DNA of 64,000 nucleotides from Paraphysomonas bandaiensis (Eukaryota > Protista > Chrysophyceae). The DNA is taken from positions 124,001-188,000 of the forward strand of contig CBFFRP010000335.1 of NCBI GenBank assembly GCA_965644295.1, in the 5' to 3' direction. Below are positions 1-64,000 of the stretch, piece after piece; positions within the stretch are counted from its first letter, which is position 1, and each line of letters opens with the position of its first letter. The notes beneath the pieces were generated by a model. The model saw nothing but the letters and a program-made list of their open reading frames with translations. It was not told the DNA's origin and did not search any database. The position numbers and the translations under genes were made by a program.

Positions 1-3000
1 TCCCACGAAACTAATTCAGCGTCCGGATCGTGAGCGCCAGTTGTGCGGAATATGTACTCGCCGTCTGCCATGCAAGACTTACATGCGGTAGTGTGGTCAC
101 CCCCTTCATAAAACTCGCTACAATAAGGTTTACCGTATGCAAACAGTACAGATTTGTTTTCAGCATCAGTGATGTACCATCCCGTCCGAAGGAATTCGGA
201 TGAGGTCACATTCAGGCTGCTATCTGCTGAGTCGCCTAGAGAAGTGTTACCAGAGTTGGTAAAATCCATGAAAAACTCATCGGCATAAATATGGGTGTCC
301 ACATTAAAAGAAAAGCAGGTACTACCGCAATTTTCTGGATATATCCACAGATTTTTCCACGAATCGATGGTATAGGACTGACTAATGTAGTCAAAGTTGA
401 ACACCACATGCGTGCCATAACCACCATAGTATTTATTTCTCCATACACCGTTTTCAACAATTTGAACAGTCCAGTGAACCTCCCAAAACAACGCAGGATG
501 GGACACCACACCATCATCCAGCTCAAAATAATACGACTGGTCATAAGGTACATTTAGGGGAACGAGCATCCCCCCACGAATGGATTCATTAAATTTCAAG
601 CCAGTCTTAATCAGATTCGATTGATACACTTGTGCTGAGGGCTGAATAGAATCAGCAGATGTAGTATGTTGGTGTTGATTGGCTGACAACTTAGTGCTAG
701 AACTGGGACCATTTCGCATTGTAGCATAGTATGTGAAGTTAATACTGTGAGGCCACCCGTCACCAAACTGATCATAGAGAGTAATATACAACCCAGTCGG
801 CTTAGACACAGCGGGAGGATACTCCAATATGTCATGCAATATAAAGGGAGGAAAAGGTGTGGGTACAAATGATGGAGCATAACTCGGTATAGGCGTTGGA
901 CCCACTGATGGCCTACAAGAAGGCGCAGCGCTGGGGGTCTCAGAAGGTTCAAATGACGGTAAAAGTGTAGGGGATGCGGAGAGGGAGTCCGAACAGACTT
1001 GATCCACACCGCCCTGCGCTCCTGGAGTACACTTGCCATCTACAATAGTAAACCGAAGCTGAAACTGCGACGTACCGGAAATTCCACAGAACTCCCACAA
1101 CTCCCAATCACTATCACTATCACAAGCACCGGTTGTTTTATACAAATATTCACCATCAGGAAGGCAGCATGAGCATCGACTTTCATTTCCCTCGGCATTA
1201 CATGATGGTGAGCCGTATGCAGTTATCGTAGATGTCTCATTCGCATCTACAATATACCAACCAAGAGTCATGTACTCGCCAGTAGAAATATTTGGTCCAT
1301 AGCCATATGTAATAGGAGTAGACGAATGTAGTACATTACCCCAAAACACATCCAATGAATTATCACCCGTAGTCAAACAATCATGACATACAGATGGATA
1401 CTTCCATACATTTTGAGAGTTCAACAAACTATATGACCCATCCATACGATTAAATGCAAATGTCAAGGTAGTGTTATACCCTCCATAATACTTCTCCTTC
1501 CAAACACCACCCTCTACAATCTGAACTGTCCAGTGTATCTCCCAATAGTACTCGGGAACGATAGATTTCCCATCACTGTCTGTGGAAAATAAGTTGAAAT
1601 GGTACAGTTGATCAACATTTAAATCAGATGGCGGTAAACATCCTGACAGCTTCGGACATTGACAATTCAAGGAATTGGAAACTATATTAGACTCATCATC
1701 ACGAACTTGGGCCCAATAATAGAGTTTAGTTTCATTTCCCCAGCCATCACCAAACTGGTCAAAAGCACTGATATAGAGACAGGTTTCATTATACGCACCA
1801 TCGGAATCAGAACAGTCACTGCATTCAAGAACATTAACCAATGAAAGAGTGCCCAGAATAGTAGGGTTGGACGAAGGAATTGCAGAGGGGATCCACGAAG
1901 GAGATCCACTCGGTAGGCTTGACGGAATAGATGTGGGTTCACCTGAAGGCTCTCCAGTAGGCAAACTACTGGGGACAGATGATGGCTCACCAGTAGGATC
2001 ACCACTAGGTAATGAAGTCGGTACATTGCTTGGTACTGAACTTGGCTGCCCTGTTGGTTCACCACTCGGTAGGCTTGACGGAATAGATGTGGGTTCAAAA
2101 GTTGGTATAGACGTTGGACCCACTGATGGCCTACAAGAAGGCGCAGCGCTGGGGGTCTCAGAAGGTTCAAATGACGGTAAAAGTGTAGGGGATGCGGAGA
2201 GGGAGTCCGAACAGACTTGATCCACACCGCCCTGCGCTCCTGGAGTACACTTGCCATCTACAATAGTAAACCGAAGTTGAAACTGCGACGTACCGGAAAT
2301 TCCACAGAACTCCCACAACTCCCAATCACTATCACTATCACAAGCACCGGTTGTTTTATACAAATATTCACCATCAGGAAGGCAGCATGAGCATCGACTT
2401 TCATTTCCCTCGGCATTACATGATGGTGAGCCGTATGCAGTTATCGTAGATGTCTCATTCGCATCTACAATATACCAACCAAGAGTCATGTACTCGCCAG
2501 TAGAAATATTTGGTCCATAGCCATATGTAATAGGAGTAGACGAATGTAGTACATTACCCCAAAACACATCCAATGAATTATCACCCGTAGTCAAACAATC
2601 ATGACATACAGATGGATACTTCCATACATTTTGAGAGTTCAACAAACTATATGACCCATCCATACGATTAAATGCAAATGTCAAGGTAGTGTTATACCCT
2701 CCATAATACTTCTCCTTCCAAACACCACCCTCTACAATCTGAACTGTCCAGTGTATCTCCCAATAGTACTCGGGAACGATAGATTTCCCATCACTGTCTG
2801 TGGAAAATAAGTTGAAATGGTACAGTTGATCAACATTTAAATCAGATGGCGGTAAACATCCTGACAGCTTCGGACATTGACAATTCAAGGAATTGGAAAC
2901 TATATTAGACTCATCATCACGAACTTGGGCCCAATAATAGAGTTTAGTTTCATTTCCCCAGCCATCACCAAACTGGTCAAAAGCACTGATATAGAGACAG

Positions 3001-6000
3001 GTTTCATTATACGCACCATCGGAATCAGAACAGTCACTGCATTCAAGAACATTAACCAATGAAAGAGTGCCCAGAATAGTAGGGTTGGACGAAGGAATTG
3101 CAGAGGGGATCCACGAAGGAGATCCACTCGGTAGGCTTGACGGAATAGATGTGGGTTCACCTGAAGGCTCTCCAGTAGGCAAACTACTGGGGACAGATGA
3201 TGGCTCACCAGTAGGATCACCACTAGGTAATGAAGTCGGTACATTGCTTGGTACTGAACTTGGCTGCCCTGTTGGTTCACCACTCGGTAGGCTTGACGGA
3301 ATAGATGTGGGTTCAATAGTTGGTATAGACGTTGGACCTACTGATGGCCTACAAGAAGGCGCAGCGCTGGGGGTCTCAGAAGGTTCAAATGACGGTAAAA
3401 GTGTAGGGGATGCGGAGAGGGAGTCCGAACAGACTTGATCCACACCGCCCTGCGCTCCTGGAGTACACTTGCCATCTACAATAGTAAACCGAAGCTGAAA
3501 CTGCGACGTACCGGAAATTCCACAGAACTCCCACAACTCCCAATCACTATCACTATCACAAGCACCGGTTGTTTTATACAAATATTCACCATCAGGAAGG
3601 CAGCATGAGCATCGACTTTCATTTCCCTCGGCATTACATGATGGTGAGCCGTATGCAGTTATCGTAGATGTCTCATTCGCATCTACAATATACCAACCAA
3701 GAGTCATGTACTCGCCAGTAGAAATATTTGGTCCATAGCCATATGTAATAGGAGTAGACGAATGTAGTACATTACCCCAAAACATATCCAATGAATTATC
3801 ACCCGTAGTCAAACAATCATGACATACAGATGGATACTTCCATACATTTTGAGAGTTCAACAAACTATATGACCCATCCATACGATTAAATGCAAATGTC
3901 AAGGTAGTGTTATACCCTCCATAATACTTCTCCTTCCAAACACCACCCTCTACAATCTGAACTGTCCAGTGTATCTCCCAATAGTACTCGGGAACGATAG
4001 ATTTCCCATCACTGTCTGTGGAAAATAAGTTGAAATGGTACAGTTGATCAACATTTAAATCAGATGGCGGTAAACATCCTGACAGCTTCGGACATTGACA
4101 ATTCAAGGAATTGGAAACTATATTAGACTCATCATCACGAACTTGGGCCCAATAATAGAGTTTAGTTTCATTTCCCCAGCCATCACCAAACTGGTCAAAA
4201 GCACTGATATAGAGACAGGTTTCATTATACGCACCATCGGAATCAGAACAGTCACTGCACTCAAGAACATTAACCAATGAAAGAGTGCCCAGAATAGTAG
4301 GGTTGGACGAAGGAATTGCAGAGGGGATCCACGAAGGAGATCCACTCGGTAGGCTTGACGGAATAGATGTGGGTTCACCTGAAGGCTCTCCAGTAGGCAA
4401 ACTACTGGGGACAGATGATGGCTCACCAGTAGGATCACCACTAGGTAATGAAGTCGGTACATTGCTTGGTACTGAACTTGGCTGCCCTGTTGGTTCACCA
4501 CTCGGTAGGCTTGACGGAATAGATGTGGGTTCACCTGAAGGCTCTCCAGTAGGCAAACTACTGGGGACAGATGATGGCTCACCAGTAGGATCACCACTAG
4601 GTAATGAAGTCGGTACATTGCTTGGTACTGAACTTGGCTGCCCTGTTGGTTCACCACTCGGTAGGCTTGACGGAATAGATGTGGGTTCACCTGAAGGCTC
4701 TCCAGTAGGCAAACTACTGGGGACAGATGATGGCTCACCAGTAGGATCACCACTAGGTAATGAAGTCGGTACATTGCTTGGTACTGAACTTGGCTGCCCT
4801 GTTGGTTCACCACTCGGTAGGCTTGACGGAATAGATGTGGGTTCACCTGAAGGCTCTCCAGTAGGCAAACTACTGGGGACAGATGATGGCTCACCAGTAG
4901 GATCACCACTAGGTAATGAAGTCGGTACATTGCTTGGTACTGAACTTGGCTGCCCTGTTGGTTCACCACTCGGTAGGCTTGACGGAATAGATGTGGGTTC
5001 ACCTGAAGGCTCTCCAGTAGGCAAACTACTGGGGACAGATGATGGCTCACCAGTAGGATCACCACTAGGTAATGAAGTCGGTACATTGCTTGGTACTGAA
5101 CTTGGCTGCCCTGTTGGTTCACCACTCGGTAGGCTTGACGGAATAGATGTGGGTTCACCTGAAGGCTCTCCAGTAGGCAAACTACTGGGGACAGATGATG
5201 GCTCACCAGTAGGATCACCACTAGGTAATGAAGTCGGTACATTGCTTGGTACTGAACTTGGCTGCCCTGTTGGTTCACCACTCGGTAGGCTTGACGGAAT
5301 AGATGTGGGTTCACCTGAAGGCTCTCCAGTAGGCAAACTACTGGGGACAGATGATGGCTCACCAGTAGGATCACCACTAGGTAATGAAGTCGGTACATTG
5401 CTTGGTACTGAACTTGGCTGCCCTGTTGGTTCACCACTCGGTAGGCTTGACGGAATAGATGTGGGTTCACCTGAAGGCTCTCCAGTAGGCAAACTACTGG
5501 GGACAGATGATGGCTCACCAGTAGGATCACCACTAGGTAATGAAGTCGGTACATTGCTTGGTACTGAACTTGGCTGCCCTGTTGGTTCACCACTCGGTAG
5601 GCTTGACGGAATAGATGTGGGTTCACCTGAAGGCTCTCCAGTAGGCAAACTACTGGGGACAGATGATGGCTCACCAGTAGGATCACCACTAGGTAATGAA
5701 GTCGGTACATTGCTTGGTACTGAACTTGGCTGCCCTGTTGGTTCACCACTCGGTAGGCTTGACGGAATAGATGTGGGTTCACCTGAAGGCTCTCCAGTAG
5801 GCAAACTACTGGGGACAGATGATGGCTCACCAGTAGGATCACCACTAGGTAATGAAGTCGGTACATTGCTTGGTACTGAACTTGGCTGCCCTGTTGGTTC
5901 ACCACTCGGTAGGCTTGACGGAATAGATGTGGGTTCACCTGAAGGCTCTCCAGTAGGCAAACTACTGGGGACAGATGATGGCTCACCAGTAGGATCACCA

Positions 6001-9000
6001 CTAGGTAATGAAGTCGGTACATTGCTTGGTACTGAACTTGGCTGCCCTGTCGGTTCACCACTCGGTAGGCTTGACGGAATAGATGTGGGTTCACCTGAAG
6101 GCTCTCCAGTAGGCAAACTACTGGGGACAGATGATGGCTCACCAGTAGGATCACCACTAGGTAATGAAGTCGGTACATTGCTTGGTACTGAACTTGGCTG
6201 CCCTGTTGGTTCACCACTCGGTAGGCTTGACGGAATAGATGTGGGTTCACCTGAAGGCTCTCCAGTAGGCAAACTACTGGGGACAGATGATGGCTCACCA
6301 GTAGGATCACCACTAGGTAATGAAGTCGGTACATTGCTTGGTACTGAACTTGGCTGCCCTGTTGGTTCACCACTCGGTAGGCTTGACGGAATAGATGTGG
6401 GTTCACCTGAAGGCTCTCCAGTAGGCAAACTACTGGGGACAGATGATGGCTCACCAGTAGGATCACCACTAGGTAATGAAGTCGGTACATTGCTTGGTAC
6501 TGAACTTGGCTGCCCTGTTGGTTCACCACTCGGTAGGCTTGACGGAATAGATGTGGGTTCACCTGAAGGCTCTCCAGTAGGCAAACTACTGGGGACAGAT
6601 GATGGCTCACCAGTAGGATCACCACTAGGTAATGAAGTCGGTACATTGCTTGGTACTGAACTTGGCTGCCCTGTTGGTTCACCACTCGGTAGGCTTGACG
6701 GAATAGATGTGGGTTCACCTGAAGGCTCTCCAGTAGGCAAACTACTGGGGACAGATGATGGCTCACCAGTAGGATCACCACTAGGTAATGAAGTCGGTAC
6801 ATTGCTTGGTACTGAACTTGGCTGCCCTGTTGGTTCACCACTCGGTAGGCTTGACGGAATAGATGTGGGTTCACCTGAAGGCTCTCCAGTAGGCAAACTA
6901 CTGGGGACAGATGATGGCTCACCAGTAGGATCACCACTAGGTAATGAAGTCGGTACATTGCTTGGTACTGAACTTGGCTGCCCTGTCGGTTCACCACTCG
7001 GTAGGCTTGACGGAATAGATGTGGGTTCACCTGAAGGCTCTCCAGTAGGCAAACTACTGGGGACAGATGATGGCTCACCAGTAGGATCACCACTAGGTAA
7101 TGAAGTCGGTACATTGCTTGGTACTGAACTTGGCTGCCCTGTCGGTTCACCACTCGGTAGGCTTGACGGAATAGATGTGGGTTCACCTGAAGGCTCTCCA
7201 GTAGGCAAACTACTGGGGACAGATGATGGCTCACCAGTAGGATCACCACTAGGTAATGAAGTCGGTACATTGCTTGGTACTGAACTTGGCTGCCCTGTTG
7301 GTTCACCACTCGGTAGGCTTGACGGAATAGATGTGGGTTCACCTGAAGGCTCTCCAGTAGGCAAACTACTGGGGACAGATGATGGCTCACCAGTAGGATC
7401 ACCACTAGGTAATGAAGTCGGTACATTGCTTGGTACTGAACTTGGCTGCCCTGTCGGTTCACCACTCGGTAGGCTTGACGGAATAGATGTGGGTTCACCT
7501 GAAGGCTCTCCAGTAGGCAAACTACTGGGGACAGATGATGGCTCACCAGTAGGATCACCACTAGGTAATGAAGTCGGTACATTGCTTGGTACTGAACTTG
7601 GCTGCCCTGTCGGTTCACCACTCGGTAGGCTTGACGGAATAGATGTGGGTTCACCTGAAGGCTCTCCAGTAGGCAAACTACTGGGGACAGATGATGGCTC
7701 ACCAGTAGGATCACCACTAGGTAATGAAGTCGGTACATTGCTTGGTACTGAACTTGGCTGCCCTGTTGGTTCACCACTCGGTAGGCTTGACGGAATAGAT
7801 GTGGGTTCACCTGAAGGCTCTCCAGTAGGCAAACTACTGGGGACAGATGATGGCTCACCAGTAGGATCACCACTAGGTAATGAAGTCGGTACATTGCTTG
7901 GTACTGAACTTGGCTGCCCTGTTGGTTCACCACTCGGTAGGCTTGACGGAATAGATGTGGGTTCACCTGAAGGCTCTCCAGTAGGCAAACTACTGGGGAC
8001 AGATGATGGCTCACCAGTAGGATCACCACTAGGTAATGAAGTCGGTACATTGCTTGGTACTGAACTTGGCTGCCCTGTTGGTTCACCACTCGGTAGGCTT
8101 GACGGAATAGATGTGGGTTCACCTGAAGGCTCTCCAGTAGGATGATTGGTTGGAAGCAATGATGGAACCGACGATGGTACACCGGTAGGATTAGAACTCA
8201 ATGTGTCACTACACACGCCAGTAACATCACCATAAGCGCCAGGGTGACATACACCATCAGTTATCACAAATGTCAACTCATTCTGACCTGTACCAGACAC
8301 ACCACAGAATTCCCACTCAAACCTTGAGCTTCTATCATCACAAGCCCCAGTGGATCTAAAGATATAGCTACCATCACCCAAACAAGCCAAACAATCAACC
8401 TCACTACCATTAGGGTATAACATATTATCGCAGAATACTGTCTCGTGCGCGTACAATAATTCTTTGTTTATATCAGTCACATACCATGAACTTGTGTACA
8501 ACTGCGTTGACGTACTACCGTGAGTTGACATGCTACCATCCCCTTTATAGGAAACAGACTCCAAATAATCTTGATACTTCACTGGCCACTTCAGGGAGCT
8601 ATTGCATGTAGTGCACAGTCTAGAGGGCATCCGCAAGTTATCAGATAAAACAAAATCATATGACTCATCAGCACGATTGTACTCAAATACCATACTTGTG
8701 TTATAACCTCCGTAATACTTCTCCTTTCGAGTGCCATTTTCTATAATCTGAACAGTCCAATGCATCTCCCAAACATACTCGGGTACAGTTTCATTCATAC
8801 TTGCCAGGGTAAAAAAGTAAAGCTGATCGATATTCAATTCCGAAGGATACACACAACCCGACATCTGAGAACAACTACAATCCAGAGAATTACGAATTAT
8901 GTTCGAGTCATCATCACGTATCTGAACCCAATAGTAGAAATCTACTGCATCAGACCAACCATCACCAAATTGATCCAATAATGTCACATACAAACATGTA

Positions 9001-12000
9001 TCATTGCTACCAATATTAACTGTATCGCAGTCAGATATACATTCTAACTCATTGTTCAATACAACTGTGCCCAAAGTCGTAGGGGCGGATGATGGTTGTC
9101 CGGATGGAAGAGATGTGGGTGATGAAGAGGGGCATTCAGAGGGCACAGATGTTGGTAAATATGATGGTGAAGTGGTCGGTAACCAAGTTGGTTCGCCACT
9201 AGGAATAGACGTGGGCTTACCGGTTGGAAGCAATGATGGAACCGACGATGGTACACTGGTAGGATTAGAACTCAATGTGTCACTACACACGCCAGTAACA
9301 TCACCATAAGCGCCAGGGTGACATACACCATCAGTTATCACAAATGTCAACTCATTCTGACCTGTACCAGACACACCACAGAATTCCCACTCTTGTTTCT
9401 GCAAGGAGGTTGTTGTGTGTGTTATCCGTAGAGTATAGATACCGTCAAGGAGATTACCATATACGCAGTCGGAAATTCCCATGCTACTTATTATTCCATA
9501 GGCGTGTATTTCAGTTGTAGTGGCATTGGCGATATACCACTGAGGAGTACATCGTATACCATCTTCATTAAGTGGTATGGCTAAAAATGATTCAAGTGAT
9601 GTTATTAGATTGACACAATATTCACATGGCATCGGTGTGGCGTACGTATTTTCAGACCAAACCATGTCAAATGACCTATCCTGGCCACTATACTGGAAGG
9701 CAATACTGGTGTTATAACCTCCGTAATACTTCTCCTTTCGCGTGCCATTTTCTATAATCTGAACAGTCCAATGCATCTCCCAAACATACTCCGGAACAGT
9801 TTCATTCATACTTGCCAGGGTAAAATAGTAAAGCTGATCGATATTCAATTCCGAAGGATACACACAACCCGACATCTGAGAACAACTACAATCCAGAGAA
9901 TTACGAATTATGTTCGAGTCATCATCGCGTATCTGAACCCAATAGTAGAAATCTACTGCATCAGACCAACCATCACCAAATTGATCCAATAATGTCACAT
10001 ACAAACATGTGTCGTTCGTTGTCACATAAATACTGCTGATGTCTGCACCAGAGCATTCTAATTCATTGTTCAGTACAACTGTGCCCAAGGCTGTAGGAAC
10101 AGCAGTTGGTAGCGCTGATGGAATTGATGTTGGTGTACTGGAGGGGAAAGACGACGGTTGCCAAGACGGGCTTCCACTGGGCAACATTGTAGGAATAGCT
10201 GTGGGAGTAGAAGACGGGCAATTTGAAGGATGGGCCGATGGTTGGCCACTGGGAATAATTGTCGGGGCCGGAGATATGTTACCATTACATATCTGGTCTA
10301 CATTACCGTATGCACCTGGATAGCACATACCATTTAGCACTGAAAACTGAAACTCAAACTGCGAAGTGCCAATTACACCGCAAAAATCCCACGTTACAGA
10401 TTCACTGTTCGCATCAAATGCTCCTGCTGTTCGAAGAGTATAAAATCCATCAGCAAGACCATCTAGATCTGATAGTATTGAACTGATATTCGTGGTACAC
10501 CAAGAATGACTATACAAATATAGTACTGTTGGATCTGCTTGATCAAAAACAGACAAAGCTATATTCCAATACCCATCAGATTCGTTAACTAAGTTAGTGA
10601 ATTCCCCTAACGTATTGTTAGGAAAACTCTCAGATAGGCTACTTACACCCGAACAATCGTCATGATATGACCATAGATTCTGAGACCAAATAAGGTCGTA
10701 TGATTCCATCGTCCGATCGTACAAAAATACCATACTCGTGTTGAATCCGCCGTAATACTTTTCCGTACGGGTCCCATTCACAACAAGTTCAACCGTCCAC
10801 TGCATCTCCCAGAAATGGTCTGGAACTACTAATTCGTCGTAAAAGTTCGAGGCTACCAAGGTGAAGTGATAAAGCTGGTCAATATTCAAGTCAGATGGAT
10901 ACAAACATCCTGACATCAACAAACAACTGCAATCCAACGTGTTGGATACAATATTAGAGTCATCATCACGAATTTGGACCCAATAATGAAACTGCGTTTC
11001 ATTACTCCAACCATCACCGAATTGGTCCATTACTGATAATAGCAAACATGTGCTGTTTTCATAGGATGTATAAAGAGATATGTTACTAGCACAATCCAAA
11101 ACATCATCAAGGACAACACTACCTAAAACAGTAGGATATCCGCTTGGTACATGTGAAGGAATTCCACTTGGAGATCCACTTGGACAAAACGTAGGCTCAC
11201 CGGTTGGAAGCAATGATGGAACCGACGATGGTACACCGGTAGGATTAGAACTCAATGTGTCACTACATACGCCAGTAACATCACCATAAGCGCCAGGGTG
11301 ACATACACCATCAGTTATCACAAATGACAACTCATTCTGACCGGTACCAGACACACCACAGAATTCCCACTCAAACCTTGAACTTCTATCATCACAAGCC
11401 CCAGTGGATCTAAAGATATAGCTACCATCACCCAAACAAGCCAAACAATCAACCTCACTGCCATTACTATGTAACACATCTGATTCATCACAAAATGGCT
11501 GCTCATGCAAATATATAACAGTTTTAAACAGGTCGGTTATATACCACGATATACCATTGAAACCTTCAGGACCACCAGAATAACCGTACGTATGATATAT
11601 ACCATTCCCATTTCCATAGTGCAGTACTTCTGCAGCATATTGGTCAAAGGACACCGACATATTCCAAAAATAAGAACAATCTTTACAAACACCAGGAACA
11701 GACCATAAATTTTCCGACATAACCAAATCATATGACTCATCAGCACGATTGTACTCAAATACCATACTTGTGTTATAACCTCCGTAATACTTCTCCTTTC
11801 GCGTGCCATTTTCAATCACTTGGATTGTCCAGTGCATCTCCCAAGGATATTCAGCCACGACACTCACGCTTCCATTGGCATCAATACCAAGTAAAGTGAA
11901 ATAATACAACTGATCGATATTCAATTCCGAAGGATACACACAACCCGACATCTGAGAACAACTACAATCCAGAGAATTACGAATTATGTTCGAGTCATCA

Positions 12001-15000
12001 TCGCGTATCTGAACCCAATAGTAGAAATCTACTGCATCAGACCAACCATCACCAAATTGATCCAATAATGTCACATACAAACATGTATCATTGCTACCAA
12101 TATTAACTGTATCGCAGTCAGATATACATTCTAACTCATTGTTCAATACAACTGTGCCCAAAGTCGTAGGGGCGGATGATGGTTGTCCGGATGGAAGAGA
12201 TGTGGGTGATGAAGAGGGGCATTCAGAGGGCACAGATGTTGGTAAATATGATGGCTGTCCCGATGGAACACCAGAAGGTGAATTAGACGGTTGTGATGAC
12301 GGAGTATATGAGGGTATGCCTGAAGGATATCCACTTGGTACATGTGAAGGAATTCCACTTGGAGATCCACTTGGACAAAACGTAGGCTCACCGGTTGGAA
12401 GCAATGATGGAACCGACGATGGTACACTGGTAGGATTAGAACTCAATGTGTCACTACACACACCAGTAACATCACCATAAGCGCCAGGGTGACATACACC
12501 ATCAGTTATCACAAATGACAACTCATTCTGACCGGTACCAGACACACCACAGAATTCCCACTCAAACCTTGAACTTCTATCATCACAAGCCCCAGTGGAT
12601 CTAAAGATATAGCTACCATCACCCAAACAAGCCAAACAATCAACCTCACTGCCATTACTATGTAACACATCTGATTCATCACAAAATGGCTGCTCATGCA
12701 AATATATAACAGTTTTAAACAGGTCGGTTATATACCACGATATACCATTGAAACCTTCAGGACCACCAGAATAACCGTACGTATGATATATACCATTCCC
12801 ATTTCCATAGTGCAGTACTTCTGCAGCATATTGGTCAAAGGACACCGACATATTCCAAAAATAAGAACAATCTTTACAAACACCAGGAACAGACCATAAA
12901 TTTTCCGACATAACCAAATCATATGACTCATCAGCACGATTGTACTCAAATACCATACTTGTGTTATAACCTCCGTAATACTTCTCCTTTCGCGTGCCAT
13001 TTTCAATCACTTGGATTGTCCAGTGCATCTCCCAAGGATATTCAGCCACGACACTCACGCTTCCATTGGCATCAATACCAAGTAAAGTGAAATAATACAA
13101 CTGATCGATATTCAATTCCGAAGGATACACACAACCCGACATCTGAGAACAACTACAATCCAGAGAATTACGAATTATGTTCGAGTCATCATCGCGTATC
13201 TGAACCCAATAGTAGAAATCTACTGCATCAGACCAACCATCACCAAATTGATCCAATAATGTCACATACAAACATGTATCATTGCTACCAATATTAACTG
13301 TATCGCAGTCAGATATACATTCTAACTCATTGTTCAATACAACTGTGCCCAAAGTCGTAGGGGCGGATGATGGTTGTCCGGATGGAAGAGATGTGGGTGA
13401 TGAAGAGGGGCATTCAGAGGGCACAGATGTTGGTAAATATGATGGCTGTCCCGATGGAACACCAGAAGGTGAATTAGACGGTTGTGATGACGGAGTATAT
13501 GAGGGTATGCCTGAAGGATATCCACTTGGTACATGTGAAGGAATTCCACTTGGAGATCCACTTGGACAAAACGTAGGCTCACCGGTTGGAAGCAATGATG
13601 GAACCGACGATGGTACACTGGTAGGATTAGAACTCAATGTGTCACTACACACACCAGTAACATCACCATAAGCGCCAGGGTGACATACACCATCAGTTAT
13701 CACAAATGACAACTCATTCTGACCGGTACCAGACACACCACAGAATTCCCACTCAAACCTTGAACTTCTATCATCACAAGCCCCAGTGGATCTAAAGATA
13801 TAGCTACCATCACCCAAACAAGCCAAACAATCAACCTCACTGCCATTACTATGTAACACATCTGATTCATCACAAAATGGCTGCTCATGCAAATATATAA
13901 CAGTTTTAAACAGGTCGGTTATATACCACGATATACCATTGAAACCTTCAGGACCACCAGAATAACCGTACGTATGATATATACCATTCCCATTTCCATA
14001 GTGCAGTACTTCTGCAGCATATTGGTCAAAGGACACCGACATATTCCAAAAATAAGAACAATCTTTACAAACACCAGGAACAGACCATAAATTTTCCGAC
14101 ATAACCAAATCATATGACTCATCAGCACGATTGTACTCAAATACCATACTTGTGTTATAACCTCCGTAATACTTCTCCTTTCGCGTGCCATTTTCAATCA
14201 CTTGGATTGTCCAGTGCATCTCCCAAGGATATTCAGCCACGACACTCACGCTTCCATTGGCATCAATACCAAGTAAAGTGAAATAATACAACTGATCGAT
14301 ATTCAATTCCGAAGGATACACACAACCCGACATCTGAGAACAACTACAATCCAGAGAATTACGAATTATGTTCGAGTCATCATCGCGTATCTGAACCCAA
14401 TAGTAGAAATCTACTGCATCAGACCAACCATCACCAAATTGATCCAATAATGTCACATACAAACATGTATCATTGCTACCAATATTAACTGTATCGCAGT
14501 CAGATATACATTCTAACTCATTGTTCAATACAACTGTGCCCAAAGTCGTAGGGGCGGATGATGGTTGTCCGGATGGAAGAGATGTGGGTGATGAAGAGGG
14601 GCATTCAGAGGGCACAGATGTTGGTAAATATGATGGCTGTCCCGATGGAACACCAGAAGGTGAATTAGACGGTTGTGATGACGGAGTATATGAGGGTATG
14701 CCTGAAGGATATCCACTTGGTACATGTGAAGGAATTCCACTTGGAGATCCACTTGGACAAAACGTAGGCTCACCGGTTGGAAGCAATGATGGAACCGACG
14801 ATGGTACACTGGTAGGATTAGAACTCAATGTGTCACTACACACACCAGTAACATCACCATAAGCGCCAGGGTGACATACACCATCAGTTATCACAAATGA
14901 CAACTCATTCTGACCGGTACCAGACACACCACAGAATTCCCACTCAAACCTTGAACTTCTATCATCACAAGCCCCAGTGGATCTAAAGATATAGCTACCA

Positions 15001-18000
15001 TCACCCAAACAAGCCAAACAATCAACCTCACTGCCATTACTATGTAACACATCTGATTCATCACAAAATGGCTGCTCATGCAAATATATAACAGTTTTAA
15101 ACAGGTCGGTTATATACCACGATATACCATTGAAACCTTCAGGACCACCAGAATAACCGTACGTATGATATATACCATTCCCATTTCCATAGTGCAGTAC
15201 TTCTGCAGCATATTGGTCAAAGGACACCGACATATTCCAAAAATAAGAACAATCTTTACAAACACCAGGAACAGACCATAAATTTTCCGACATAACCAAA
15301 TCATATGACTCATCAGCACGATTGTACTCAAATACCATACTTGTGTTATAACCTCCGTAATACTTCTCCTTTCGCGTGCCATTTTCAATCACTTGGATTG
15401 TCCAGTGCATCTCCCAAGGATATTCAGCCACGACACTCACGCTTCCATTGGCATCAATACCAAGTAAAGTGAAATAATACAACTGATCGATATTCAATTC
15501 CGAAGGATACACACAACCCGACATCTGAGAACAACTACAATCCAGAGAATTACGAATTATGTTCGAGTCATCATCGTGTATCTGAACCCAATAGTAGAAA
15601 TCTACTGCATCGGACCAACCATCACCAAATTGATCCAATAATGTCACATACAAACATGTATCATTGCTACCAATATTAACTGTATCGCAGTCAGATATAC
15701 ACTCCAACTCATTGTTCAATACAACTGTGCCCAAAGTGGTAGGAGCGGTGATATAAAACAGTGATGGAAGAGATGTGGGTGATGAAGAGGGGCATTTAGA
15801 GGGCACAGATGTTGGTAAATATGATGGCTGTCCCGATGGAACACCAGAAGGTGAATTAGACGGTTCAGCTGTTGGACTTGACGATGGGTCCCCAGTAGGA
15901 TCACCACTAGGTAATGAAGTCGGTACATTGCTTGGTACTGAACTTGGCTGCCCTGTTGGTTCACCACTCGGTAGGCTTGACGGAATAGATGTGGGTTCAC
16001 CTGAAGGCTCTCCAGTAGGCAAACTACTGGGGACAGATGATGGCTCACCAGTAGGATCACCACTAGGTAATGAAGTCGGTACATTGCTTGGTACTGAACT
16101 TGGCTGCCCTGTTGGTTCACCACTCGGTAGGCTTGACGGAATAGATGTGGGTTCACCTGAAGGCTCTCCAGTAGGATGATTGGTTGGAAGCAATGATGGA
16201 ACCGACGATGGTACACCGGTAGGATTAGAACTCAATGTGTCACTACACACACCAGTAACATCACCATAAGCGCCAGGGTGACATACACCATCAGTTATCA
16301 CAAATGTCAACTCATTCTGACCTGTACCAGACACACCACAGAATTCCCACTCAAACCTTGAGCTTCTATCATCACAAGCCCCAGTGGATCTAAAGATATA
16401 GCTACCATCACCCAAACAAGCCAAACAATCAACCTCACTACCATTAGGGTATAACATATTATCGCAGAATACTGTCTCGTGCGCGTACAATAATTCTTTG
16501 TTTATATCAGTCACATACCATGAACTTGTGTACAACTGCGTTGACGTACTACCGTGAGTTGACATGCTACCATCCCCTTTATAGGAAACAGACTCCACAT
16601 AATCTTGATACTTCACTGGCCACTTCAGGGAGCTATTGCATGTAGTGCACAGTCTAGAGGGCATCCGCAAGTTATCAGATAAAACAAAATCATATGACTC
16701 ATCAGCACGATTGTACTCAAATACCATACTTGTGTTATATCCTCCGTAATACTTCTCCTTTCGCGTGCCATTTTCTATAATCTGAACAGTCCAATGCATC
16801 TCCCAAACATACTCCGGAACAGTTTCATTCATACTTGCCAGGGTAAAATAGTAAAGCTGATCGATATTCAATTCCGAAGGATACACACAACCCGACATCT
16901 GAGAACAACTACAATCCAGAGAATTACGAATTATGTTCGATTCATCATCGCGTATCTGAACCCAATAGTAGAAATCTACTGCATCAGACCAACCATCACC
17001 AAATTGATCCAATAATGTCACAAACAAACAGGTTACGGCTTTGTGTTCATCAGGAATACTGCAGTTTGAAGCACATTCAAGGGTATTATTTAGAGTTATA
17101 GTTGACAATGCAGTCGGCATAATAGATGGTGAAGTGGAAGGAAACGCCGTCGGAAACTTACTAGGAACCAATGATGGTACAGAACTCGGAGTGCTAGTGG
17201 GTGCTGTGGACGGCAACGTGGATGGAGAGTTAGAAGGTTTCATGGATGGCCTTCCGGAGGGTCGCATTGACGGCAATGCAGATGGACCACTAGTCGGTTC
17301 AACTGAAGGATTTACAGACGGAAGAGCCGATGGATTAGAACTTGGTATAGCAGATGGGAGTACAGACGGGCAAGTAGAGGGACACGAAGAAGGAGTAACA
17401 GAAGGCCGACTCGAAGGTAACACAGACGGAGAGTGCGTAGGCATACCAGAAGGGTTGTCAGTTGGTTCGTGTGTAGGCTTTTCCGTAGGCAGCTGTGAGG
17501 GATTATGAGAAGGTGATGCACTGGGTGTGTATGTTGGTCCTCCACTGGGGTCCCCCGATGGACAGCACGTCGGCATTAAAGATGGATTGCTAGTAGGGCC
17601 CCTCGATGGACAGCACGAGGGGATACTAGATGGATCGCTGGTAGGTTTCTCAGTTGGTATACAACTTGGCTTAAACGTAGGGATGCTGGAAGGGATACAA
17701 GAAGGTTGAAGTGTAGGTTCGCCAGATGGACCTTGTGTCGGGTATCCACTAGGTTGCACAGTGGGAAATGATGAAGGGCATTGACTAGGAGACGAAGTAG
17801 GGTCCACACTAGGGATAAATGTTGGCCACCAGGAAGGATAATTTGAAGGCATGCCTGATGGTATTCCAGTCGGTACAAAAGTTGGAAGATATGTGGGCAC
17901 TCTCGACGGTTTTGCAGAGGGAAGTGCTGAAGGAGAAGAGGTGGGAAGTACGGTTGGTATACTCGTTGGCTCATCAGAAGGTAAAAACGTGGGTTGCTCA

Positions 18001-21000
18001 GACGGAACAAGGGTAGGGTAAACAGAAGGAAACAATGTTGGAGATCCACTGGGAAGTTCCGTTGGGTTTCCAGTTGGTAAGCCACTTGGACATGTTGACG
18101 GATGCTTAGAAGGTAAGCTCGAAGGAAATGTAGAAGGTGAAAAGGATGGTACTGCACTAGGAACACAGGAAGGAATAGATGATGGGGATTCAGACGGCAA
18201 AACACTGGGATGAAACGTTGGCAAAGATGATGGAGACACACTAGGAAAAACACTAGGTATACGACTAGGACATCCACTTGGACAAAACGTAGGCTCACCG
18301 GTTGGAAGCAATGATGGAACCGACGATGGTACACTGGTAGGATTAGAACTCAATGTGTCACTACACACGCCAGTAACATCACCATAAGCGCCAGGGTGAC
18401 ATACACCATCAGTTATCACAAATGACAACTCATTCTGACCGGTACCAGACACACCACAGAATTCCCACTCAAACCTTGAACTTCTATCATCACAAGCCCC
18501 AGTGGATCTAAAGATATAGCTACCATCACCCAAACAAGCCAAACAATCAACCTCACTGCCATTACTATGTAACACATCTGATTCATCACAAAATGGCTGC
18601 TCATGCAAATATATAACAGTTTTAAACAGGTCGGTTATATACCACGATATACCATTGAAACCTTCAGGACCACCAGAATAACCGTACGTATGATATATAC
18701 CATTCCCATTTCCATAGTGCAGTACTTCTGCAGCATATTGGTCAAAGGACACCGACATATTCCAAAAATAAGAACAATCTTTACAAACACCAGGAACAGA
18801 CCATAAATTTTCCGACATAACCAAATCATATGACTCATCAGCACGATTGTACTCAAATACCATACTTGTGTTATAACCTCCGTAATACTTCTCCTTTCGC
18901 GTGCCATTTTCTATAATCTGAACAGTCCAATGCATCTCCCAAACATACTCCGGAACAGTTTCATTCATACTTGCCAGGGTAAAATAGTAAAGCTGATCGA
19001 TATTCAATTCCGAAGGATACACACAACCCGACATCTGAGAACAACTACAATCCAGAGAATTACGAATTATGTTCGAGTCATCATCGCGTATCTGAACCCA
19101 ATAGTAGAAATCTACTGCATCAGACCAACCATCACCAAATTGATCCAATAATGTCACATACAAACATGTATCATTGCTACCAATATTAACTGTATCGCAG
19201 TCAGATATACATTCTAACTCATTGTTCAATACAACTGTGCCCAAAGTCGTAGGGGCGGATGATGGTTGTCCGGATGGAAGAGATGTGGGTGATGAAGAGG
19301 GGCATTCAGAGGGCACAGATGTTGGTAAATATGATGGCTGTCCTGATGGACTCAATGATGGTCGATTCGTAGGGGTACAGGATGGTATTACAGAAGGATA
19401 TCCGCTTGGTACATGTGAAGGAATTCCACTTGGAGATCCACTTGGACAAAACGTAGGCTCACCGGTTGGAAGCAATGATGGAACCGACGATGGTACACTG
19501 GTAGGATTAGAACTCAATGTGTCACTACACACGCCAGTAACATCACCATAAGCGCCAGGGTGACATACACCATCAGTTATCACAAATGACAACTCATTCT
19601 GACCGGTACCAGACACACCACAGAATTCCCACTCAAACCTTGAACTTCTATCATCACAAGCCCCAGTGGATCTAAAGATATAGCTACCATCACCCAAACA
19701 AGCCAAACAATCAACCTCACTGCCATTACTATGTAACACATCTGATTCATCACAAAATGGCTGCTCATGCAAATATATAACAGTTTTAAACAGGTCGGTT
19801 ATATACCACGATATACCATTGAAACCTTCAGGACCACCAGAATAACCGTACGTATGATATATACCATTCCCATTTCCATAGTGCAGTACTTCTGCAGCAT
19901 ATTGGTCAAAGGACACCGACATATTCCAAAAATAAGAACAATCTTTACAAACACCAGGAACAGACCATAAATTTTCCGACATAACCAAATCATATGACTC
20001 ATCAGCACGATTGTACTCAAATACCATACTTGTGTTATATCCTCCGTAATACTTCTCCTTTCGCGTGCCATTTTCTATAATCTGAACAGTCCAATGCATC
20101 TCCCAAACATACTCCGGAACAGTTTCATTCATACTTGCCAGGGTAAAATAGTAAAGCTGATCGATATTCAATTCCGAAGGATACACACAACCCGACATCT
20201 GAGAACAACTACAATCCAGAGAATTACGAATTATGTTCGAGTCATCATCGCGTATCTGAACCCAATAGTAGAAATCTACTGCATCAGACCAACCATCACC
20301 AAATTGATCCAATAATGTCACATACAAACATGTATCATTGCTACCAATATTAACTGTATCGCAGTCAGATATACATTCTAACTCATTGTTCAATACAACT
20401 GTGCCCAAAGTCGTAGGGGCGGATGATGGTTGTCCGGATGGAAGAGATGTGGGTGATGAAGAGGGGCATTCAGAGGGCACAGATGTTGGTAAATATGATG
20501 GCTGTCCTGATGGACTCAATGATGGTCGATTCGTAGGGGTACAGGATGGTATTACAGAAGGATATCCGCTTGGTACATGTGAAGGAATTCCACTTGGAGA
20601 TCCACTAGGACAAAACGTAGGCTCACCGGTTGGAAGCAATGATGGAACCGACGATGGTACACTGGTAGGATTAGAACTCAATGTGTCACTACACACGCCA
20701 GTAACATCACCATAAGCGCCAGGGTGACATACACCATCAGTTATCACAAATGACAACTCATTCTGACCGGTACCAGACACACCACAGAATTCCCACTCAA
20801 ACCTTGAACTTCTATCATCACAAGCCCCAGTGGATCTAAAGATATAGCTACCATCACCCAAACAAGCCAAACAATCAACCTCACTGCCATTACTATGTAA
20901 CACATCTGATTCATCACAAAATGGCTGCTCATGCAAATATATAACAGTTTTAAACAGGTCGGTTATATACCACGATATACCATTGAAACCTTCAGGACCA

Positions 21001-21986
21001 CCAGAATAACCGTACGTATGATATATACCATTCCCATTTCCATAGTGCAGTACTTCTGCAGCATATTGGTCAAAGGACACCGACATATTCCAAAAATAAG
21101 AACAATCTTTACAAACACCAGGAACAGACCATAAATTTTCCGACATAACCAAATCATATGACTCATCAGCACGATTGTACTCAAATACCATACTTGTGTT
21201 ATAACCTCCGTAATACTTCTCCTTTCGAGTGCCATTTTCTATAATCTGAACAGTCCAATGCATCTCCCAAACATACTCCGGAACAGTTTCATTCATACTT
21301 GCCAGGGTAAAATAGTAAAGCTGATCGATATTCAATTCCGAATGATACACACAACCCGACATCTGAGAACAACTACAATCCAGAGAATTACGAATTATGT
21401 TCGAGTCATCATCGCGTATCTGAACCCAATAGTAGAAATCTACTGCATCAGACCAACCATCACCAAATTGATCCAATAATGTCACATACAAACATGTATC
21501 ATTGCTACCAATATTAACTGTATCGCAGTCAGATATACATTCTAACTCATTGTTCAATACAACTGTGCCCAAAGTCGTAGGGGCGGATGATGGTTGTCCG
21601 GATGGAAGAGATGTGGGTGATGAAGAGGGGCATTCAGAGGGCACAGATGTTGGTAAATATGATGGCTGTCCCGATGGAACACCAGAAGGTGAATTAGACG
21701 GTTGTGATGAAGGAGTATATGAGGGTATGCCTGAAGGATATCCACATGGTACATGTGAAGGAGTTCTACTTGGAGACGTGAGTTCACCCGTTGTAAAGTG
21801 AGACGGTGTGATTCTCTCTGATTCATTTTCAGAGTATCTTTCTGCCGTGTTTCCAACCCTTCCCTTCGACGACAACAAAGCATGTTTATGATTGTCATTT
21901 AGCTCTGATGACTGCACATAGTTGTGATATAATATTCCAGTTGGAATCAAAATAATGAATAATAACACACACTTCCACTGTACCAT
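1..21986 (-). CDS. Giant (>7,300 aa, runs off the window) intron-less secreted/surface protein: signal peptide, >=15 Cys-rich DQFGDGW-motif domains and Pro/Ser/Thr mucin-like stalks
   Basis: Manual translation from ATG 21986 gives MVQWKCVLLFIILIPTGILYHNYVQS..., then PSxx repeats, then ELECISDCDTVNIGSNDTCLYVTLLDQFGDGWSDAVDFYYWVQIRDDDSNI...WEMHWTVQ...EKYYGGYNT...CLACLGDGSYIFRSTGACDD...WEFCG. The same frame at positions 3-90 reads ACKSCMADGEYIFRTTGAHDPDAELVSW. The ORF track lists no minus-strand ORF in this frame across 1-22 kb, as expected if there is no stop. All repeat periods (156, 1164, 1191, 1218 bp) are multiples of 3. Confidence 0.92.
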   Translation of the reverse strand, partial: MVQWKCVLLFIILIPTGILYHNYVQSSELNDNHKHALLSSKGRVGNTAERYSENESERITPSHFTTGELTSPSRTPSHVPCGYPSGIPSYTPSSQPSNSPSGVPSGQPSYLPTSVPSECPSSSPTSLPSGQPSSAPTTLGTVVLNNELECISDCDTVNIGSNDTCLYVTLLDQFGDGWSDAVDFYYWVQIRDDDSNIIRNSLDCSCSQMSGCVYHSELNIDQLYYFTLASMNETVPEYVWEMHWTVQIIENGTRKEKYYGGYNTSMVFEYNRADESYDLVMSENLWSVPGVCKDCSYFWNMSVSFDQYAAEVLHYGNGNGIYHTYGYSGGPEGFNGISWYITDLFKTVIYLHEQPFCDESDVLHSNGSEVDCLACLGDGSYIFRSTGACDDRSSRFEWEFCGVSGTGQNELSFVITDGVCHPGAYGDVTGVCSDTLSSNPTSVPSSVPSLLPTGEPTFCPSGSPSGIPSHVPSGYPSVIPSCTPTNRPSLSPSGQPSYLPTSVPSECPSSSPTSLPSGQPSSAPTTLGTVVLNNELECISDCDTVNIGSNDTCLYVTLLDQFGDGWSDAVDFYYWVQIRDDDSNIIRNSLDCSCSQMSGCVYPSELNIDQLYYFTLASMNETVPEYVWEMHWTVQIIENGTRKEKYYGGYNTSMVFEYNRADESYDLVMSENLWSVPGVCKDCSYFWNMSVSFDQYAAEVLHYGNGNGIYHTYGYSGGPEGFNGISWYITDLFKTVIYLHEQPFCDESDVLHSNGSEVDCLACLGDGSYIFRSTGACDDRSSRFEWEFCGVSGTGQNELSFVITDGVCHPGAYGDVTGVCSDTLSSNPTSVPSSVPSLLPTGEPTFCPSGSPSGIPSHVPSGYPSVIPSCTPTNRPSLSPSGQPSYLPTSVPSECPSSSPTSLPSGQPSSAPTTLGTVVLNNELECISDCDTVNIGSNDTCLYVTLLDQFGDGWSDAVDFYYWVQIRDDDSNIIRNSLDCSCSQMSGCVYPSELNIDQLYYFTLASMNETVPEYVWEMHWTVQIIENGTRKEKYYGGYNTSMVFEYNRADESYDLVMSENLWSVPGVCKDCSYFWNMSVSFDQYAAEVLHYGNGNGIYHTYGYSGGPEGFNGISWYITDLFKTVIYLHEQPFCDESDVLHSNGSEVDCLACLGDGSYIFRSTGACDDRSSRFEWEFCGVSGTGQNELSFVITDGVCHPGAYGDVTGVCSDTLSSNPTSVPSSVPSLLPTGEPTFCPSGCPSRIPSVFPSVSPSSLPTFHPSVLPSESPSSIPSCVPSAVPSFSPSTFPSSLPSKHPSTCPSGLPTGNPTELPSGSPTLFPSVYPTLVPSEQPTFLPSDEPTSIPTVLPTSSPSALPSAKPSRVPTYLPTFVPTGIPSGMPSNYPSWWPTFIPSVDPTSSPSQCPSSFPTVQPSGYPTQGPSGEPTLQPSCIPSSIPTFKPSCIPTEKPTSDPSSIPSCCPSRGPTSNPSLMPTCCPSGDPSGGPTYTPSASPSHNPSQLPTEKPTHEPTDNPSGMPTHSPSVLPSSRPSVTPSSCPSTCPSVLPSAIPSSNPSALPSVNPSVEPTSGPSALPSMRPSGRPSMKPSNSPSTLPSTAPTSTPSSVPSLVPSKFPTAFPSTSPSIMPTALSTITLNNTLECASNCSIPDEHKAVTCLFVTLLDQFGDGWSDAVDFYYWVQIRDDESNIIRNSLDCSCSQMSGCVYPSELNIDQLYYFTLASMNETVPEYVWEMHWTVQIIENGTRKEKYYGGYNTSMVFEYNRADESYDFVLSDNLRMPSRLCTTCNSSLKWPVKYQDYVESVSYKGDGSMSTHGSTSTQLYTSSWYVTDINKELLYAHETVFCDNMLYPNGSEVDCLACLGDGSYIFRSTGACDDRSSRFEWEFCGVSGTGQNELTFVITDGVCHPGAYGDVTGVCSDTLSSNPTGVPSSVPSLLPTNHPTGEPSGEPTSIPSSLPSGEPTGQPSSVPSNVPTSLPSGDPTGEPSSVPSSLPTGEPSGEPTSIPSSLPSGEPTGQPSSVPSNVPTSLPSGDPTGDPSSSPTAEPSNSPSGVPSGQPSYLPTSVPSKCPSSSPTSLPSLFYITAPTTLGTVVLNNELECISDCDTVNIGSNDTCLYVTLLDQFGDGWSDAVDFYYWVQIHDDDSNIIRNSLDCSCSQMSGCVYPSELNIDQLYYFTLLGIDANGSVSVVAEYPWEMHWTIQVIENGTRKEKYYGGYNTSMVFEYNRADESYDLVMSENLWSVPGVCKDCSYFWNMSVSFDQYAAEVLHYGNGNGIYHTYGYSGGPEGFNGISWYITDLFKTVIYLHEQPFCDESDVLHSNGSEVDCLACLGDGSYIFRSTGACDDRSSRFEWEFCGVSGTGQNELSFVITDGVCHPGAYGDVTGVCSDTLSSNPTSVPSSVPSLLPTGEPTFCPSGSPSGIPSHVPSGYPSGIPSYTPSSQPSNSPSGVPSGQPSYLPTSVPSECPSSSPTSLPSGQPSSAPTTLGTVVLNNELECISDCDTVNIGSNDTCLYVTLLDQFGDGWSDAVDFYYWVQIRDDDSNIIRNSLDCSCSQMSGCVYPSELNIDQLYYFTLLGIDANGSVSVVAEYPWEMHWTIQVIENGTRKEKYYGGYNTSMVFEYNRADESYDLVMSENLWSVPGVCKDCSYFWNMSVSFDQYAAEVLHYGNGNGIYHTYGYSGGPEGFNGISWYITDLFKTVIYLHEQPFCDESDVLHSNGSEVDCLACLGDGSYIFRSTGACDDRSSRFEWEFCGVSGTGQNELSFVITDGVCHPGAYGDVTGVCSDTLSSNPTSVPSSVPSLLPTGEPTFCPSGSPSGIPSHVPSGYPSGIPSYTPSSQPSNSPSGVPSGQPSYLPTSVPSECPSSSPTSLPSGQPSSAPTTLGTVVLNNELECISDCDTVNIGSNDTCLYVTLLDQFGDGWSDAVDFYYWVQIRDDDSNIIRNSLDCSCSQMSGCVYPSELNIDQLYYFTLLGIDANGSVSVVAEYPWEMHWTIQVIENGTRKEKYYGGYNTSMVFEYNRADESYDLVMSENLWSVPGVCKDCSYFWNMSVSFDQYAAEVLHYGNGNGIYHTYGYSGGPEGFNGISWYITDLFKTVIYLHEQPFCDESDVLHSNGSEVDCLACLGDGSYIFRSTGACDDRSSRFEWEFCGVSGTGQNELSFVITDGVCHPGAYGDVTGVCSDTLSSNPTSVPSSVPSLLPTGEPTFCPSGSPSGIPSHVPSGYPSGIPSYTPSSQPSNSPSGVPSGQPSYLPTSVPSECPSSSPTSLPSGQPSSAPTTLGTVVLNNELECISDCDTVNIGSNDTCLYVTLLDQFGDGWSDAVDFYYWVQIRDDDSNIIRNSLDCSCSQMSGCVYPSELNIDQLYYFTLLGIDANGSVSVVAEYPWEMHWTIQVIENGTRKEKYYGGYNTSMVFEYNRADESYDLVMSENLWSVPGVCKDCSYFWNMSVSFDQYAAEVLHYGNGNGIYHTYGYSGGPEGFNGISWYITDLFKTVIYLHEQPFCDESDVLHSNGSEVDCLACLGDGSYIFRSTGACDDRSSRFEWEFCGVSGTGQNELSFVITDGVCHPGAYGDVTGVCSDTLSSNPTGVPSSVPSLLPTGEPTFCPSGSPSGIPSHVPSGYPTVLGSVVLDDVLDCASNISLYTSYENSTCLLLSVMDQFGDGWSNETQFHYWVQIRDDDSNIVSNTLDCSCLLMSGCLYPSDLNIDQLYHFTLVASNFYDELVVPDHFWEMQWTVELVVNGTRTEKYYGGFNTSMVFLYDRTMESYDLIWSQNLWSYHDDCSGVSSLSESFPNNTLGEFTNLVNESDGYWNIALSVFDQADPTVLYLYSHSWCTTNISSILSDLDGLADGFYTLRTAGAFDANSESVTWDFCGVIGTSQFEFQFSVLNGMCYPGAYGNVDQICNGNISPAPTIIPSGQPSAHPSNCPSSTPTAIPTMLPSGSPSWQPSSFPSSTPTSIPSALPTAVPTALGTVVLNNELECSGADISSIYVTTNDTCLYVTLLDQFGDGWSDAVDFYYWVQIRDDDSNIIRNSLDCSCSQMSGCVYPSELNIDQLYYFTLASMNETVPEYVWEMHWTVQIIENGTRKEKYYGGYNTSIAFQYSGQDRSFDMVWSENTYATPMPCEYCVNLITSLESFLAIPLNEDGIRCTPQWYIANATTTEIHAYGIISSMGISDCVYGNLLDGIYTLRITHTTTSLQKQEWEFCGVSGTGQNELTFVITDGVCHPGAYGDVTGVCSDTLSSNPTSVPSSVPSLLPTGKPTSIPSGEPTWLPTTSPSYLPTSVPSECPSSSPTSLPSGQPSSAPTTLGTVVLNNELECISDCDTVNIGSNDTCLYVTLLDQFGDGWSDAVDFYYWVQIRDDDSNIIRNSLDCSCSQMSGCVYPSELNIDQLYFFTLASMNETVPEYVWEMHWTVQIIENGTRKEKYYGGYNTSMVFEYNRADESYDFVLSDNLRMPSRLCTTCNSSLKWPVKYQDYLESVSYKGDGSMSTHGSTSTQLYTSSWYVTDINKELLYAHETVFCDNMLYPNGSEVDCLACLGDGSYIFRSTGACDDRSSRFEWEFCGVSGTGQNELTFVITDGVCHPGAYGDVTGVCSDTLSSNPTGVPSSVPSLLPTNHPTGEPSGEPTSIPSSLPSGEPTGQPSSVPSNVPTSLPSGDPTGEPSSVPSSLPTGEPSGEPTSIPSSLPSGEPTGQPSSVPSNVPTSLPSGDPTGEPSSVPSSLPTGEPSGEPTSIPSSLPSGEPTGQPSSVPSNVPTSLPSGDPTGEPSSVPSSLPTGEPSGEPTSIPSSLPSGEPTGQPSSVPSNVPTSLPSGDPTGEPSSVPSSLPTGEPSGEPTSIPSSLPSGEPTGQPSSVPSNVPTSLPSGDPTGEPSSVPSSLPTGEPSGEPTSIPSSLPSGEPTGQPSSVPSNVPTSLPSGDPTGEPSSVPSSLPTGEPSGEPTSIPSSLPSGEPTGQPSSVPSNVPTSLPSGDPTGEPSSVPSSLPTGEPSGEPTSIPSSLPSGEPTGQPSSVPSNVPTSLPSGDPTGEPSSVPSSLPTGEPSGEPTSIPSSLPSGEPTGQPSSVPSNVPTSLPSGDPTGEPSSVPSSLPTGEPSGEPTSIPSSLPSGEPTGQPSSVPSNVPTSLPSGDPTGEPSSVPSSLPTGEPSGEPTSIPSSLPSGEPTGQPSSVPSNVPTSLPSGDPTGEPSSVPSSLPTGEPSGEPTSIPSSLPSGEPTGQPSSVPSNVPTSLPSGDPTGEPSSVPSSLPTGEPSGEPTSIPSSLPSGEPTGQPSSVPSNVPTSLPSGDPTGEPSSVPSSLPTGEPSGEPTSIPSSLPSGEPTGQPSSVPSNVPTSLPSGDPTGEPSSVPSSLPTGEPSGEPTSIPSSLPSGEPTGQPSSVPSNVPTSLPSGDPTGEPSSVPSSLPTGEPSGEPTSIPSSLPSGEPTGQPSSVPSNVPTSLPSGDPTGEPSSVPSSLPTGEPSGEPTSIPSSLPSGEPTGQPSSVPSNVPTSLPSGDPTGEPSSVPSSLPTGEPSGEPTSIPSSLPSGEPTGQPSSVPSNVPTSLPSGDPTGEPSSVPSSLPTGEPSGEPTSIPSSLPSGEPTGQPSSVPSNVPTSLPSGDPTGEPSSVPSSLPTGEPSGEPTSIPSSLPSGEPTGQPSSVPSNVPTSLPSGDPTGEPSSVPSSLPTGEPSGEPTSIPSSLPSGEPTGQPSSVPSNVPTSLPSGDPTGEPSSVPSSLPTGEPSGEPTSIPSSLPSGEPTGQPSSVPSNVPTSLPSGDPTGEPSSVPSSLPTGEPSGEPTSIPSSLPSGEPTGQPSSVPSNVPTSLPSGDPTGEPSSVPSSLPTGEPSGEPTSIPSSLPSGEPTGQPSSVPSNVPTSLPSGDPTGEPSSVPSSLPTGEPSGEPTSIPSSLPSGSPSWIPSAIPSSNPTILGTLSLVNVLECSDCSDSDGAYNETCLYISAFDQFGDGWGNETKLYYWAQVRDDESNIVSNSLNCQCPKLSGCLPPSDLNVDQLYHFNLFSTDSDGKSIVPEYYWEIHWTVQIVEGGVWKEKYYGGYNTTLTFAFNRMDGSYSLLNSQNVWKYPSVCHDCLTTGDNSLDMFWGNVLHSSTPITYGYGPNISTGEYMTLGWYIVDANETSTITAYGSPSCNAEGNESRCSCCLPDGEYLYKTTGACDSDSDWELWEFCGISGTSQFQLRFTIVDGKCTPGAQGGVDQVCSDSLSASPTLLPSFEPSETPSAAPSCRPSVGPTSIPTIEPTSIPSSLPSGEPTGQPSSVPSNVPTSLPSGDPTGEPSSVPSSLPTGEPSGEPTSIPSSLPSGSPSWIPSAIPSSNPTILGTLSLVNVLECSDCSDSDGAYNETCLYISAFDQFGDGWGNETKLYYWAQVRDDESNIVSNSLNCQCPKLSGCLPPSDLNVDQLYHFNLFSTDSDGKSIVPEYYWEIHWTVQIVEGGVWKEKYYGGYNTTLTFAFNRMDGSYSLLNSQNVWKYPSVCHDCLTTGDNSLDVFWGNVLHSSTPITYGYGPNISTGEYMTLGWYIVDANETSTITAYGSPSCNAEGNESRCSCCLPDGEYLYKTTGACDSDSDWELWEFCGISGTSQFQLRFTIVDGKCTPGAQGGVDQVCSDSLSASPTLLPSFEPSETPSAAPSCRPSVGPTSIPTFEPTSIPSSLPSGEPTGQPSSVPSNVPTSLPSGDPTGEPSSVPSSLPTGEPSGEPTSIPSSLPSGSPSWIPSAIPSSNPTILGTLSLVNVLECSDCSDSDGAYNETCLYISAFDQFGDGWGNETKLYYWAQVRDDESNIVSNSLNCQCPKLSGCLPPSDLNVDQLYHFNLFSTDSDGKSIVPEYYWEIHWTVQIVEGGVWKEKYYGGYNTTLTFAFNRMDGSYSLLNSQNVWKYPSVCHDCLTTGDNSLDVFWGNVLHSSTPITYGYGPNISTGEYMTLGWYIVDANETSTITAYGSPSCNAEGNESRCSCCLPDGEYLYKTTGACDSDSDWELWEFCGISGTSQFQLRFTIVDGKCTPGAQGGVDQVCSDSLSASPTLLPSFEPSETPSAAPSCRPSVGPTPIPSYAPSFVPTPFPPFILHDILEYPPAVSKPTGLYITLYDQFGDGWPHSINFTYYATMRNGPSSSTKLSANQHQHTTSADSIQPSAQVYQSNLIKTGLKFNESIRGGMLVPLNVPYDQSYYFELDDGVVSHPALFWEVHWTVQIVENGVWRNKYYGGYGTHVVFNFDYISQSYTIDSWKNLWIYPENCGSTCFSFNVDTHIYADEFFMDFTNSGNTSLGDSADSSLNVTSSEFLRTGWYITDAENKSVLFAYGKPYCSEFYEGGDHTTACKSCMADGEYIFRTTGAHDPDAELVSW
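900..4340 (-). repeat. Three near-identical 1218-bp domain+linker units (domain copies 12-14 of the giant protein)
   Basis: Near-identical shadow ORFs at 1659, 2877 and 4095 (period 1218). Confidence 0.92.
4342..8141 (-). repeat. 156-bp coding tandem array, ~24 copies, encoding PTSIPSSLPSGEPTGQPSSVPSNVPTSLPSGDPTGEPSSVPSSLPTGEPSGE (13 P-[ST]-x-x tetrapeptides)
   Basis: Exact 156-bp periodicity. The only variant I noticed is ccctgtT/Cggt (copies near 6051, 6987, 7143, 7455, 7611), which is synonymous (Pro CCA/CCG) in the giant ORF frame. Confidence 0.95.
11130..15740 (-). repeat. Four near-identical 1191-bp domain+linker units (domain copies 5-8)
   Basis: Shadow ORFs repeat at 11505, 12696, 13887 and 15078 (period 1191). 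Confidence 0.92.
18270..21680 (-). repeat. Three near-identical 1164-bp domain+linker units (domain copies 1-3)
   Basis: Shadow ORFs repeat at 19174, 20338 and 21502 (period 1164). Confidence 0.92.
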
Positions 21987-24388
21987 CTTCAGGCGTAGAT
22001 ACTTGTGGGTAACATCTATAAACGCTGAACGCTAAAGCGATACGACAAGATTATCACATTCGATTTATGACAGTACACGGACTCAAGACATAAGCATTTG
22101 GGTTATAAATGAGATTGAATCAATGCAGGCGAGTAGTGTGGATACTTACAAACAGACCGCTTGACTGTTATATCCAAATAGGCTACCGTACCATATCGCT
22201 CAGCTGATTCGGAAATACAGTACTGTACTGTGTATCCATACTTTCAAAAGGAGGTTGTACGAATGTACTGGGCTGTATTTCGCTCTCTAAACCGCCCTTT
22301 TTATGTGGACAAATTGAAATATCGGGATTTCTTTCGCGTTTTCACGACTTTTACCAGGCTTTGTTATATCGATACTGGCTGCTACTGTGTATTGTACAGA
22401 GTATCTAGATATGCTGCACTGTGCTGTTGTGGTTGAACTTACCGCCGTATATCTGGAACTACAACAGAGGCAGGGAGCGAGAAGCTTTGATGGGAGAACT
22501 CGAGAACTGTGTGTGATTCATCTCAGTGAGGAGAATCAGTTTATTGGTGTTTATGCTACGAGTGAATATGAATGTTACTGACCTTTCTTAGGCTAAAGCA
22601 ATTCAACACAGTACTGAGAGGAATTTTTGTTCAGTGAAATAACCCTCAGTCGATTCAGTAGTAGATGACTCCAATTTCACGCAGATTATATTAGTTTTCG
22701 TCAACGCTGATGATGTCAATGAATTCTAAATTCTCTGTGTGCCATATGATTGAGCGCAGTACGACTAGCTGTTCGAACAGCGACAGCATCCCATCTTATG
22801 CTCTTTTGGAAGATTCACTGGGTAGTTCAAATTGTTGAAAATGATTTGAGGAAAAAGAAATACACACGTGTTCTGTTTGACTCACTACTCCATTCGTGCC
22901 ACTACTACGGATATGGAGAAGAGTCTAGATGAGCCTGTATTTCTTTATATATAAAGCAAGGAGTATTTCAGCAGTCCAATGTCCTTATATGTATAAAATC
23001 TTATTAATGCTATCATCGTCAATAATGGAGTGGGGTATGTAATTAGTATGCATTTCGAATCAACGAAACTAGTGTAGTAAATCTGTGAAGTTTTGAGATA
23101 TGCAAATGCGAGTAAAATCGGACTATTCGAACGACTACAGCCACGTGCATACACTTGGCCATGAAATAGTTTATATTGAGTATTGTTGCATAAACACTTT
23201 TGAGTTTTCAATGTCTGCATTCATTAATTGATGGCTAGGTGAATACCATAAACACCTAGTCAATGTAAACGTAAGTATGAATTATTTGATGACTAGAGTT
23301 TCAACCCCTTGATTGGTTTTTACACTATATTTGCTGTGATTAGGAAATGACTACATCCAACGATCCAACAATAGCTCCCAAGTTAATATCGTTGTTGCCT
23401 TCAGATTTTAGTTTCAATATAAATTCTTGATTACTATTAAATGTTATCACCATTTTATTTTTAAAAGTGATTTTTTGATCTGAATTGGGTTCAACGGAAC
23501 ACTCGTATTAGCACCGGGTATTTCAGACACCCAACTTCAATACTCGGTTCGAACAGAAACTCTCTTCTATGTTAATTATGGTATTGGCAGTAATTTGAAT
23601 GTGTTTTTTATGACAATAATCAATTGTAGGGAAATCACAATGATGAGCCCAATACTAAAGATAGGAGCTTTACACACTCCACGTCCTAATCCATCCCCAT
23701 CTTTCGTCTGATGTAGAAGATCATAATGATGTTAGTGTAAGCGATATATCTTCAAAAGAATACTTACACGAGTATTACAATTAGAGAAACAGAGAGACCA
23801 GAATTGATTGGAGTAGCACTTGTGATAAATGAAAAAAATCGAGAGGTATAACTGTAAGAAGAGTATTCATATAATATATTGTGATGTTATATCGTCATTT
23901 ATTGCTCGCACTTGCACAGTACGACATATTGACTGTGAACTCTTTATAAAGATTTCTTAAAATTGCCATCCATTACTTCTATATTCTCCAGGATTCCTAC
24001 TTCATGCCATATCCCCTGGAGACAGTAAACATACGGGGCGGTGCGCTCGTGTCCGGCCAGGCTGGTCAACGGTACTGCTTGGTGTATTTGTATTCCGTTT
24101 CACATTTCAGCAAATGATGTAGGGCTGAAGTACGAAGTGTATTCCTCTGTATTTCTCCAAGAATTCTTGGATGATACTATTTGCTCTAAAATTGTTGGTT
24201 GGATACACACACATACATCTAGAGGCTTCCCATCTGTACATCTGTCCATACACACATATATATGCATGGGTTATTTCCTTCGTCCTAATCATCGCTAACA
24301 AACTCTGTTACTTCACCTGTCATCTCCTGCGTCCTGCTAGGGGATCTACGCATAATGCCCATGAATTAGCGGCATAAGAGGCGTATAT

Positions 24389-25143
24389 ATGACAATGACT
24401 GACGAGGAGATGTGTAAGAGCTTATTTGTGGGTTCATGCAGCCCGAACCCCAGTAAGAGGAGCAACACTTTTAACAGAAGCTGCATACGAAGACATTCAG
24501 ACCCTCTTCTAACATCTTCTGGCGAAGGAGAAGAGTGGAAGAATCTGTTTAAGGGTAGATCTGACGACAATTTGGCTAGTGATGAGTACAGTATATACGA
24601 GACGTTCTTGCCACGCACTGAGTCTCTGGATGCACGTATTCCGGTATCACCGGGGTCAGTACAAGTCATGAGGCGAGAGTTCATGCTACCTAGCGTTTCT
24701 CATTCTCGCAGTAAAAGTGCGAAGCAGCGTCAGAGCCATAGAGCAATTCTTCAACCAATTATGGAGCAGAAGGACAATGAAAGCTCTGAATCTCCTAGTC
24801 AGAGCCCCAAGCCTATTAAGAAAAGCATGGTATACTCTTCCAGTTTTAGTAATGCAAATTATGAATGGTGTCTTTGTAGGCTCGTTCGTTGCTTTCGTTT
24901 TCTTATCGCTCCAGCCGAGCACATACGCCAGGAAAAGAGAAAGATTGGGAGTCGAAAAAGCCTCATGCGACGAAGAAAAGCTCTGTCATACCAATAATGC
25001 GCCCACTTACTCCGGACACTGCCTTACGATCGAATTCTCCGGAGAAACATCGCAGTACAGTAACCGTCCAAGCGGATACTAAAATTAACCCAACCCGTAG
25101 AAGATCATCTCTGTCGTCTATTCTTCCGTTTTTGAAATCTTAA
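24389..25143 (+). CDS. Hypothetical Ser/Arg/Lys-rich, probably disordered protein (~234 aa, 2 exons)
   Basis: ORF from 24389 (MTMTDEEMCKSLF...) joins the 24880-25143 frame (ARSLLSFSYRSS...ILPFLKS) through a phase-0 GT-AG intron at 24830-24879. No family recognised. Confidence 0.55.
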
Positions 25144-25956
25144 CTGCCTTGGTCATACCGTCAAAGAACTGTAAATACTGTGATGTTTTTCTATAGTTTG
25201 CTACATATATAAACTGACTAGGTCGCTATATCTATATGATTTATAATTATGTTGTGTTTGGTGAAAATGATTTCCTGCTATACCGATCTTAAATTATAAA
25301 CTTTATTTAATTGGATGTCGTACTATGCATGGCAAGCCACTAGAAAGGAATATTAACATATAACATATTGTATGCTTACTTAGTACCAGTCTTGAGTTCC
25401 GCCCACGTTTTCGTCCTGTGTGTGTTCTTGCTTAGAATGCTATAGAAAAGGTAGTCATGTTCATCATATAGTTGTTTGATGCAAGAGTGTCAAACAGGAT
25501 TGAGAATTTTAAATTTAGTATCTGCCGACATTTTTTGCCATTATTGCGCAATTGCGACAACCACAGATTTATTGCGAAGAAATGGGCTCCTCAGTCCTGT
25601 TACTTTATTAGTGTATTAATTCATTTTCTCTGTTATTAAGTTATTAGTGCAAGCAACACGATAGTGCTGTAACCCGCGAACTATCAACTAGACGATATTA
25701 CATTACCCACGAGTACAACAGCGAATAGGGACCATCATAGCAATTTCAATTGCTGACATAGCTACTATGATAGACACAATATAATCATACATTATTTTAA
25801 CATTGTGCCGAATTTCAGTGTCACGATTTCTATATCGCTCGATTGCAATTATATCAGTAATATAATAGTGAGTGTCACTAATATAGAGTACTCCTTCTGG
25901 CAACACCAATGCAATGACAAGATAGAGTAAGTAGTGCACTAACTACACCGTATTAC

Positions 25957-27954
25957 CTAATAAGGGCTTCGTTTGTTGACGATATGAACACATGTATTCT
26001 CACCACTGGACACAAATACGTATTCGTTTCTGTCATCTCGTACTTCGGATTTGATGAAAACTTTGACCAAATTGTCATGAATGTCAACCGAGCTGTCTAG
26101 TAATGCAGCATCGGCGCCAAATATGGACACCATAACCCCATCAGGGTAGTGAATTTCCGTATTGACATACACCTCCGTGGGTGTATTAATACCAGTGTCC
26201 AACACAAAGCACAGTTCAAATGACGCATCTGTTGTATCAAAACGCATTCGTGTTGGAGTACCCGCAACAGCCTACGCATAAATCGCATTCCCACAGTCAA
26301 ACAAGTAAAAAACACTCTTATTCATTATCATAGCAACAAACAGCATCGACCTGTGCATATGTTCGAGAGAAAACAGCAACCGCTTCGTCGGTAGCATCGA
26401 AACCAGAGCCTTCTAGGTGCTCCCCCCAGTACCAGTCTATCCATGAAGTGAGATGAGAGTCGGCCAGGTCCATAACCGCATTGCATTCCAAGGACCCCTG
26501 AGAAAACGTATTATATTTTGTAGCTTACACTATAATAAGCAATGAGACGTCTCTGCATGACGTACCTCAGGCGTGGTAGGGTCGCACCCCTGCCCCCATT
26601 CCGTCAACATATACGACCCTCCCAGTTGACTAACGTCTTCTCTGCATTGATCAAAAACCTGATTTTATCGAATGCTAAGCAGCTGAATACTTTATAGGTG
26701 TAATATACCTTCGGGCCAAACATGGCATCACAAGTCACACGATCGAATGCTCCAGTCGAATCGTACCACCAGCAGTAGTAATGGAAAGATAATACAGACT
26801 TCCTGGTGTATGTATCACCGCCAGGAACATGAGAGAACCCACTGCCCGATACGGTCCCATTAAAAATCATTCCCCAGGTAACTGGTTCATAAAATATGAG
26901 ATGCGCTTCATCAACTGAGCGGATCGCGGATGAGATGGTGTCGTACATAGGTTGTAGATTTATCGACCCTGCAACTCCTATGTATCATGTACCATTATTG
27001 AAATGGAAAGAGACGGGTCGTCATTAAAAAATAAAGGCAACCTCATACCAGGAAGCAACAAGCTAGGGTTTGAGTAAATATTTCCTGCCCAAGGTTCATT
27101 TATAATTTCATAGCCTAAAAGATCCTTTCCTTTAAAAGTATCCGCTACCTAGAGCGAATAGTCTTGATTAGTCACGCACATAAAAATCTACGGATACCTT
27201 CCTCCAAAACGCGGCAAAGTGATCCATCATTCCTAAATATATGATAATATTATCAACTAGCACAAAATGGAATGCAATAAACAAAGCTACCGTTATTGTT
27301 GTCGTATATATCTTGAAATGCTGCACCAGTAGCTTCCGCGAGGTAGTTTGAGCCCCAAGGCCTATCTGAGCAGGTACCTGGTAACGGCCATGGAAACTCA
27401 TGCTGAAAATGATTAGAATTAGGCATGGTAAAGAAGATGATACACGATACAGGTACTTCTATTCTAGTTACCTCAGATGATGTCGACATATCCACCAGCC
27501 ACGTGGGTGCGCCATCATATTCACAGAAATACGATGACAACACGTCCTGATGAACATCAATCAAGACATGCACACCGTGAGATTGTAGATTGTCAATTAT
27601 TCCTGTCACAATATCTAGATATGTTTCGTTGTATTCTCCCTTGTTGGGCTCAGTGCCCGTCCACATAACTCCAAGACGAAGAGCGTTCAAGCCCCATTTT
27701 TGGAGGTCTTTAATGTTGTCAGTATCCAACAATACATCAGAGTACCTATCATACATAAGAACATCGGATATGTGTACGTCTATTCACACTACTCACCACG
27801 GAAAACTCTTGTGAACCATATTAACACCATGAAAGAATCTGACACGATTGGAGTCATCACGAATAAAAGCATCATCAGCAGATGATGAGAACTCAGCGCG
27901 CAGTGCGCTCAGAGAATTAAACAGCACCACCGCGTATAGGAGAACACGGAGCAT
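25957..27954 (-). CDS. GH5 endoglycoceramidase-like glycoside hydrolase, multi-exon, with signal peptide
   Basis: MLRVLLYAVVLFNSLSALRA..., RFFHGVNMVHKSFPW, WGLNALRLGVMWTGTEP, LIDVHQD, acid/base YEIINEPW, FYEPVTWG, LSFHYYCW, nucleophile MLTEWG, and a C-terminal beta-sandwich (YAVAGTP...FELCF...PTEVYV...YPDG) typical of EGCases. Confidence 0.88.
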
Positions 27955-28265
27955 GCTAGACTATACCATGAAGCAAGGAGGGGATGAGATGTCTGGATAT
28001 GGTGATGCTTTAATTGTTCGATCTCTTCCAAAATACCCAAATACGTTAAAAACTGCCCCTTTGCCCATTTTTATACAGAACTCCCATGAAAATCCTTGAA
28101 AACTTTAAAAATCCCATAGATTGACATACATGTACATGTAGAGTATTGGATACAGATACACACGAAGAAATCCGGAACTGCGGCAGCTACAGTACAGCCA
28201 TGTGCCCGATACAGTCAGCCGAAGAAACATTTCTCACCTCGGGCGATATGTAACTATTAGCTGCC

Positions 28266-30563
28266 ATGATCTTGTGGTTGAGGTTGTTTATATGGACAGT
28301 GTTGTTATCTGTGTCTGCAGAGGAGTGCGAGTATGAACGGTCTATCAAAGCTGTTAGTTGCAGAGGGTTCGCTCGTGTTCACGGGAAACTAAAACTCGAT
28401 GGAGTACAGTTAGTGGGCAGTTCAGGAGCACCAGTGCAGCTCAGAGGCGTTAGTTCTCACGGCTTGCAAGTAAGTGTAATGCATATGTACGAATGAGCCG
28501 TGCTGTTCGCTCCGTGTTCTACTCTGTTCGATGAAGATGACTGTAATATCTTATCGTGCAGTGGTTTGGTGAATGTGTCACGCTGGAATCTATAACATAC
28601 TTGGTTGAAAACTGGGGTATTAACGTATTCAGGGCTGTTGTTTACATTGATGCTGACAAAGGAGGCTATTTATCAGATCCCGAATATTTCAATGAATTCG
28701 TTTCAAATATCGTCCATTGGTGTGAGCAGCTTGGTATATATGTTATTATAGACTGGCACGTGTTGTCTCAAGGAGACCCTAATACTTATCTGAGTTCACC
28801 AGGTGAAAATGCTGGCCCTGCAATTGATTTCTGGAAGTACATTGCCAATACATATAAGAATCACACGAATGTCATCTATGAGATAGCGAATGAGCCCAAC
28901 AATGTACAGTGGAGCAGAGTGTTGATGTATCACAACGCCGTCATACAAGAGATACGAAGTATTGATTCTGAAACAATTATCATTGCGGGCACCACGACAT
29001 GGTAAGGAGTGTTGTGGAGTACTTGTTTGAAATAACTTCCCTTATATCCGCTCCTTTTGTCAATACAGGTCCCAGGACATCCATTTAGCGGCTGATACTC
29101 CAGTTTCTATGCCTTATCACGTCATGTACACATTTCACTTTTATGCGGCGACTCATAGCAGCTTGATTCCTAGAGTTTCTGAGTATATAACACGAGTACC
29201 ACTTTTTGTATCTGAGTTCAGCTTGTCCACGGCCTCTGGAGATGGATCGTACGATGGGCCAACCACGACAGAATTTTTAAATTTGTTTGCTGGACTTTCA
29301 CAGAACACATCTATTGCGGGGTCTGATCCAGTTTATGTGTCCTTCACTCTGTGGAGTTATTGTGACAAATCAGAAACGTCTGCTGTGTTAAACCCAACAT
29401 CGTGTAACAATTCTGCGTGGGGAGAAACGTCATGCGTAGGCACTTATCACTCAAACTACTTTCGCGAAGAAAAATTTGAGCAAAATGAGTTGAGATGCGA
29501 GTTCACATTAGCCACGGCCCCGAGCAATATACCTACCACTATACCTACAGCTGTGCCTAGCACGCCAACACTTGATCCTACAATGACACCTACATCGCCC
29601 ACAACCCATCCATCGTTTCTTCCATCCCGTTGCCCAGTAACGGAGCCAACTGGAATTCCAAGCACAGTCCCCTCACTGATGCCTTCAGGTGGACCGTCAG
29701 AGCACCCAACTCCCGTACCAAGCTTGATACCTACTCCGTTGCCGACGAAAATACCCAGCCGTGAACCAACACAGATGCCTACAAGTACATCAGAGACCCC
29801 GACCTGCTTACCATCTGGCTGCCCTGTTCGTAGTCTCACGAGTCGTCCCACTGCAGACGATACCGTTACCCCTACGTGGATTCCAACAATTACGCCAACC
29901 CCATTATCTACCAAACCCACACAGATACCTACGACCGTATCACTTTCCCCTACCTACGTTCCGTTTGGCCGCCCTGTTTGTGTTACCACGAGCCAGCCCA
30001 CCGTTATACCGACGTTGTCGTCATCTACATCTACTCCGAGTACGTTTTATTCATATGTACCCACTGACTTCCCAGCACGTACTACTCCTACATTGGTTCC
30101 TACTTCTCCGAATGGATTGAAATCTTCTCAAACGATACGAGCAGAAGCTAGGCAAATATTCAGTGGCCACATTTTGTACGTCATGGTGAGTGTATTTGTG
30201 GTACTCGCTGTAGGATTGGGAATTTTAGCGAGGTATGTTTACGGGAAAAGTGTAGACGACCGAGTTAAATATTTGAATCCGCATGATGGAATGAACTATA
30301 TCGAAACCTGTGGTGAAGATGCACTTGACAGGAATGGTTTTCAGCCAAAGGGTCATACATGGCTTGGTACCATAACCGCCTTCATTTTTAGAAAGAAAGG
30401 GATGGATAGCATCCCGGTGCGGAATGAAGATGACGGAGATGCTAGAACTTGTGCGGATGCAGAGAAAATGTCTGTTGCTATTAAAATGGATGTAGTACAG
30501 ATGGAGCCGCAACACCCGCTGTCGCATTGTAATCATGATTCTGACGCAGGGACTAGACTATAG
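28266..30563 (+). CDS. GH5 (subfamily 2-like) endoglucanase with Pro/Thr stalk, single TM helix and cytoplasmic tail; 3 exons
   Basis: Signal peptide; PVQLRGVSSHGLQ|WF, WGINVFRA, GIYVIIDWH, VIYEIANEP (acid/base), MYTFHFYA, PLFVSEF (nucleophile); introns 28470-28561 and 29002-29068; PT repeats ~29510-30110; TM ILYVMVSVFVVLAVGLGILARYVY. Confidence 0.9.
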
Positions 30564-31989
30564 CGTGATGAATACGCTTTCATATATTGGTCTGTTGTTT
30601 GTATGCCGCTAACATACAGTTATGGCTGACCTATATGTTTCTTTCTTGTAGACCTTGCTAAAGCGTTTTACTATTTTATAGTAATTATTAGAAACTTTAT
30701 ACTGCACTGATTAACCACGCGTCATTGGTCTGGGTACTAAGTTATCTCAAAGATACGTTGCAAACATCCTCTGTGCAAGTCATAGGCTGTGTAGCTGAAG
30801 ATGGTGATGAGTATTGAATTATTGGATTAGTGTTCATAGTCACTAATATTATCACCGACTAAGATATTATAGTATTCTACCGTAGCAAGCTATTTGTGGT
30901 GTTGATAGGCACAAGAAACCGATATACAAGAGTTCTCATCAATAGAGCAGGTCAGAGGAGTCACTGTAGTTAAAGGTATAGTTATTCTAGACGGTCTACG
31001 TATATATATGTAGCTACAATACACTACTGTATATTTAATAGCAGGAGCTGCCTTTTACCTTCACACCATCTCTGAAAACAATGAAGCATCTTTTCTAGCG
31101 ATGTATTTGTGAGATTAATTGGAGTTTACCAACAGAAATACTTCGAAGTCCTATAGTAATAAATAAAACTCAAAAATACATCACTTTACCTACCCAAGAT
31201 TCTACGGTCCATAAAAACGCTGTAAGCAAGCCCAAATATTGCACAGTGATATGTGTATATGTATAATGTTTTACATATTGCAATAGTAATACAAGTTGGA
31301 CCAAAGCAATATCAATTACTCCGAAAGGTACTGCAAGATTAGAGTGTACACAACAATCAAGTCAAGTTTCAGATTCCTCTCATACAATAATTAACGGGCC
31401 AAAGTTAGATAACGGAGTTTGATATTTCCACCAACTGTTAGCTTTAAAACTAATCTGAGTGGCTACTTTACTTCAATGGATTCTCTGCAAACAAACACAA
31501 TATAGCTATGATACATATCAGATTCGGTCTGATATCCTATTGAACTCTACCAGTACCAGCATAGGATTCAACATCTAGACATGACCGTCTCTCTCGGCTC
31601 TCTTGTGCGTGTTGTGTTGGATATACCGGTATACTCGTAGCTGATTGGCTGTTCTGCCACATCCAATCATGTGCGTAGAATAGTATCTCATTCGATATGT
31701 AGGGGCGACTTAAAATACGCTAACTACAGTTGTATTGTCGCATCACTGCGTGGAAGGGAGGCGTGCAGTTGGAGTTGTCGGCACATGTACAGAATACATA
31801 CACATACATACATACACATCGTACATACACGACATCCATGTATATATATACAAACCAATAGTGTCATATCGGTCACTGTGGTGTGAGTGTTCCACTGCAT
31901 CATTGAGATCACGAAAAGCGACTGCTCATCACAAAATTCTGTTTGTAAGGTAGTATCAGGCGGTGTGTGTATCATCCTCCTCTATTAAC

Positions 31990-32585
31990 ATGAGCAAGAT
32001 GCTTGCATATCGGTCAAAGTTATTGCTGGGTGACTCGCGTGTGTTTGTCCGTAATTTCCAGTCAACAGCTTTATTGTGCAGTGGTGGAGGTGGTGGCAGA
32101 CCTGGTGGCAAGCCAGGTGATCATCGTTATCGTCATATTGTTTGTGGTATTGCTCATAGTGTGTTCTTATGACAGTTCTCAACTGGAAAATGAAGAGAGC
32201 CCTCGACGCGGGTTATAATAATGAGGAAGGAAGTAATGAAGAAGTGAAGTTAAAGTTGTCAGGCGACTTTGAAGATCTTGAGAAATTGTTCGATATGTCA
32301 GAAGCCTTAGAAGTGGACCTGACTAATATGGATAATTTCGATGAGTTAAAAGATAGTCCTTGGGCAGACATGGATATTCCTATGGAAGAGAATGAACTTT
32401 TCGTCAGTCCCAAGGGTAGCAAGAAGAAAACTCATGATAGGGGTCCCCGTTCTCATATCGTAACCCCTCTATTGTTTGGCTCTAACAAGGCCGCTCATAA
32501 AATCTTACGAGTGCGTGAGTATAAGAGGGAGCGCCTAATCGAGAAGGGTTTGAAGAAGCGAGCGAAGAATCTTATCGCTGCATAG
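31990..32585 (+). CDS. Hypothetical protein with predicted mitochondrial targeting peptide (2 exons)
   Basis: MSKMLAYRSKLLLGDSRVFVRNFQSTALLC resembles a presequence. Intron 32117-32175 joins to VLNWKMKR..., followed by an acidic middle and a basic C-terminus. Confidence 0.6.
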
Positions 32586-33746
32586 GGTAGGTAATTGGGG
32601 CTGTAATTCACTTAATAAGTAGATGAAGTTCAAACGAATACTGGAAATCTCTCGTACACACATGACCATTAACAATGACAAGAGACTATGACTGTGTATT
32701 CGTTTTTAAAAATATGAAAAGCTTGCTCTATTAAAACCTTGTCCGAATTCGATTCCTTTCTGAGTTCTTAAGGGGGAGGGGACAGTGACCAATTTTATTG
32801 TACAATACTTAGTTACGTATTTACTCAATATTACGCTTTACAACTCTACGGTTACGACAAACACCACTCATACTTTCACTATATACCACACACATTATAC
32901 GATGTTGACACCGTATTATTCAAATATATTAAGCTCCACCAGTCGCATAGTCATATTTACAACTTGTATTACTATTGCAATATGTAAAACATTATACGTA
33001 TATACATATCATTGTGCAATATTTGGGCTTGCTTGATCGCCATTAATTTAGTGATAAATAAAGTGCTACCTGACACACACATTATGTCGTAGTGTATGTG
33101 TGCCAGTGCAGTTTTCAATCAGTTGGTGATATTCAAAGGCGCATGTAACTTTCTTACGCCGCCAAATTTTTGGTGAAACTATTCTAGTTGGTACAATATT
33201 GGTATTTAATTTTGAATACTAAGTACTACAACTAAATGCCTGTAACCTACTTGCACATCTAAATTTCGGTAATAAATAATAACTGAAAACAGAAAAACAT
33301 ACTTACTTATGACATTGTGACCGAAGCACATACATTAATACAGGTGATAGATTTGTGTCCACATCACACTCGAGTATTACCAAATACATACAGTGAAATG
33401 ACTCATGATACTAATGGCCCATTGTCGAAATTCACTGAATTTATAGTCAATTCCGAAATATTAATACATATCAACGAATACTGTTCCAAACCGTTAATAC
33501 ACCACCCATCAATTCAGATAAGGCAAAATACATGTAAGAACAGGTAATATATATCACCACAACATACACATAGACTCACAACTTACAGCAACAAATTATA
33601 CATTGTCACACAAATAAAACATTGTCACACATCCGTGTCATGTTCCACAGTGCTCCCGCGAGAATGCTTGTGCTGATGCATATATTCAAGCATACAGGTC
33701 ATGTTATTTACACAAAGTAGTACACATGGGGCGATATGGTGCTCAT

Positions 33747-35706
33747 TCATCCGTCACGCTCCACATAGAACGATTGATTGCGGCGACGGGGTCTTGGTTT
33801 CGTTCTAAGGAGTAGAACGTCTTCTCGGTCTGAGCAGTCATTGCCCATATCAGCACTACTCCTGGGTATGCCATCAGAATCTTTTTGATGACTACACGAG
33901 GCGTCATGATTTTCAAATGAGTCAGGTTCGTACAAATGAACATGCGACCCCTCTTCACAAAGAGGCTTTAAATCTTCGGCAGTAGCCCCTGTGGCACTCA
34001 TATAATCCTCTTCAGAAAGTGCATACGTTCCACTCAAGGATCGAGTCGTTAAGGTAGGATTCTGTTCAAGTGCATGGATGCGTTGTCGTCGACGACAAGC
34101 TACACCTCGCGATTGAACACGATGTCGAGGGGGTAGCGCAGTACGACTATTGGATGCACTCGCATTTTCGGATAGTGAACGCACGCGGAACATATTCATT
34201 CGGTCGTTCACAGGCATATGTTCCAGTACCTCCGACTCATCAATAACATGTATCTGAGAGCTAGGTCGGGATCCAAAGTGCGTTAACACAGAGAGTGCCC
34301 TCATCACACGACGCTCTATAGTACTTTTCTTCCAAATAGAGTCACTACTTGGTGATATGTCGTCATGGGAATCAGTACTATTTGATGTGGCAAAGTCACT
34401 AGTATACCCACAGTCTACCTGGTTATCCTCTGACTCCCCTTTAGTCATCTCAGTATCAGTTTCGTCATCATTCTCAACAGTTTTAGGGAGAGACGACTCT
34501 CTCACCGATGTATGAGAAACTAGATCACCATCCGTGTAAGCACGACGAACAAGAATAGGTTCACTTATAGAACTCCAATCCCCACTGGACTGTGAGGAAG
34601 GGCTCGACGGACAAAGGCAACCGGTATTAGACTCCCGGTCCCGTTCACGTCGACGGCGGTGACGACGCCCTGCCCCTCGCGGAGTGAGAGAAAAGTCAAA
34701 TCCTAGGGAGGCTTCTTTGGACTTAGCTGCCAGAATTAGCTGTTTAATGGCTTCGTCTTGGCTAAAATATTCCTTCCGTGAAATTTCAATGTCGAATGAA
34801 AACAACAAAAGCAGCTGCATTTCCAGTGCATTGACGGTTCTCACGTCATATTCAAATATGGAAGCGAAACTAGCATTATTCATTGCGAAGTCATCCCAGA
34901 CTTTGGATGCCAGTAGCATGCATGTGAACATAACGTATTTCCAATTCAACATACATATGCGGAATTCACGGTTAGTAATCCTCGGAATACGTTCCATATA
35001 GATGAGCGCCACAACCATACATTCGTACTCCATCTGCGTGTCGTGATGAATAGTCGAAAACATTGACTTTACAGATTCCAGTGAGTATTCCTACATTCAA
35101 TTGAGACAATGTCAGACGAAGTGCTGAAACAGCATTCACAATGCAGTCCTAACATACTCTATGTCCTCAGTAATTAGGACTGAAAATATTCACAACACGG
35201 CTCGTTGAAAAACGCATTGATAGAAATATAGAGACAAATACAAAGTGAAAAACGTGATATACTGTCATACCGATGGGTTTAACGGAATATTTTTTTGGTT
35301 AAATGCTTCATATTCCGCCGGGGGAAAATAGTCGAGTTTCTCAGATTCTTGAATGTGAACCACAATATTCGCCGAAATACACTTGATTACATCCTCTTCA
35401 ACAGTTGAAAAGTTTTCCTTGGAATTACGACGGCTAAACCGTTTCTTCCCGTCGGGCACTAAGGGTGAGCTATCCGGAGACCAGTCCTGATGCCCCTCAG
35501 GGGTCTGTACGTTATGGCAGGTGTCCTCATCAGCGTGAGAGCTCGATGAATTAGATATGACATGGTCACCCGCTGACACTCCAGATCGTGTTTTTAATGC
35601 GGACCGAAGATAGTCTGTGAGACAGTCAGAGAGAGTGTGTGAGTATGTATATGTATGTGTTACCCGATAGGTCGAGAGTGGGGCCTGCAGACTCCATACT
35701 CAGCAT
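33747..35706 (-). CDS. Cyclin Y-like cyclin with a long Ser-rich C-terminal tail (multi-exon)
   Basis: Cyclin box ECMVVALIYMER...NWKYVMFTCMLLASKVWDD...VNALEMQLLLLFSF. Upstream exons include 35265-35615 and a first exon MLSMESAGPTLDLS (ATG 35706). Internal splice sites are approximate. Confidence 0.82.
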
Positions 35707-37063
35707 ATCACGGCGGCATGTACTACCTCCCTGTAGACGTGTACAGGGTGTCGCAGGGGTTGAGTTGCTGATAGATATTCACTTGTGTTCGTGTCGAGGG
35801 ATACTGTATGAGGAAAGAACAAGACGGCAGGGAAGACTCCATCACAATAATCTCCAACTGTATGTATACGTATATGCATGTACAGCATACAGAGTACATG
35901 TACAATATACGTAACAGTAAGAACATCTATCAGCTGTACTTGTATACCTATACGTACGTACTCTGTGTACATACAGCAGTATATGCATATTGTACTGCTG
36001 CAGTGGTGTATCATACCCAGCCAGCATGTGATTGGCTGATCTCAAGATCTATTGCTGTCTGTGTCGATATCCAGCAATATATCAACAGCCCGACATACAA
36101 TGCAGCAGATGTCGATCAAACATAAAGTTTTACATACCATGTGGGCTAGTGGTTTGCAACAACATGTATGTATAGTTCATATAATAACTGGGCCTGTCTA
36201 AAGAGACCTGATGCACGGCGAGAAAGGCATCGAAATGAACGTACAGAGCCGTATGGAATAAAGAGATGACATACTCTCGAGGTGGAGCCCGATACTACGG
36301 TAGCAAGGTAGCAAGCAATAAAGGCAATAGAATATTATCTATATCGATATAAATTGTGTTGATATTTTTTTAAAGCGGACGTTTCCACTCTCGAGTACGA
36401 TTATTTTATTCCATGTGAAAAGAGAACTTAAATGTCATTTTTAGAAGTTGTTGTCCTTATTGAAGTCTTTACCTCTTGTTGTACTGTCTCCGAATCTTAT
36501 AAAGTGGAAGCCCCATCACAACAATTTAAATAAATGTACTGAAGTTGATCAAGTAGTCATTATAGTCTCTCAACATATGTGTGGAATTCATGGCTGTAGA
36601 ACAGGTGCATGCTGTATCCGTAGTGTTCAAACAGGTGTTGACTCAAACTCAGTCTATTCTATAATAACAAAGATAATCTAAATTTTGGATTAGACTAAAA
36701 CTACATGGGTATTGATCGTTGCAAACGCATATATAACTCGTGTTGTTCACATGCTGACACGTCAACTGCTAACTAATGACATTAAGTATATAACTCGTGC
36801 GTGGAGTTAATGCAAAGGTAAGTGTAGTCTATTCGTACATGACGTATCATATTTTTCAAGGTCGTCACTCTAAACTAGCAGTCCACGAATAAACTGATAA
36901 CCTGGATACAAGTACTAATGCTGACACCAAATTATGATTATAAGAAACAATAGAACAGGTGAAATAAAGAAATGAACCAATAACTCGAACATTACTTAAA
37001 TTCAAAACATTTAACTGGTTACAGAAGAGAAATATGTGGGTAGTAATACAAATACCACCATGT

Positions 37064-38260
37064 TCATCGCTTCTCAAACAGATAATGACTCACAAAGTAT
37101 TCCCCGCCGTCATTGTACGAAAAAAATTCCGAGCAGCTGATAAAAAATGTTCTCCATCGAGCGAACCATTTAATTACATTATTTTTTCCATAGTATTCTG
37201 CAAAAAGTTCTTTGACTTTATTCCGATGTGCGTCCATTCGTTGCAGCCATGCCTCGAGGGTTAATGAATAGTGTTTGCCATTGACAGCCCACTGATCGCG
37301 TAGGACGAAATCCCGTTGAAAATGAAGCAGCAAATCATCACTTGGTAGAGTACCCCCCGCAAAGAAATATTTTGTCATCCAGTCCTTCTCACTGGTAACT
37401 TCATAATGGGAAGGCAGCCATCTACTGACAAATATGTGTACAAACAGTAGCCCAGAGGGTTTCAGCAGTCCTGAAAGTTTATGAAGCAGCTTCTCATAAT
37501 TTTTCATGTGCTCAAACATTTCAATCGATAAAAGTCGGTCAAATGTCCCTAGTAGAGATGAATCAAACTCAGCTGTAGAGATATCGCATGTTAATACTTC
37601 AACATTGTGCAATCCCCGGTGGGAGGCTTCGGTCAATATATATTCTCTCTGAGTTCGCGAGTTACTCAATCCCACGACTGTACATTTCGGAAAAGTTTCA
37701 GCTAACCACAATGTCAAGCATCCCCACCCGCATCCAACATCCATTATTCTTAGAGTAGATTCAGTTTCAATATGTGCTCGTTGGGCATACATCTGCAACA
37801 TGCTAATTTCAGCGTCATTCAGTAACTTCGATGCATCCCCACGTGACACGTTCTCAGGATACAGACAGGAGCTATACTTTTGTCGTTCACCGAGAACAAG
37901 GTTAAAAAAACGTGTATCGACCTCGTAATGTTGTTCATTTGCCTCTGAGGTTTGTTCAGCAATATTACGCGTACGAAGATCTGCGATAAATTCCCTCTTC
38001 ATTGGCAAAGTTTCACCTAAACTAAGCTGAAGCTGGCTCTGCTTATCTTCACCAATCAGATAGCGGCATCCCATACGCGTAATAAAGTCTGGTAACATAC
38101 AGCAATCATGAAGCGCAATGCAGAGTTTGAAAATCAAGCTTTTTCCTGCGTTTGTTAGTACGATACCTCCAATCACGCACGATACGCCAGCTGCACCATA
38201 GAGAACTTCCTTACTATACGAGCAGCCTCTGAAGGAACGAAAACAACAACAATCTGGCAT
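37064..38260 (-). CDS. SAM-dependent methyltransferase, cyclopropane fatty acid synthase / coclaurine N-methyltransferase-like family
   Basis: ANEQHYEV, KYSSCLY, DVGCGWG (SAM motif), SIEMFEHMKNY, WMTKYFFAGGTLPS, GKHYSLTLEAWL, WRTFFISCSEFF. Confidence 0.9.
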   Translation of the reverse strand: MPDCCCFRSFRGCSYSKEVLYGAAGVSCVIGGIVLTNAGKSLIFKLCIALHDCCMLPDFITRMGCRYLIGEDKQSQLQLSLGETLPMKREFIADLRTRNIAEQTSEANEQHYEVDTRFFNLVLGERQKYSSCLYPENVSRGDASKLLNDAEISMLQMYAQRAHIETESTLRIMDVGCGWGCLTLWLAETFPKCTVVGLSNSRTQREYILTEASHRGLHNVEVLTCDISTAEFDSSLLGTFDRLLSIEMFEHMKNYEKLLHKLSGLLKPSGLLFVHIFVSRWLPSHYEVTSEKDWMTKYFFAGGTLPSDDLLLHFQRDFVLRDQWAVNGKHYSLTLEAWLQRMDAHRNKVKELFAEYYGKNNVIKWFARWRTFFISCSEFFSYNDGGEYFVSHYLFEKR

Positions 38261-38764
38261 GTGGAATAGCTTGGGGAGCTGAAGATCGGTGTGTTCCTTG
38301 ATATCGTCTGGACGTATCGCTGCATCTACATGTTCAGAGGATGTGATGCATCGGCGCGTATGATACGACAGCAGTGAGCAGGGAATATCTTGCTAGCTAC
38401 GCACACTGTCCATAATAGAACACATTCCAGAAAAATACATAATAATACGTGAAGTACAGCAGGTATCATCATCAGCAGCAATAGATATCGATATGCGGAC
38501 ACCACACAACAACACAACAACATCCCTCATCTACACCAGCAGCAGCACATCACAATATGCACATATACAGTGCATACATACATACAACAGCGTACAGCCC
38601 AGCCGACCAGTTGATCCACAGCATAGAGCGTACCTGTATACAGAAACAAACACATACATCATCCATACACAAGACACAGCCGTGTATATCAATCCTGCGC
38701 ACTCCTTAACACCAGAGGCCTTCCGTTACCATACTTGTTATATAGGCATAATAATAGAAGGAAT

Positions 38765-39714
38765 ATGAGCCATATCATCAGACGGCTTCAGGGCTGTAGA
38801 GATCTCATGAGACCCATGTCATCGCAGCGCATATTGCGATTAGATAATTTAGTTCCTAATCCTGGGGCATTTAAAGCCCGTAAACGTGTAGGTAGAGGTA
38901 TGGGTGGACGGGGAAAGACTTCTGGTCACGGTCATCAGTGCAGTCGAGTCACTCCGCGTGGTTTTGAGGGGGGTCAAACTCCTCTCTATAAATTAGTGCC
39001 TAAAATCGGATTTACGAATCCCAAGTAAGTACCCATTGCGATTATCGCGCTGTGTTCTGTTTCTAATCGAAGTGCTAATATAGCGCTCGCCGCATGGTTA
39101 TTTTGAATCTTGATAAAGTCCAAGACTTCATTGATATGGGCCGATTAGTTCCAAAGGAGAACCAGCTGCTTACACTGAGAGACTTGTACGTTGCTGGACT
39201 TATCAATAAAGTCGACGATGGTGTGAAACTTCTTTCTAAAGTAAGTTTAGTATACGATACTCTTATCAGAGTGGTGTAAATTTCATTACTTATTGAACTT
39301 ATACCGTATTGTTGGAAACAGGGAAAGTCTAAATTGAAGGCGAAGATTCATTTCGAAGTTTCCATGGCATCGTCTGGCGCTATTAAAGCTGTGGAAGATG
39401 CCGGCGGAACGGTAACATGCGTGCACTTAAACAAGCTCGCGCTTAGAGCTCTAATAAAACCGTATAAATTCGAGTTGCTACCCGGTCGCGCACGTCCGAA
39501 TCCCAAAATCATGCCGTATTACCTGGACAGAACGAAGTGTGGGTACCTCTCTCCTGAGGTTCAAATTCGCAACTTGAAGTTGTTCGGATATGTCACATCT
39601 GAAGAGCTACTTCAAGAAGAACACGCGAACTACATGAAAGCGAAGAGAAAGCTGGGGCTCTTGAGCTTCCAACAACCCCAGAGCGGTTCTGAGCTGCTGG
39701 AAGAGATTGAATAG
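38765..39714 (+). CDS. MRPL15: Mitochondrial ribosomal protein uL15m (3 exons)
   Basis: [76 protein letters not shown]; introns 39025-39083 and 39241-39321. Confidence 0.92.
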
Positions 39715-40406
39715 GTGTGATGTTGGGCTCTTAACAGCGCGTCACTGTTGAACTAGACTGGAGTTTCGTCATTTCTAAGTAGATTGCACATACGCTACCA
39801 GGTAATTAAGTAATAATACGGATTGAGAAATTCTTGTGCCCTACAGCCTACAGCTAAATCATGGGATAAACCAACCCTGAACGCTACAATATTCGGTACT
39901 GCCCTTTTGGAAAAAATATACAAAGAGAACATCGTAATATATTCATAGTAGGTCAAATAGGTTTGAAATGAAAACGTTTCTAGCAATACTAACCATTATG
40001 CCTAGTGAGTGCTTATTGCTTATCTATTGCATTGTCAACATTGACATTATTTCGAACCTCCAGCATCAAGCATCAACATTTATTCAAGTAAAGTTCATTA
40101 GATATTCTATAAGATAACTATCAACTGAAACTCATTCTAAATAAATGCTCAAAAGCGGATTGACAATTAGATCTTACACACAGATGATAATGTTGAATGA
40201 AGCAAAAATGGTTTTCTGACTTTTTCTTCCTCATTCCGCTTGCGCTTCCAATAGGAGCCCTCTGTAAACTGTAAACATGACTTAGAACTTGTGGATATAT
40301 AGTATAGTGTAGAACAATAACAATTACAGTGTTTAATCTGGATCAATCAAAAATTATCTGTAATAATAATGACTTATACTGCATGAGAAATTTTATTTAT
40401 TTAAAT

Positions 40407-40802
40407 CCCTCAACAACGTCGTACTCGCACCTTTTCGAGGTGTTCTAGGGGGTAAGTACGTAAGTACCGCTGGAAAGATTTCTTCGCATATATAGACAGC
40501 AGATATTGTACTGCCCACTCATAGCCAAAGTAACAAGGAACACAGGAACACTACTAAGTGTCACTTTTGTAGACGTCTTTGGGCCCTGACGAATAAACAG
40601 GCATCCAGGAACGGGCCCACCTCAAGGGCAACCGGGGTATTGAACTGCCTACTAAAGTCAAGCATTCGGGAATGGGCCCATATAAAGACTCAAAATCCTG
40701 AAGTTAGCAGATGTCACGTATATCAACATTCTGCTTGCTCACTGCGTTTGCTTGGAGTGATAGAGCGGTAGTGGTACTTGCGGTGACGTTAAATAGTAGG
40801 AT
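40407..40802. repeat. Copy 1 of a diverged ~390-nt non-coding duplicated element (structured RNA or non-autonomous transposon)
   Basis: Collinear blocks shared with 41116-41506: ccctcaaca, gcaccWtttcgWggtgtt, taagtaccg, ctgcccactcatagccaaa, tgtagacgtctttgggcc, tgacgaataaacaggcatcc, accggggtatt, cgttaaatagtaggat. Confidence 0.75.
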
Positions 40803-41115
40803 ATCAGAGTTAAGCATTACTACAGTAGTAGTTTCTTAAATTGTTTTGCAAAATTGTTCTGACTCTAAAGTCAAATTGCCTATTGCTGATAAGAAGACAT
40901 TCACTACTATTCAATATATTTAAATTTGTTGAATTTCCTAGACAAACTAATTTTTCATTATTTTGGTGATTAGTTCCTATAATAGATCCTAAAATATTAT
41001 AAATATAAATACAAAATTTCAGATTTTAAAATAGCTGTGATATGATGTGTCGTTATCTCTAATTTAATTCATTTTTACATATAATGTACAGTCATTTCAA
41101 AAATAGCTCTACATA

Positions 41116-41506
41116 CCCTCAACAAAATCGGCCTGGCACCATTTCGTGGTGTTTTGGGGGATAAGTACCGGAGAGATTCTCTCTAGGAAACTAACGTGAG
41201 CAAACATAGTCAGCAGATATTCTTCTGCCCACTCATAGCCAAATGCTTGTGTGGTACAAGGGACACCAATAAGAGTCACTTGTGTAGACGTCTTTGGGCC
41301 GTGACGAATAAACAGGCATCCGGGAATGGGGCCACCTCAAGGGCATCGTCCGGGACAGGGCCCACCTGAAAGGTAACCGGGGTATTTGACTGCCTGCTGA
41401 AGTCAAGCATCCGGGATGTTCACCTTAAGAACTCGGAGCGGAAGTGGTCGCACCTTGGTGTTTGCGGCGACGCACAAGCAGCTTCCGTAGCGTTAAATAG
41501 TAGGAT
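41116..41506. repeat. Copy 2 of the diverged ~390-nt non-coding duplicated element
   Basis: Same blocks as 40407-40802, with an extra internal copy of the gcatccgggaatgggcccacctcaagg motif. Confidence 0.75.
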
Positions 41507-42043
41507 TAAAAAGTGTGTACTGATTAGTTACAGGTAGAGGTCTAACTAGTTCGTCTAGCATTCATCTAGCTACTAAGTTGGTGCAGGTTTTTAACGTCTA
41601 TTGCTAATAATAAGACTTTCAATCATTAGCTCTCTACATATGCTACATACAAGCAGAATAGACGATTTTTCCGTCATATTGTTGATGAAAATGCCATCAC
41701 CAGTGCACTGACAAGCATGTATTACGTTTTTGTCTGGTGTATATTTTGCAACCATAGAGTTACACGCAATATTTAATGGTTGCATATTACTCCAATGCTT
41801 TTTAATGACTAACAGGCACTATATATTTTCGAATTGATTGTGCATTAATGAAAATTACAAGTGAGTATAAATTGAATTAGAGTTAATGACATATGATATC
41901 ACAGGAAAGAAATGACAAATTAGAGCGCCGTTAATGAACTATTGCAAGATGCAAAATAGATTCAGAACATTGTTGGATAACCAACACATGAATACAGCAC
42001 TATATAATCAATGCATCAGCCGTTAGTTAAGTACGAATATAAG

Positions 42044-43390
42044 CTACAATAGCAGGGTAAGTACAGTGGCCACGACAGCCTGGACCTCCATCTTCAATTG
42101 CTGGGTGTTCACATACTGAAGCAAGTCACTGGAAGTGTGGTACTGAGGATAGTCACTTGCAGCCATTCCACTCTCAAAGAATCCGACGGATGGGTAGCCA
42201 TTCTCATAGAACGACAGGTAGTCGGAGCAGCACGACGAACTATCTGCAGTGGGTAAATCGGGTACATATAGGGCAGTTAATTCCTTCGCCAAGGTCACAA
42301 GTTCGGGCGTGACCGACTTATCCTTGAACCCAAGAGTAATGACATCACCAGCTTGATACCCCAACATATCCGCATTTACCATACCCACAATGTTGACACC
42401 CTGTTCACTCCATAGTGAAGCTAAATACCTACTGCCCAGAAGCCCCTGCTCTTCCCCTGAAAAGAAACATATCTTTAGCCCTCGATTAGCAGGAAATTCA
42501 ATGGTGCTAACAATACTGGCCAGTTCAAGCATAGCAGATGTGCCAGATCCGTTGTCATCCGCTCCCGGAGCACGGTCAGTTGGTGAAGATGAATCTACTG
42601 TACGGGAGTCATAATGCGCACCAGCAACTACCCATTCCGTACTGTCATTATCATGGGAGGATTTCCCGTAGGCAGGCCATGTAGCCACGATATTTTCTGC
42701 CATATCAGGACGAAAAGAAACCAATTCAACACTGAATCCAAACTCCGTTAGACGTGATACAATATACTCCTGGGCTTCGTGGATTGTTTCGGAGTAAGAG
42801 TTTCGGGTTTGAAAAGACTGTAATGCTTCAACAGAAAAAATCAAGGAATCCTCGGACACTGATTCTACGCCTTTGGTAACATCAGGGTTAGTTTCTAACT
42901 TCAGTGAAGTCCATTCGTGAATCAGCGATTCTTGTAGGAGTGGCGGGTGAATGGTGTGTGAAGGTACTGGTATGAAAGATGTATCTTCATCGGCTCCGCA
43001 GCCATCTAACCCGCTTACATTAGGAACATCAGTACCACCGCCTACAATGAGGGAGTTCCCATGATGCAAGTACACTGGTAGTCCTGCAGATAGTAGCTTA
43101 TTCTTAGTTTTGATGGTCTCGTCTGGTGATGGTTCCTCAATAACCCACAGACCATCATCACCAGCTATATGACCTTTAAACACCAAACAATCAGACAGAT
43201 CGGACTCACTCTCCTCTACGAAGATACTAAAATCACGATAAGTTCCTCTGAACGAGAGGTGTGTGTTGGTCTGGTATGACAGAGAAGTGTTCGTGTACTC
43301 TACAGCACACCACATACCGTTACCACCTCCACTCACACTAACAGACACAGATAACAGACACATCAGAGACAGGAGGAGGAGGGAGGACAT
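42044..43390 (-). CDS. Secreted M28-family zinc aminopeptidase (bacterial leucyl aminopeptidase-like), intron-less
   Basis: Signal MSSLLLLSLMCLLSVSVS; Zn-ligand motifs GAHYDS, PGADDNGSG, GEEQGLLGS, NADM, YHTSSD. Confidence 0.9.
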   Translation of the reverse strand: MSSLLLLSLMCLLSVSVSVSGGGNGMWCAVEYTNTSLSYQTNTHLSFRGTYRDFSIFVEESESDLSDCLVFKGHIAGDDGLWVIEEPSPDETIKTKNKLLSAGLPVYLHHGNSLIVGGGTDVPNVSGLDGCGADEDTSFIPVPSHTIHPPLLQESLIHEWTSLKLETNPDVTKGVESVSEDSLIFSVEALQSFQTRNSYSETIHEAQEYIVSRLTEFGFSVELVSFRPDMAENIVATWPAYGKSSHDNDSTEWVVAGAHYDSRTVDSSSPTDRAPGADDNGSGTSAMLELASIVSTIEFPANRGLKICFFSGEEQGLLGSRYLASLWSEQGVNIVGMVNADMLGYQAGDVITLGFKDKSVTPELVTLAKELTALYVPDLPTADSSSCCSDYLSFYENGYPSVGFFESGMAASDYPQYHTSSDLLQYVNTQQLKMEVQAVVATVLTLLL

Positions 43391-43837
43391 GGTGGTTGGT
43401 AGATAAGGGTGATAGATCATGCCTTTAGTTAACTGTCCTCTATGCATACATAGCTACAGAGCATCCCACCTCCAGTGCATGTATCTGCTGTGCGTATACC
43501 ATATACCGGTACTGTACTGTGCGATATACAGTCATATCACATAATTTAGGCACAGACATCCCATATATGGGACACTGTTCACTGCTACGTAGCGAGACTA
43601 CAGCTGTATACTGTACTGTATGAATCTTTCCAATTAGCACGTACTAAAAAATGCTCTATGTACTCTGTATGTATATATATACCAGTATATACCAGTATAG
43701 ACTATAGGTATACTGTACGTCTATGTGTACTTCTACACTCACTGCCGCTGGACGTGTATATCTGGTCTGGCGGATATGGACGACACACACACGCATATCA
43801 CTCCATTGAGAGATCCTCATACACCACTAGACGCCCC

Positions 43838-44805
43838 ATGATTGGTTCAGCTTCAACAGTATCTCGCAGAGTGCTTGCATCGAGCAGATGCATGTGTTTT
43901 CGGTCGCTGAGCTCGTCTCTCATCAGTGTATCTCGATGCGGGAGGAACAGTAACATCCTGCGCATTGAAATGAACTCACCGCCAGTTAATTCTTTGGGCA
44001 TTTCGCTGATTGTAGGGCTCAAAGATGCTATTAAAGATGCCAGCATGGACCCCACATGTGATGGTATCATACTGGCGTCGTCATGTCGAGTGTTCTCCGC
44101 TGGACTCAACATGAGAGAGCTGCACGGAGCCACTGATGCGGATTTAAGTCGTTTTTGGGACGAATTTCAATGTACGCTTATTTTACTGTTGATGTAATAT
44201 CGATTTTGGTGTTGTTTGTTATGTGGCATTTGTAAAATATCTGTTTTTTTGCTACTGTTTAAAAACTCATGCAACACCAAACAGCTCTATGCTTTTCGCT
44301 GTATGGCACGAAGCAAGCCGTGGTTGCGGAGATTGGTGGTCACGCCCCTGCTGCGGCTACAATCTTGGCAAGTTGTTGTGACTCCCGAGTTGCTGCCCCT
44401 GGTGTGACAGTTGGACTTAACGAGTCTGCATTTGGACTTGAAGTACCGTTATTTACTATTACGTTGATGCATGATATGATGGGTGTACGAGCTGCGAACC
44501 GCGCCATGTCATTAGGAACTTTGTTCAAATCTGAAGAGGCGAAACAGCTTGGACTTGTAGATGTTATTGCGCCAAGTGGAGATGCCGAAGTTGTGCAGCA
44601 AGTCGCTTTAGCAGAATGTGAAAAATTTGTGGCTTCCCCTGGGCAGCAGGCGAATAAAATCAACCAACGGCGGCCAACTTTGGCCAAATTTTTGTCAGAG
44701 AGACAAGAGGATCACAAAGCATTTACCAACTGTGTCTCATCCGAAGTGACACAAAAGAGACTGAAGGCTTACCTGGAGTCACTTTCCAATAAAACGAAAA
44801 AGTGA
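43838..44805 (+). CDS. ECI1: Mitochondrial enoyl-CoA delta-isomerase (crotonase fold), 2 exons
   Basis: Presequence MIGSASTVSRRVL; MNSPPVNSL, VFSAGLNMREL, IGGHAPAAATILA, VGLNESAFGL, GLVD; intron 44172-44284. Confidence 0.82.
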
Positions 44806-45618
44806 AACATATATGAAGTATATTTGAGGTACATCTACTGACGGTAATAAAACAATATTCATCTGTAAAGAATAGTTGTATCCTATTACTATTTTTGGTA
44901 TACTGTTACCTGAAAAACAGTGTCCCCAGAAAGAGCGCAATAGCGTCTGGTGCTCGAAGCAATGTGATTGATGAAGTTTTAGTGACTATATAATATAAAA
45001 ACATCACTATTAAGGTTCCTACGCATATAGAACGGCGCAAGGAAACAATTTATTGTAATCAAAAATATATGGTATTGTCGACTCTATTTGGAACTATTCG
45101 AAAATGCTGTACCACACACGTCGTATTCAGCATAGAATATACTAGCGAGTAAAACTTTTAGATTTTAATTGTAGTTTACTTTTTATTCTAGATTATTGAT
45201 GGCAAAATATCGCAATTTATGGCAATGGTATTCTCGGCAGGATTGATATGATATTGTATTATTTATAGAGCGAAACTATTGTCCATTTATATTGTAATAT
45301 CTCGTTTATTAGAACAGTAAGAAATAGTAAGAAAGCAGGCGACAATGGAAGTGCCTTATTTCTTATTTGTGGTGTTAGCGATCAACTCTTTTATTCTCCA
45401 TCAACCCAAATTCTGATATACTGCTGTAAATTTTATTTCAACGATGCTTTTGCATGGGGATGATTGGTGGTGGTGTAAGTGTGTTGCATGGTGTAGTGTG
45501 TAGTGAATACATATAGTACGTTTAGTATGAATAAAGAATTGATCTTAGTATTAGCTGAATCCTAATGATATGTTAAGTTACTATTGTTAAATTTGACCGA
45601 CACTCGCTTACTAGCGAT

Positions 45619-45785
45619 CTGACATATCACTGGCTGCTGTGGTTATTTCGCGTCATTTCTTGGAGAAAACCAATTGCTTCATCGCTTGAGTATTTATCTG
45701 CTTCTAAAAGAGTATTAATAATTAGTAGCATTCTTAAGCGATTGGTTTTCTCCAAAAAATGACACGCAATTACCAGTGATGTCAG
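45619..45785. mobile_element. MITE-like element / long imperfect inverted repeat
   Basis: Left arm ctgacatatcactgg...gcgtcatttcttggagaaaaccaattgctt matches the reverse complement of right arm aagcgattggttttctccaaaaaatgacacgc...ccagtgatgtcag; AT-rich spacer, no ORF. Confidence 0.55.
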
Positions 45786-46080
45786 GTCAATTGCCGATAC
45801 TTATGACGTCATGAGAACACATGTGTATAGTTTATAGTTTTCGCATTTCCACTCGTACACAGTAGATTTACCATAATCCATATGTGAGTTACGAAAGTGA
45901 TTTTACTCTGTGTGAATGTTGAGCAGCAGTTAATGAGTTACGATACATATCACTAAAGCTACAGAGACCCAAGTCAACAATACCTTCAAACCAAAAACTA
46001 TACAAACCTCAGAGTATGTTAAGTTGCTTTGGCTTTTATAACAGAAAACAAAATATATCTAGATAACTTTCTTATTGAAA

Positions 46081-48251
46081 TCAGACAGTATTGGAATGAT
46101 AAAGCGATGCCAGTATAACACCAATCAGTACAATTACCATGGATATAGCTACCATATACACACTACTTTTATATGAAGATACTTTCGATGGTGCTGAGTT
46201 CACTGTGTTGTACGGCTCTGCTAAATGTTCCTCGTTTGATTCCTTCAGTGGTTCAGGATCCTTTTTGGCTTCAGGAGAGAAATCTTCCACTGGATTCTCT
46301 TCTACAGTATCTTCAATGCTTAATTCTTCAACTCTATTATCGCTCTGTAGTTGATCTGTAGGGGAGGTATGCGATACCTCCACTTCAGTAGAGTCGCATT
46401 CTGTGAGATAAGCATCACAATATACACGATTGGGCAAGGAAGACAACAAATGCGCCATAACAAAGGAAAACTTACGCTTAGGTGCAGCGAAGAGTCCTTT
46501 CGCAATCTTTTTGGCCATTCCCCTTTCTCGTCCCTAAATAAAAAGTGGCATTAAGTTCAAATCGTGATGAAGCAAGAGATGTAGCTAACAGAAAATAACA
46601 TATACGTTGGTACAGATGTCACATAAATACCTTATATTTCTTCTTTGCAATATCCACTTTCTTTAACCATGTCTTCGTCACTGAGATCTGACTCTCCAAT
46701 TGCGATATATCAGAATCCAAGTTGTTGTCGCTCTCACTAGTCTCTTTCTCCGCTCTGCCTTTATCAGTTACTAATTTCAACATCTCTTGTTCTTGTATCT
46801 CGAGAAGACGTTTAAAGCATAAATTGCTTTCCTCGTATTCGTGTAATCCCAACGACGCCCTGATAATATAATATCGGTGAGGACATTATACCTATGAAAG
46901 CTGGTGCAATAATTCGTAGGTTTATAAGATTTACCTGCCAGCTCTCAACAACCCTTTCTTGTTGTTCGGGTCCATTTCCAGCACCTACACAAAAGTATCA
47001 ATTATAATTATATTGTACTATCACATACTCAGCAATTTATACTAACCTTGATACAAGCTTCTCTCGCCTTGAAACTGTCATCTACACTTAAGTGACAGGC
47101 TGCGAGATTGTTCAAGCAGTCCACATATAACTAACACACAGAAAACATAACTGACGAAACTAAGCAGCGACCACATAGAAATGGCCTGCAAAACACCCCT
47201 CACCTTGAAAAGGTTCCTTGCCATTAGACCATCTTCAGTATCATCCAGAGAATCCATATTTCCCAACAATGTTTCGGCAGCTTTTCCTCCTTGAGAGAAG
47301 TTTCGTCCAGCTCGCATAAAATCCCCATATGAAAACCATCTATGCAAACCATTGTCACATGTATACAACAAGGCACAATTTAGCACACATGGTTGTACTT
47401 TATAAACTGGCCTACACATGATTCATTAAACAGTACTATATATCAACAACATTAATACATAGATGTATGCTCAATCGCCACCAGCGTAATGATGCGGAGA
47501 GCATTCACAACACAATACCTATTTCCAGACTCCTTCTTGATACTGACTTCAAATAGAGTCGCTTCAAGACTACTGGTATCAGCAGCATCTCTGTGCTGTA
47601 CAAAAAGTATGTAATAAGTAAAACATAAGTATTACCTCGATGAAAATCGAGCTATGCTCCACACACAAGCCCACACAAGTCTAATATACCGACACACTTA
47701 CTTCCAATACTTTTACGTCGAATTCAAGGTCAGTGTTCGGAGGTATCTCCTGCACAGTCCCACTCCCCTTTCGACCTACCGGCCCAAACGCAAACTTTGA
47801 ATCACATCTTGCTCTAAAGTGCTCTCCAACAGAGCTATGACGCAACGGAAGTTCGAGTCCTTTAACAAAGAGTGATGGAGTGAAACTGAACGAATGGTAA
47901 GTTACCCGGAACAGCATCGCCATCACCGATCTTGAAGCTAGCTCCATGCATGACCTCCACAGGCTGTGACTGACCCTTCACATACACCTCTATATCCGCC
48001 TTAACGACCATCTTCATCTCAGCGATAACTCCGCTTCCAGGTGTGATCCTCTGCGATCATGTTAATGTGTGTGTTTCTACTGCCACTTCATATGCGTATA
48101 TATATGTACCTTGACGCATATATCCGACCCCATTAACTCCTGCATATCACAGTGTAGTGTGTCACAGTGTGGTTAGGACTGCCTGTGCATCAACATACAA
48201 CACACGCACCTCCCACTCCCCATCATCCGAGACCTTTTCGCTCTCTGTCAT
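46081..48251 (-). CDS. FKBP-type PPIase with TPR repeats and C-terminal tail anchor (FKBP8/FKBP42-like), about 10 exons
   Basis: FKBP domain FKIGDGDAVP|GLEL...VGE...DSKFAFG...IPPNTDLEFDVKVLE; TPR segments KKESGN|RWF, CLNNLAACHL, VLEMDPNNKKGLLRAG; C-terminal TM VYMVAISMVIVLIGVILASLY. Confidence 0.85.
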
Positions 48252-49818
48252 TCTACACGATTCGGGGTATCTTTCGGTTCAAGATGATTCCACGGCAACA
48301 GGTCGGTATGATGTATATGTGTGTTGTAGATCTCTCGCTGTGATGTGCTGCGCTGTGTCGTAGATGTTCAGGTCTTGTGGTACAGTATACAGCAGTATGC
48401 TGGTGGGATACACGGCCGTATCGGCAGTCAGCATCTTAGTTTTCGGAAATATAACGAAGTAAATATTCTCTATATTACTGCAATACAAGTACGGCTGAAA
48501 TACAGATAATTGTTGACTCAATATATGAGGCATCTATGAACAAAAATGTACGAAGGATGCCGATATGGCAGTGTATGTATGTGTACAAGTGGTGTCGTAG
48601 GAATTCCTAGTATAGTATATCAGCACACAGCAGTAGGAAATCCCAGTGTTGGTCTATACATGGTATACCGCATACCGCAGTATATAAAGTAATCTCACTC
48701 TGCTCTGTACTCCACTGTATATATGGTATACCATGCTGTACGTAGAAGGTATGAGCCAGCGGTGGACTAAGAAAGATATGGCCAGCATATGTACAACTCT
48801 TATCCTGAAGTAGACTCAAACATCGAAGAACCTACAAGTGATACTGAGGACCTTATCTCAGAGTTAAGACTCTGGTAATGCCAACGCGGCTGCTACTACC
48901 ATGCTGAATATGTTCTGCTGGAGTCAGCAAGGCTCAGTCATTCTCTCGAACATCATGTTGTACTTATCCTGTTGAGCAATGTAAAGAAGTAAATCAAAAC
49001 TTTTTAAGTGTGAGCCTAATAACACGATCAGTGCGACAACAAGATCGAATTTGTTCACAAGCTAGACTTATTTAGTTTATAGACCACGTCAGCTGCTTAC
49101 TGCTTCACCTATAATATCCATGCATGGAATATGTCAATAAAACAAAAATGGTAATCATGTCTATCATAGTAATTGTAAATACGAAATAATGCAATTGATA
49201 TATTTCAAGTATTACGTATACTGCTTGCTGTTGAAATTTAACATATTGCCCCTGCTTGCTTCTCAAAAACTCTTGGAATCATAGTAGGAATATATATACA
49301 AAAGGCGAGAACATAATTTTCCTTAATTTTCCTTTCCATTCCGCTTTCCCTTTATTATCATGAATTGACTTAACTTTATGCTAACGTTTTGTTCTTTTGT
49401 TTTCTATTATTTTCAATAAGGAAAATTAAAAAGTCTTTGACTTGTGTTTGTGATATGTTATAGTGTCATGATAATTGAATAACAAGAAGTTCAAACTGCA
49501 TCAATCCATATCAAAATATTTCATTTAATTGTTTTCATCTAATGAAATTATTCAACATATTTATAAAGTGCATTAAATTGTGTGTATGATAAAAAAAACT
49601 CTTGAAGAACAATGTAAGTATGCGATTGGTGATAGGAGTACTCCGTTCTATATAACAGAAGTATGTGTCCTAACCGCGCCAAAATTGACGACTCCTAGTG
49701 TAACCGAACCGCACATTACAACAACGAGGCATACTAACTTGATTATAACATAGAAATATGCAGAGATGTAATAAGTTCCTCATCGAAACACAATTTATCC
49801 TTCCGAAATACCTAGAGA

Positions 49819-50325
49819 TTATTTTAAAAAAGTCGCTGACAATCCAGATACAAGTGCTGCCATGAATAATCCGTTACCACTATACACAGTATATTAGAAA
49901 AGTCATCAAGATATTATCAAACGTACCGAGCAGTACGTACGCATGATGTCACTGCGAATGCCACTGTACCCCAAGAAATCCCTGCACTAGCTCCAGCTAC
50001 AAGCGGTCTATATGTTGCATCTGGAATACTCTTTCGGGCAGTCCAATGTATTCCTTTGAATAAACCATAAAATGTCCCAAATATCAGTGCATTCCCTCCT
50101 ACCGCTCTAAAATTCCTATTAGTCAGAATAATACTCTGTCTACACATACCTCATCAATCCCACAGCAGTATAAGGGACAACCCGGGTCATCGCTTCTTTT
50201 TTAAAATTATATGTTGTACCCATAGCTACTCCCCACAGAGAACCAAAATATAGGCCACTTAGAGCCCCATGCACGAAAGAAGCATGCAGAGATGTGTGAT
50301 CGTCGCCCATCAGTCCGTTCGACAT
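49819..50325 (-). CDS. Small Gly-rich membrane protein, Tim17/Tim22/Tim23-family-like (3 exons)
   Basis: GALSGLYFGSLWG, RAVGGNALIFGTFYGLFKG, LVAGASAGISWG, and last exon GNGLFMAALVSGLSATFLK*. The GxxxG helices fit the Tim17 family. Confidence 0.6.
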
Positions 50326-50680
50326 ATCGCTCGCTCACTATATAAGAAATCAAAGACAGATAACAGCTATGTTTGTTTTCACTATCTGGGTCTCAGTGGG
50401 ACAGAATAAGCACGCACTCAGACGGTTACTTCCCATCAGCTGTTAGTGCTGATATCAGTTAATATGCACTCGCAGCCAGGTGAGTATCGATACATACAGT
50501 ACACATGTACACACAGCAGCGCAGTAGTTTCTATAATATCCCTGGTTTTGATACATGCTTCTACAAAAAACAGTTTCTTCAATGCAGCAGCTGTAGTCCA
50601 GCTGGTGTATTGTGTGAACATACAGCCAGAGCACAGTGCTCTGTTGTCAACGTCTCCAGAGCACGCACGAGTAGTCGTGG

Positions 50681-51357
50681 ATGAGAGAGCAGGACTATAG
50701 TGCATGACTATCACTTTCTTCTCGTGCACTGTATTGCACTGAACGAAATGGAACTGCACAAAGCCAGTATTGAAGATGCTGAAGAGATTATGAGGTGAGG
50801 GTCGCACCGTTACATGTGAGAGGTCTAACCAGTGTCGTTCCAATGATATGGACATCGCCTACATCAGAGTCATAAATGAAGCGTATATAGTTGAGACAGG
50901 AAACTCTGGGTATGCTTTTAAACACGGTTCTCGCTTTTCGCAACCATTGGAGCCATTCATGGAGTTAGCATATCAAGAAGGTCGAATAATCAAAGTTGTA
51001 GATATCGAGACAAGCAGCATTGTAGGAGCGACCTATTGGATCATTTCGGAGCACGATACTCTCTACTTTGGCCCTTTTGCAGTTAAACCAGACATGCAAG
51101 GACGAGGTATAGGGAAAATGATGCTAAATGAAATCGAGCGCATTGCTAGGGACAAAGGTCTGCGTTATATTGAAATAAAAGTGGTGAACCATAGAACAGA
51201 TTTGCTACCATGGTATGAAAAACTAGGATATATACAGACTGGTACAATTCCGTGGCCAGAATCGCGCTTATGTGTACTTACAAGACCTTCACATTTTATT
51301 ACAATGCGAAGGGAACTGTGTCCCGCAGATTCTACTCTCACTAGCTCAACCGCCTAG
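50681..51357 (+). CDS. GNAT-family N-acetyltransferase (5' exon structure uncertain)
   Basis: ASIEDAEEIMR|VINEAY, LYFGPFAVKPDMQGRGIGKMML (acetyl-CoA motif A), LLPWYEKLGY. The main exon lies within 50848-51357; the start codon is tentative. Confidence 0.82.
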
Positions 51358-52521
51358 AAAGAATATAGATGTCGTGGTCACAACACAAAACTATCAACAT
51401 AAGGATATATAATGCTTAGTATTAAAGAAATGTTGCTATGTAATGTTACTATATAGTTTTGAATATATCAGAATGGATACTCTTATGTGCCTCTGTGGGT
51501 CCCCATATGTAAATTTCTAAATTACGTGGTCGCACCTCACGGAGCAACACATCTATGTCCATGTATTTCTGCATACATATGTTGATACTTTATAATCGTA
51601 TTAATATACTAGTGATACTTTATTCAGACCAGTGTTTCAAAGATCATTAAAAATCTCCTAGTAACTTTAACCAGTTTAACGTTACCCTGACGACATGTCT
51701 AGATTTTTACTATTACTATATCATGATTGTTTTATTATAGATCGCTCATTTTTATGCACTCGTGTGTACTCATAGCTTATCAATTCAAAATATGTATTCC
51801 ATACTATAACAGTAATCAGAACGGCAGCGTAACGCGTAACAATGTAACAATTAATCGCTGATTCTAATCGCAATTATTACTTGCTGTCTCAATCAAATAA
51901 TACTAAATGAAGTACTTATACTTATACTACCCATTAGCTGCCAACATAGCTTGCTCAACTGTCACTTTAGCTTTTTGACTTGTAATCTTGCAACGACATA
52001 AGTATTCAAAAGGCAGCATTACACTCATTACACGCGTATAATATAACGTATAACGACGATCAAATAAAAGCATACTTTGAAGTTTTTTTCTGTGTACATT
52101 TCGGAACTACGTAATCGCTCTCTACTATGAGGTACGATATATATGATATGTGGTATGTGGAATTGATTTCTATACAGAATACGTAGCTAGCGGAACGGAA
52201 GCAAGATGAAAGAAAAATGGAAGATTGTTTCTATCATCGAGGACCTATTAGTGTCCAGCCATGATTCATCTATACATAATTTTGCACTTTATCTAATAAT
52301 TAAATGTTTTAATCTTTAATCAACATCAGCGTTGTAAATAACAACTACAAGATATATTGGAGCACACTACGCTCCACCATTGCTCCGTATATGGAGGCAT
52401 ATAAACTATGCTAATAGAATTTCAACTAACTTCGGATGGGTAATAAAGAGATACTTATTCATTACTCCTTGTGACAAGATTGATGGGCTATAAAATGAAA
52501 GACCAACTCCGAGATCTATAT

Positions 52522-52962
52522 TTATCTTCCCTGTTGTCTTGATGCTAGTGTGTGGTTTACTACATTCATAGTTTCAAAATACCTACAAATCGTTAGTGCG
52601 AGTTAGCTAAACAAAGTACATCTTACCTATCGACGCAGTTCGATAAACACGATTGCTCACGAGAATCCAGACCATCGCCACTTTTGCCAGTGCTAAAAAA
52701 GAATTACAAGTTTCATCATTTTACGGCCACTTCCTTACCACTTCTTGAAGCATGATTCGGTAATCTTACCGACCTGCATAAAATTGATAATTTAGTGGAG
52801 TGTATCCAATCAAATAAGTACTCCATACCAGCTCTTGCATCATCTGAAAATATAGAGTCAGTACACATAATTATATCGTCAAACGTAATTCACCTGTGCT
52901 TGGACCTCGGCCTTGACCTTATTCACGTACTCCTGTTGCTGTTGAGGTGTTGGTGTAGACAT
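52522..52962 (-). CDS. TIM13: Mitochondrial small Tim chaperone Tim13 (twin CX3C), 5 exons; not in the ORF track
   Basis: Exons 52962-52894, 52843-52829, 52773-52739, 52692-52627 and 52582-52522 (all GT-AG) splice to MSTPTPQQQQEYVNKVKAEVQAQMMQELVGKITESCFKKCTGKSGDGLDSREQSCLSNCVDRYFETMNVVNHTLASRQQGR*. Confidence 0.88.
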
Positions 52963-53365
52963 TATTTCGATTACTCAATTACAAATTCCTTATTCTATCA
53001 CAGTAGCTATGATTAATTAGCGCCTGTTCAAACCCCAGCCTGCCTTAAGACACCACACAGCCTTGTTACGCATACGAATAATACGTACAGACTACATGCA
53101 TATTCTTGTCACCAGCAGCCAATGAATAATATATGACGAGGTTGCAATTACTAAAAATATTTTCAGTTTGTGTCCCTTGAAGTGTTTTTCTTCTGGAAGT
53201 CACTCTTCGACTGTCTCCACACACACACTCCTGCAGAAGAAGTGAATTATATTCTGAAGTGAGTGTATGCACCCCCCCGTCACATGACTATACACTGCAG
53301 TCTCCTACAGCCCATTAATAGAACTCATCTATACTTAAGTCTTCGATTAATATCAATAGGAAATA

Positions 53366-53942
53366 ATGCCAAGGTAGGAATAGTGTAATTGTATGATCTC
53401 CTGTGATGTGTGTATAGAGGTGGAGGATCCCGCAGCAGCCGCTCAGCACCTTCTCGTGCCCCTCCTTCACGACCAGTGAGCTCAGCCCCACCACCCGCTA
53501 AGGCAGCCCCCCCACCCCCTGCCCCTGCTCCTCGTCCTTCTCCCCCTCCTCCTGCCCAGCAGTCTTCTCAAGGTGATCGCATATGGCTCTTGTGTTGTTG
53601 CTGTGTGTGATGAGTGTTGCAGGTGGAGGTATGCTGTCCGGTATCGGATCAACTATCATGCAGGGTATGGCCTTTGGCACTGGAAGTGCTATCGCGCACA
53701 GAGCTGTTGGCGCTGTTGCTGGCTCCTTTGGAGGAGGTAGCTCTGACCAGCAGCAACAGCAACCAGCCCAGCAGCAGGCTCCCTCTGTTCCTGCCGTTAC
53801 AGAGTCCAGCTCTGCTGATGGTCCCTGCCAAGTAGACTTGAAGGCATTCAACAACTGTATGAAAGAAAATAACAACAACGTGTCGGCATGCGACTTCTAT
53901 TTCCAGGCTCTGCAACAGTGCCAGTCGTCTAGTAGTTACTAA
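53366..53942 (+). CDS. CHCHD2/10: CHCHD2/CHCHD10 (Mix17)-like mitochondrial twin CX9C protein, 3 exons
   Basis: MPR|GGGSRSSRSAP..., conserved helix QGMAFGTGSAIAHRAVGAV, CHCH domain CQVDLKAFNNC...CDFYFQALQQC. Confidence 0.9.
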
Positions 53943-54473
53943 TTGGCCTGAGCGTTGGCCGCAGCGCTGCCGCTGAGCTGTTGTCGATATTGGATTTACT
54001 TCTAAAATAATAATTATATATGCTTCTTAAAATTTCAATTCTAATAGTTTGATGTTGCGTTTATTTGATTAAGTTTTTTGTACACTAAGGCAAATATTAA
54101 AATTCGAGATATCACAGTCACTAATACTTGAACCTTCTGTATTTACCGACGTTCTTTCTCAACTAGAAAGTGTGATTTGTTCCTACTAAACTTTGCCGAC
54201 GTTCTTATTAAATTAAATATGGCAGCTGAGCCAAAAGTTGCAGACACTCCTACTAAGTTAAATGTTTTACTCGATTCTACCAAATTTAAGTCGTACGGGA
54301 CTCCCTGAATCGCGATGAAACCAACAACTTTAAATGCGCATGTTAAATACGGCTAAGGCTGCATAACAGCTAATTGTTGATTAATAGGCGCAGATTGTAG
54401 TCTATTATAATTGCAATCAATTGATGCTAGATGCTAGACTATAAACTACAAACGAATATACTATATGGGAAAT

Positions 54474-54590
54474 ATTATTCAACCTAGTCAAATTGGTTGA
54501 ATTACCTAGTCACGCTATTTTTGGTAGAATAACCTAGTCAAAGTAATAAATGACTCAGTCTAGTCAACTTTGGTATTCAACCTAGTCGTT
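54474..54590. repeat. Cluster of short (A)CCTAGTC direct repeats
   Basis: ttcaacctagtca, ttacctagtca, taacctagtca, gtctagtca and ttcaacctagtcg within ~115 bp. Confidence 0.6.
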
Positions 54591-55657
54591 CTTATATCCA
54601 TTGATTACACACTGCGACTGTCTAAGATACCATCTCACACCACACAATATATTAGTGGCTTACTACAGAGCATCAAAACAATCAAACAAAACAATAAGCT
54701 CATATATACATATCTACTTAACACAGGTGCACGTTGTAAATGCCATAATACTATCACACCTGCTTGTCTCAGTGTTGATGACGAACGTGCAAGCAGTCAA
54801 GCATCAAGGAGCCATTCCTCATGAAGACCACCTGACATAACATTTTTCAGGAGTAGGGATATGATCCTCAGCATATGATCTCGTCGTCATGATACTTCTT
54901 CAGAAGTGCCTTATAGTAAATTAGAGTCATGAATGGTTTCCTTTACTTTATTAATATATATACAACTTACCCTTCCTCCATATATATGCATGCTCTAAAA
55001 AGTGTGTATCACATTGATTTAAGTTGTTTGGATTTGGCATACGAGTAGTATGTTACTAATTTGGCATATGCTATATTTGAGGGACGTCTGCAGATCGAAA
55101 TACGTTCTCGGTTACAATTCTAATGCACAACACAGTAGGTCACGAGATGAACGCCACAACTGACTTAACAAGCATTGTTGAGCGAGAAGAAGATATGTAT
55201 TCATAATATTCTATTCTCTGGTATGTTATGTTATCTTTGTATAGACTCTATCAGAAGTCGAACTCTAGAAGTTCTTTTCAAACATGTCGACGGTGCGGGG
55301 TACTGCGGCATCTATCTCACTAACCGAGGAATCCATTGCAAGTACCTGAGTTATGCTTTTTAGCTTCGCTTGTTGACCTGGAGCACACCAGCCCAATGAA
55401 GGTATTAGTGCTGTGCTGTTTATGATATGTATAACCTCCATGTGCAGCCCACGGTGCAACTGTGCCATTACACCTACCGCCCATACAAGCCTGGTACTAG
55501 TAGTAGGCAGTATGGGCGCTGGTGCTACACATGAAGAAACTATCGCTTCTTCGCATGGGGACCACGGTCGTGCTGAGTTGGGGAAGGGTGGTGCTCTGAC
55601 TACTGGCCCGAGACAGACTAAAACTGCATGCGTGTCATGTTATCTTTGCTTTTTTTC

Positions 55658-57063
55658 TTCTCCCCGCTAATCATTGAGCTTCCTAGTAGTTAGCTCAGCG
55701 CCTTTTCGTACGTGTCTATTAATGCTACCTTTAGTTGAGTAGGTAACTTTAAATTAACGACTGTAATATATACATGTTGTAGGAAAGTTTGCATAATTTT
55801 TACACTTTTAGTAGTCTCAACTTTTATTTTTAATTTTAGTAGTAGCATCTGCAAAATATAGTGGGAACAGATGGAAATTTTGGTAGGTTTGAAAATGACA
55901 CTCCTGTTACAGTCATCTGAAGTGGGTTGGTATTTACTGAAAAACAGCTCACAGTGGCTGTAAGTTAAATAAACCTAATTCTGATGTATTTTTCATGTGT
56001 GTAGATCATAAATACGTGTTCTTCTTCTATCAGATACACTGAATTTTATATCTAAAGTTGTGACGTGATTACGAAATACGATATATATCGGTTCACTATC
56101 ACTTGGCCTGTATACTTTCCGCCCTAATCAGTGTTTCATTGTGTGGTAGAAATGAGCATTTCACTGATTGTATCCTTGCTCTACTCTTACTCCTTAACCT
56201 TGGTTTGTTGAACACAATGAATTTGAAGTAAGAAATTAGAATTATTAATCTAAACACTTCACATGAAATCTATTTTTATCTCTTGTGAACATCTACTCTC
56301 AGGAAAATAAAGAATTGATCTTTATAATAGTAAAAAAATGTTGGATTATTATAGTGTAAGTTCTCCCCGCTAATCATTGAGCTTCCTAGTAGTTAGCTCA
56401 GCGCCTTTTCGTACGTGTCTATTAATGCTACCTTTAGTTGAGTAGGTAACTTTAAATTAACGACTGTAATATATACATGTTGTAGGAAAGTTTGCATAAT
56501 TTTTACACTTTTAGTAGTCTCAACTTTTATTTTTAATTTTAGTAGTAGCATCTGCAAAATATAGTGGGAACAGATGGAAATTTTGGTAGGTTTGAAAATG
56601 ACACTCCTGTTACAGTCATCTGAAGTGGGTTGGTATTTACTGAAAAACAGCTCACAGTGGCTGTAAGTTAAATAAACCTAATTCTGATGTATTTTTCATG
56701 TGTGTAGATCATAAATACGTGTTCTTCTTCTATCAGATACACTGAATTTTATATCTAAAGTTGTGACGTGATTACGAAATACGATATATATCGGTTCACT
56801 ATCACTTGGCCTGTATACTTTCCGCCCTAATCAGTGTTTCATTGTGTGGTAGAAATGAGCATTTCACTGATTGTATCCTTGCTCTACTCTTACTCCTTAA
56901 CCTTGGTTTGTTGAACACAATGAATTTGAAGTAAGAAATTAGAATTATTAATCTAAACACTTCACATGAAATCTATTTTTATCTCTTGTGAACATCTACT
57001 CTCAGGAAAATAAAGAATTGATCTTTATAATAGTAAAAAAATGTTGGATTATTATAGTGTAAG
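55658..57063. repeat. Apparently exact tandem duplication of a 703-bp AT-rich non-coding segment (55658-56360 / 56361-57063)
   Basis: Both copies begin ttctccccgctaatcattgagc and end ggattattatagtgtaag; I saw no differences. Confidence 0.92.
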
Positions 57064-57779
57064 TAATGAATACGATAGAGTGAAAATTATGAATAACAAT
57101 ATAGAACATAGCTATCATGCACAACGGAATAGTTAGAAGTGTAACTGATAATGACGACATTACGATGACGATCATGTATCTTCGACAGATACTCTTTCTA
57201 TTTCAGTTCATGATATATCTCATTGAGCATTATAACTCACAGATACAATCTTGTATTTAGCTGAATCCTAGTAAGGAGCATCTGTTATCATATGTTCACA
57301 AGTTACTCCTATATCTTATATAGTCACACATCAGTAACTGAATTTACTACCTTTACACCCGTTACACCTATGAGTTGATTTCACCTATTGCATACTATTA
57401 ACTCTTCTGACTCTTACACGCCTACTATATTGCTAATAATAAGACGTTCACTATCACACTATGAACTCACTTCATTTGCACAATCTATATCGCATCATAC
57501 TGCAGCACTCAACATTGTGTGTTGCCCATTGAGTGCACTCTCATATTTATATATTAAATATAATTGTATATTTTGGTAAATGTAAATGTATTTTTCATCA
57601 TGTATTTTTTGATTGTATAATTTTAATTCTCTATCTCCAACTCAAAACAATGGGTATCACGTATTGAAATTAGTGAAAGAGGTCGAAGACGAATGTATAT
57701 CTCAATTGATTTTTAATAAATGTACTATACGAGACTATTTCGGGTGTGCAAGAAGTTAACTACAGTTATACACATAGCA

Positions 57780-60635
57780 TTATTCTCTTTTTCTCTTCAG
57801 AGCTGCAGCTGCTCTTGCTACATTCGGCTTCCTTCTCCCACCACCACTGTGTGATTGCCGCTTATCCATCTCTTCCTTACGACTCTTACCAGACATGTCG
57901 AATTGACGTTGAGCCTTCATATTATCACCGAAATCTGAATCATCTGTGCCCTGATTCTTACGTAAATATTCCACAAAAGGATCGCGACCTTCATTTCTCA
58001 GTTTCTCAGCAAAATCGTCCTGCGTTCGTCTTCTATTTCTCTCTTTCTGGAAAGAAGAGTGTGTAAACGGTACCTCTGCTTCTAGCGCATCTTCTTCCTC
58101 AAATTTCTTGGAAACATATGCAGGAAGAGATCCCTTCAGTGGGTTTCCTTCAAGAGCATCTTCCCACTCCTTCCAGTCCTTATCAGAAATACCCAGAAGC
58201 TTTCGCTTCTCCTCAGCCGTTTCAGCCCGCACAGCATCATCCTCATCGCTGCCGCCTTTATCATCAACGGTTTCAATCCTACTCATCAGATCACGCAGTT
58301 CGTCGTCGTCGCTTTCGGAATCTAAGGCCATATCACTATCGCTATCAGTGTTTTTGCGTTTATAGTCCAGCAGTTCTTCGTGATCACCTCTGTAGAACCT
58401 GTTTCTATCCGTGCGTTTCTGCGGCCCTTCACCTGGAGCAAAGAGGCCTTTATCTTTCTTACTATCTGGTGGTGGTGGCACAATATCTCGGCGAACGGGG
58501 GGGTATGCGGTGGGTCGTCTTCTAGAGAGTGGACTCGGGGTAACCACAGAGTGAATAGACGATGTTTTCTCGTCCTCACTTTCTTCCTGGTTAGATTTTA
58601 TTAAGCCAACCTCAGGGGAATCCACTGGCAGAGCGGGAACAAGACCGCCCCATCTTAGCTTCCTAACGGCGGAGTAGAAAGTAGGTATCTTCCAGGCAGA
58701 ACCCTTAGAGACTGTACTGCGTGTGATATGACCATCGGACTGACATACGTCCATGACTACGTGCTGCTTGGCTTTAATGGGAGATCTGATTAGACGCCCA
58801 TATTCTTCACGGAATAATGGTGGGTTGTAATCATCCCAGTCGACCTACAGTAAAAATAATTAATTCATAATCAAATACTCTGATATATTCCTTTACCTCA
58901 TCAATTAGCTCCTCCACAAGCTGTGACGTGTCTGACCCTGGGTTGTCCATGAATCGACGAAGAGTAACCAAAGGGGTTGGATCCCGGACATCAGCCCCGG
59001 CCTCTTCCGGTGATTGAACCCAGTCATCCTGTCCATTATCACTGCGCATGCCGTCATTTGAGTACCGATGAATCGCAGAGTGCTTCACACGCTTCTGGAT
59101 GACGCAGTACGAGAACTTCTCCTCACTATCCTTACGAATCATTGCAGAATGCGCACGCTGTGAAAACGAACACCAAGATCCCTATTATGTGCCCAGTTCG
59201 GAATTAACAAGAATATTCATTAGCGAAATATGGATCCCACCTTTCGTAAAGGGCATACCCCATCGTGCGTGCACGGGGAAATCACCTTGACCTCAAAGTC
59301 CTCATATTTTAACCGGGGATGTGATGGCGGCTGAAGCACGTATCGAACAGCAGTATCTTTGGTAGGAACCGGCTGTGGAGCACCGCTTGAACTGTACATA
59401 TAGTGATGATACTACATTAAAACACGAATATTTAACAACATGTAAAATTACCCGCTGCTTCCGAAAAGCTCAAGCAGCATCTGCCTCGCTGAACGAGTAT
59501 GATGAGAGCCCACAGGATTTCCGTTATCAATAATCACAAGGATGCCATCCACATCAAGGGCCTCATACATAACTTGGACTGCTGCACGTTTTACTGCATC
59601 GCTAGTGAGTTCTGATAGCGTATACGCAGATACAGCCATATCGAACCGTTGGTCGTCACCCCTTGCAGCAATGCGGCTAACTACATCAACTGTCTTCGAG
59701 TCAAGGGTTACACTTACACCAGCGCCCCCTGAAACTGCCTGTTTTGTTACTCTTCCTTTATCATGCGTGTCTTGGTGGGTGTATGGCAAGCCCATGCGAG
59801 TCGTCATCACCTTGGCGGCATCGAGCATCGACTGGCTCATATCTACACCATTATATCGACGGACTACATCCCTTCCCCACACATCCACAGCAGCAGCACC
59901 AGCAGTACCAGGACCACAACCAAAATCTAGTATACGCTGTGGCTTGTACTTTGGCAAGATAGTTTTAATTTCTCGGAAGACGCGCCGTGTTATGACATAG
60001 CGACTCGGAAAGAAGTAGTTAACGTATGCTATAGTCTCTTCGGGACCGTAAGGCATCACCCTGTCGGCCTCCTTGGAAGCATCCGATGGAGCAGTGGGCA
60101 TCCAACCTAAATTACGATACGCATACTTCCGTTGCAAATCTCTATCAGGCTTGAGCATCCAGTTCTTCACGCACCTTCGGATTTGCTGCGGAGTACGATG
60201 CACAGATATCTCTTCCTTGCGCTGCGTAACCCAATCAGGAAGATTCTCAATAGATCTGTATGGAACTCTTCCCAACTTTAAGAGCTGTTTTCCAACTTTA
60301 ATCTGCGGCATAAACTCCTCTCCGATCTCTTCGAACTCATAGTCCTCATCCTCATAATCATCCTCATCATCAGCAGGATTGTTGGGCAGAGGCGTCTTCT
60401 TTCTCGGCATCATATCATCGTCAAACTCATCGTCTGTGTCCTCCTCTATAAGGACGGGCTTATCTAGTATCCTATCTAGAGGGTTCTTCATATTGAACGG
60501 TGTGTACGCTATGCCTCTATGATGGTAGAACACATGCGACGAGCGCCCGCATGAGAGAGACTCGGGTGAAGATGATACACTTACACGACGATTCAATGAA
60601 CGGAAGCGTCGAGATAATGCAGATACTCGGAGCAT
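57780..60635 (-). CDS. RSM22: Mitochondrial small-subunit assembly methyltransferase-like protein Rsm22/METTL17 (multi-exon) with a charged C-terminal extension
   Basis: Presequence MLRVSALSRRFRSL; RILDFGCGPGTA, AYTLSEL, GILVIIDNGNPVG; Cys motifs SPCTHDGVCP, CSFSQ and VMDVC; RLIRSP; YSAVRKLRWG. Confidence 0.9.
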
Positions 60636-60918
60636 GATGACCGAGAGCTACTATGCGACTAGTGACTTAATCGGATGGTTTGGACTTTAATTCTTCAGTC
60701 TCTCGCACCATATACACACACACATCTCACCCGTCCACATACACACTACATACACAGAGAGATGGGCACATACAGGCGTATACATACATATACGTGTACG
60801 GTATGTGGCATGCATCTTCTATCCATCCACTCCCTACAGAATACACTGTACTCTGTCTGTATCCCAGCCATGTATTCTGCTGCAGTACAGTGTATAGAGG
60901 CAGTGCAGGTATACTACG

Positions 60919-61052
60919 ACATACATACATACATACATACATACATACATACATACATACATACATACATACATACATACATACATACATACATACATAC
61001 ATACATACATACATACATACATACATACATACATACATACATACATACATAC
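60919..61052. repeat. (TACA)n microsatellite, ~33 units
   Basis: Seen directly. Confidence 0.97.
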
Positions 61053-61258
61053 TGTGGCATGAAACTCCTAGTTTTAGGGCTTGGGAGTTTCTCTCCTTCT
61101 GGAAACATGGGGTTTCCCTTCAGGATACGGTAGTCGAGTGGCAGTAGTTTCATGCCAGACAATTCATACATGATTCTTATCTACATAATAATCATATATT
61201 CTAGTCCTGCTCTGTTCTTGCTGTTAGCTACGTACTTGTAGGCAGTGGTCTGGGCACA
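61053..61258 (+). mobile_element. 206-bp solo LTR (or duplicated LTR) inside (TACA)n
   Basis: TGTG...CACA termini, ATAC on both sides (possible 4-bp TSD), identical to 61363-61568. Confidence 0.7.
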
Positions 61259-61362
61259 ATACATACATACATACATACATACATACATACATACATACAT
61301 ACATACATACATACATACATACATACATACATACATACATACATACATACATACATACATAC
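61259..61362. repeat. (ATAC)n microsatellite, 26 units
   Basis: Seen directly between the two LTR copies. Confidence 0.97.
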
Positions 61363-61789
61363 TGTGGCATGAAACTCCTAGTTTTAGGGCTTGGGAGTTT
61401 CTCTCCTTCTGGAAACATGGGGTTTCCCTTCAGGATACGGTAGTCGAGTGGCAGTAGTTTCATGCCAGACAATTCATACATGATTCTTATCTACATAATA
61501 ATCATATATTCTAGTCCTGCTCTGTTCTTGCTGTTAGCTACGTACTTGTAGGCAGTGGTCTGGGCACAATATCGATATTTTCCTGATTGTCTAGAAGGAC
61601 TACAGCTTCCGCAAGGAAGGAGTGTGTAGAGCAAGAAGGGGGATGGCCAGGGGAGCCGATAACCTCTAGCTCGGGTTGTTGAGGGAAGGAGGAGGTTTTC
61701 TAGGGACCTCGTAAGCTCCAACCCTGATATTGGACTGCAGAGGGATGCAGTGACCATGTAGAGGATCATGGGGACTCAGAGGAAGGCTC

Positions 61790-62800
61790 AAGTGGACTTA
61801 GAGGTGTTGCGAAGGAGCAGCAGGGTACTCTGTCCCTTGATGCAGATAGAGACTCTGATGTGTCCATCTTTGATTAGTGCTTCCGAAAGGAAGGAGTGTG
61901 TTTAGTTGTGTATGGGACTTTGAGTGAGCTGCGAGAGAGCAGCAGGGTACTCTGTCCCTTGTGATGTGTCTATCTTTGATTAGTGCTTCCGAAAGGAAGG
62001 AGTGTGTTTAGTTGTGTATGGGACTTTGAGTAAGCTGCGAGAGAGCAGCAGGGTACTCTGTCCCTTGTGATGTGTCTATCTTTGATTAGTGCTTCCGAAA
62101 GGAAGGAGTGTGTTTAGTTGTGTATGGGACTTTGAGTGAGCTGCGAGAGAGCAGCAGGGTACTCTGTCCCTTGTGATGTGTCTATCTTTGATTAGTGCTT
62201 CCGAAAGGAAGGAGTGTGTTTAGTTGTGTATGGGACTTTGAGTGAGCTGCGAGAGAGCAGCAGGGTACTCTGTCCCTTGTGATGTGTCTATCTTTGATTA
62301 GTGCTTCCGAAAGGAAGGAGTGTTGTTTGTTGTGTATGGGACTTTGAGTAAGCTGCGAGGGAGCAGCAGGGTACTCTGTCCCTTGTGATGTGTCTATCTT
62401 TGATTAGTGCTTCCGAAAGGAAGGAGTGTTGTTAGTTGTGTATGGGACTTTGAGTAAGCTGCGAGGGAGCAGCAGGGTACTCTGTCCCTTGTTGCAGATA
62501 GAGAGATTAGTGCTTCCGCAAGGAAGGAGTAAGTTTAGTTGTGTATGGGATTTAGAGTAAGAGAGTAAGCTGCGAGGGAGCGGCATGGTACTCTGGTCCT
62601 GGAAATAGATAGAGACTCTGATGAGTTATGGGACATATAGAGGAAGCTGTGAGAGAGCGGCAGGGTACTCTGTCCCTTGATGCAGATAGAGAGATGAGTG
62701 CTTCCGAAAGGAAGGAGTAAGTTTAGTTGTGTATGGGACTTAGAGTAAGCTGCGAGGGAGCGGCATGATACTCTTTTCCTTGTGATAGTTAGAGACTCTG
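61790..62800 (+). repeat. 106-bp tandem repeat (six copies at exact period plus degenerate flanking copies) with predicted stem-loops
   Basis: gtgcttccgaaagg recurs at 61877, 61983, 62089, 62195, 62301 and 62407, with variants at ~61604, 62510 and 62698. Confidence 0.92.
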
Positions 62801-63399
62801 ATGAGTCCTTTAGAACCGGGGCCCAAGAGATGGTCACCGGCTTTGATAAGTGATTTATGAGCGCGGTCAGCGCAAGGCGAGCAGCCAACGTAGTGGGGGA
62901 CAATGCATTCCCTCTTGCGAGAGAGAGAAATGATCAGTCCGGGGGAGCAGTGTCTCCGAGCCTTGGCGTGTACGCGTTTTACCCTTGTGGGGGGGAACGA
63001 GCCAGCGTTCGTCTTCCACTACGTAAAAATTAATCTTGAGGTCCGAGGGAGTTGGCCCCTCTGGACGTAGGAATCAGTGATATAGGGGAAGAGTGGTCGT
63101 ACCCAGCGGAGGAACAGCTGCTTTCGCTGGGAGAAGATCTTTCAAATTTCTCAAATAGGTCGACAAGGGACCGAGAGGATATGAAAGAAATTCGCAACGA
63201 TCAGTTAGACTCCATTGACTCTGATTATCTAGACTCTGAGGGTGAGTCTCCTACGATTCCAGAAAAGGTTTATGGGTCACCGGACCTACAAGAAAAGAGT
63301 CGTGAGGTCCTGTGGGATACAGGGATATCTTTCGATTAGGGATTCGAAAAGGAAAGCCCACGAAGTTAGAATTTTTAGTTAGAAGTCCGGAAACCAGCT

Positions 63400-63900
63400 G
63401 AGGCATGGCTGATGCCGGTAAGAAATTGCCTCGTAGGAGGTTAGATAGGAGTCGTCAGCGCGAACTCCAACGTTTAGTGGAAAAGTTAGAGCGGTTGGGA
63501 GCGATCCAACCTAGCTCGGCCACTCATTATAGTCATTCTTTTGTAGATCCATAGCCACACAATAAGTGGCGATTAGTGTTGGATTATAAGAATCTCAACA
63601 AGGTTAGATCTGGCCAATTCCGAACATTAGGGATATGATTTATCGAATTGGTGCCAGTGGGCGAGGAGTCCCGTAATTGGGTCGCCTTTATTACTCAAAA
63701 CGGGGTGTACGAGTGGCTCCGGCTCCCCATGGGTTTGAAAGGTGTCCCGTCCTACTTCCAGCGGCAAATGCAAAGTAGTGCTAGCGGGTTTAGTGTATGA
63801 GATTTGTGAGATATATCTGGGTGAATGTGTTAAATTTGCTGGCTCGGAAGAGGAGCTGATTAAGGATTATCAGCGGGTTCGGAGAGATTTAGGAAATTTG
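63400..63900 (+). pseudogene. Inactivated Ty3/gypsy reverse transcriptase
   Basis: Fragments KWRLVLDYKNLNKV, WPIPNIRDMIYRIG, AFITQNGVYEWLRLPMGLKGVPSYFQRQM and LAGLVYEICEIYLGE. The YLDD catalytic motif reads YLGE at 63814-63825, and the fragments are separated by frameshifts, deletions and stops. Confidence 0.88.
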
Positions 63901-64000
63901 GCCAAATACCCAGACACAGTTTATGGGTGTGGCAAATTTGGTAAGAGATTGCGTACGCGTATATGTGCTGATTGCGAAACCATTGCATGCAATGTTGGGG

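What the first reader, a model, noticed from the sequence alone, without database searches (positions are those of the whole stretch)
1..21986. Hidden >7,300-aa intron-less 'beads-on-a-string' surface protein that the ORF track misses
Seen: one minus-strand frame runs from ATG 21986 past position 1 with a hydrophobic N-terminus. It holds 15 copies of a ~280-aa domain; the DQFGDGW motif falls near 21460, 20295, 19130, 16995, 15620, 14430, 13240, 12048, 11012, 9972, 8960, 4182, 2964, 1746 and 760. Copy 1 has ~15 Cys and many N-x-S/T sequons. The domains alternate with P-[ST]-x-x stalks. The track shows only shadow ORFs, because this frame has no stop in the window. Most neighbouring genes have introns, yet this one has none over 22 kb. 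Inference: a giant glycosylated adhesin, coat or scale-type protein. I cannot assign the domain to a named family.
Basis: partly seen in the sequence, partly recalled or inferred. Interest (0 to 1): 0.88.

Follow-up and report, generated by a model that had tools for sequence, protein, structure and literature searches.

The report
Giant mucin-like surface protein, unnamed domain
A single uninterrupted 22.3-kb gene in a silica-scaled chrysophyte flagellate (Paraphysomonas) encodes a 7,435-residue membrane-anchored "beads-on-a-string" surface protein; its 15 beads are a ~300-residue cysteine-rich domain that matches no named family or solved structure, and whether the gene is expressed is still unproven.

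Summary
The minus-strand frame from ATG 21986 has no stop in 7,328 codons, while the other five frames have 202-808. It ends 321 nt left of the window, giving a 7,435-aa, 790-kDa, pI 4.05 protein. The layout is a signal-peptide-like N-terminus, 15 copies of a ~300-aa Cys-rich DQFGDGW domain, P[ST]xx stalks (38% of residues, including a 1,299-aa stalk made of 24 copies of a 52-aa unit), one C-terminal TM helix and a 35-aa tail.

The domain has no Pfam, NCBIfam or PDB-sequence match and no convincing fold match, although the AlphaFold model is confident (pLDDT 85, pTM 0.87). It has about 495 unnamed relatives. The few with an organism name are from silica-scaled chrysophytes (Paraphysomonas, Mallomonas). 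Partner domains are REJ, FG-GAP, NHL and LRR.

The same genome holds at least 59 full copies in at least 11 giant open frames. Copies are under purifying selection (dN/dS 0.19-0.52).

I first took the organism for a diatom. A 100%-identical MMETSP1103 transcript of the neighbouring gene places it in Paraphysomonas.

Transcription of the giant gene itself is not shown.

Verdict: a real gene and a new variant of the mucin-like giant adhesin kind. Function is inferred. The scan noted other giant surface genes in this genome, not this domain.

The parts
21984..21986 (-). Start codon (first in-frame ATG; an in-frame stop lies 15 codons upstream)
   Evidence: open frame 7,450 = 7,435 + 15 codons
21912..21986 (-). 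Hydrophobic N-terminus (aa 1-25), signal-peptide-like
   Evidence: Kyte-Doolittle 19-aa windows above 1.8 occur only at aa 1-25 and 7372-7403. No signal-peptide predictor was available, so this is an inference.
21582..21911 (-). Unique N-terminal region followed by the first P[ST]xx stalk (aa 26-135)
20682..21581 (-). Domain copy d01 (aa 136-435; 15 Cys, 6 sequons)
   Evidence: (E 1.3e-163)
19518..20417 (-). Domain copy d02
   Evidence: (the 1,164-nt module differs from d01's at 4 positions)
18354..19253 (-). Domain copy d03
17106..18341 (-). 412-aa unique P[ST]xx stalk (aa 1216-1627)
   Evidence: An independent short-read contig of 1,309 nt covers 16993-18301 with 13 differences.
16236..17117 (-). 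Domain copy d04 (variant middle loops; closest to d11)
14829..15743 (-). Domain copy d05 (first of four 1,191-nt modules; carries a different, 5-aa-longer loop at domain positions ~94-118)
13638..14552 (-). Domain copy d06 (its module is 100% identical in DNA to d07's)
12447..13361 (-). Domain copy d07
11256..12170 (-). Domain copy d08
10278..11135 (-). Domain copy d09 (diverged: 10 Cys, ~49% aa identity to d01)
9276..10094 (-). Domain copy d10 (diverged second half; 12 Cys)
8202..9083 (-). Domain copy d11
4290..8189 (-). 1,299-aa stalk (aa 4600-5899): 156-nt / 52-aa unit x 24.4 copies at 99% identity
   Evidence: TRF 4342-8141; Pfam PT repeat E 9.2e-184
3420..4304 (-). Domain copy d12 (second subtype, 16 Cys; first of three 1,218-nt modules)
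2202..3086 (-). Domain copy d13
984..1868 (-). Domain copy d14
1..881 (-). Membrane-proximal domain copy d15 (aa 7036-7355; only 7 Cys; runs 78 nt past the window's left end). Beyond the window, in L001 coordinates: TM helix aa 7379-7400 at 1287-1352, 35-aa tail at 1182-1286, stop codon at 1179-1181 (contig C335:123679-123681).
   Evidence: d15 groups 100/100 with the last, pre-TM domain of paralog C275.

Best explanation
Shown from the sequence: the locus is one intact, intron-less 22,308-nt gene of a Paraphysomonas-type chrysophyte. It encodes a 7,435-aa type I membrane protein. The large N-terminal ectodomain carries 15 Cys-rich ~300-aa 'DxFGDGW' modules separated by proline/serine/threonine tetrapeptide stalks. 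It is followed by one TM helix and a 35-aa cytoplasmic tail.

Inferred: the protein enters the secretory pathway. The globular modules are disulfide-bonded and N-glycosylated. The P[ST]xx stalks are hydroxylated and O-glycosylated into stiff, extended, acidic spacers. With 2,858 linker residues at ~0.3 nm each, the ectodomain could reach about 0.9 um from the plasma membrane.

I think the most likely role is a multivalent tether or adhesin of the cell coat. In this reading the DxFGDGW modules are the ligand-binding, lectin-like units. Their invariant residues form an acidic and aromatic cluster (D-x-F-G-D-G-W, W-E, K-Y-Y-G-G). In relatives the module occupies the N-terminal, ligand-facing position ahead of a REJ domain, or follows an FG-GAP or NHL propeller.

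The 1,299-aa spacer would lift the 11 distal modules away from 4 membrane-proximal ones. They could then engage material outside the cell, such as the silica-scale layer or prey and particle surfaces.

The array grew by recent in-situ tandem amplification of whole domain-plus-stalk modules and by patchwise conversion of surface loops.
For: The gene is real. There are 0 stops in 7,328 codons against 202-808 in the other frames. dN/dS is 0.19-0.52 between diverged copies. Of 31 differences seen in other runs' contigs, 19 are synonymous, 12 non-synonymous and none creates a stop. Independent short-read contigs cover the ATG region and the unique stalk. Topology: there are only two hydrophobic segments, aa 1-25 and aa 7372-7403 (the TM helix itself is aa 7379-7400), followed by C-R-S. 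Extracellular character: 248 Cys, 94 sequons, pI 4.05, 38% P[ST]xx, and a Pfam PT repeat at E 1e-91 to 1e-184. Domain: AF2 on a 45-sequence alignment gives pLDDT 85.4 and pTM 0.87, with an N-lobe beta-sandwich and a small beta-rich C-lobe. Invariant residues are D37, G40, W43 and E106, with near-invariant F39, D41, G42, C77, G125, Y246, R249, W263 and C266. Partner domains in relatives are REJ (P0023, P0016, own-genome C169), FG-GAP_2 in 9/59, NHL in 4/59 and LRR in 2/59. The adjacent gene encodes FG-GAP, one DAFGDGW domain and a TM helix, and it is transcribed: it is 100% identical to a complete MMETSP1103 ORF. Family: 84 matches and at least 59 full copies in at least 11 giant open frames of this genome. 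Paralog C275 also ends in domain, TM helix and short tail, and its last domain is sister to d15 at 100/100 support. Named relatives come only from the silica-scaled chrysophytes Paraphysomonas and Mallomonas. In the sea-urchin REJ receptor, lectin modules sit N-terminal to REJ and bind egg-jelly glycan (PMC4700764). That is an analogy for the domain's position, not a test.
Against: There is no direct evidence of transcription, translation, glycosylation or localisation. Two transcriptome-sized runs with the same species label hold ~0% of the gene's sampled words, and another holds 4%. No fragment of this protein appeared among database hits, although MMETSP peptides of the same organism are in the collection. 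The only hit in an RNA library is a 160-nt stretch in a marine metatranscriptome contig whose flank diverges. Ligand binding by the domain is inferred from residue conservation and domain position only. The best fold match (TerD, Z 6.8) is within the tool's noise. The tail has no recognisable signalling or cytoskeleton-binding domain. Copy number inside the perfect repeats rests on one assembly and is only roughly supported by k-mer depth ratios of about 4-9x the flanks.
Confidence: 0.55

Rival explanations
1. It is a passive mucin-type glycocalyx or lubricant. The protein forms a hydrated, negatively charged barrier, and the Cys-rich modules are only structural knots or disulfide cross-linking points, with no specific ligand.
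For: 38% PTS stalk, pI 4.05 and 94 sequons. The described diatom protein CaFAP1 likewise alternates PTS-rich and Cys-rich parts and is called mucin-like (bioRxiv 10.1101/2023.03.06.531300).
Against: The module is strongly conserved at a specific acidic and aromatic motif across about 495 relatives. It is also reused singly on REJ, FG-GAP, NHL and LRR receptor-like proteins, where a mere spacer would be pointless.
Confidence: 0.2
2. It is a recognition or signalling receptor (mating, self/non-self or prey discrimination), analogous to the REJ-domain paralogs. The variable loops of the copies would supply specificity.
For: The same module heads REJ-domain proteins. Variation among copies is concentrated in a few loops and looks patchwise, for example the 25-aa replacement between the d01 and d05 types. 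REJ receptors of brown algae and sea urchins are gamete-recognition candidates (PMC4700764).
Against: This protein has no REJ, GPS or channel part, and its 35-aa tail has no recognisable signalling domain. dN/dS is below 1 in all measurable pairs. Many copies are identical, which favours avidity over diversity.
Confidence: 0.1
3. It is a silica-biogenesis protein of the silica-deposition-vesicle membrane that templates or organises scale formation.
For: The organism silicifies: at least 7 SIT loci score above the Pfam cut-off. Named relatives are only from silica-scaled chrysophytes. The protein is type I, acidic and Ser-rich, as are some diatom SDV proteins. Chrysophytes lack Sin1 (PMC5525289), so their machinery is unknown.
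Against: The sequence is lysine-poor and shows none of the silaffin-type lysine-rich character. A 0.9-um ectodomain is oversized for a vesicle lumen. The partner domains (FG-GAP, REJ, LRR) point to the cell surface. The motif was not found in the supplements of a three-diatom silica-proteome study, although those are diatoms, not chrysophytes.
Confidence: 0.07
4. It is a silent or decaying repeat array whose size is inflated by assembly, and not a working gene.
For: No transcript evidence. 64% of 31-mers are repeated. Two modules are 100% identical. Several paralogs sit at contig ends, and one is split over two contigs.
Against: A 22.3-kb frame without a stop includes about 2,600 distinct codons. 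dN/dS is below 1. Variants in other runs create no stops and show an excess of synonymous changes. The signal peptide, TM helix and tail are intact. The depth of repeated segments in an independent DNA-like run is 4-9 times that of the unique flanks.
Confidence: 0.06

Closest known systems
Diatom mucin-like and giant PTS-rich surface or adhesive proteins (CaFAP1, CaTrailin4 at 894 kDa, Ca5609 at >1 MDa; Zackova Suchanova et al. 2023, bioRxiv 10.1101/2023.03.06.531300)
   Same: Stramenopile proteins with a signal peptide, very large size, long PTS-rich repeats expected to be O-glycosylated, interspersed with Cys-containing modules of unknown function. They were only resolved by long-read assembly.
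   Different: A different organism group (chrysophyte, not diatom). Those trail proteins are described as lacking a membrane anchor, whereas this one has a TM helix and tail. There is no CAA/pAdhesive_15 domain in the protein or in the genome. The GDGW motif does not occur in that paper's sequence supplement (machine-read PDF).
Membrane-tethered animal mucins (own knowledge)
   Same: Type I topology, a huge PTS-rich O-glycosylation region built from tandem repeats, and a short cytoplasmic tail.
   Different: No SEA, VWD, EGF or CT-knot domains were found. Here 15 large Cys-rich globular modules punctuate the stalk. There is no sequence relationship.
REJ / polycystin-1-type receptors (Pfam PF02010)
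   Same: Relatives P0023 and P0016 and own-genome paralog C169 combine one DxFGDGW module with a REJ domain, as suREJ1 combines lectin modules with REJ (PMC4700764).
   Different: The window's protein itself has no REJ domain.
TerD-type Ca-binding beta-sandwich (PDB 2qz7, 2kxt)
   Same: Best structural alignment of the N-lobe: Z 6.8 and 6.3, 115-118 residues, rmsd 3.6-3.7. Both have acidic G-D-G-type motifs (own knowledge for TerD).
   Different: Z is below the tool's stated noise level of 7-8. Identity is 8-10%. There is no sequence-profile match. The match covers only residues 27-150 of 300.
High-molecular-mass glycoproteins on the scales and bristles of Mallomonas (Ludwig et al. 1996, Planta; recalled from memory, not in the searchable library)
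   Same: Silica-scaled chrysophyte, very large surface glycoproteins proposed to hold scales to each other and to the membrane. Mallomonas annulata proteins carry parts of this domain.
   Different: As far as I know, no sequences exist for those glycoproteins. The link is a lead, not a test.

Membership tests
Pfam PT disordered repeat (PF04886), applied to the stalks | Score above the gathering cut-off of 26.2 bits | tested here: met
   297.6 and 595.1 bits on the two halves of the protein
Any Pfam, NCBIfam or PDB-sequence family, applied to the ~300-aa domain | A significant profile match | tested here: not met
   Pfam on 4 copies and on 45 diverse members; NCBIfam on 45 members; profile against PDB sequences gave 0 hits at E<=1
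Trailin / choice-of-anchor A adhesins | CAA (pAdhesive_15, PF20597) domain | tested here: not met
   Absent from the protein. No match in the genome either, but the search's controls also stayed silent, so absence from the genome is weak.
CaFAP1-type mucin-like frustule protein | Signal peptide plus alternating PTS-rich and Cys-rich regions | tested here: met
   This is an architectural resemblance only.
CaFAP1-type mucin-like frustule protein | Homology of the Cys-rich module | tested here: inconclusive
   No GDGW in the paper's sequence supplement. The text is OCR-read and I ran no alignment.
REJ / polycystin-1 family | REJ domain (PF02010) | tested here: not met
   Not found in this protein. 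It is present in relatives P0023 and P0016 and in paralog C169.
TerD-like fold | Structural match clearly above background | tested here: inconclusive
   Z 6.8, within the tool's typical best-Z for unmatched models. Foldseek against PDB gave no hit at E<=1e-3. Atlas TM-scores were <=0.36.
Type I membrane protein | N-terminal signal sequence, a single C-terminal TM helix and a short tail | tested here: met
   Hydropathy shows only two hydrophobic segments. TM helix aa 7379-7400, tail 35 aa. No dedicated predictor was available.
Glycoprotein (N- and O-linked) | Actual glycan attachment | not testable with these tools
   Only sequons (94) and PTS content (38%) are counted.

The most novel reading that the evidence does not exclude
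The DxFGDGW module is a previously undescribed two-lobed extracellular ligand-binding (lectin-like, possibly Ca-dependent) domain, specific to silica-scaled chrysophytes. These cells deploy it singly on REJ, FG-GAP and NHL receptors. They also deploy it in micron-long, rapidly expanding arrays that tether the silica-scale case and/or capture prey. If so, it would give the first molecular handle on how a naked phagotrophic flagellate holds its mineral armour or recognises food.
Probability: 0.25. Interest if true: 0.75.

Novelty: new variant of a known kind. Interest (0 to 1): 0.55.

Why it matters
As far as I could find, almost nothing is known at the molecular level about the cell surface of chrysophyte flagellates. 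These are major bacterivores in seas and lakes, and many wear silica scales. This gene and its family (at least 11 giant genes here, about 500 unnamed relatives elsewhere) are concrete candidates for the coat, scale-tether or prey-capture molecules. They also define a confidently folding domain with no named family or structural match. In addition, the locus is a clean example of how module-level tandem amplification builds near-megadalton proteins that short-read assemblies and ORF callers miss.

Tried and rejected
1. Diatom origin. I inferred it from at least 7 silicon-transporter loci and a diatom-rich Atlas cluster for a neighbour. I rejected it when the neighbouring gene's product proved 100% identical to an MMETSP1103 (Paraphysomonas) transcript, and other named relatives were Paraphysomonas or Mallomonas.

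2. Named family for the domain. None was found in Pfam, NCBIfam, PDB-sequence profiles, Foldseek against PDB, VIA-align wide, ESM Atlas by shape or ESM Atlas by features.

3. Internal duplication. hhalign of the N-lobe against the C-lobe gave probability 6.6%, so the two are not detectably related.

4. Prokaryotic or viral relatives. Pattern-seeded scans of the GTDB genomes and IMG/VR found none. The seeds were narrow, so this is weak evidence. The 45-sequence alignment was too diverse to seed such a scan at all.

5. Literature. 'FGDGW' and 'GDGW' gave nothing relevant. The motif is absent from the supplements of the diatom trail-protein and silica-proteome papers.

6. Expression. All four runs laid were contigs. 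They could not show strand, transcript ends or splicing, and X1/X2 look like DNA. No conclusion on expression is possible.

7. Giant relatives of 4-12 kaa. The word-indexed search found none.

8. First AF2 run on the 7 in-genome copies. pLDDT was only 56, so I discarded it.

9. Fe2OG / prolyl-hydroxylase reading of the neighbour ORF. There was no Pfam or PDB match and only an Atlas lead at 0.87.

10. No structure-of-complex job was run, because I make no specific binding claim.
Full report
OBSERVATION

Translating the reverse complement from ATG 21984-21986 gives 7,328 codons without a stop down to position 1, and 15 exact DQFGDGW motifs within about 15 nt of the listed positions. The other five frames of the same stretch hold 202-808 stops. 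By base composition the chance of an open frame of this length is about 1e-176. It is still about 1e-63 if only the non-repeated third of the sequence is counted, since only 7,809 of 21,956 31-mers are distinct. The ORF lister returns only shadow ORFs in the stalk repeat, because frames that run off the window are not listed.

EXTENDING THE GENE

The window is G000:C335:124001-188000, in a 62.6-Mb genome of 669 contigs. In the DNA to the left the frame continues for 107 codons to a stop at contig 123679-123681. The protein is 7,435 aa, 790 kDa unmodified and pI 4.05, with 248 Cys and 94 N-x-S/T sequons. Only two hydrophobic segments exist. One is aa 1-25, which looks like a signal peptide. The other lies at aa 7372-7403 (TM helix aa 7379-7400) and is followed by a 35-aa tail. 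The protein is therefore type I and TM-anchored, not GPI-anchored. An in-frame stop lies 15 codons upstream of the ATG.

ANATOMY

There are fifteen domain copies of 273-320 aa, separated by linkers of 34 to 1,299 aa.
- In-register P[ST]xx runs total 2,804 aa, or 37.7% of the protein, and match Pfam's PT repeat.
- The longest linker (window 4290-8189) is a 156-nt unit repeated 24.4 times at 99% identity.
- It separates 11 distal domains from 4 membrane-proximal ones.
- At ~0.3 nm per residue, the 2,858 linker residues could span roughly 0.9 um. This is an inference.

At the DNA level there are three runs of near-identical whole modules: d1-d3 (period 1,164 nt), d5-d8 (1,191 nt, with two modules 100% identical) and d12-d14 (1,218 nt). 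Copies d4/d11, d9, d10 and d15 are diverged. The differences between the d01 and d05 types are confined to one ~25-aa loop with a 5-aa indel. Copies d04/d11 differ in the middle loops, and d10 differs in its second half. This pattern suggests patchwise conversion.

CODING CONSTRAINT

dN/dS between diverged copies is 0.19-0.52, and the oldest pairs are saturated at synonymous sites. Contigs of other public runs of the same species label differ from the window by about 1% in the unique stalk. Of the 31 listed differences inside the ORF, 19 are synonymous, 12 are non-synonymous and none creates a stop. Some differences in repeated segments may come from other copies. In a DNA-like run, contig depth is about 96-112 over unique parts and about 400-900 over repeated domain segments. 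That fits a multi-copy array, but it is not a copy count.

THE DOMAIN

- Sequence families: no match in Pfam, NCBIfam or a PDB-sequence profile search.
- Breadth: a profile of seven in-gene copies found 495 relatives at E<=1e-3 among 1.84 billion representative proteins, 48 of them at E<=1e-30. The N-half (profile positions ~20-165) and the C-half (~195-298) also occur separately.
- Conservation: a 45-sequence alignment (A2) shows invariant D37, G40, W43 and E106, and near-invariant F39, D41, G42, C77, G125, G244, Y246, R249, G252, W263, C266, F278 and C285.
- Structure: AlphaFold2 on A2 gives pLDDT 85.4 and pTM 0.87, with an N-lobe beta-sandwich (about residues 27-150), low-confidence loops at 150-200 and 220-240, and a small beta-rich C-lobe. 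A first run on 7 sequences was poor.
- Fold searches: Foldseek against PDB gives nothing at E<=1e-3. The ESM Atlas gives TM<=0.36 by shape and scores below 0.9 by features. VIA-align against 48,161 chains gives TerD as best at Z 6.8 and 6.3, on the N-lobe only, which the tool itself rates as background level.
- The two lobes are not detectably homologous to each other.
- No paper in the library mentions the motif in a relevant context.

CONTEXT OF THE DOMAIN ELSEWHERE

Relatives P0023 (3,100 aa) and P0016 (6,053 aa) combine the domain with REJ domains. Among 59 full-length relatives, 9 carry FG-GAP_2, 4 NHL, 2 LRR and 4 PT repeats, and none carries a typically bacterial secretion tag.

In the same genome the profile matches 84 places. 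At least 59 full copies lie in at least 11 giant open frames of 1,600 to more than 5,000 aa.
- C275 ends, like our gene, in domain, TM helix and short tail.
- C655 starts with a signal peptide followed by a domain. Its 3' end repeats sequence found on the 11-kb contig C652, so one even longer gene is split across contigs.
- C169 has a signal peptide, one domain and a REJ domain.
- Several paralogs sit at contig ends.

A maximum-likelihood tree of the 59 copies puts d15 with the last copy of C275 at 100/100 support, so there is a distinct, older membrane-proximal subtype. The distal copies cluster within their own gene, which indicates in-situ amplification. C275 and C655 show alternating two-type higher-order repeats.

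ORGANISM: A CORRECTION TO MY OWN READING

Silicon-transporter genes at 7 or more loci first suggested a diatom. The gene 5 kb downstream (L004:1783-4839, minus strand, 1,018 aa) encodes a signal peptide, FG-GAP, a diverged DAFGDGW domain and a TM helix. Its product is 100% identical to a complete ORF of transcriptome MMETSP1103, TAXON_ID 36769, which is the genus Paraphysomonas. Other named relatives are from MMETSP1103, from P. imperforata and from Mallomonas annulata.

The genome is therefore that of a colourless, phagotrophic, silica-scaled chrysophyte. Silicon transporters fit that too. Every organism-named relative so far comes from a scale-bearing chrysophyte, and none from the many diatoms in MMETSP and EukProt. 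Only seven hits carry names, however, so the taxonomic range is not settled.

EXPRESSION

Expression of the giant gene is not shown. All runs I could lay were contigs. X1 and X2 look like DNA. X5 covers the ATG and upstream. A marine metatranscriptome contig matches 160 nt (21544-21703) exactly and then diverges. Two transcriptome-sized runs with the same species label hold ~0% of the sampled words of window 8200-17200, and one run with another label holds 4%. No fragment of this protein surfaced in the protein searches, although the neighbour's MMETSP peptide is in the same collection. This is absence of evidence. The gene could be condition-specific, or poorly assembled because of its repeats.

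INTERPRETATION

Shown: the gene is intact, under constraint and encodes a type I protein with the described modular ectodomain. The domain belongs to a sizeable unnamed family whose partner domains are of the extracellular receptor and adhesion type.

Inferred: secretory routing, disulfides, N- and O-glycosylation, an extended stalk, and ligand binding by the modules. The last rests on the acidic and aromatic invariant cluster and on the domain's N-terminal position ahead of REJ, where sea-urchin REJ1 carries its lectin modules (PMC4700764).

I commit to a multivalent cell-coat tether or adhesin at 0.55. The rivals are a passive mucin barrier (0.2), a recognition receptor (0.1), a silica-biogenesis protein (0.07) and a silent or inflated array (0.06).

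COMPARISON WITH WHAT IS KNOWN

The closest described kind is the set of giant PTS-rich modular surface and adhesive proteins of diatoms (CaFAP1, CaTrailin4, Ca5609). Those lack a membrane anchor, rely on CAA or other modules that are absent here, and do not contain the motif. Animal tethered mucins share the topology but none of the domains. I therefore file this as a new variant of a known kind, built on an undescribed domain.

SCAN NOTES

First-stage notes on other pieces of the same genome list further giant surface genes, including a REJ/lectin-like pair and a 64-kb open frame. They are unverified. None mentions this domain.

Noticed in passing
L004:1783-4839 (-) = contig C335:115783-118839, about 5 kb downstream of the giant gene: 1,018-aa type I protein: signal peptide, FG-GAP_2 repeat region, one diverged DAFGDGW domain, TM helix and tail. 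It is 100% identical to a complete MMETSP1103 (Paraphysomonas) transcript, so it is expressed. It is also what identified the organism.
   Followed up: yes
L004:5452-6663 (+) and on to about 6940 = contig C335:119452-120940: 403-aa ORF with a signal-peptide-like start and an H-x-D motif. The frame appears to resume after a candidate 54-nt GT..AG intron (L004 6581-6634). The nearest ESM-Atlas cluster is 'Fe2OG dioxygenase' (score 0.87, a lead only), and there is no Pfam or PDB match. A secretory 2OG oxygenase or prolyl hydroxylase next to a Pro-rich giant gene would be suggestive, but this is unproven.
   Followed up: partly
window 4118-8182: The 156-nt stalk repeat is stop-free in three frames: the real one, a second minus-strand frame (1,354 aa) and a plus-strand frame (1,286 aa). 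This produces large shadow ORFs.
   Followed up: yes
G000 contigs C655 (71-82.8 kb) and C652 (whole 11.2-kb contig): The last ~110 aa of the C655 open frame repeat a stretch found inside the C652 frame. These are probably two pieces of one paralog of more than 7,000 aa, broken by the assembler. Paralogs C275, C644 and C543 also abut contig ends.
   Followed up: partly
G000:C275:107-116 kb and C655:74-82 kb: These paralogs show higher-order repeats in which two domain subtypes alternate (for example C275 copies 1/3/5 are identical and 2/4/6 are identical). The single-subtype runs in the window's gene are different.
   Followed up: partly
G000: C348, C406, C398, C150, C405, C298, C149: At least 7 loci match the silicon transporter family PF03842 above its cut-off. 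Each ~500-560-aa frame holds two half-repeats.
   Followed up: no
window 21544-21703: A marine metatranscriptome contig (run X4) matches 160 nt at 100% and then diverges into a different stalk sequence. It could come from a related strain or from another copy or paralog.
   Followed up: no
L001:1182-1190 (last three codons of the gene): The cytoplasmic tail ends in T-E-V, which fits the class I PDZ-ligand pattern (S/T-x-hydrophobic at the C-terminus; own knowledge). The tails of paralog C275 and relative P0001 end differently (LPF, LPL).
   Followed up: no
window 62001-64000: GC skew jumps to +0.30 with GC at 48%. This coincides with the LTR-retroelement notes of other first readers.
   Followed up: no
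window 33747-35063 (-), 37064-38260 (-), 42044-43447 (-), 59448-60635 (-): Ordinary neighbouring genes: a cyclin (the match starts mid-profile, so an upstream exon is likely), a CMAS-type methyltransferase, an M28 peptidase and an Rsm22-like methyltransferase.
   Followed up: partly

Follow-up and report, generated by a model that had tools for sequence, protein, structure and literature searches.

Mosaic domain copies in a giant gene of a marine microbial eukaryote: probable partial gene conversion of an old tandem array

The array of domains encoded by one giant gene is probably still being homogenised by gene conversion and unequal crossing-over, and we give this best reading a probability of about 0.7. 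The array consists of 15 copies (c1 to c15) of a Cys-rich domain of about 300 aa (DQFGDGW...WEFCG) with P/S/T linkers between the copies. A near-identical DNA framework is common to only ten of the copies (c1 to c8, c10, and c11). Three centre types are found on this shared framework, namely A (c1 to c3 and c5 to c8), B (c4 and c11), and X (c10). The gene product is probably a giant mucin-like surface glycoprotein, membrane-anchored type I, of a marine microbial eukaryote.

Organisation of the gene and its array

The window is the whole 64-kb stretch of DNA that was analysed. The gene occupies a stop-free frame on the minus strand of the window that extends from 22031 to 3 (7,343 codons), and at least 7,328 codons are counted from the ATG at 21986. 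The left edge of the window truncates the gene, and the C-terminus lies beyond it. The protein, as far as the window encodes it, contains S at 17%, P at 11%, 245 Cys, and 93 NxS/T sites. The hydrophobic N-terminus that begins with MVQWKCVLLFIILIPTGIL is probably a signal peptide or a signal anchor, as judged from the translation. The DQFGDGW motifs of c1 to c8 start in frame at 21473, 20309, 19145, 17009, 15635, 14444, 13253, and 12062, and those of c9 to c15 at 11027, 9986, 8975, 4196, 2978, 1760, and 773. The features are as follows.

3..21986, minus strand: giant intronless gene of the probable surface protein (stop-free frame, Met, and upstream stop)
21918..21986, minus strand: hydrophobic N-terminus MVQWKCVLLFIILIPTGIL..., read from the translation
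18333..21572, minus strand: c1 to c3, centre A, period 1164 nt, 0-3 differences per domain
20661-21572, 19497-20408, and 18333-19244, minus strand: domains c1, c2, and c3
17109..18332, minus strand: unique P/S/T linker (408 aa) ahead of c4, no match of at least 97% elsewhere in the array
16215..17108, minus strand: c4, mosaic of old leader, young N-core, old centre B, and young C-terminus
11235..15734, minus strand: c5 to c8, centre A with an old 96-nt patch, period 1191 nt
10257..11126, minus strand: c9, old copy, diverged over its full length
9255..10085, minus strand: c10, mosaic of old leader, young N-core, old centre X, and young C-terminus
8181..9074, minus strand: c11, mosaic with a type-A leader joined to centre B
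4342..8141, minus strand: P/S/T linker repeat with a 156-bp (52-aa) unit, 24.4 copies at 99% identity
963..4295, minus strand: c12 to c14, period 1218 nt, near-identical to each other and diverged from all other copies throughout
3399-4295, 2181-3077, and 963-1859, minus strand: domains c12, c13, and c14
3..872, minus strand: c15, the farthest diverged of the copies, carrying a 28-aa insert and truncated at the window edge

The DNA identity is 98-100% within each of the groups c1 to c3, c5 to c8, and c12 to c14. The 156-bp linker repeat is also present after c4 (1.9 copies, 15883-16175), and parts of it are present after c12 and c13. A plus-strand ORF (4285-8145) and an ORF in an alternative minus frame (4118-8182) were rejected as genes, because they are stop-free solely through the 156-bp repeat being open in several frames. 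The best hits of a neighbouring methyltransferase are at 66%.

Mosaic structure of the copies

A sequence-only reading of this DNA had described a set of framework motifs and six versions of the segment after GGYNT, and both were seen as described. The segment is SENLWSVPGVCKDC in c1 to c3 and c5 to c8, SDNLRMPSRLCTTC in c4 and c11, and SENTYATPMPCEYC in c10. Three further versions are carried by c9, c12 to c14, and c15. The same reading had placed all six versions as cassettes in one framework, which holds for centres A, B, and X but not for the other three. The copies c9, c12 to c14, and c15 differ from the framework copies at 35-50% of the DNA along the whole domain. Therefore, the array comprises three centres in one framework and three wholly diverged types.

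The unique centre of c10 between near-identical flanks was also borne out. The N-core of c10 has 0 mismatches to that of c2, and its C-terminal part has 2 differences. The old blocks of c10 are the leader (10011-10085) and centre X (9393-9717), the latter with 250 differences in 418 alignment columns. The old blocks of c4 are the leader (17023-17105) and centre B (16440-16686). Among the framework copies, odd leaders are confined to these two. The leader of c11 has 0 differences from that of c2, and its centre B (8406-8652) has 1 difference from that of c4. The separate patch that had been noticed in c5 to c8 is 96 nt long and contains 48 differences, including a 15-nt indel, as measured in c6 (14196-14291). 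For c5, c7, and c8, the 1191-nt period puts the patch at 15387-15482, 13005-13100, and 11814-11909, respectively.

The block borders are sharp to a few nucleotides, with 0 mismatches per 30 nt beside 11-20 mismatches per 30 nt. They coincide with the edges of the stretches that are most conserved among the old copies. Centre B corresponds to residues 141-229 of c1 and centre X to residues 123-258. The leader of c4 adjoins the unique 408-aa linker.

Recombination among the copies

The dS is 0-0.06 in the shared framework, and the blocks are saturated (pS 0.6-0.87). In c9, c12, and c15, the synonymous sites of this framework are saturated and dN is 0.16-0.45, so purifying selection alone cannot explain the DNA identity. 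The segment trees are incongruent. The copy c11 is identical to type A in the leader and pairs with c4 in the centre tree (100/100). The PHI recombination test gave 0/2000. The sites that separate c2 from c4 were also counted directly, split between leader and centre, and scored in c11. All 44 leader sites are as in c2 and all 133 centre sites are as in c4 (Fisher p = 1e-42), so chance is excluded. The sharp borders, the dS near 0 beside saturation, the tree incongruence, the PHI test, and the junctions seen in independent read sets thus uphold the earlier claim that the mosaics were built by recombination or gene conversion. No GC3 difference that would point to biased conversion was seen. 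At the protein level, the centre evolves fastest within the domain (dN 0.7-1.1 versus 0.16-0.5 in the framework), and it is the indel-rich portion of the domain across the family.

Junctions and copy number in read sets

The junctions were sought in short-read de Bruijn contigs from four runs, including X1, X8, and X9, which come from separate studies under three organism labels. Run X1 may be the sample behind the assembly. A centre-B contig (8376-8682) was found in X1 and X8, and it extends about 30 nt into the shared flank at either end. Centre-X contigs that likewise extend about 30 nt into both shared flanks were found in X1 (9363-9738) and X8 (9333-9738), and the centre-X contig of X9 (9423-9738) reaches the 9717 border only. 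The patch contig (11784-11939) was found in all four runs. A single 1192-nt contig of X1 (9981-11172) carries c9, its linker, and the leader of c10 together. The same B and X junctions recur in runs of other labels, studies, and years, with 0-2 SNPs.

The X1 contig depths are 36-44 for single-copy sequence, 75 for centre B, 268 for centre A, 124 for the patch, and 336 for the N-core. With depth taken as a rough guide, these values agree with 1, 2, 7, 4, and 10 copies in the assembly, respectively. On the same rough guide, the X1 depths give no sign of extra donor copies, and the copies of B (two) and X (one) are all within the gene. The depth ratios of X1 and X8 are unequal, where X8 is possibly RNA and its depths are rough.

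The mosaics had also been considered as possible assembly chimeras, formed by mis-joining of near-identical repeats. The 1.2-kb units at 98-100% identity and the 3.8 kb of 156-bp repeat are indeed hard to assemble. However, B or X centres with their shared flanks occur in contigs of separate studies under three organism labels, the contig depths roughly agree with the assembled copy numbers, and the 22-kb frame is intact. An assembly artefact is therefore scarcely credible. The order and the number of the units are given as assembled. The recurrence of the B and X junctions under other organism labels and in other studies also suggests that the mosaics are stable between strains and are not switching.

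Domain family, structure, and relatives

Only the PT repeat was found when five pieces of the protein and 58 family members were searched against Pfam. The linkers match this repeat (PF04886), and none of the 58 members of the domain family matches any family. The best Pfam match to the domain is DUF7743 (E = 0.035, 14 bits versus a cut-off of 27). Literature searches for the domain motif returned nothing relevant.

The domain is predicted to fold as two beta-sandwiches. When the centre is mapped on this predicted structure, the block appears to straddle the boundary between the two sub-domains and not to form a single loop module. The Foldseek search of two models against PDB gave no match at E <= 0.001. 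In the ESM Atlas, the shape search gave TM of at most 0.32, and the feature search gave scores of at most 0.84 with unnamed clusters only. VIA-align found generic beta-sandwiches only (Z <= 5.8). The N-terminal sub-domain aligns with a TerD-like calcium-binding beta-sandwich (Z 5.6-5.8, rmsd 3.5-3.6 A, 114-116 residues, 8-10% identity), and these Z scores fall within the range of a common fold arrangement.

The domain is present in about 580 representative proteins, some of which also contain REJ, C-type lectin, LRR, or FG-GAP domains. Relatives have a single copy of the domain ahead of a REJ domain. REJ, lectin, and LRR domains were not seen in the portion of the protein inside the window. 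Relatives with a TM anchor and such partner domains are in keeping with a surface or adhesive role, which the protein may share. The copy c15 groups with P0032 and with the final domain of P0026 (SH-aLRT 93-97). In P0026, a TM helix comes after that domain, and then a short tail. Going by this clustering, we regard c15 as the orthologous membrane-proximal domain type. This type has orthologues in other species, so the copies diverged long ago. A mosaic of the same kind is present in L001, a related metagenomic array, in which the N-terminus is spared and the centre is homogenised.

Origin of the mosaics

Under homogenisation by gene conversion and unequal crossing-over, the starting point would have been an array of old diverged copies, of which c9, c12, and c15 would survive, together with the precursors of c4 and c10. 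A unit of type A would then have spread recently by two routes. Unequal crossing-over would have duplicated whole units and produced c1 to c3, c5 to c8, c12 to c14, and the c4/c11 pair. Short conversion tracts of about 300 nt would have overwritten parts of neighbouring old copies. These tracts would begin and end in the conserved motif regions and fail across the leader, the loop patch, and the centre. Conversion needs homology, so tracts are expected to end in conserved motifs and to stall at the most diverged stretches; heterology would thus limit the tracts. The outcome would be a near-identical framework that encloses old blocks, and the 'cassettes' would be unconverted remnants.

The opposite direction of change is that the array was homogeneous for type A and that B, X, the patch, and the leaders were pasted in by ectopic conversion from diverged paralogues elsewhere. 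The family does have many paralogue-like relatives in metagenomes, which speaks for such an import. Against it, the contig depths account for exactly the copies of B and X in this gene, and none of the blocks closely resembles another copy within the window. In c4 and c10, the odd leader is also continuous with a unique old linker, and in c10 with the old copy c9 as well. This continuity suggests that old copies were overwritten and not that cassettes were inserted. We consider import very unlikely, though import of the blocks followed by loss of the donors may be an alternative to overwriting.

Selection may instead have kept a repertoire. Conversion would homogenise the scaffold, and diversifying or balancing selection would keep and occasionally swap divergent centres, so that one polypeptide would hold several putative binding specificities for recognition of prey, host, mate, or substrate. 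The fast protein evolution of the centre and its richness in indels across the family speak for this explanation. Two independent mosaics (B and X) spare the centre, block B has been copied within its unit to a second site (c4 and c11), both between-strain SNPs in centre X are non-synonymous (n = 2), and relatives of the domain occur in receptor-like proteins. That the B and X mosaics spare roughly the same region, as selection for a variable centre would, is an observation against homogenisation alone. However, the borders of B and X are unequal, the block crosses a sub-domain junction, the centre is the homogenised part in L001, different strains carry the same mosaics, and seven of the ten framework-sharing copies have the same centre A. 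A selected repertoire is thus unlikely. It is distinctly unlikely that the old centre variants (A, B, X, c9, c12 to c14, and c15) are kept by selection as distinct ligand-binding surfaces. If they were, a single displayed polypeptide would give the protist a multi-specific recognition array drawn from an undescribed domain family.

Comparison with known systems

In Borrelia vlsE, Neisseria pilE/pilS, and the mosaic VSGs of trypanosomes, segmental conversion puts divergent segments into the conserved frame of a surface protein. Such antigenic-variation systems have silent donors, one expression site, and switching within clonal lineages. The array has similar divergent segments within the conserved frame of a probable surface protein. 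However, all copies are in the same ORF, the contig depths point to no further donors, and the mosaics are shared between strains. The earlier proposal of a cassette-shuffling binding repertoire, as in antigenic variation, was not sustained in view of the unequal borders, the single ORF, the lack of any donor sign in the depths, the mosaics shared between strains, the continuity of the old blocks with unique old linkers, and the sparing of the N-terminus instead of the centre in L001.

Bacterial Periscope Proteins (SasG, Rib, and SHIRT arrays) exemplify intragenic concerted evolution in surface proteins with tandem repeats. In these proteins, high DNA identity has been proposed to enable intragenic recombination and the gain or loss of repeats (PMC8201768). 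The gene shares with them tandem folded domains of very high DNA identity. The groups c1 to c3, c5 to c8, and c12 to c14 and the 24 copies of the 156-bp linker repeat fit this picture. Unlike the bacterial proteins, the gene is eukaryotic, encodes more than 7,300 aa, and has mucin-like linkers between the domains, and its array retains old diverged copies and partly converted mosaics.

The array is of the same general kind as the interlocus or interparalogue gene-conversion mosaics that arise in the concerted evolution of duplicated genes (for example, PMC2720389). As in such mosaics, homogeneous stretches lie beside old divergence and the segments are incongruent. The array differs from them in that donor and acceptor are in one ORF and that a domain unit of 900 nt contains the tracts of about 300 nt. 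The PT linkers resemble PT-repeat (PF04886) stalks, and the position of the domain before REJ in relatives recalls REJ/PKD1-like protist receptors. Unlike those receptors, the protein has no REJ, lectin, or LRR within the window and its domain is without a Pfam model.

Significance

A new diversity-generating mechanism is not currently indicated, and programmed cassette shuffling is not needed. The extracellular domain family is unannotated, comprises about 580 representative proteins, and is without a clear relative of solved structure; a family model is feasible. The array would represent well-bounded partial gene conversion in progress within a single eukaryotic gene, where young and old sequences occur in the same domain. 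It would thus provide a natural case for the limits that heterology sets on conversion tracts and for the evolution of giant repetitive surface proteins in marine protists.

Giant gene and its surroundings

The giant gene on the minus strand is visible as a stop-free frame that runs from 22031 to 3 (7,343 codons). Its first Met at 21986 opens a hydrophobic stretch, MVQWKCVLLFIILIPTGIL, and the P/S/T-rich segment that follows matches the Pfam PT repeat. The frame is cut by the left edge of the window and the visible part does not include the C-terminus. The DQFGDGW motif occurs 15 times in this frame, and each occurrence belongs to one Cys-rich domain of ~300 aa that ends with WEFCG...C (copies c1 to c15). 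Between the domains lie P/S/T linkers that range from 30 to 1,295 aa; the longest consists of a 156-bp unit repeated 24.4 times with 99% identity. Two ORFs of ~1,300 aa each at 4118-8182 (minus strand) and 4285-8145 (plus strand) were rejected as genes. Both are other frames over the 156-bp repeat array and are open because the repeat has no stops in several frames.

The neighbours of the giant gene are ordinary eukaryotic genes (GH5 cellulase-like, cyclin, methyltransferase, M28 peptidase, GNAT, and Rsm22). The GH5 cellulase-like coding pieces are as follows:

27253-27756, minus strand, GH5 cellulase-like coding piece
28556-29005, plus strand, GH5 cellulase-like coding piece
29109-30563, plus strand, GH5 cellulase-like coding piece

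The plus-strand piece runs on, apparently over an intron, to a PT-rich stalk with a TM helix, and this PT-rich linker has the same style as the linkers of the giant gene. A (TACA)n-type microsatellite with translations such as HTYIHTYI is found at ~60900-61100. The sequencing runs that contain the window DNA are marine and carry several coded species labels, and seawater metagenomes are among them; none of the runs is registered as RNA.

Composition of the domain copies

The sequence-only reading described a framework of conserved motifs with six versions of the domain centre and a patch that is swapped in c5-8. All of these observations were correct when checked on the copies, and the codon-aligned DNA sharpens the picture. 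The copies c1-3 are nearly identical to one another, and c5-8 are the same as c1-3 apart from a patch of 96 nt, whose 48 differences include an indel of 15 nt. In c4 and c11 the centre is of another type (B, ~250 nt), which departs from the type A centre of c1-3 and c5-8 at ~150 of 277 alignment columns, while its flanks show 0-2 differences from type A. The c4 leader, 86 nt long, is distinct as well (44 differences). The leader of c10 and its ~325-nt centre (type X) are both particular to that copy; the N-core between the two exhibits 0 differences from c2 and the C-terminus past the centre exhibits 2. The copies c9, c12-14, and c15 differ from the others at 35-50% of nucleotides across the whole domain, and the framework is kept in them as protein motifs only. 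The array is thus a ten-copy framework of near-identical DNA with three centre, two patch, and three leader types, together with three wholly diverged copy types; the latter are counted apart from the centre types because their divergence runs throughout the domain.

Evidence for recombination

The proposal that recombination made the mosaic copies is borne out by four kinds of evidence. The shared parts have a synonymous divergence of 0-0.06, whereas the odd blocks are saturated (pS 0.6-0.87). The segment trees are discordant: the leader tree places c11 with type A, to which it is identical, and c4 on a long branch; the centre tree unites c4 with c11 in a clade distant from A (support 100/100); and the patch tree sets c5-8 apart. 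When the PHI test was applied to the ten copies, 0 of 2,000 permutations yielded a value as low as the observed one. At the sites that separate c2 from c4, c11 agrees with c2 at 44 of 44 leader sites and with c4 at 133 of 133 centre sites (Fisher p = 1e-42).

The framework synonymous sites are equally saturated between c2 and c9, c12, or c15, where dN is only 0.16-0.45, so the framework is under purifying selection and is not mutationally cold. The DNA identity of the framework among the ten copies reflects recent common ancestry, whereas the odd blocks date back to the oldest splits in the array.

Junctions in independent reads

Assembly chimeras would be another source of mosaics. Logan contigs from four coded sequencing runs (X1, X8, X9, and X12) were placed on 8150-12250. 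Both X1 and X8 have a contig of 307 nt (8376-8682) that contains centre B. Centre X is found on contigs at 9363-9738 (X1), 9333-9738 (X8), and 9423-9738 (X9), and a contig of 156 nt (11784-11939) with the c5-8 patch occurs in each of the four runs. Contigs from a de Bruijn graph with 31-mers extend ~30 nt past a repeat border. With the exception of the centre X contig of X9, the contigs found here reach ~30 nt beyond the block at either end, into the shared framework. Reads across the joins of old blocks and framework therefore exist in different studies and species labels. The old-block contigs differ from the window by only 0-3 SNPs across these studies and labels. The chimera explanation therefore fails at the junctions, which are real and the same in different strains; the order and number of units rest on the assembly. 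X1, which may be the source sample of the assembly, has contig depths of 36-44 in single-copy sequence and of 75 (B), 268 (A centre), 124 (patch), and 336 (N-core) in the multi-copy parts. These values roughly match 1, 2, 7, 4, and 10 assembled copies, depth being a poor measure of copy number.

The window and X8 differ at 7 synonymous and 4 non-synonymous sites over 8150-11200. The differences in centre X (9393-9717) are at 9622 and 9628 and both are non-synonymous, a sample too small to interpret. Within 8150-12250, no contig at >=90% identity covers centre B in X9 or X12, and centre X and most of c9 are also absent from the X12 contigs at that identity, although such holes prove nothing. 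The array composition may differ between the coded organisms.

Direction of change

Three observations favour the overwriting of old copies over a model in which cassettes were imported. Unique old sequence runs directly into the odd leaders: a single 1,192-nt contig in X1 carries c9, its linker, and the c10 leader as one old stretch, and the c4 leader adjoins a unique 408-aa linker. The X1 depths, as a rough guide to copy number, leave no room for further B or X donor copies. Conservation among the old copies is lowest in the blocks themselves, and every block border falls at the margin of one of the best-conserved stretches. Homology-dependent conversion tracts that are unable to run through heterology would leave such borders and blocks, and established knowledge of recombination suggests that tracts stopping at heterology caused them. 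Whole-unit events are also evident. The unit periods are 1164, 1191, and 1218 nt in c1-3, c5-8, and c12-14, respectively, and the c4 and c11 units have a 1,154-nt block in common, which takes in the beginning of the 156-bp repeat.

Related array

A metagenomic contig (L001) contains a related array:

10001-22061 of L001, related array, at least 11 domain copies with their own sharp mosaics

These copies have ~42% protein identity to those in the window. The same kind of mosaic is exhibited by one copy whose first ~200 nt are old and whose centre is homogenised, and two other copies have a 30-nt patch. Mosaicism thus appears to recur in such arrays, and the centre is not always the spared part. 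The called gene encodes 6,241 aa and extends past the analysed DNA. Its frame changes near 12009-12058 and 15278-15373 may be frameshift errors in this 7x contig or introns.

Domain family and predicted structure

No Pfam family was found for the domain when the window copies and 58 family members were scanned. The word search identified 25 unnamed relatives and the full profile search identified 580 representative proteins (E <= 0.001). Many profile matches cover only profile positions ~10-165 (N-terminal half) or only ~194-301 (C-terminal half), often several per protein, which argues that the domain unit comprises two modules. The AlphaFold models (pLDDT 79, then 87 with a deeper alignment) exhibit two beta-sandwiches at residues ~25-147 and ~200-290, and the lower-confidence stretch in between is the variable centre. 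From the profile matches, the two beta-sandwich halves are predicted to be separate evolutionary modules. Centre B occupies model residues 141-229 and centre X 123-258, so the blocks straddle the two-module junction and do not have borders in common. Foldseek against solved structures returned nothing at E <= 0.001. The best VIA-align matches were TerD (Z 5.6-5.8) and a SpyCatcher-like structure (Z 4.8-4.9), both inside the stated background range of the tool, and there was no clear structural match.

The relatives join the domain to REJ, C-type lectin, LRR, or FG-GAP domains, and these partners suggest an adhesive or recognition role. Three relatives of 2.7-3.1 kaa (P0036, P0050, and P0051) have one domain copy near the N-terminus and REJ ~1,000 aa further on, and look like PKD1/REJ-type protist receptors with the domain as the outermost module. 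Another relative (P0026) has four domains, the last of which belongs to the c15 type; after it come a Ser-rich stretch, a TM helix, and a short tail. The c15 copy groups with this last domain and P0032 (SH-aLRT 93-97), so the membrane-proximal type is older than the split of these organisms and the domain copies are old. The giant protein has 93 NxS/T sites and 28% Ser+Pro, and is, on these lines of evidence together, most likely a type I, heavily glycosylated, mucin-like surface protein.

Comparison with known systems

The sequence-only reading had also proposed a binding repertoire comparable to antigenic variation. Its recombination part is upheld by the trees, PHI, and dS, whereas its repertoire part is not: unlike antigenic-variation systems, the array has no silent donors indicated by the rough contig depths, its copies are all in one ORF, and its mosaics are the same in different strains. 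We consider it improbable that selection maintains the diversity of the centres. The nearest described protein class is the bacterial 'Periscope Proteins', for which it has been suggested that high DNA identity of tandem folded domains makes intragenic recombination and variation in length possible (PMC8201768). The mechanism of the window array is best read as ordinary concerted evolution in a tandem array, here within a domain family that has no annotation. The array provides a clear natural case, and the domain family merits a name of its own.
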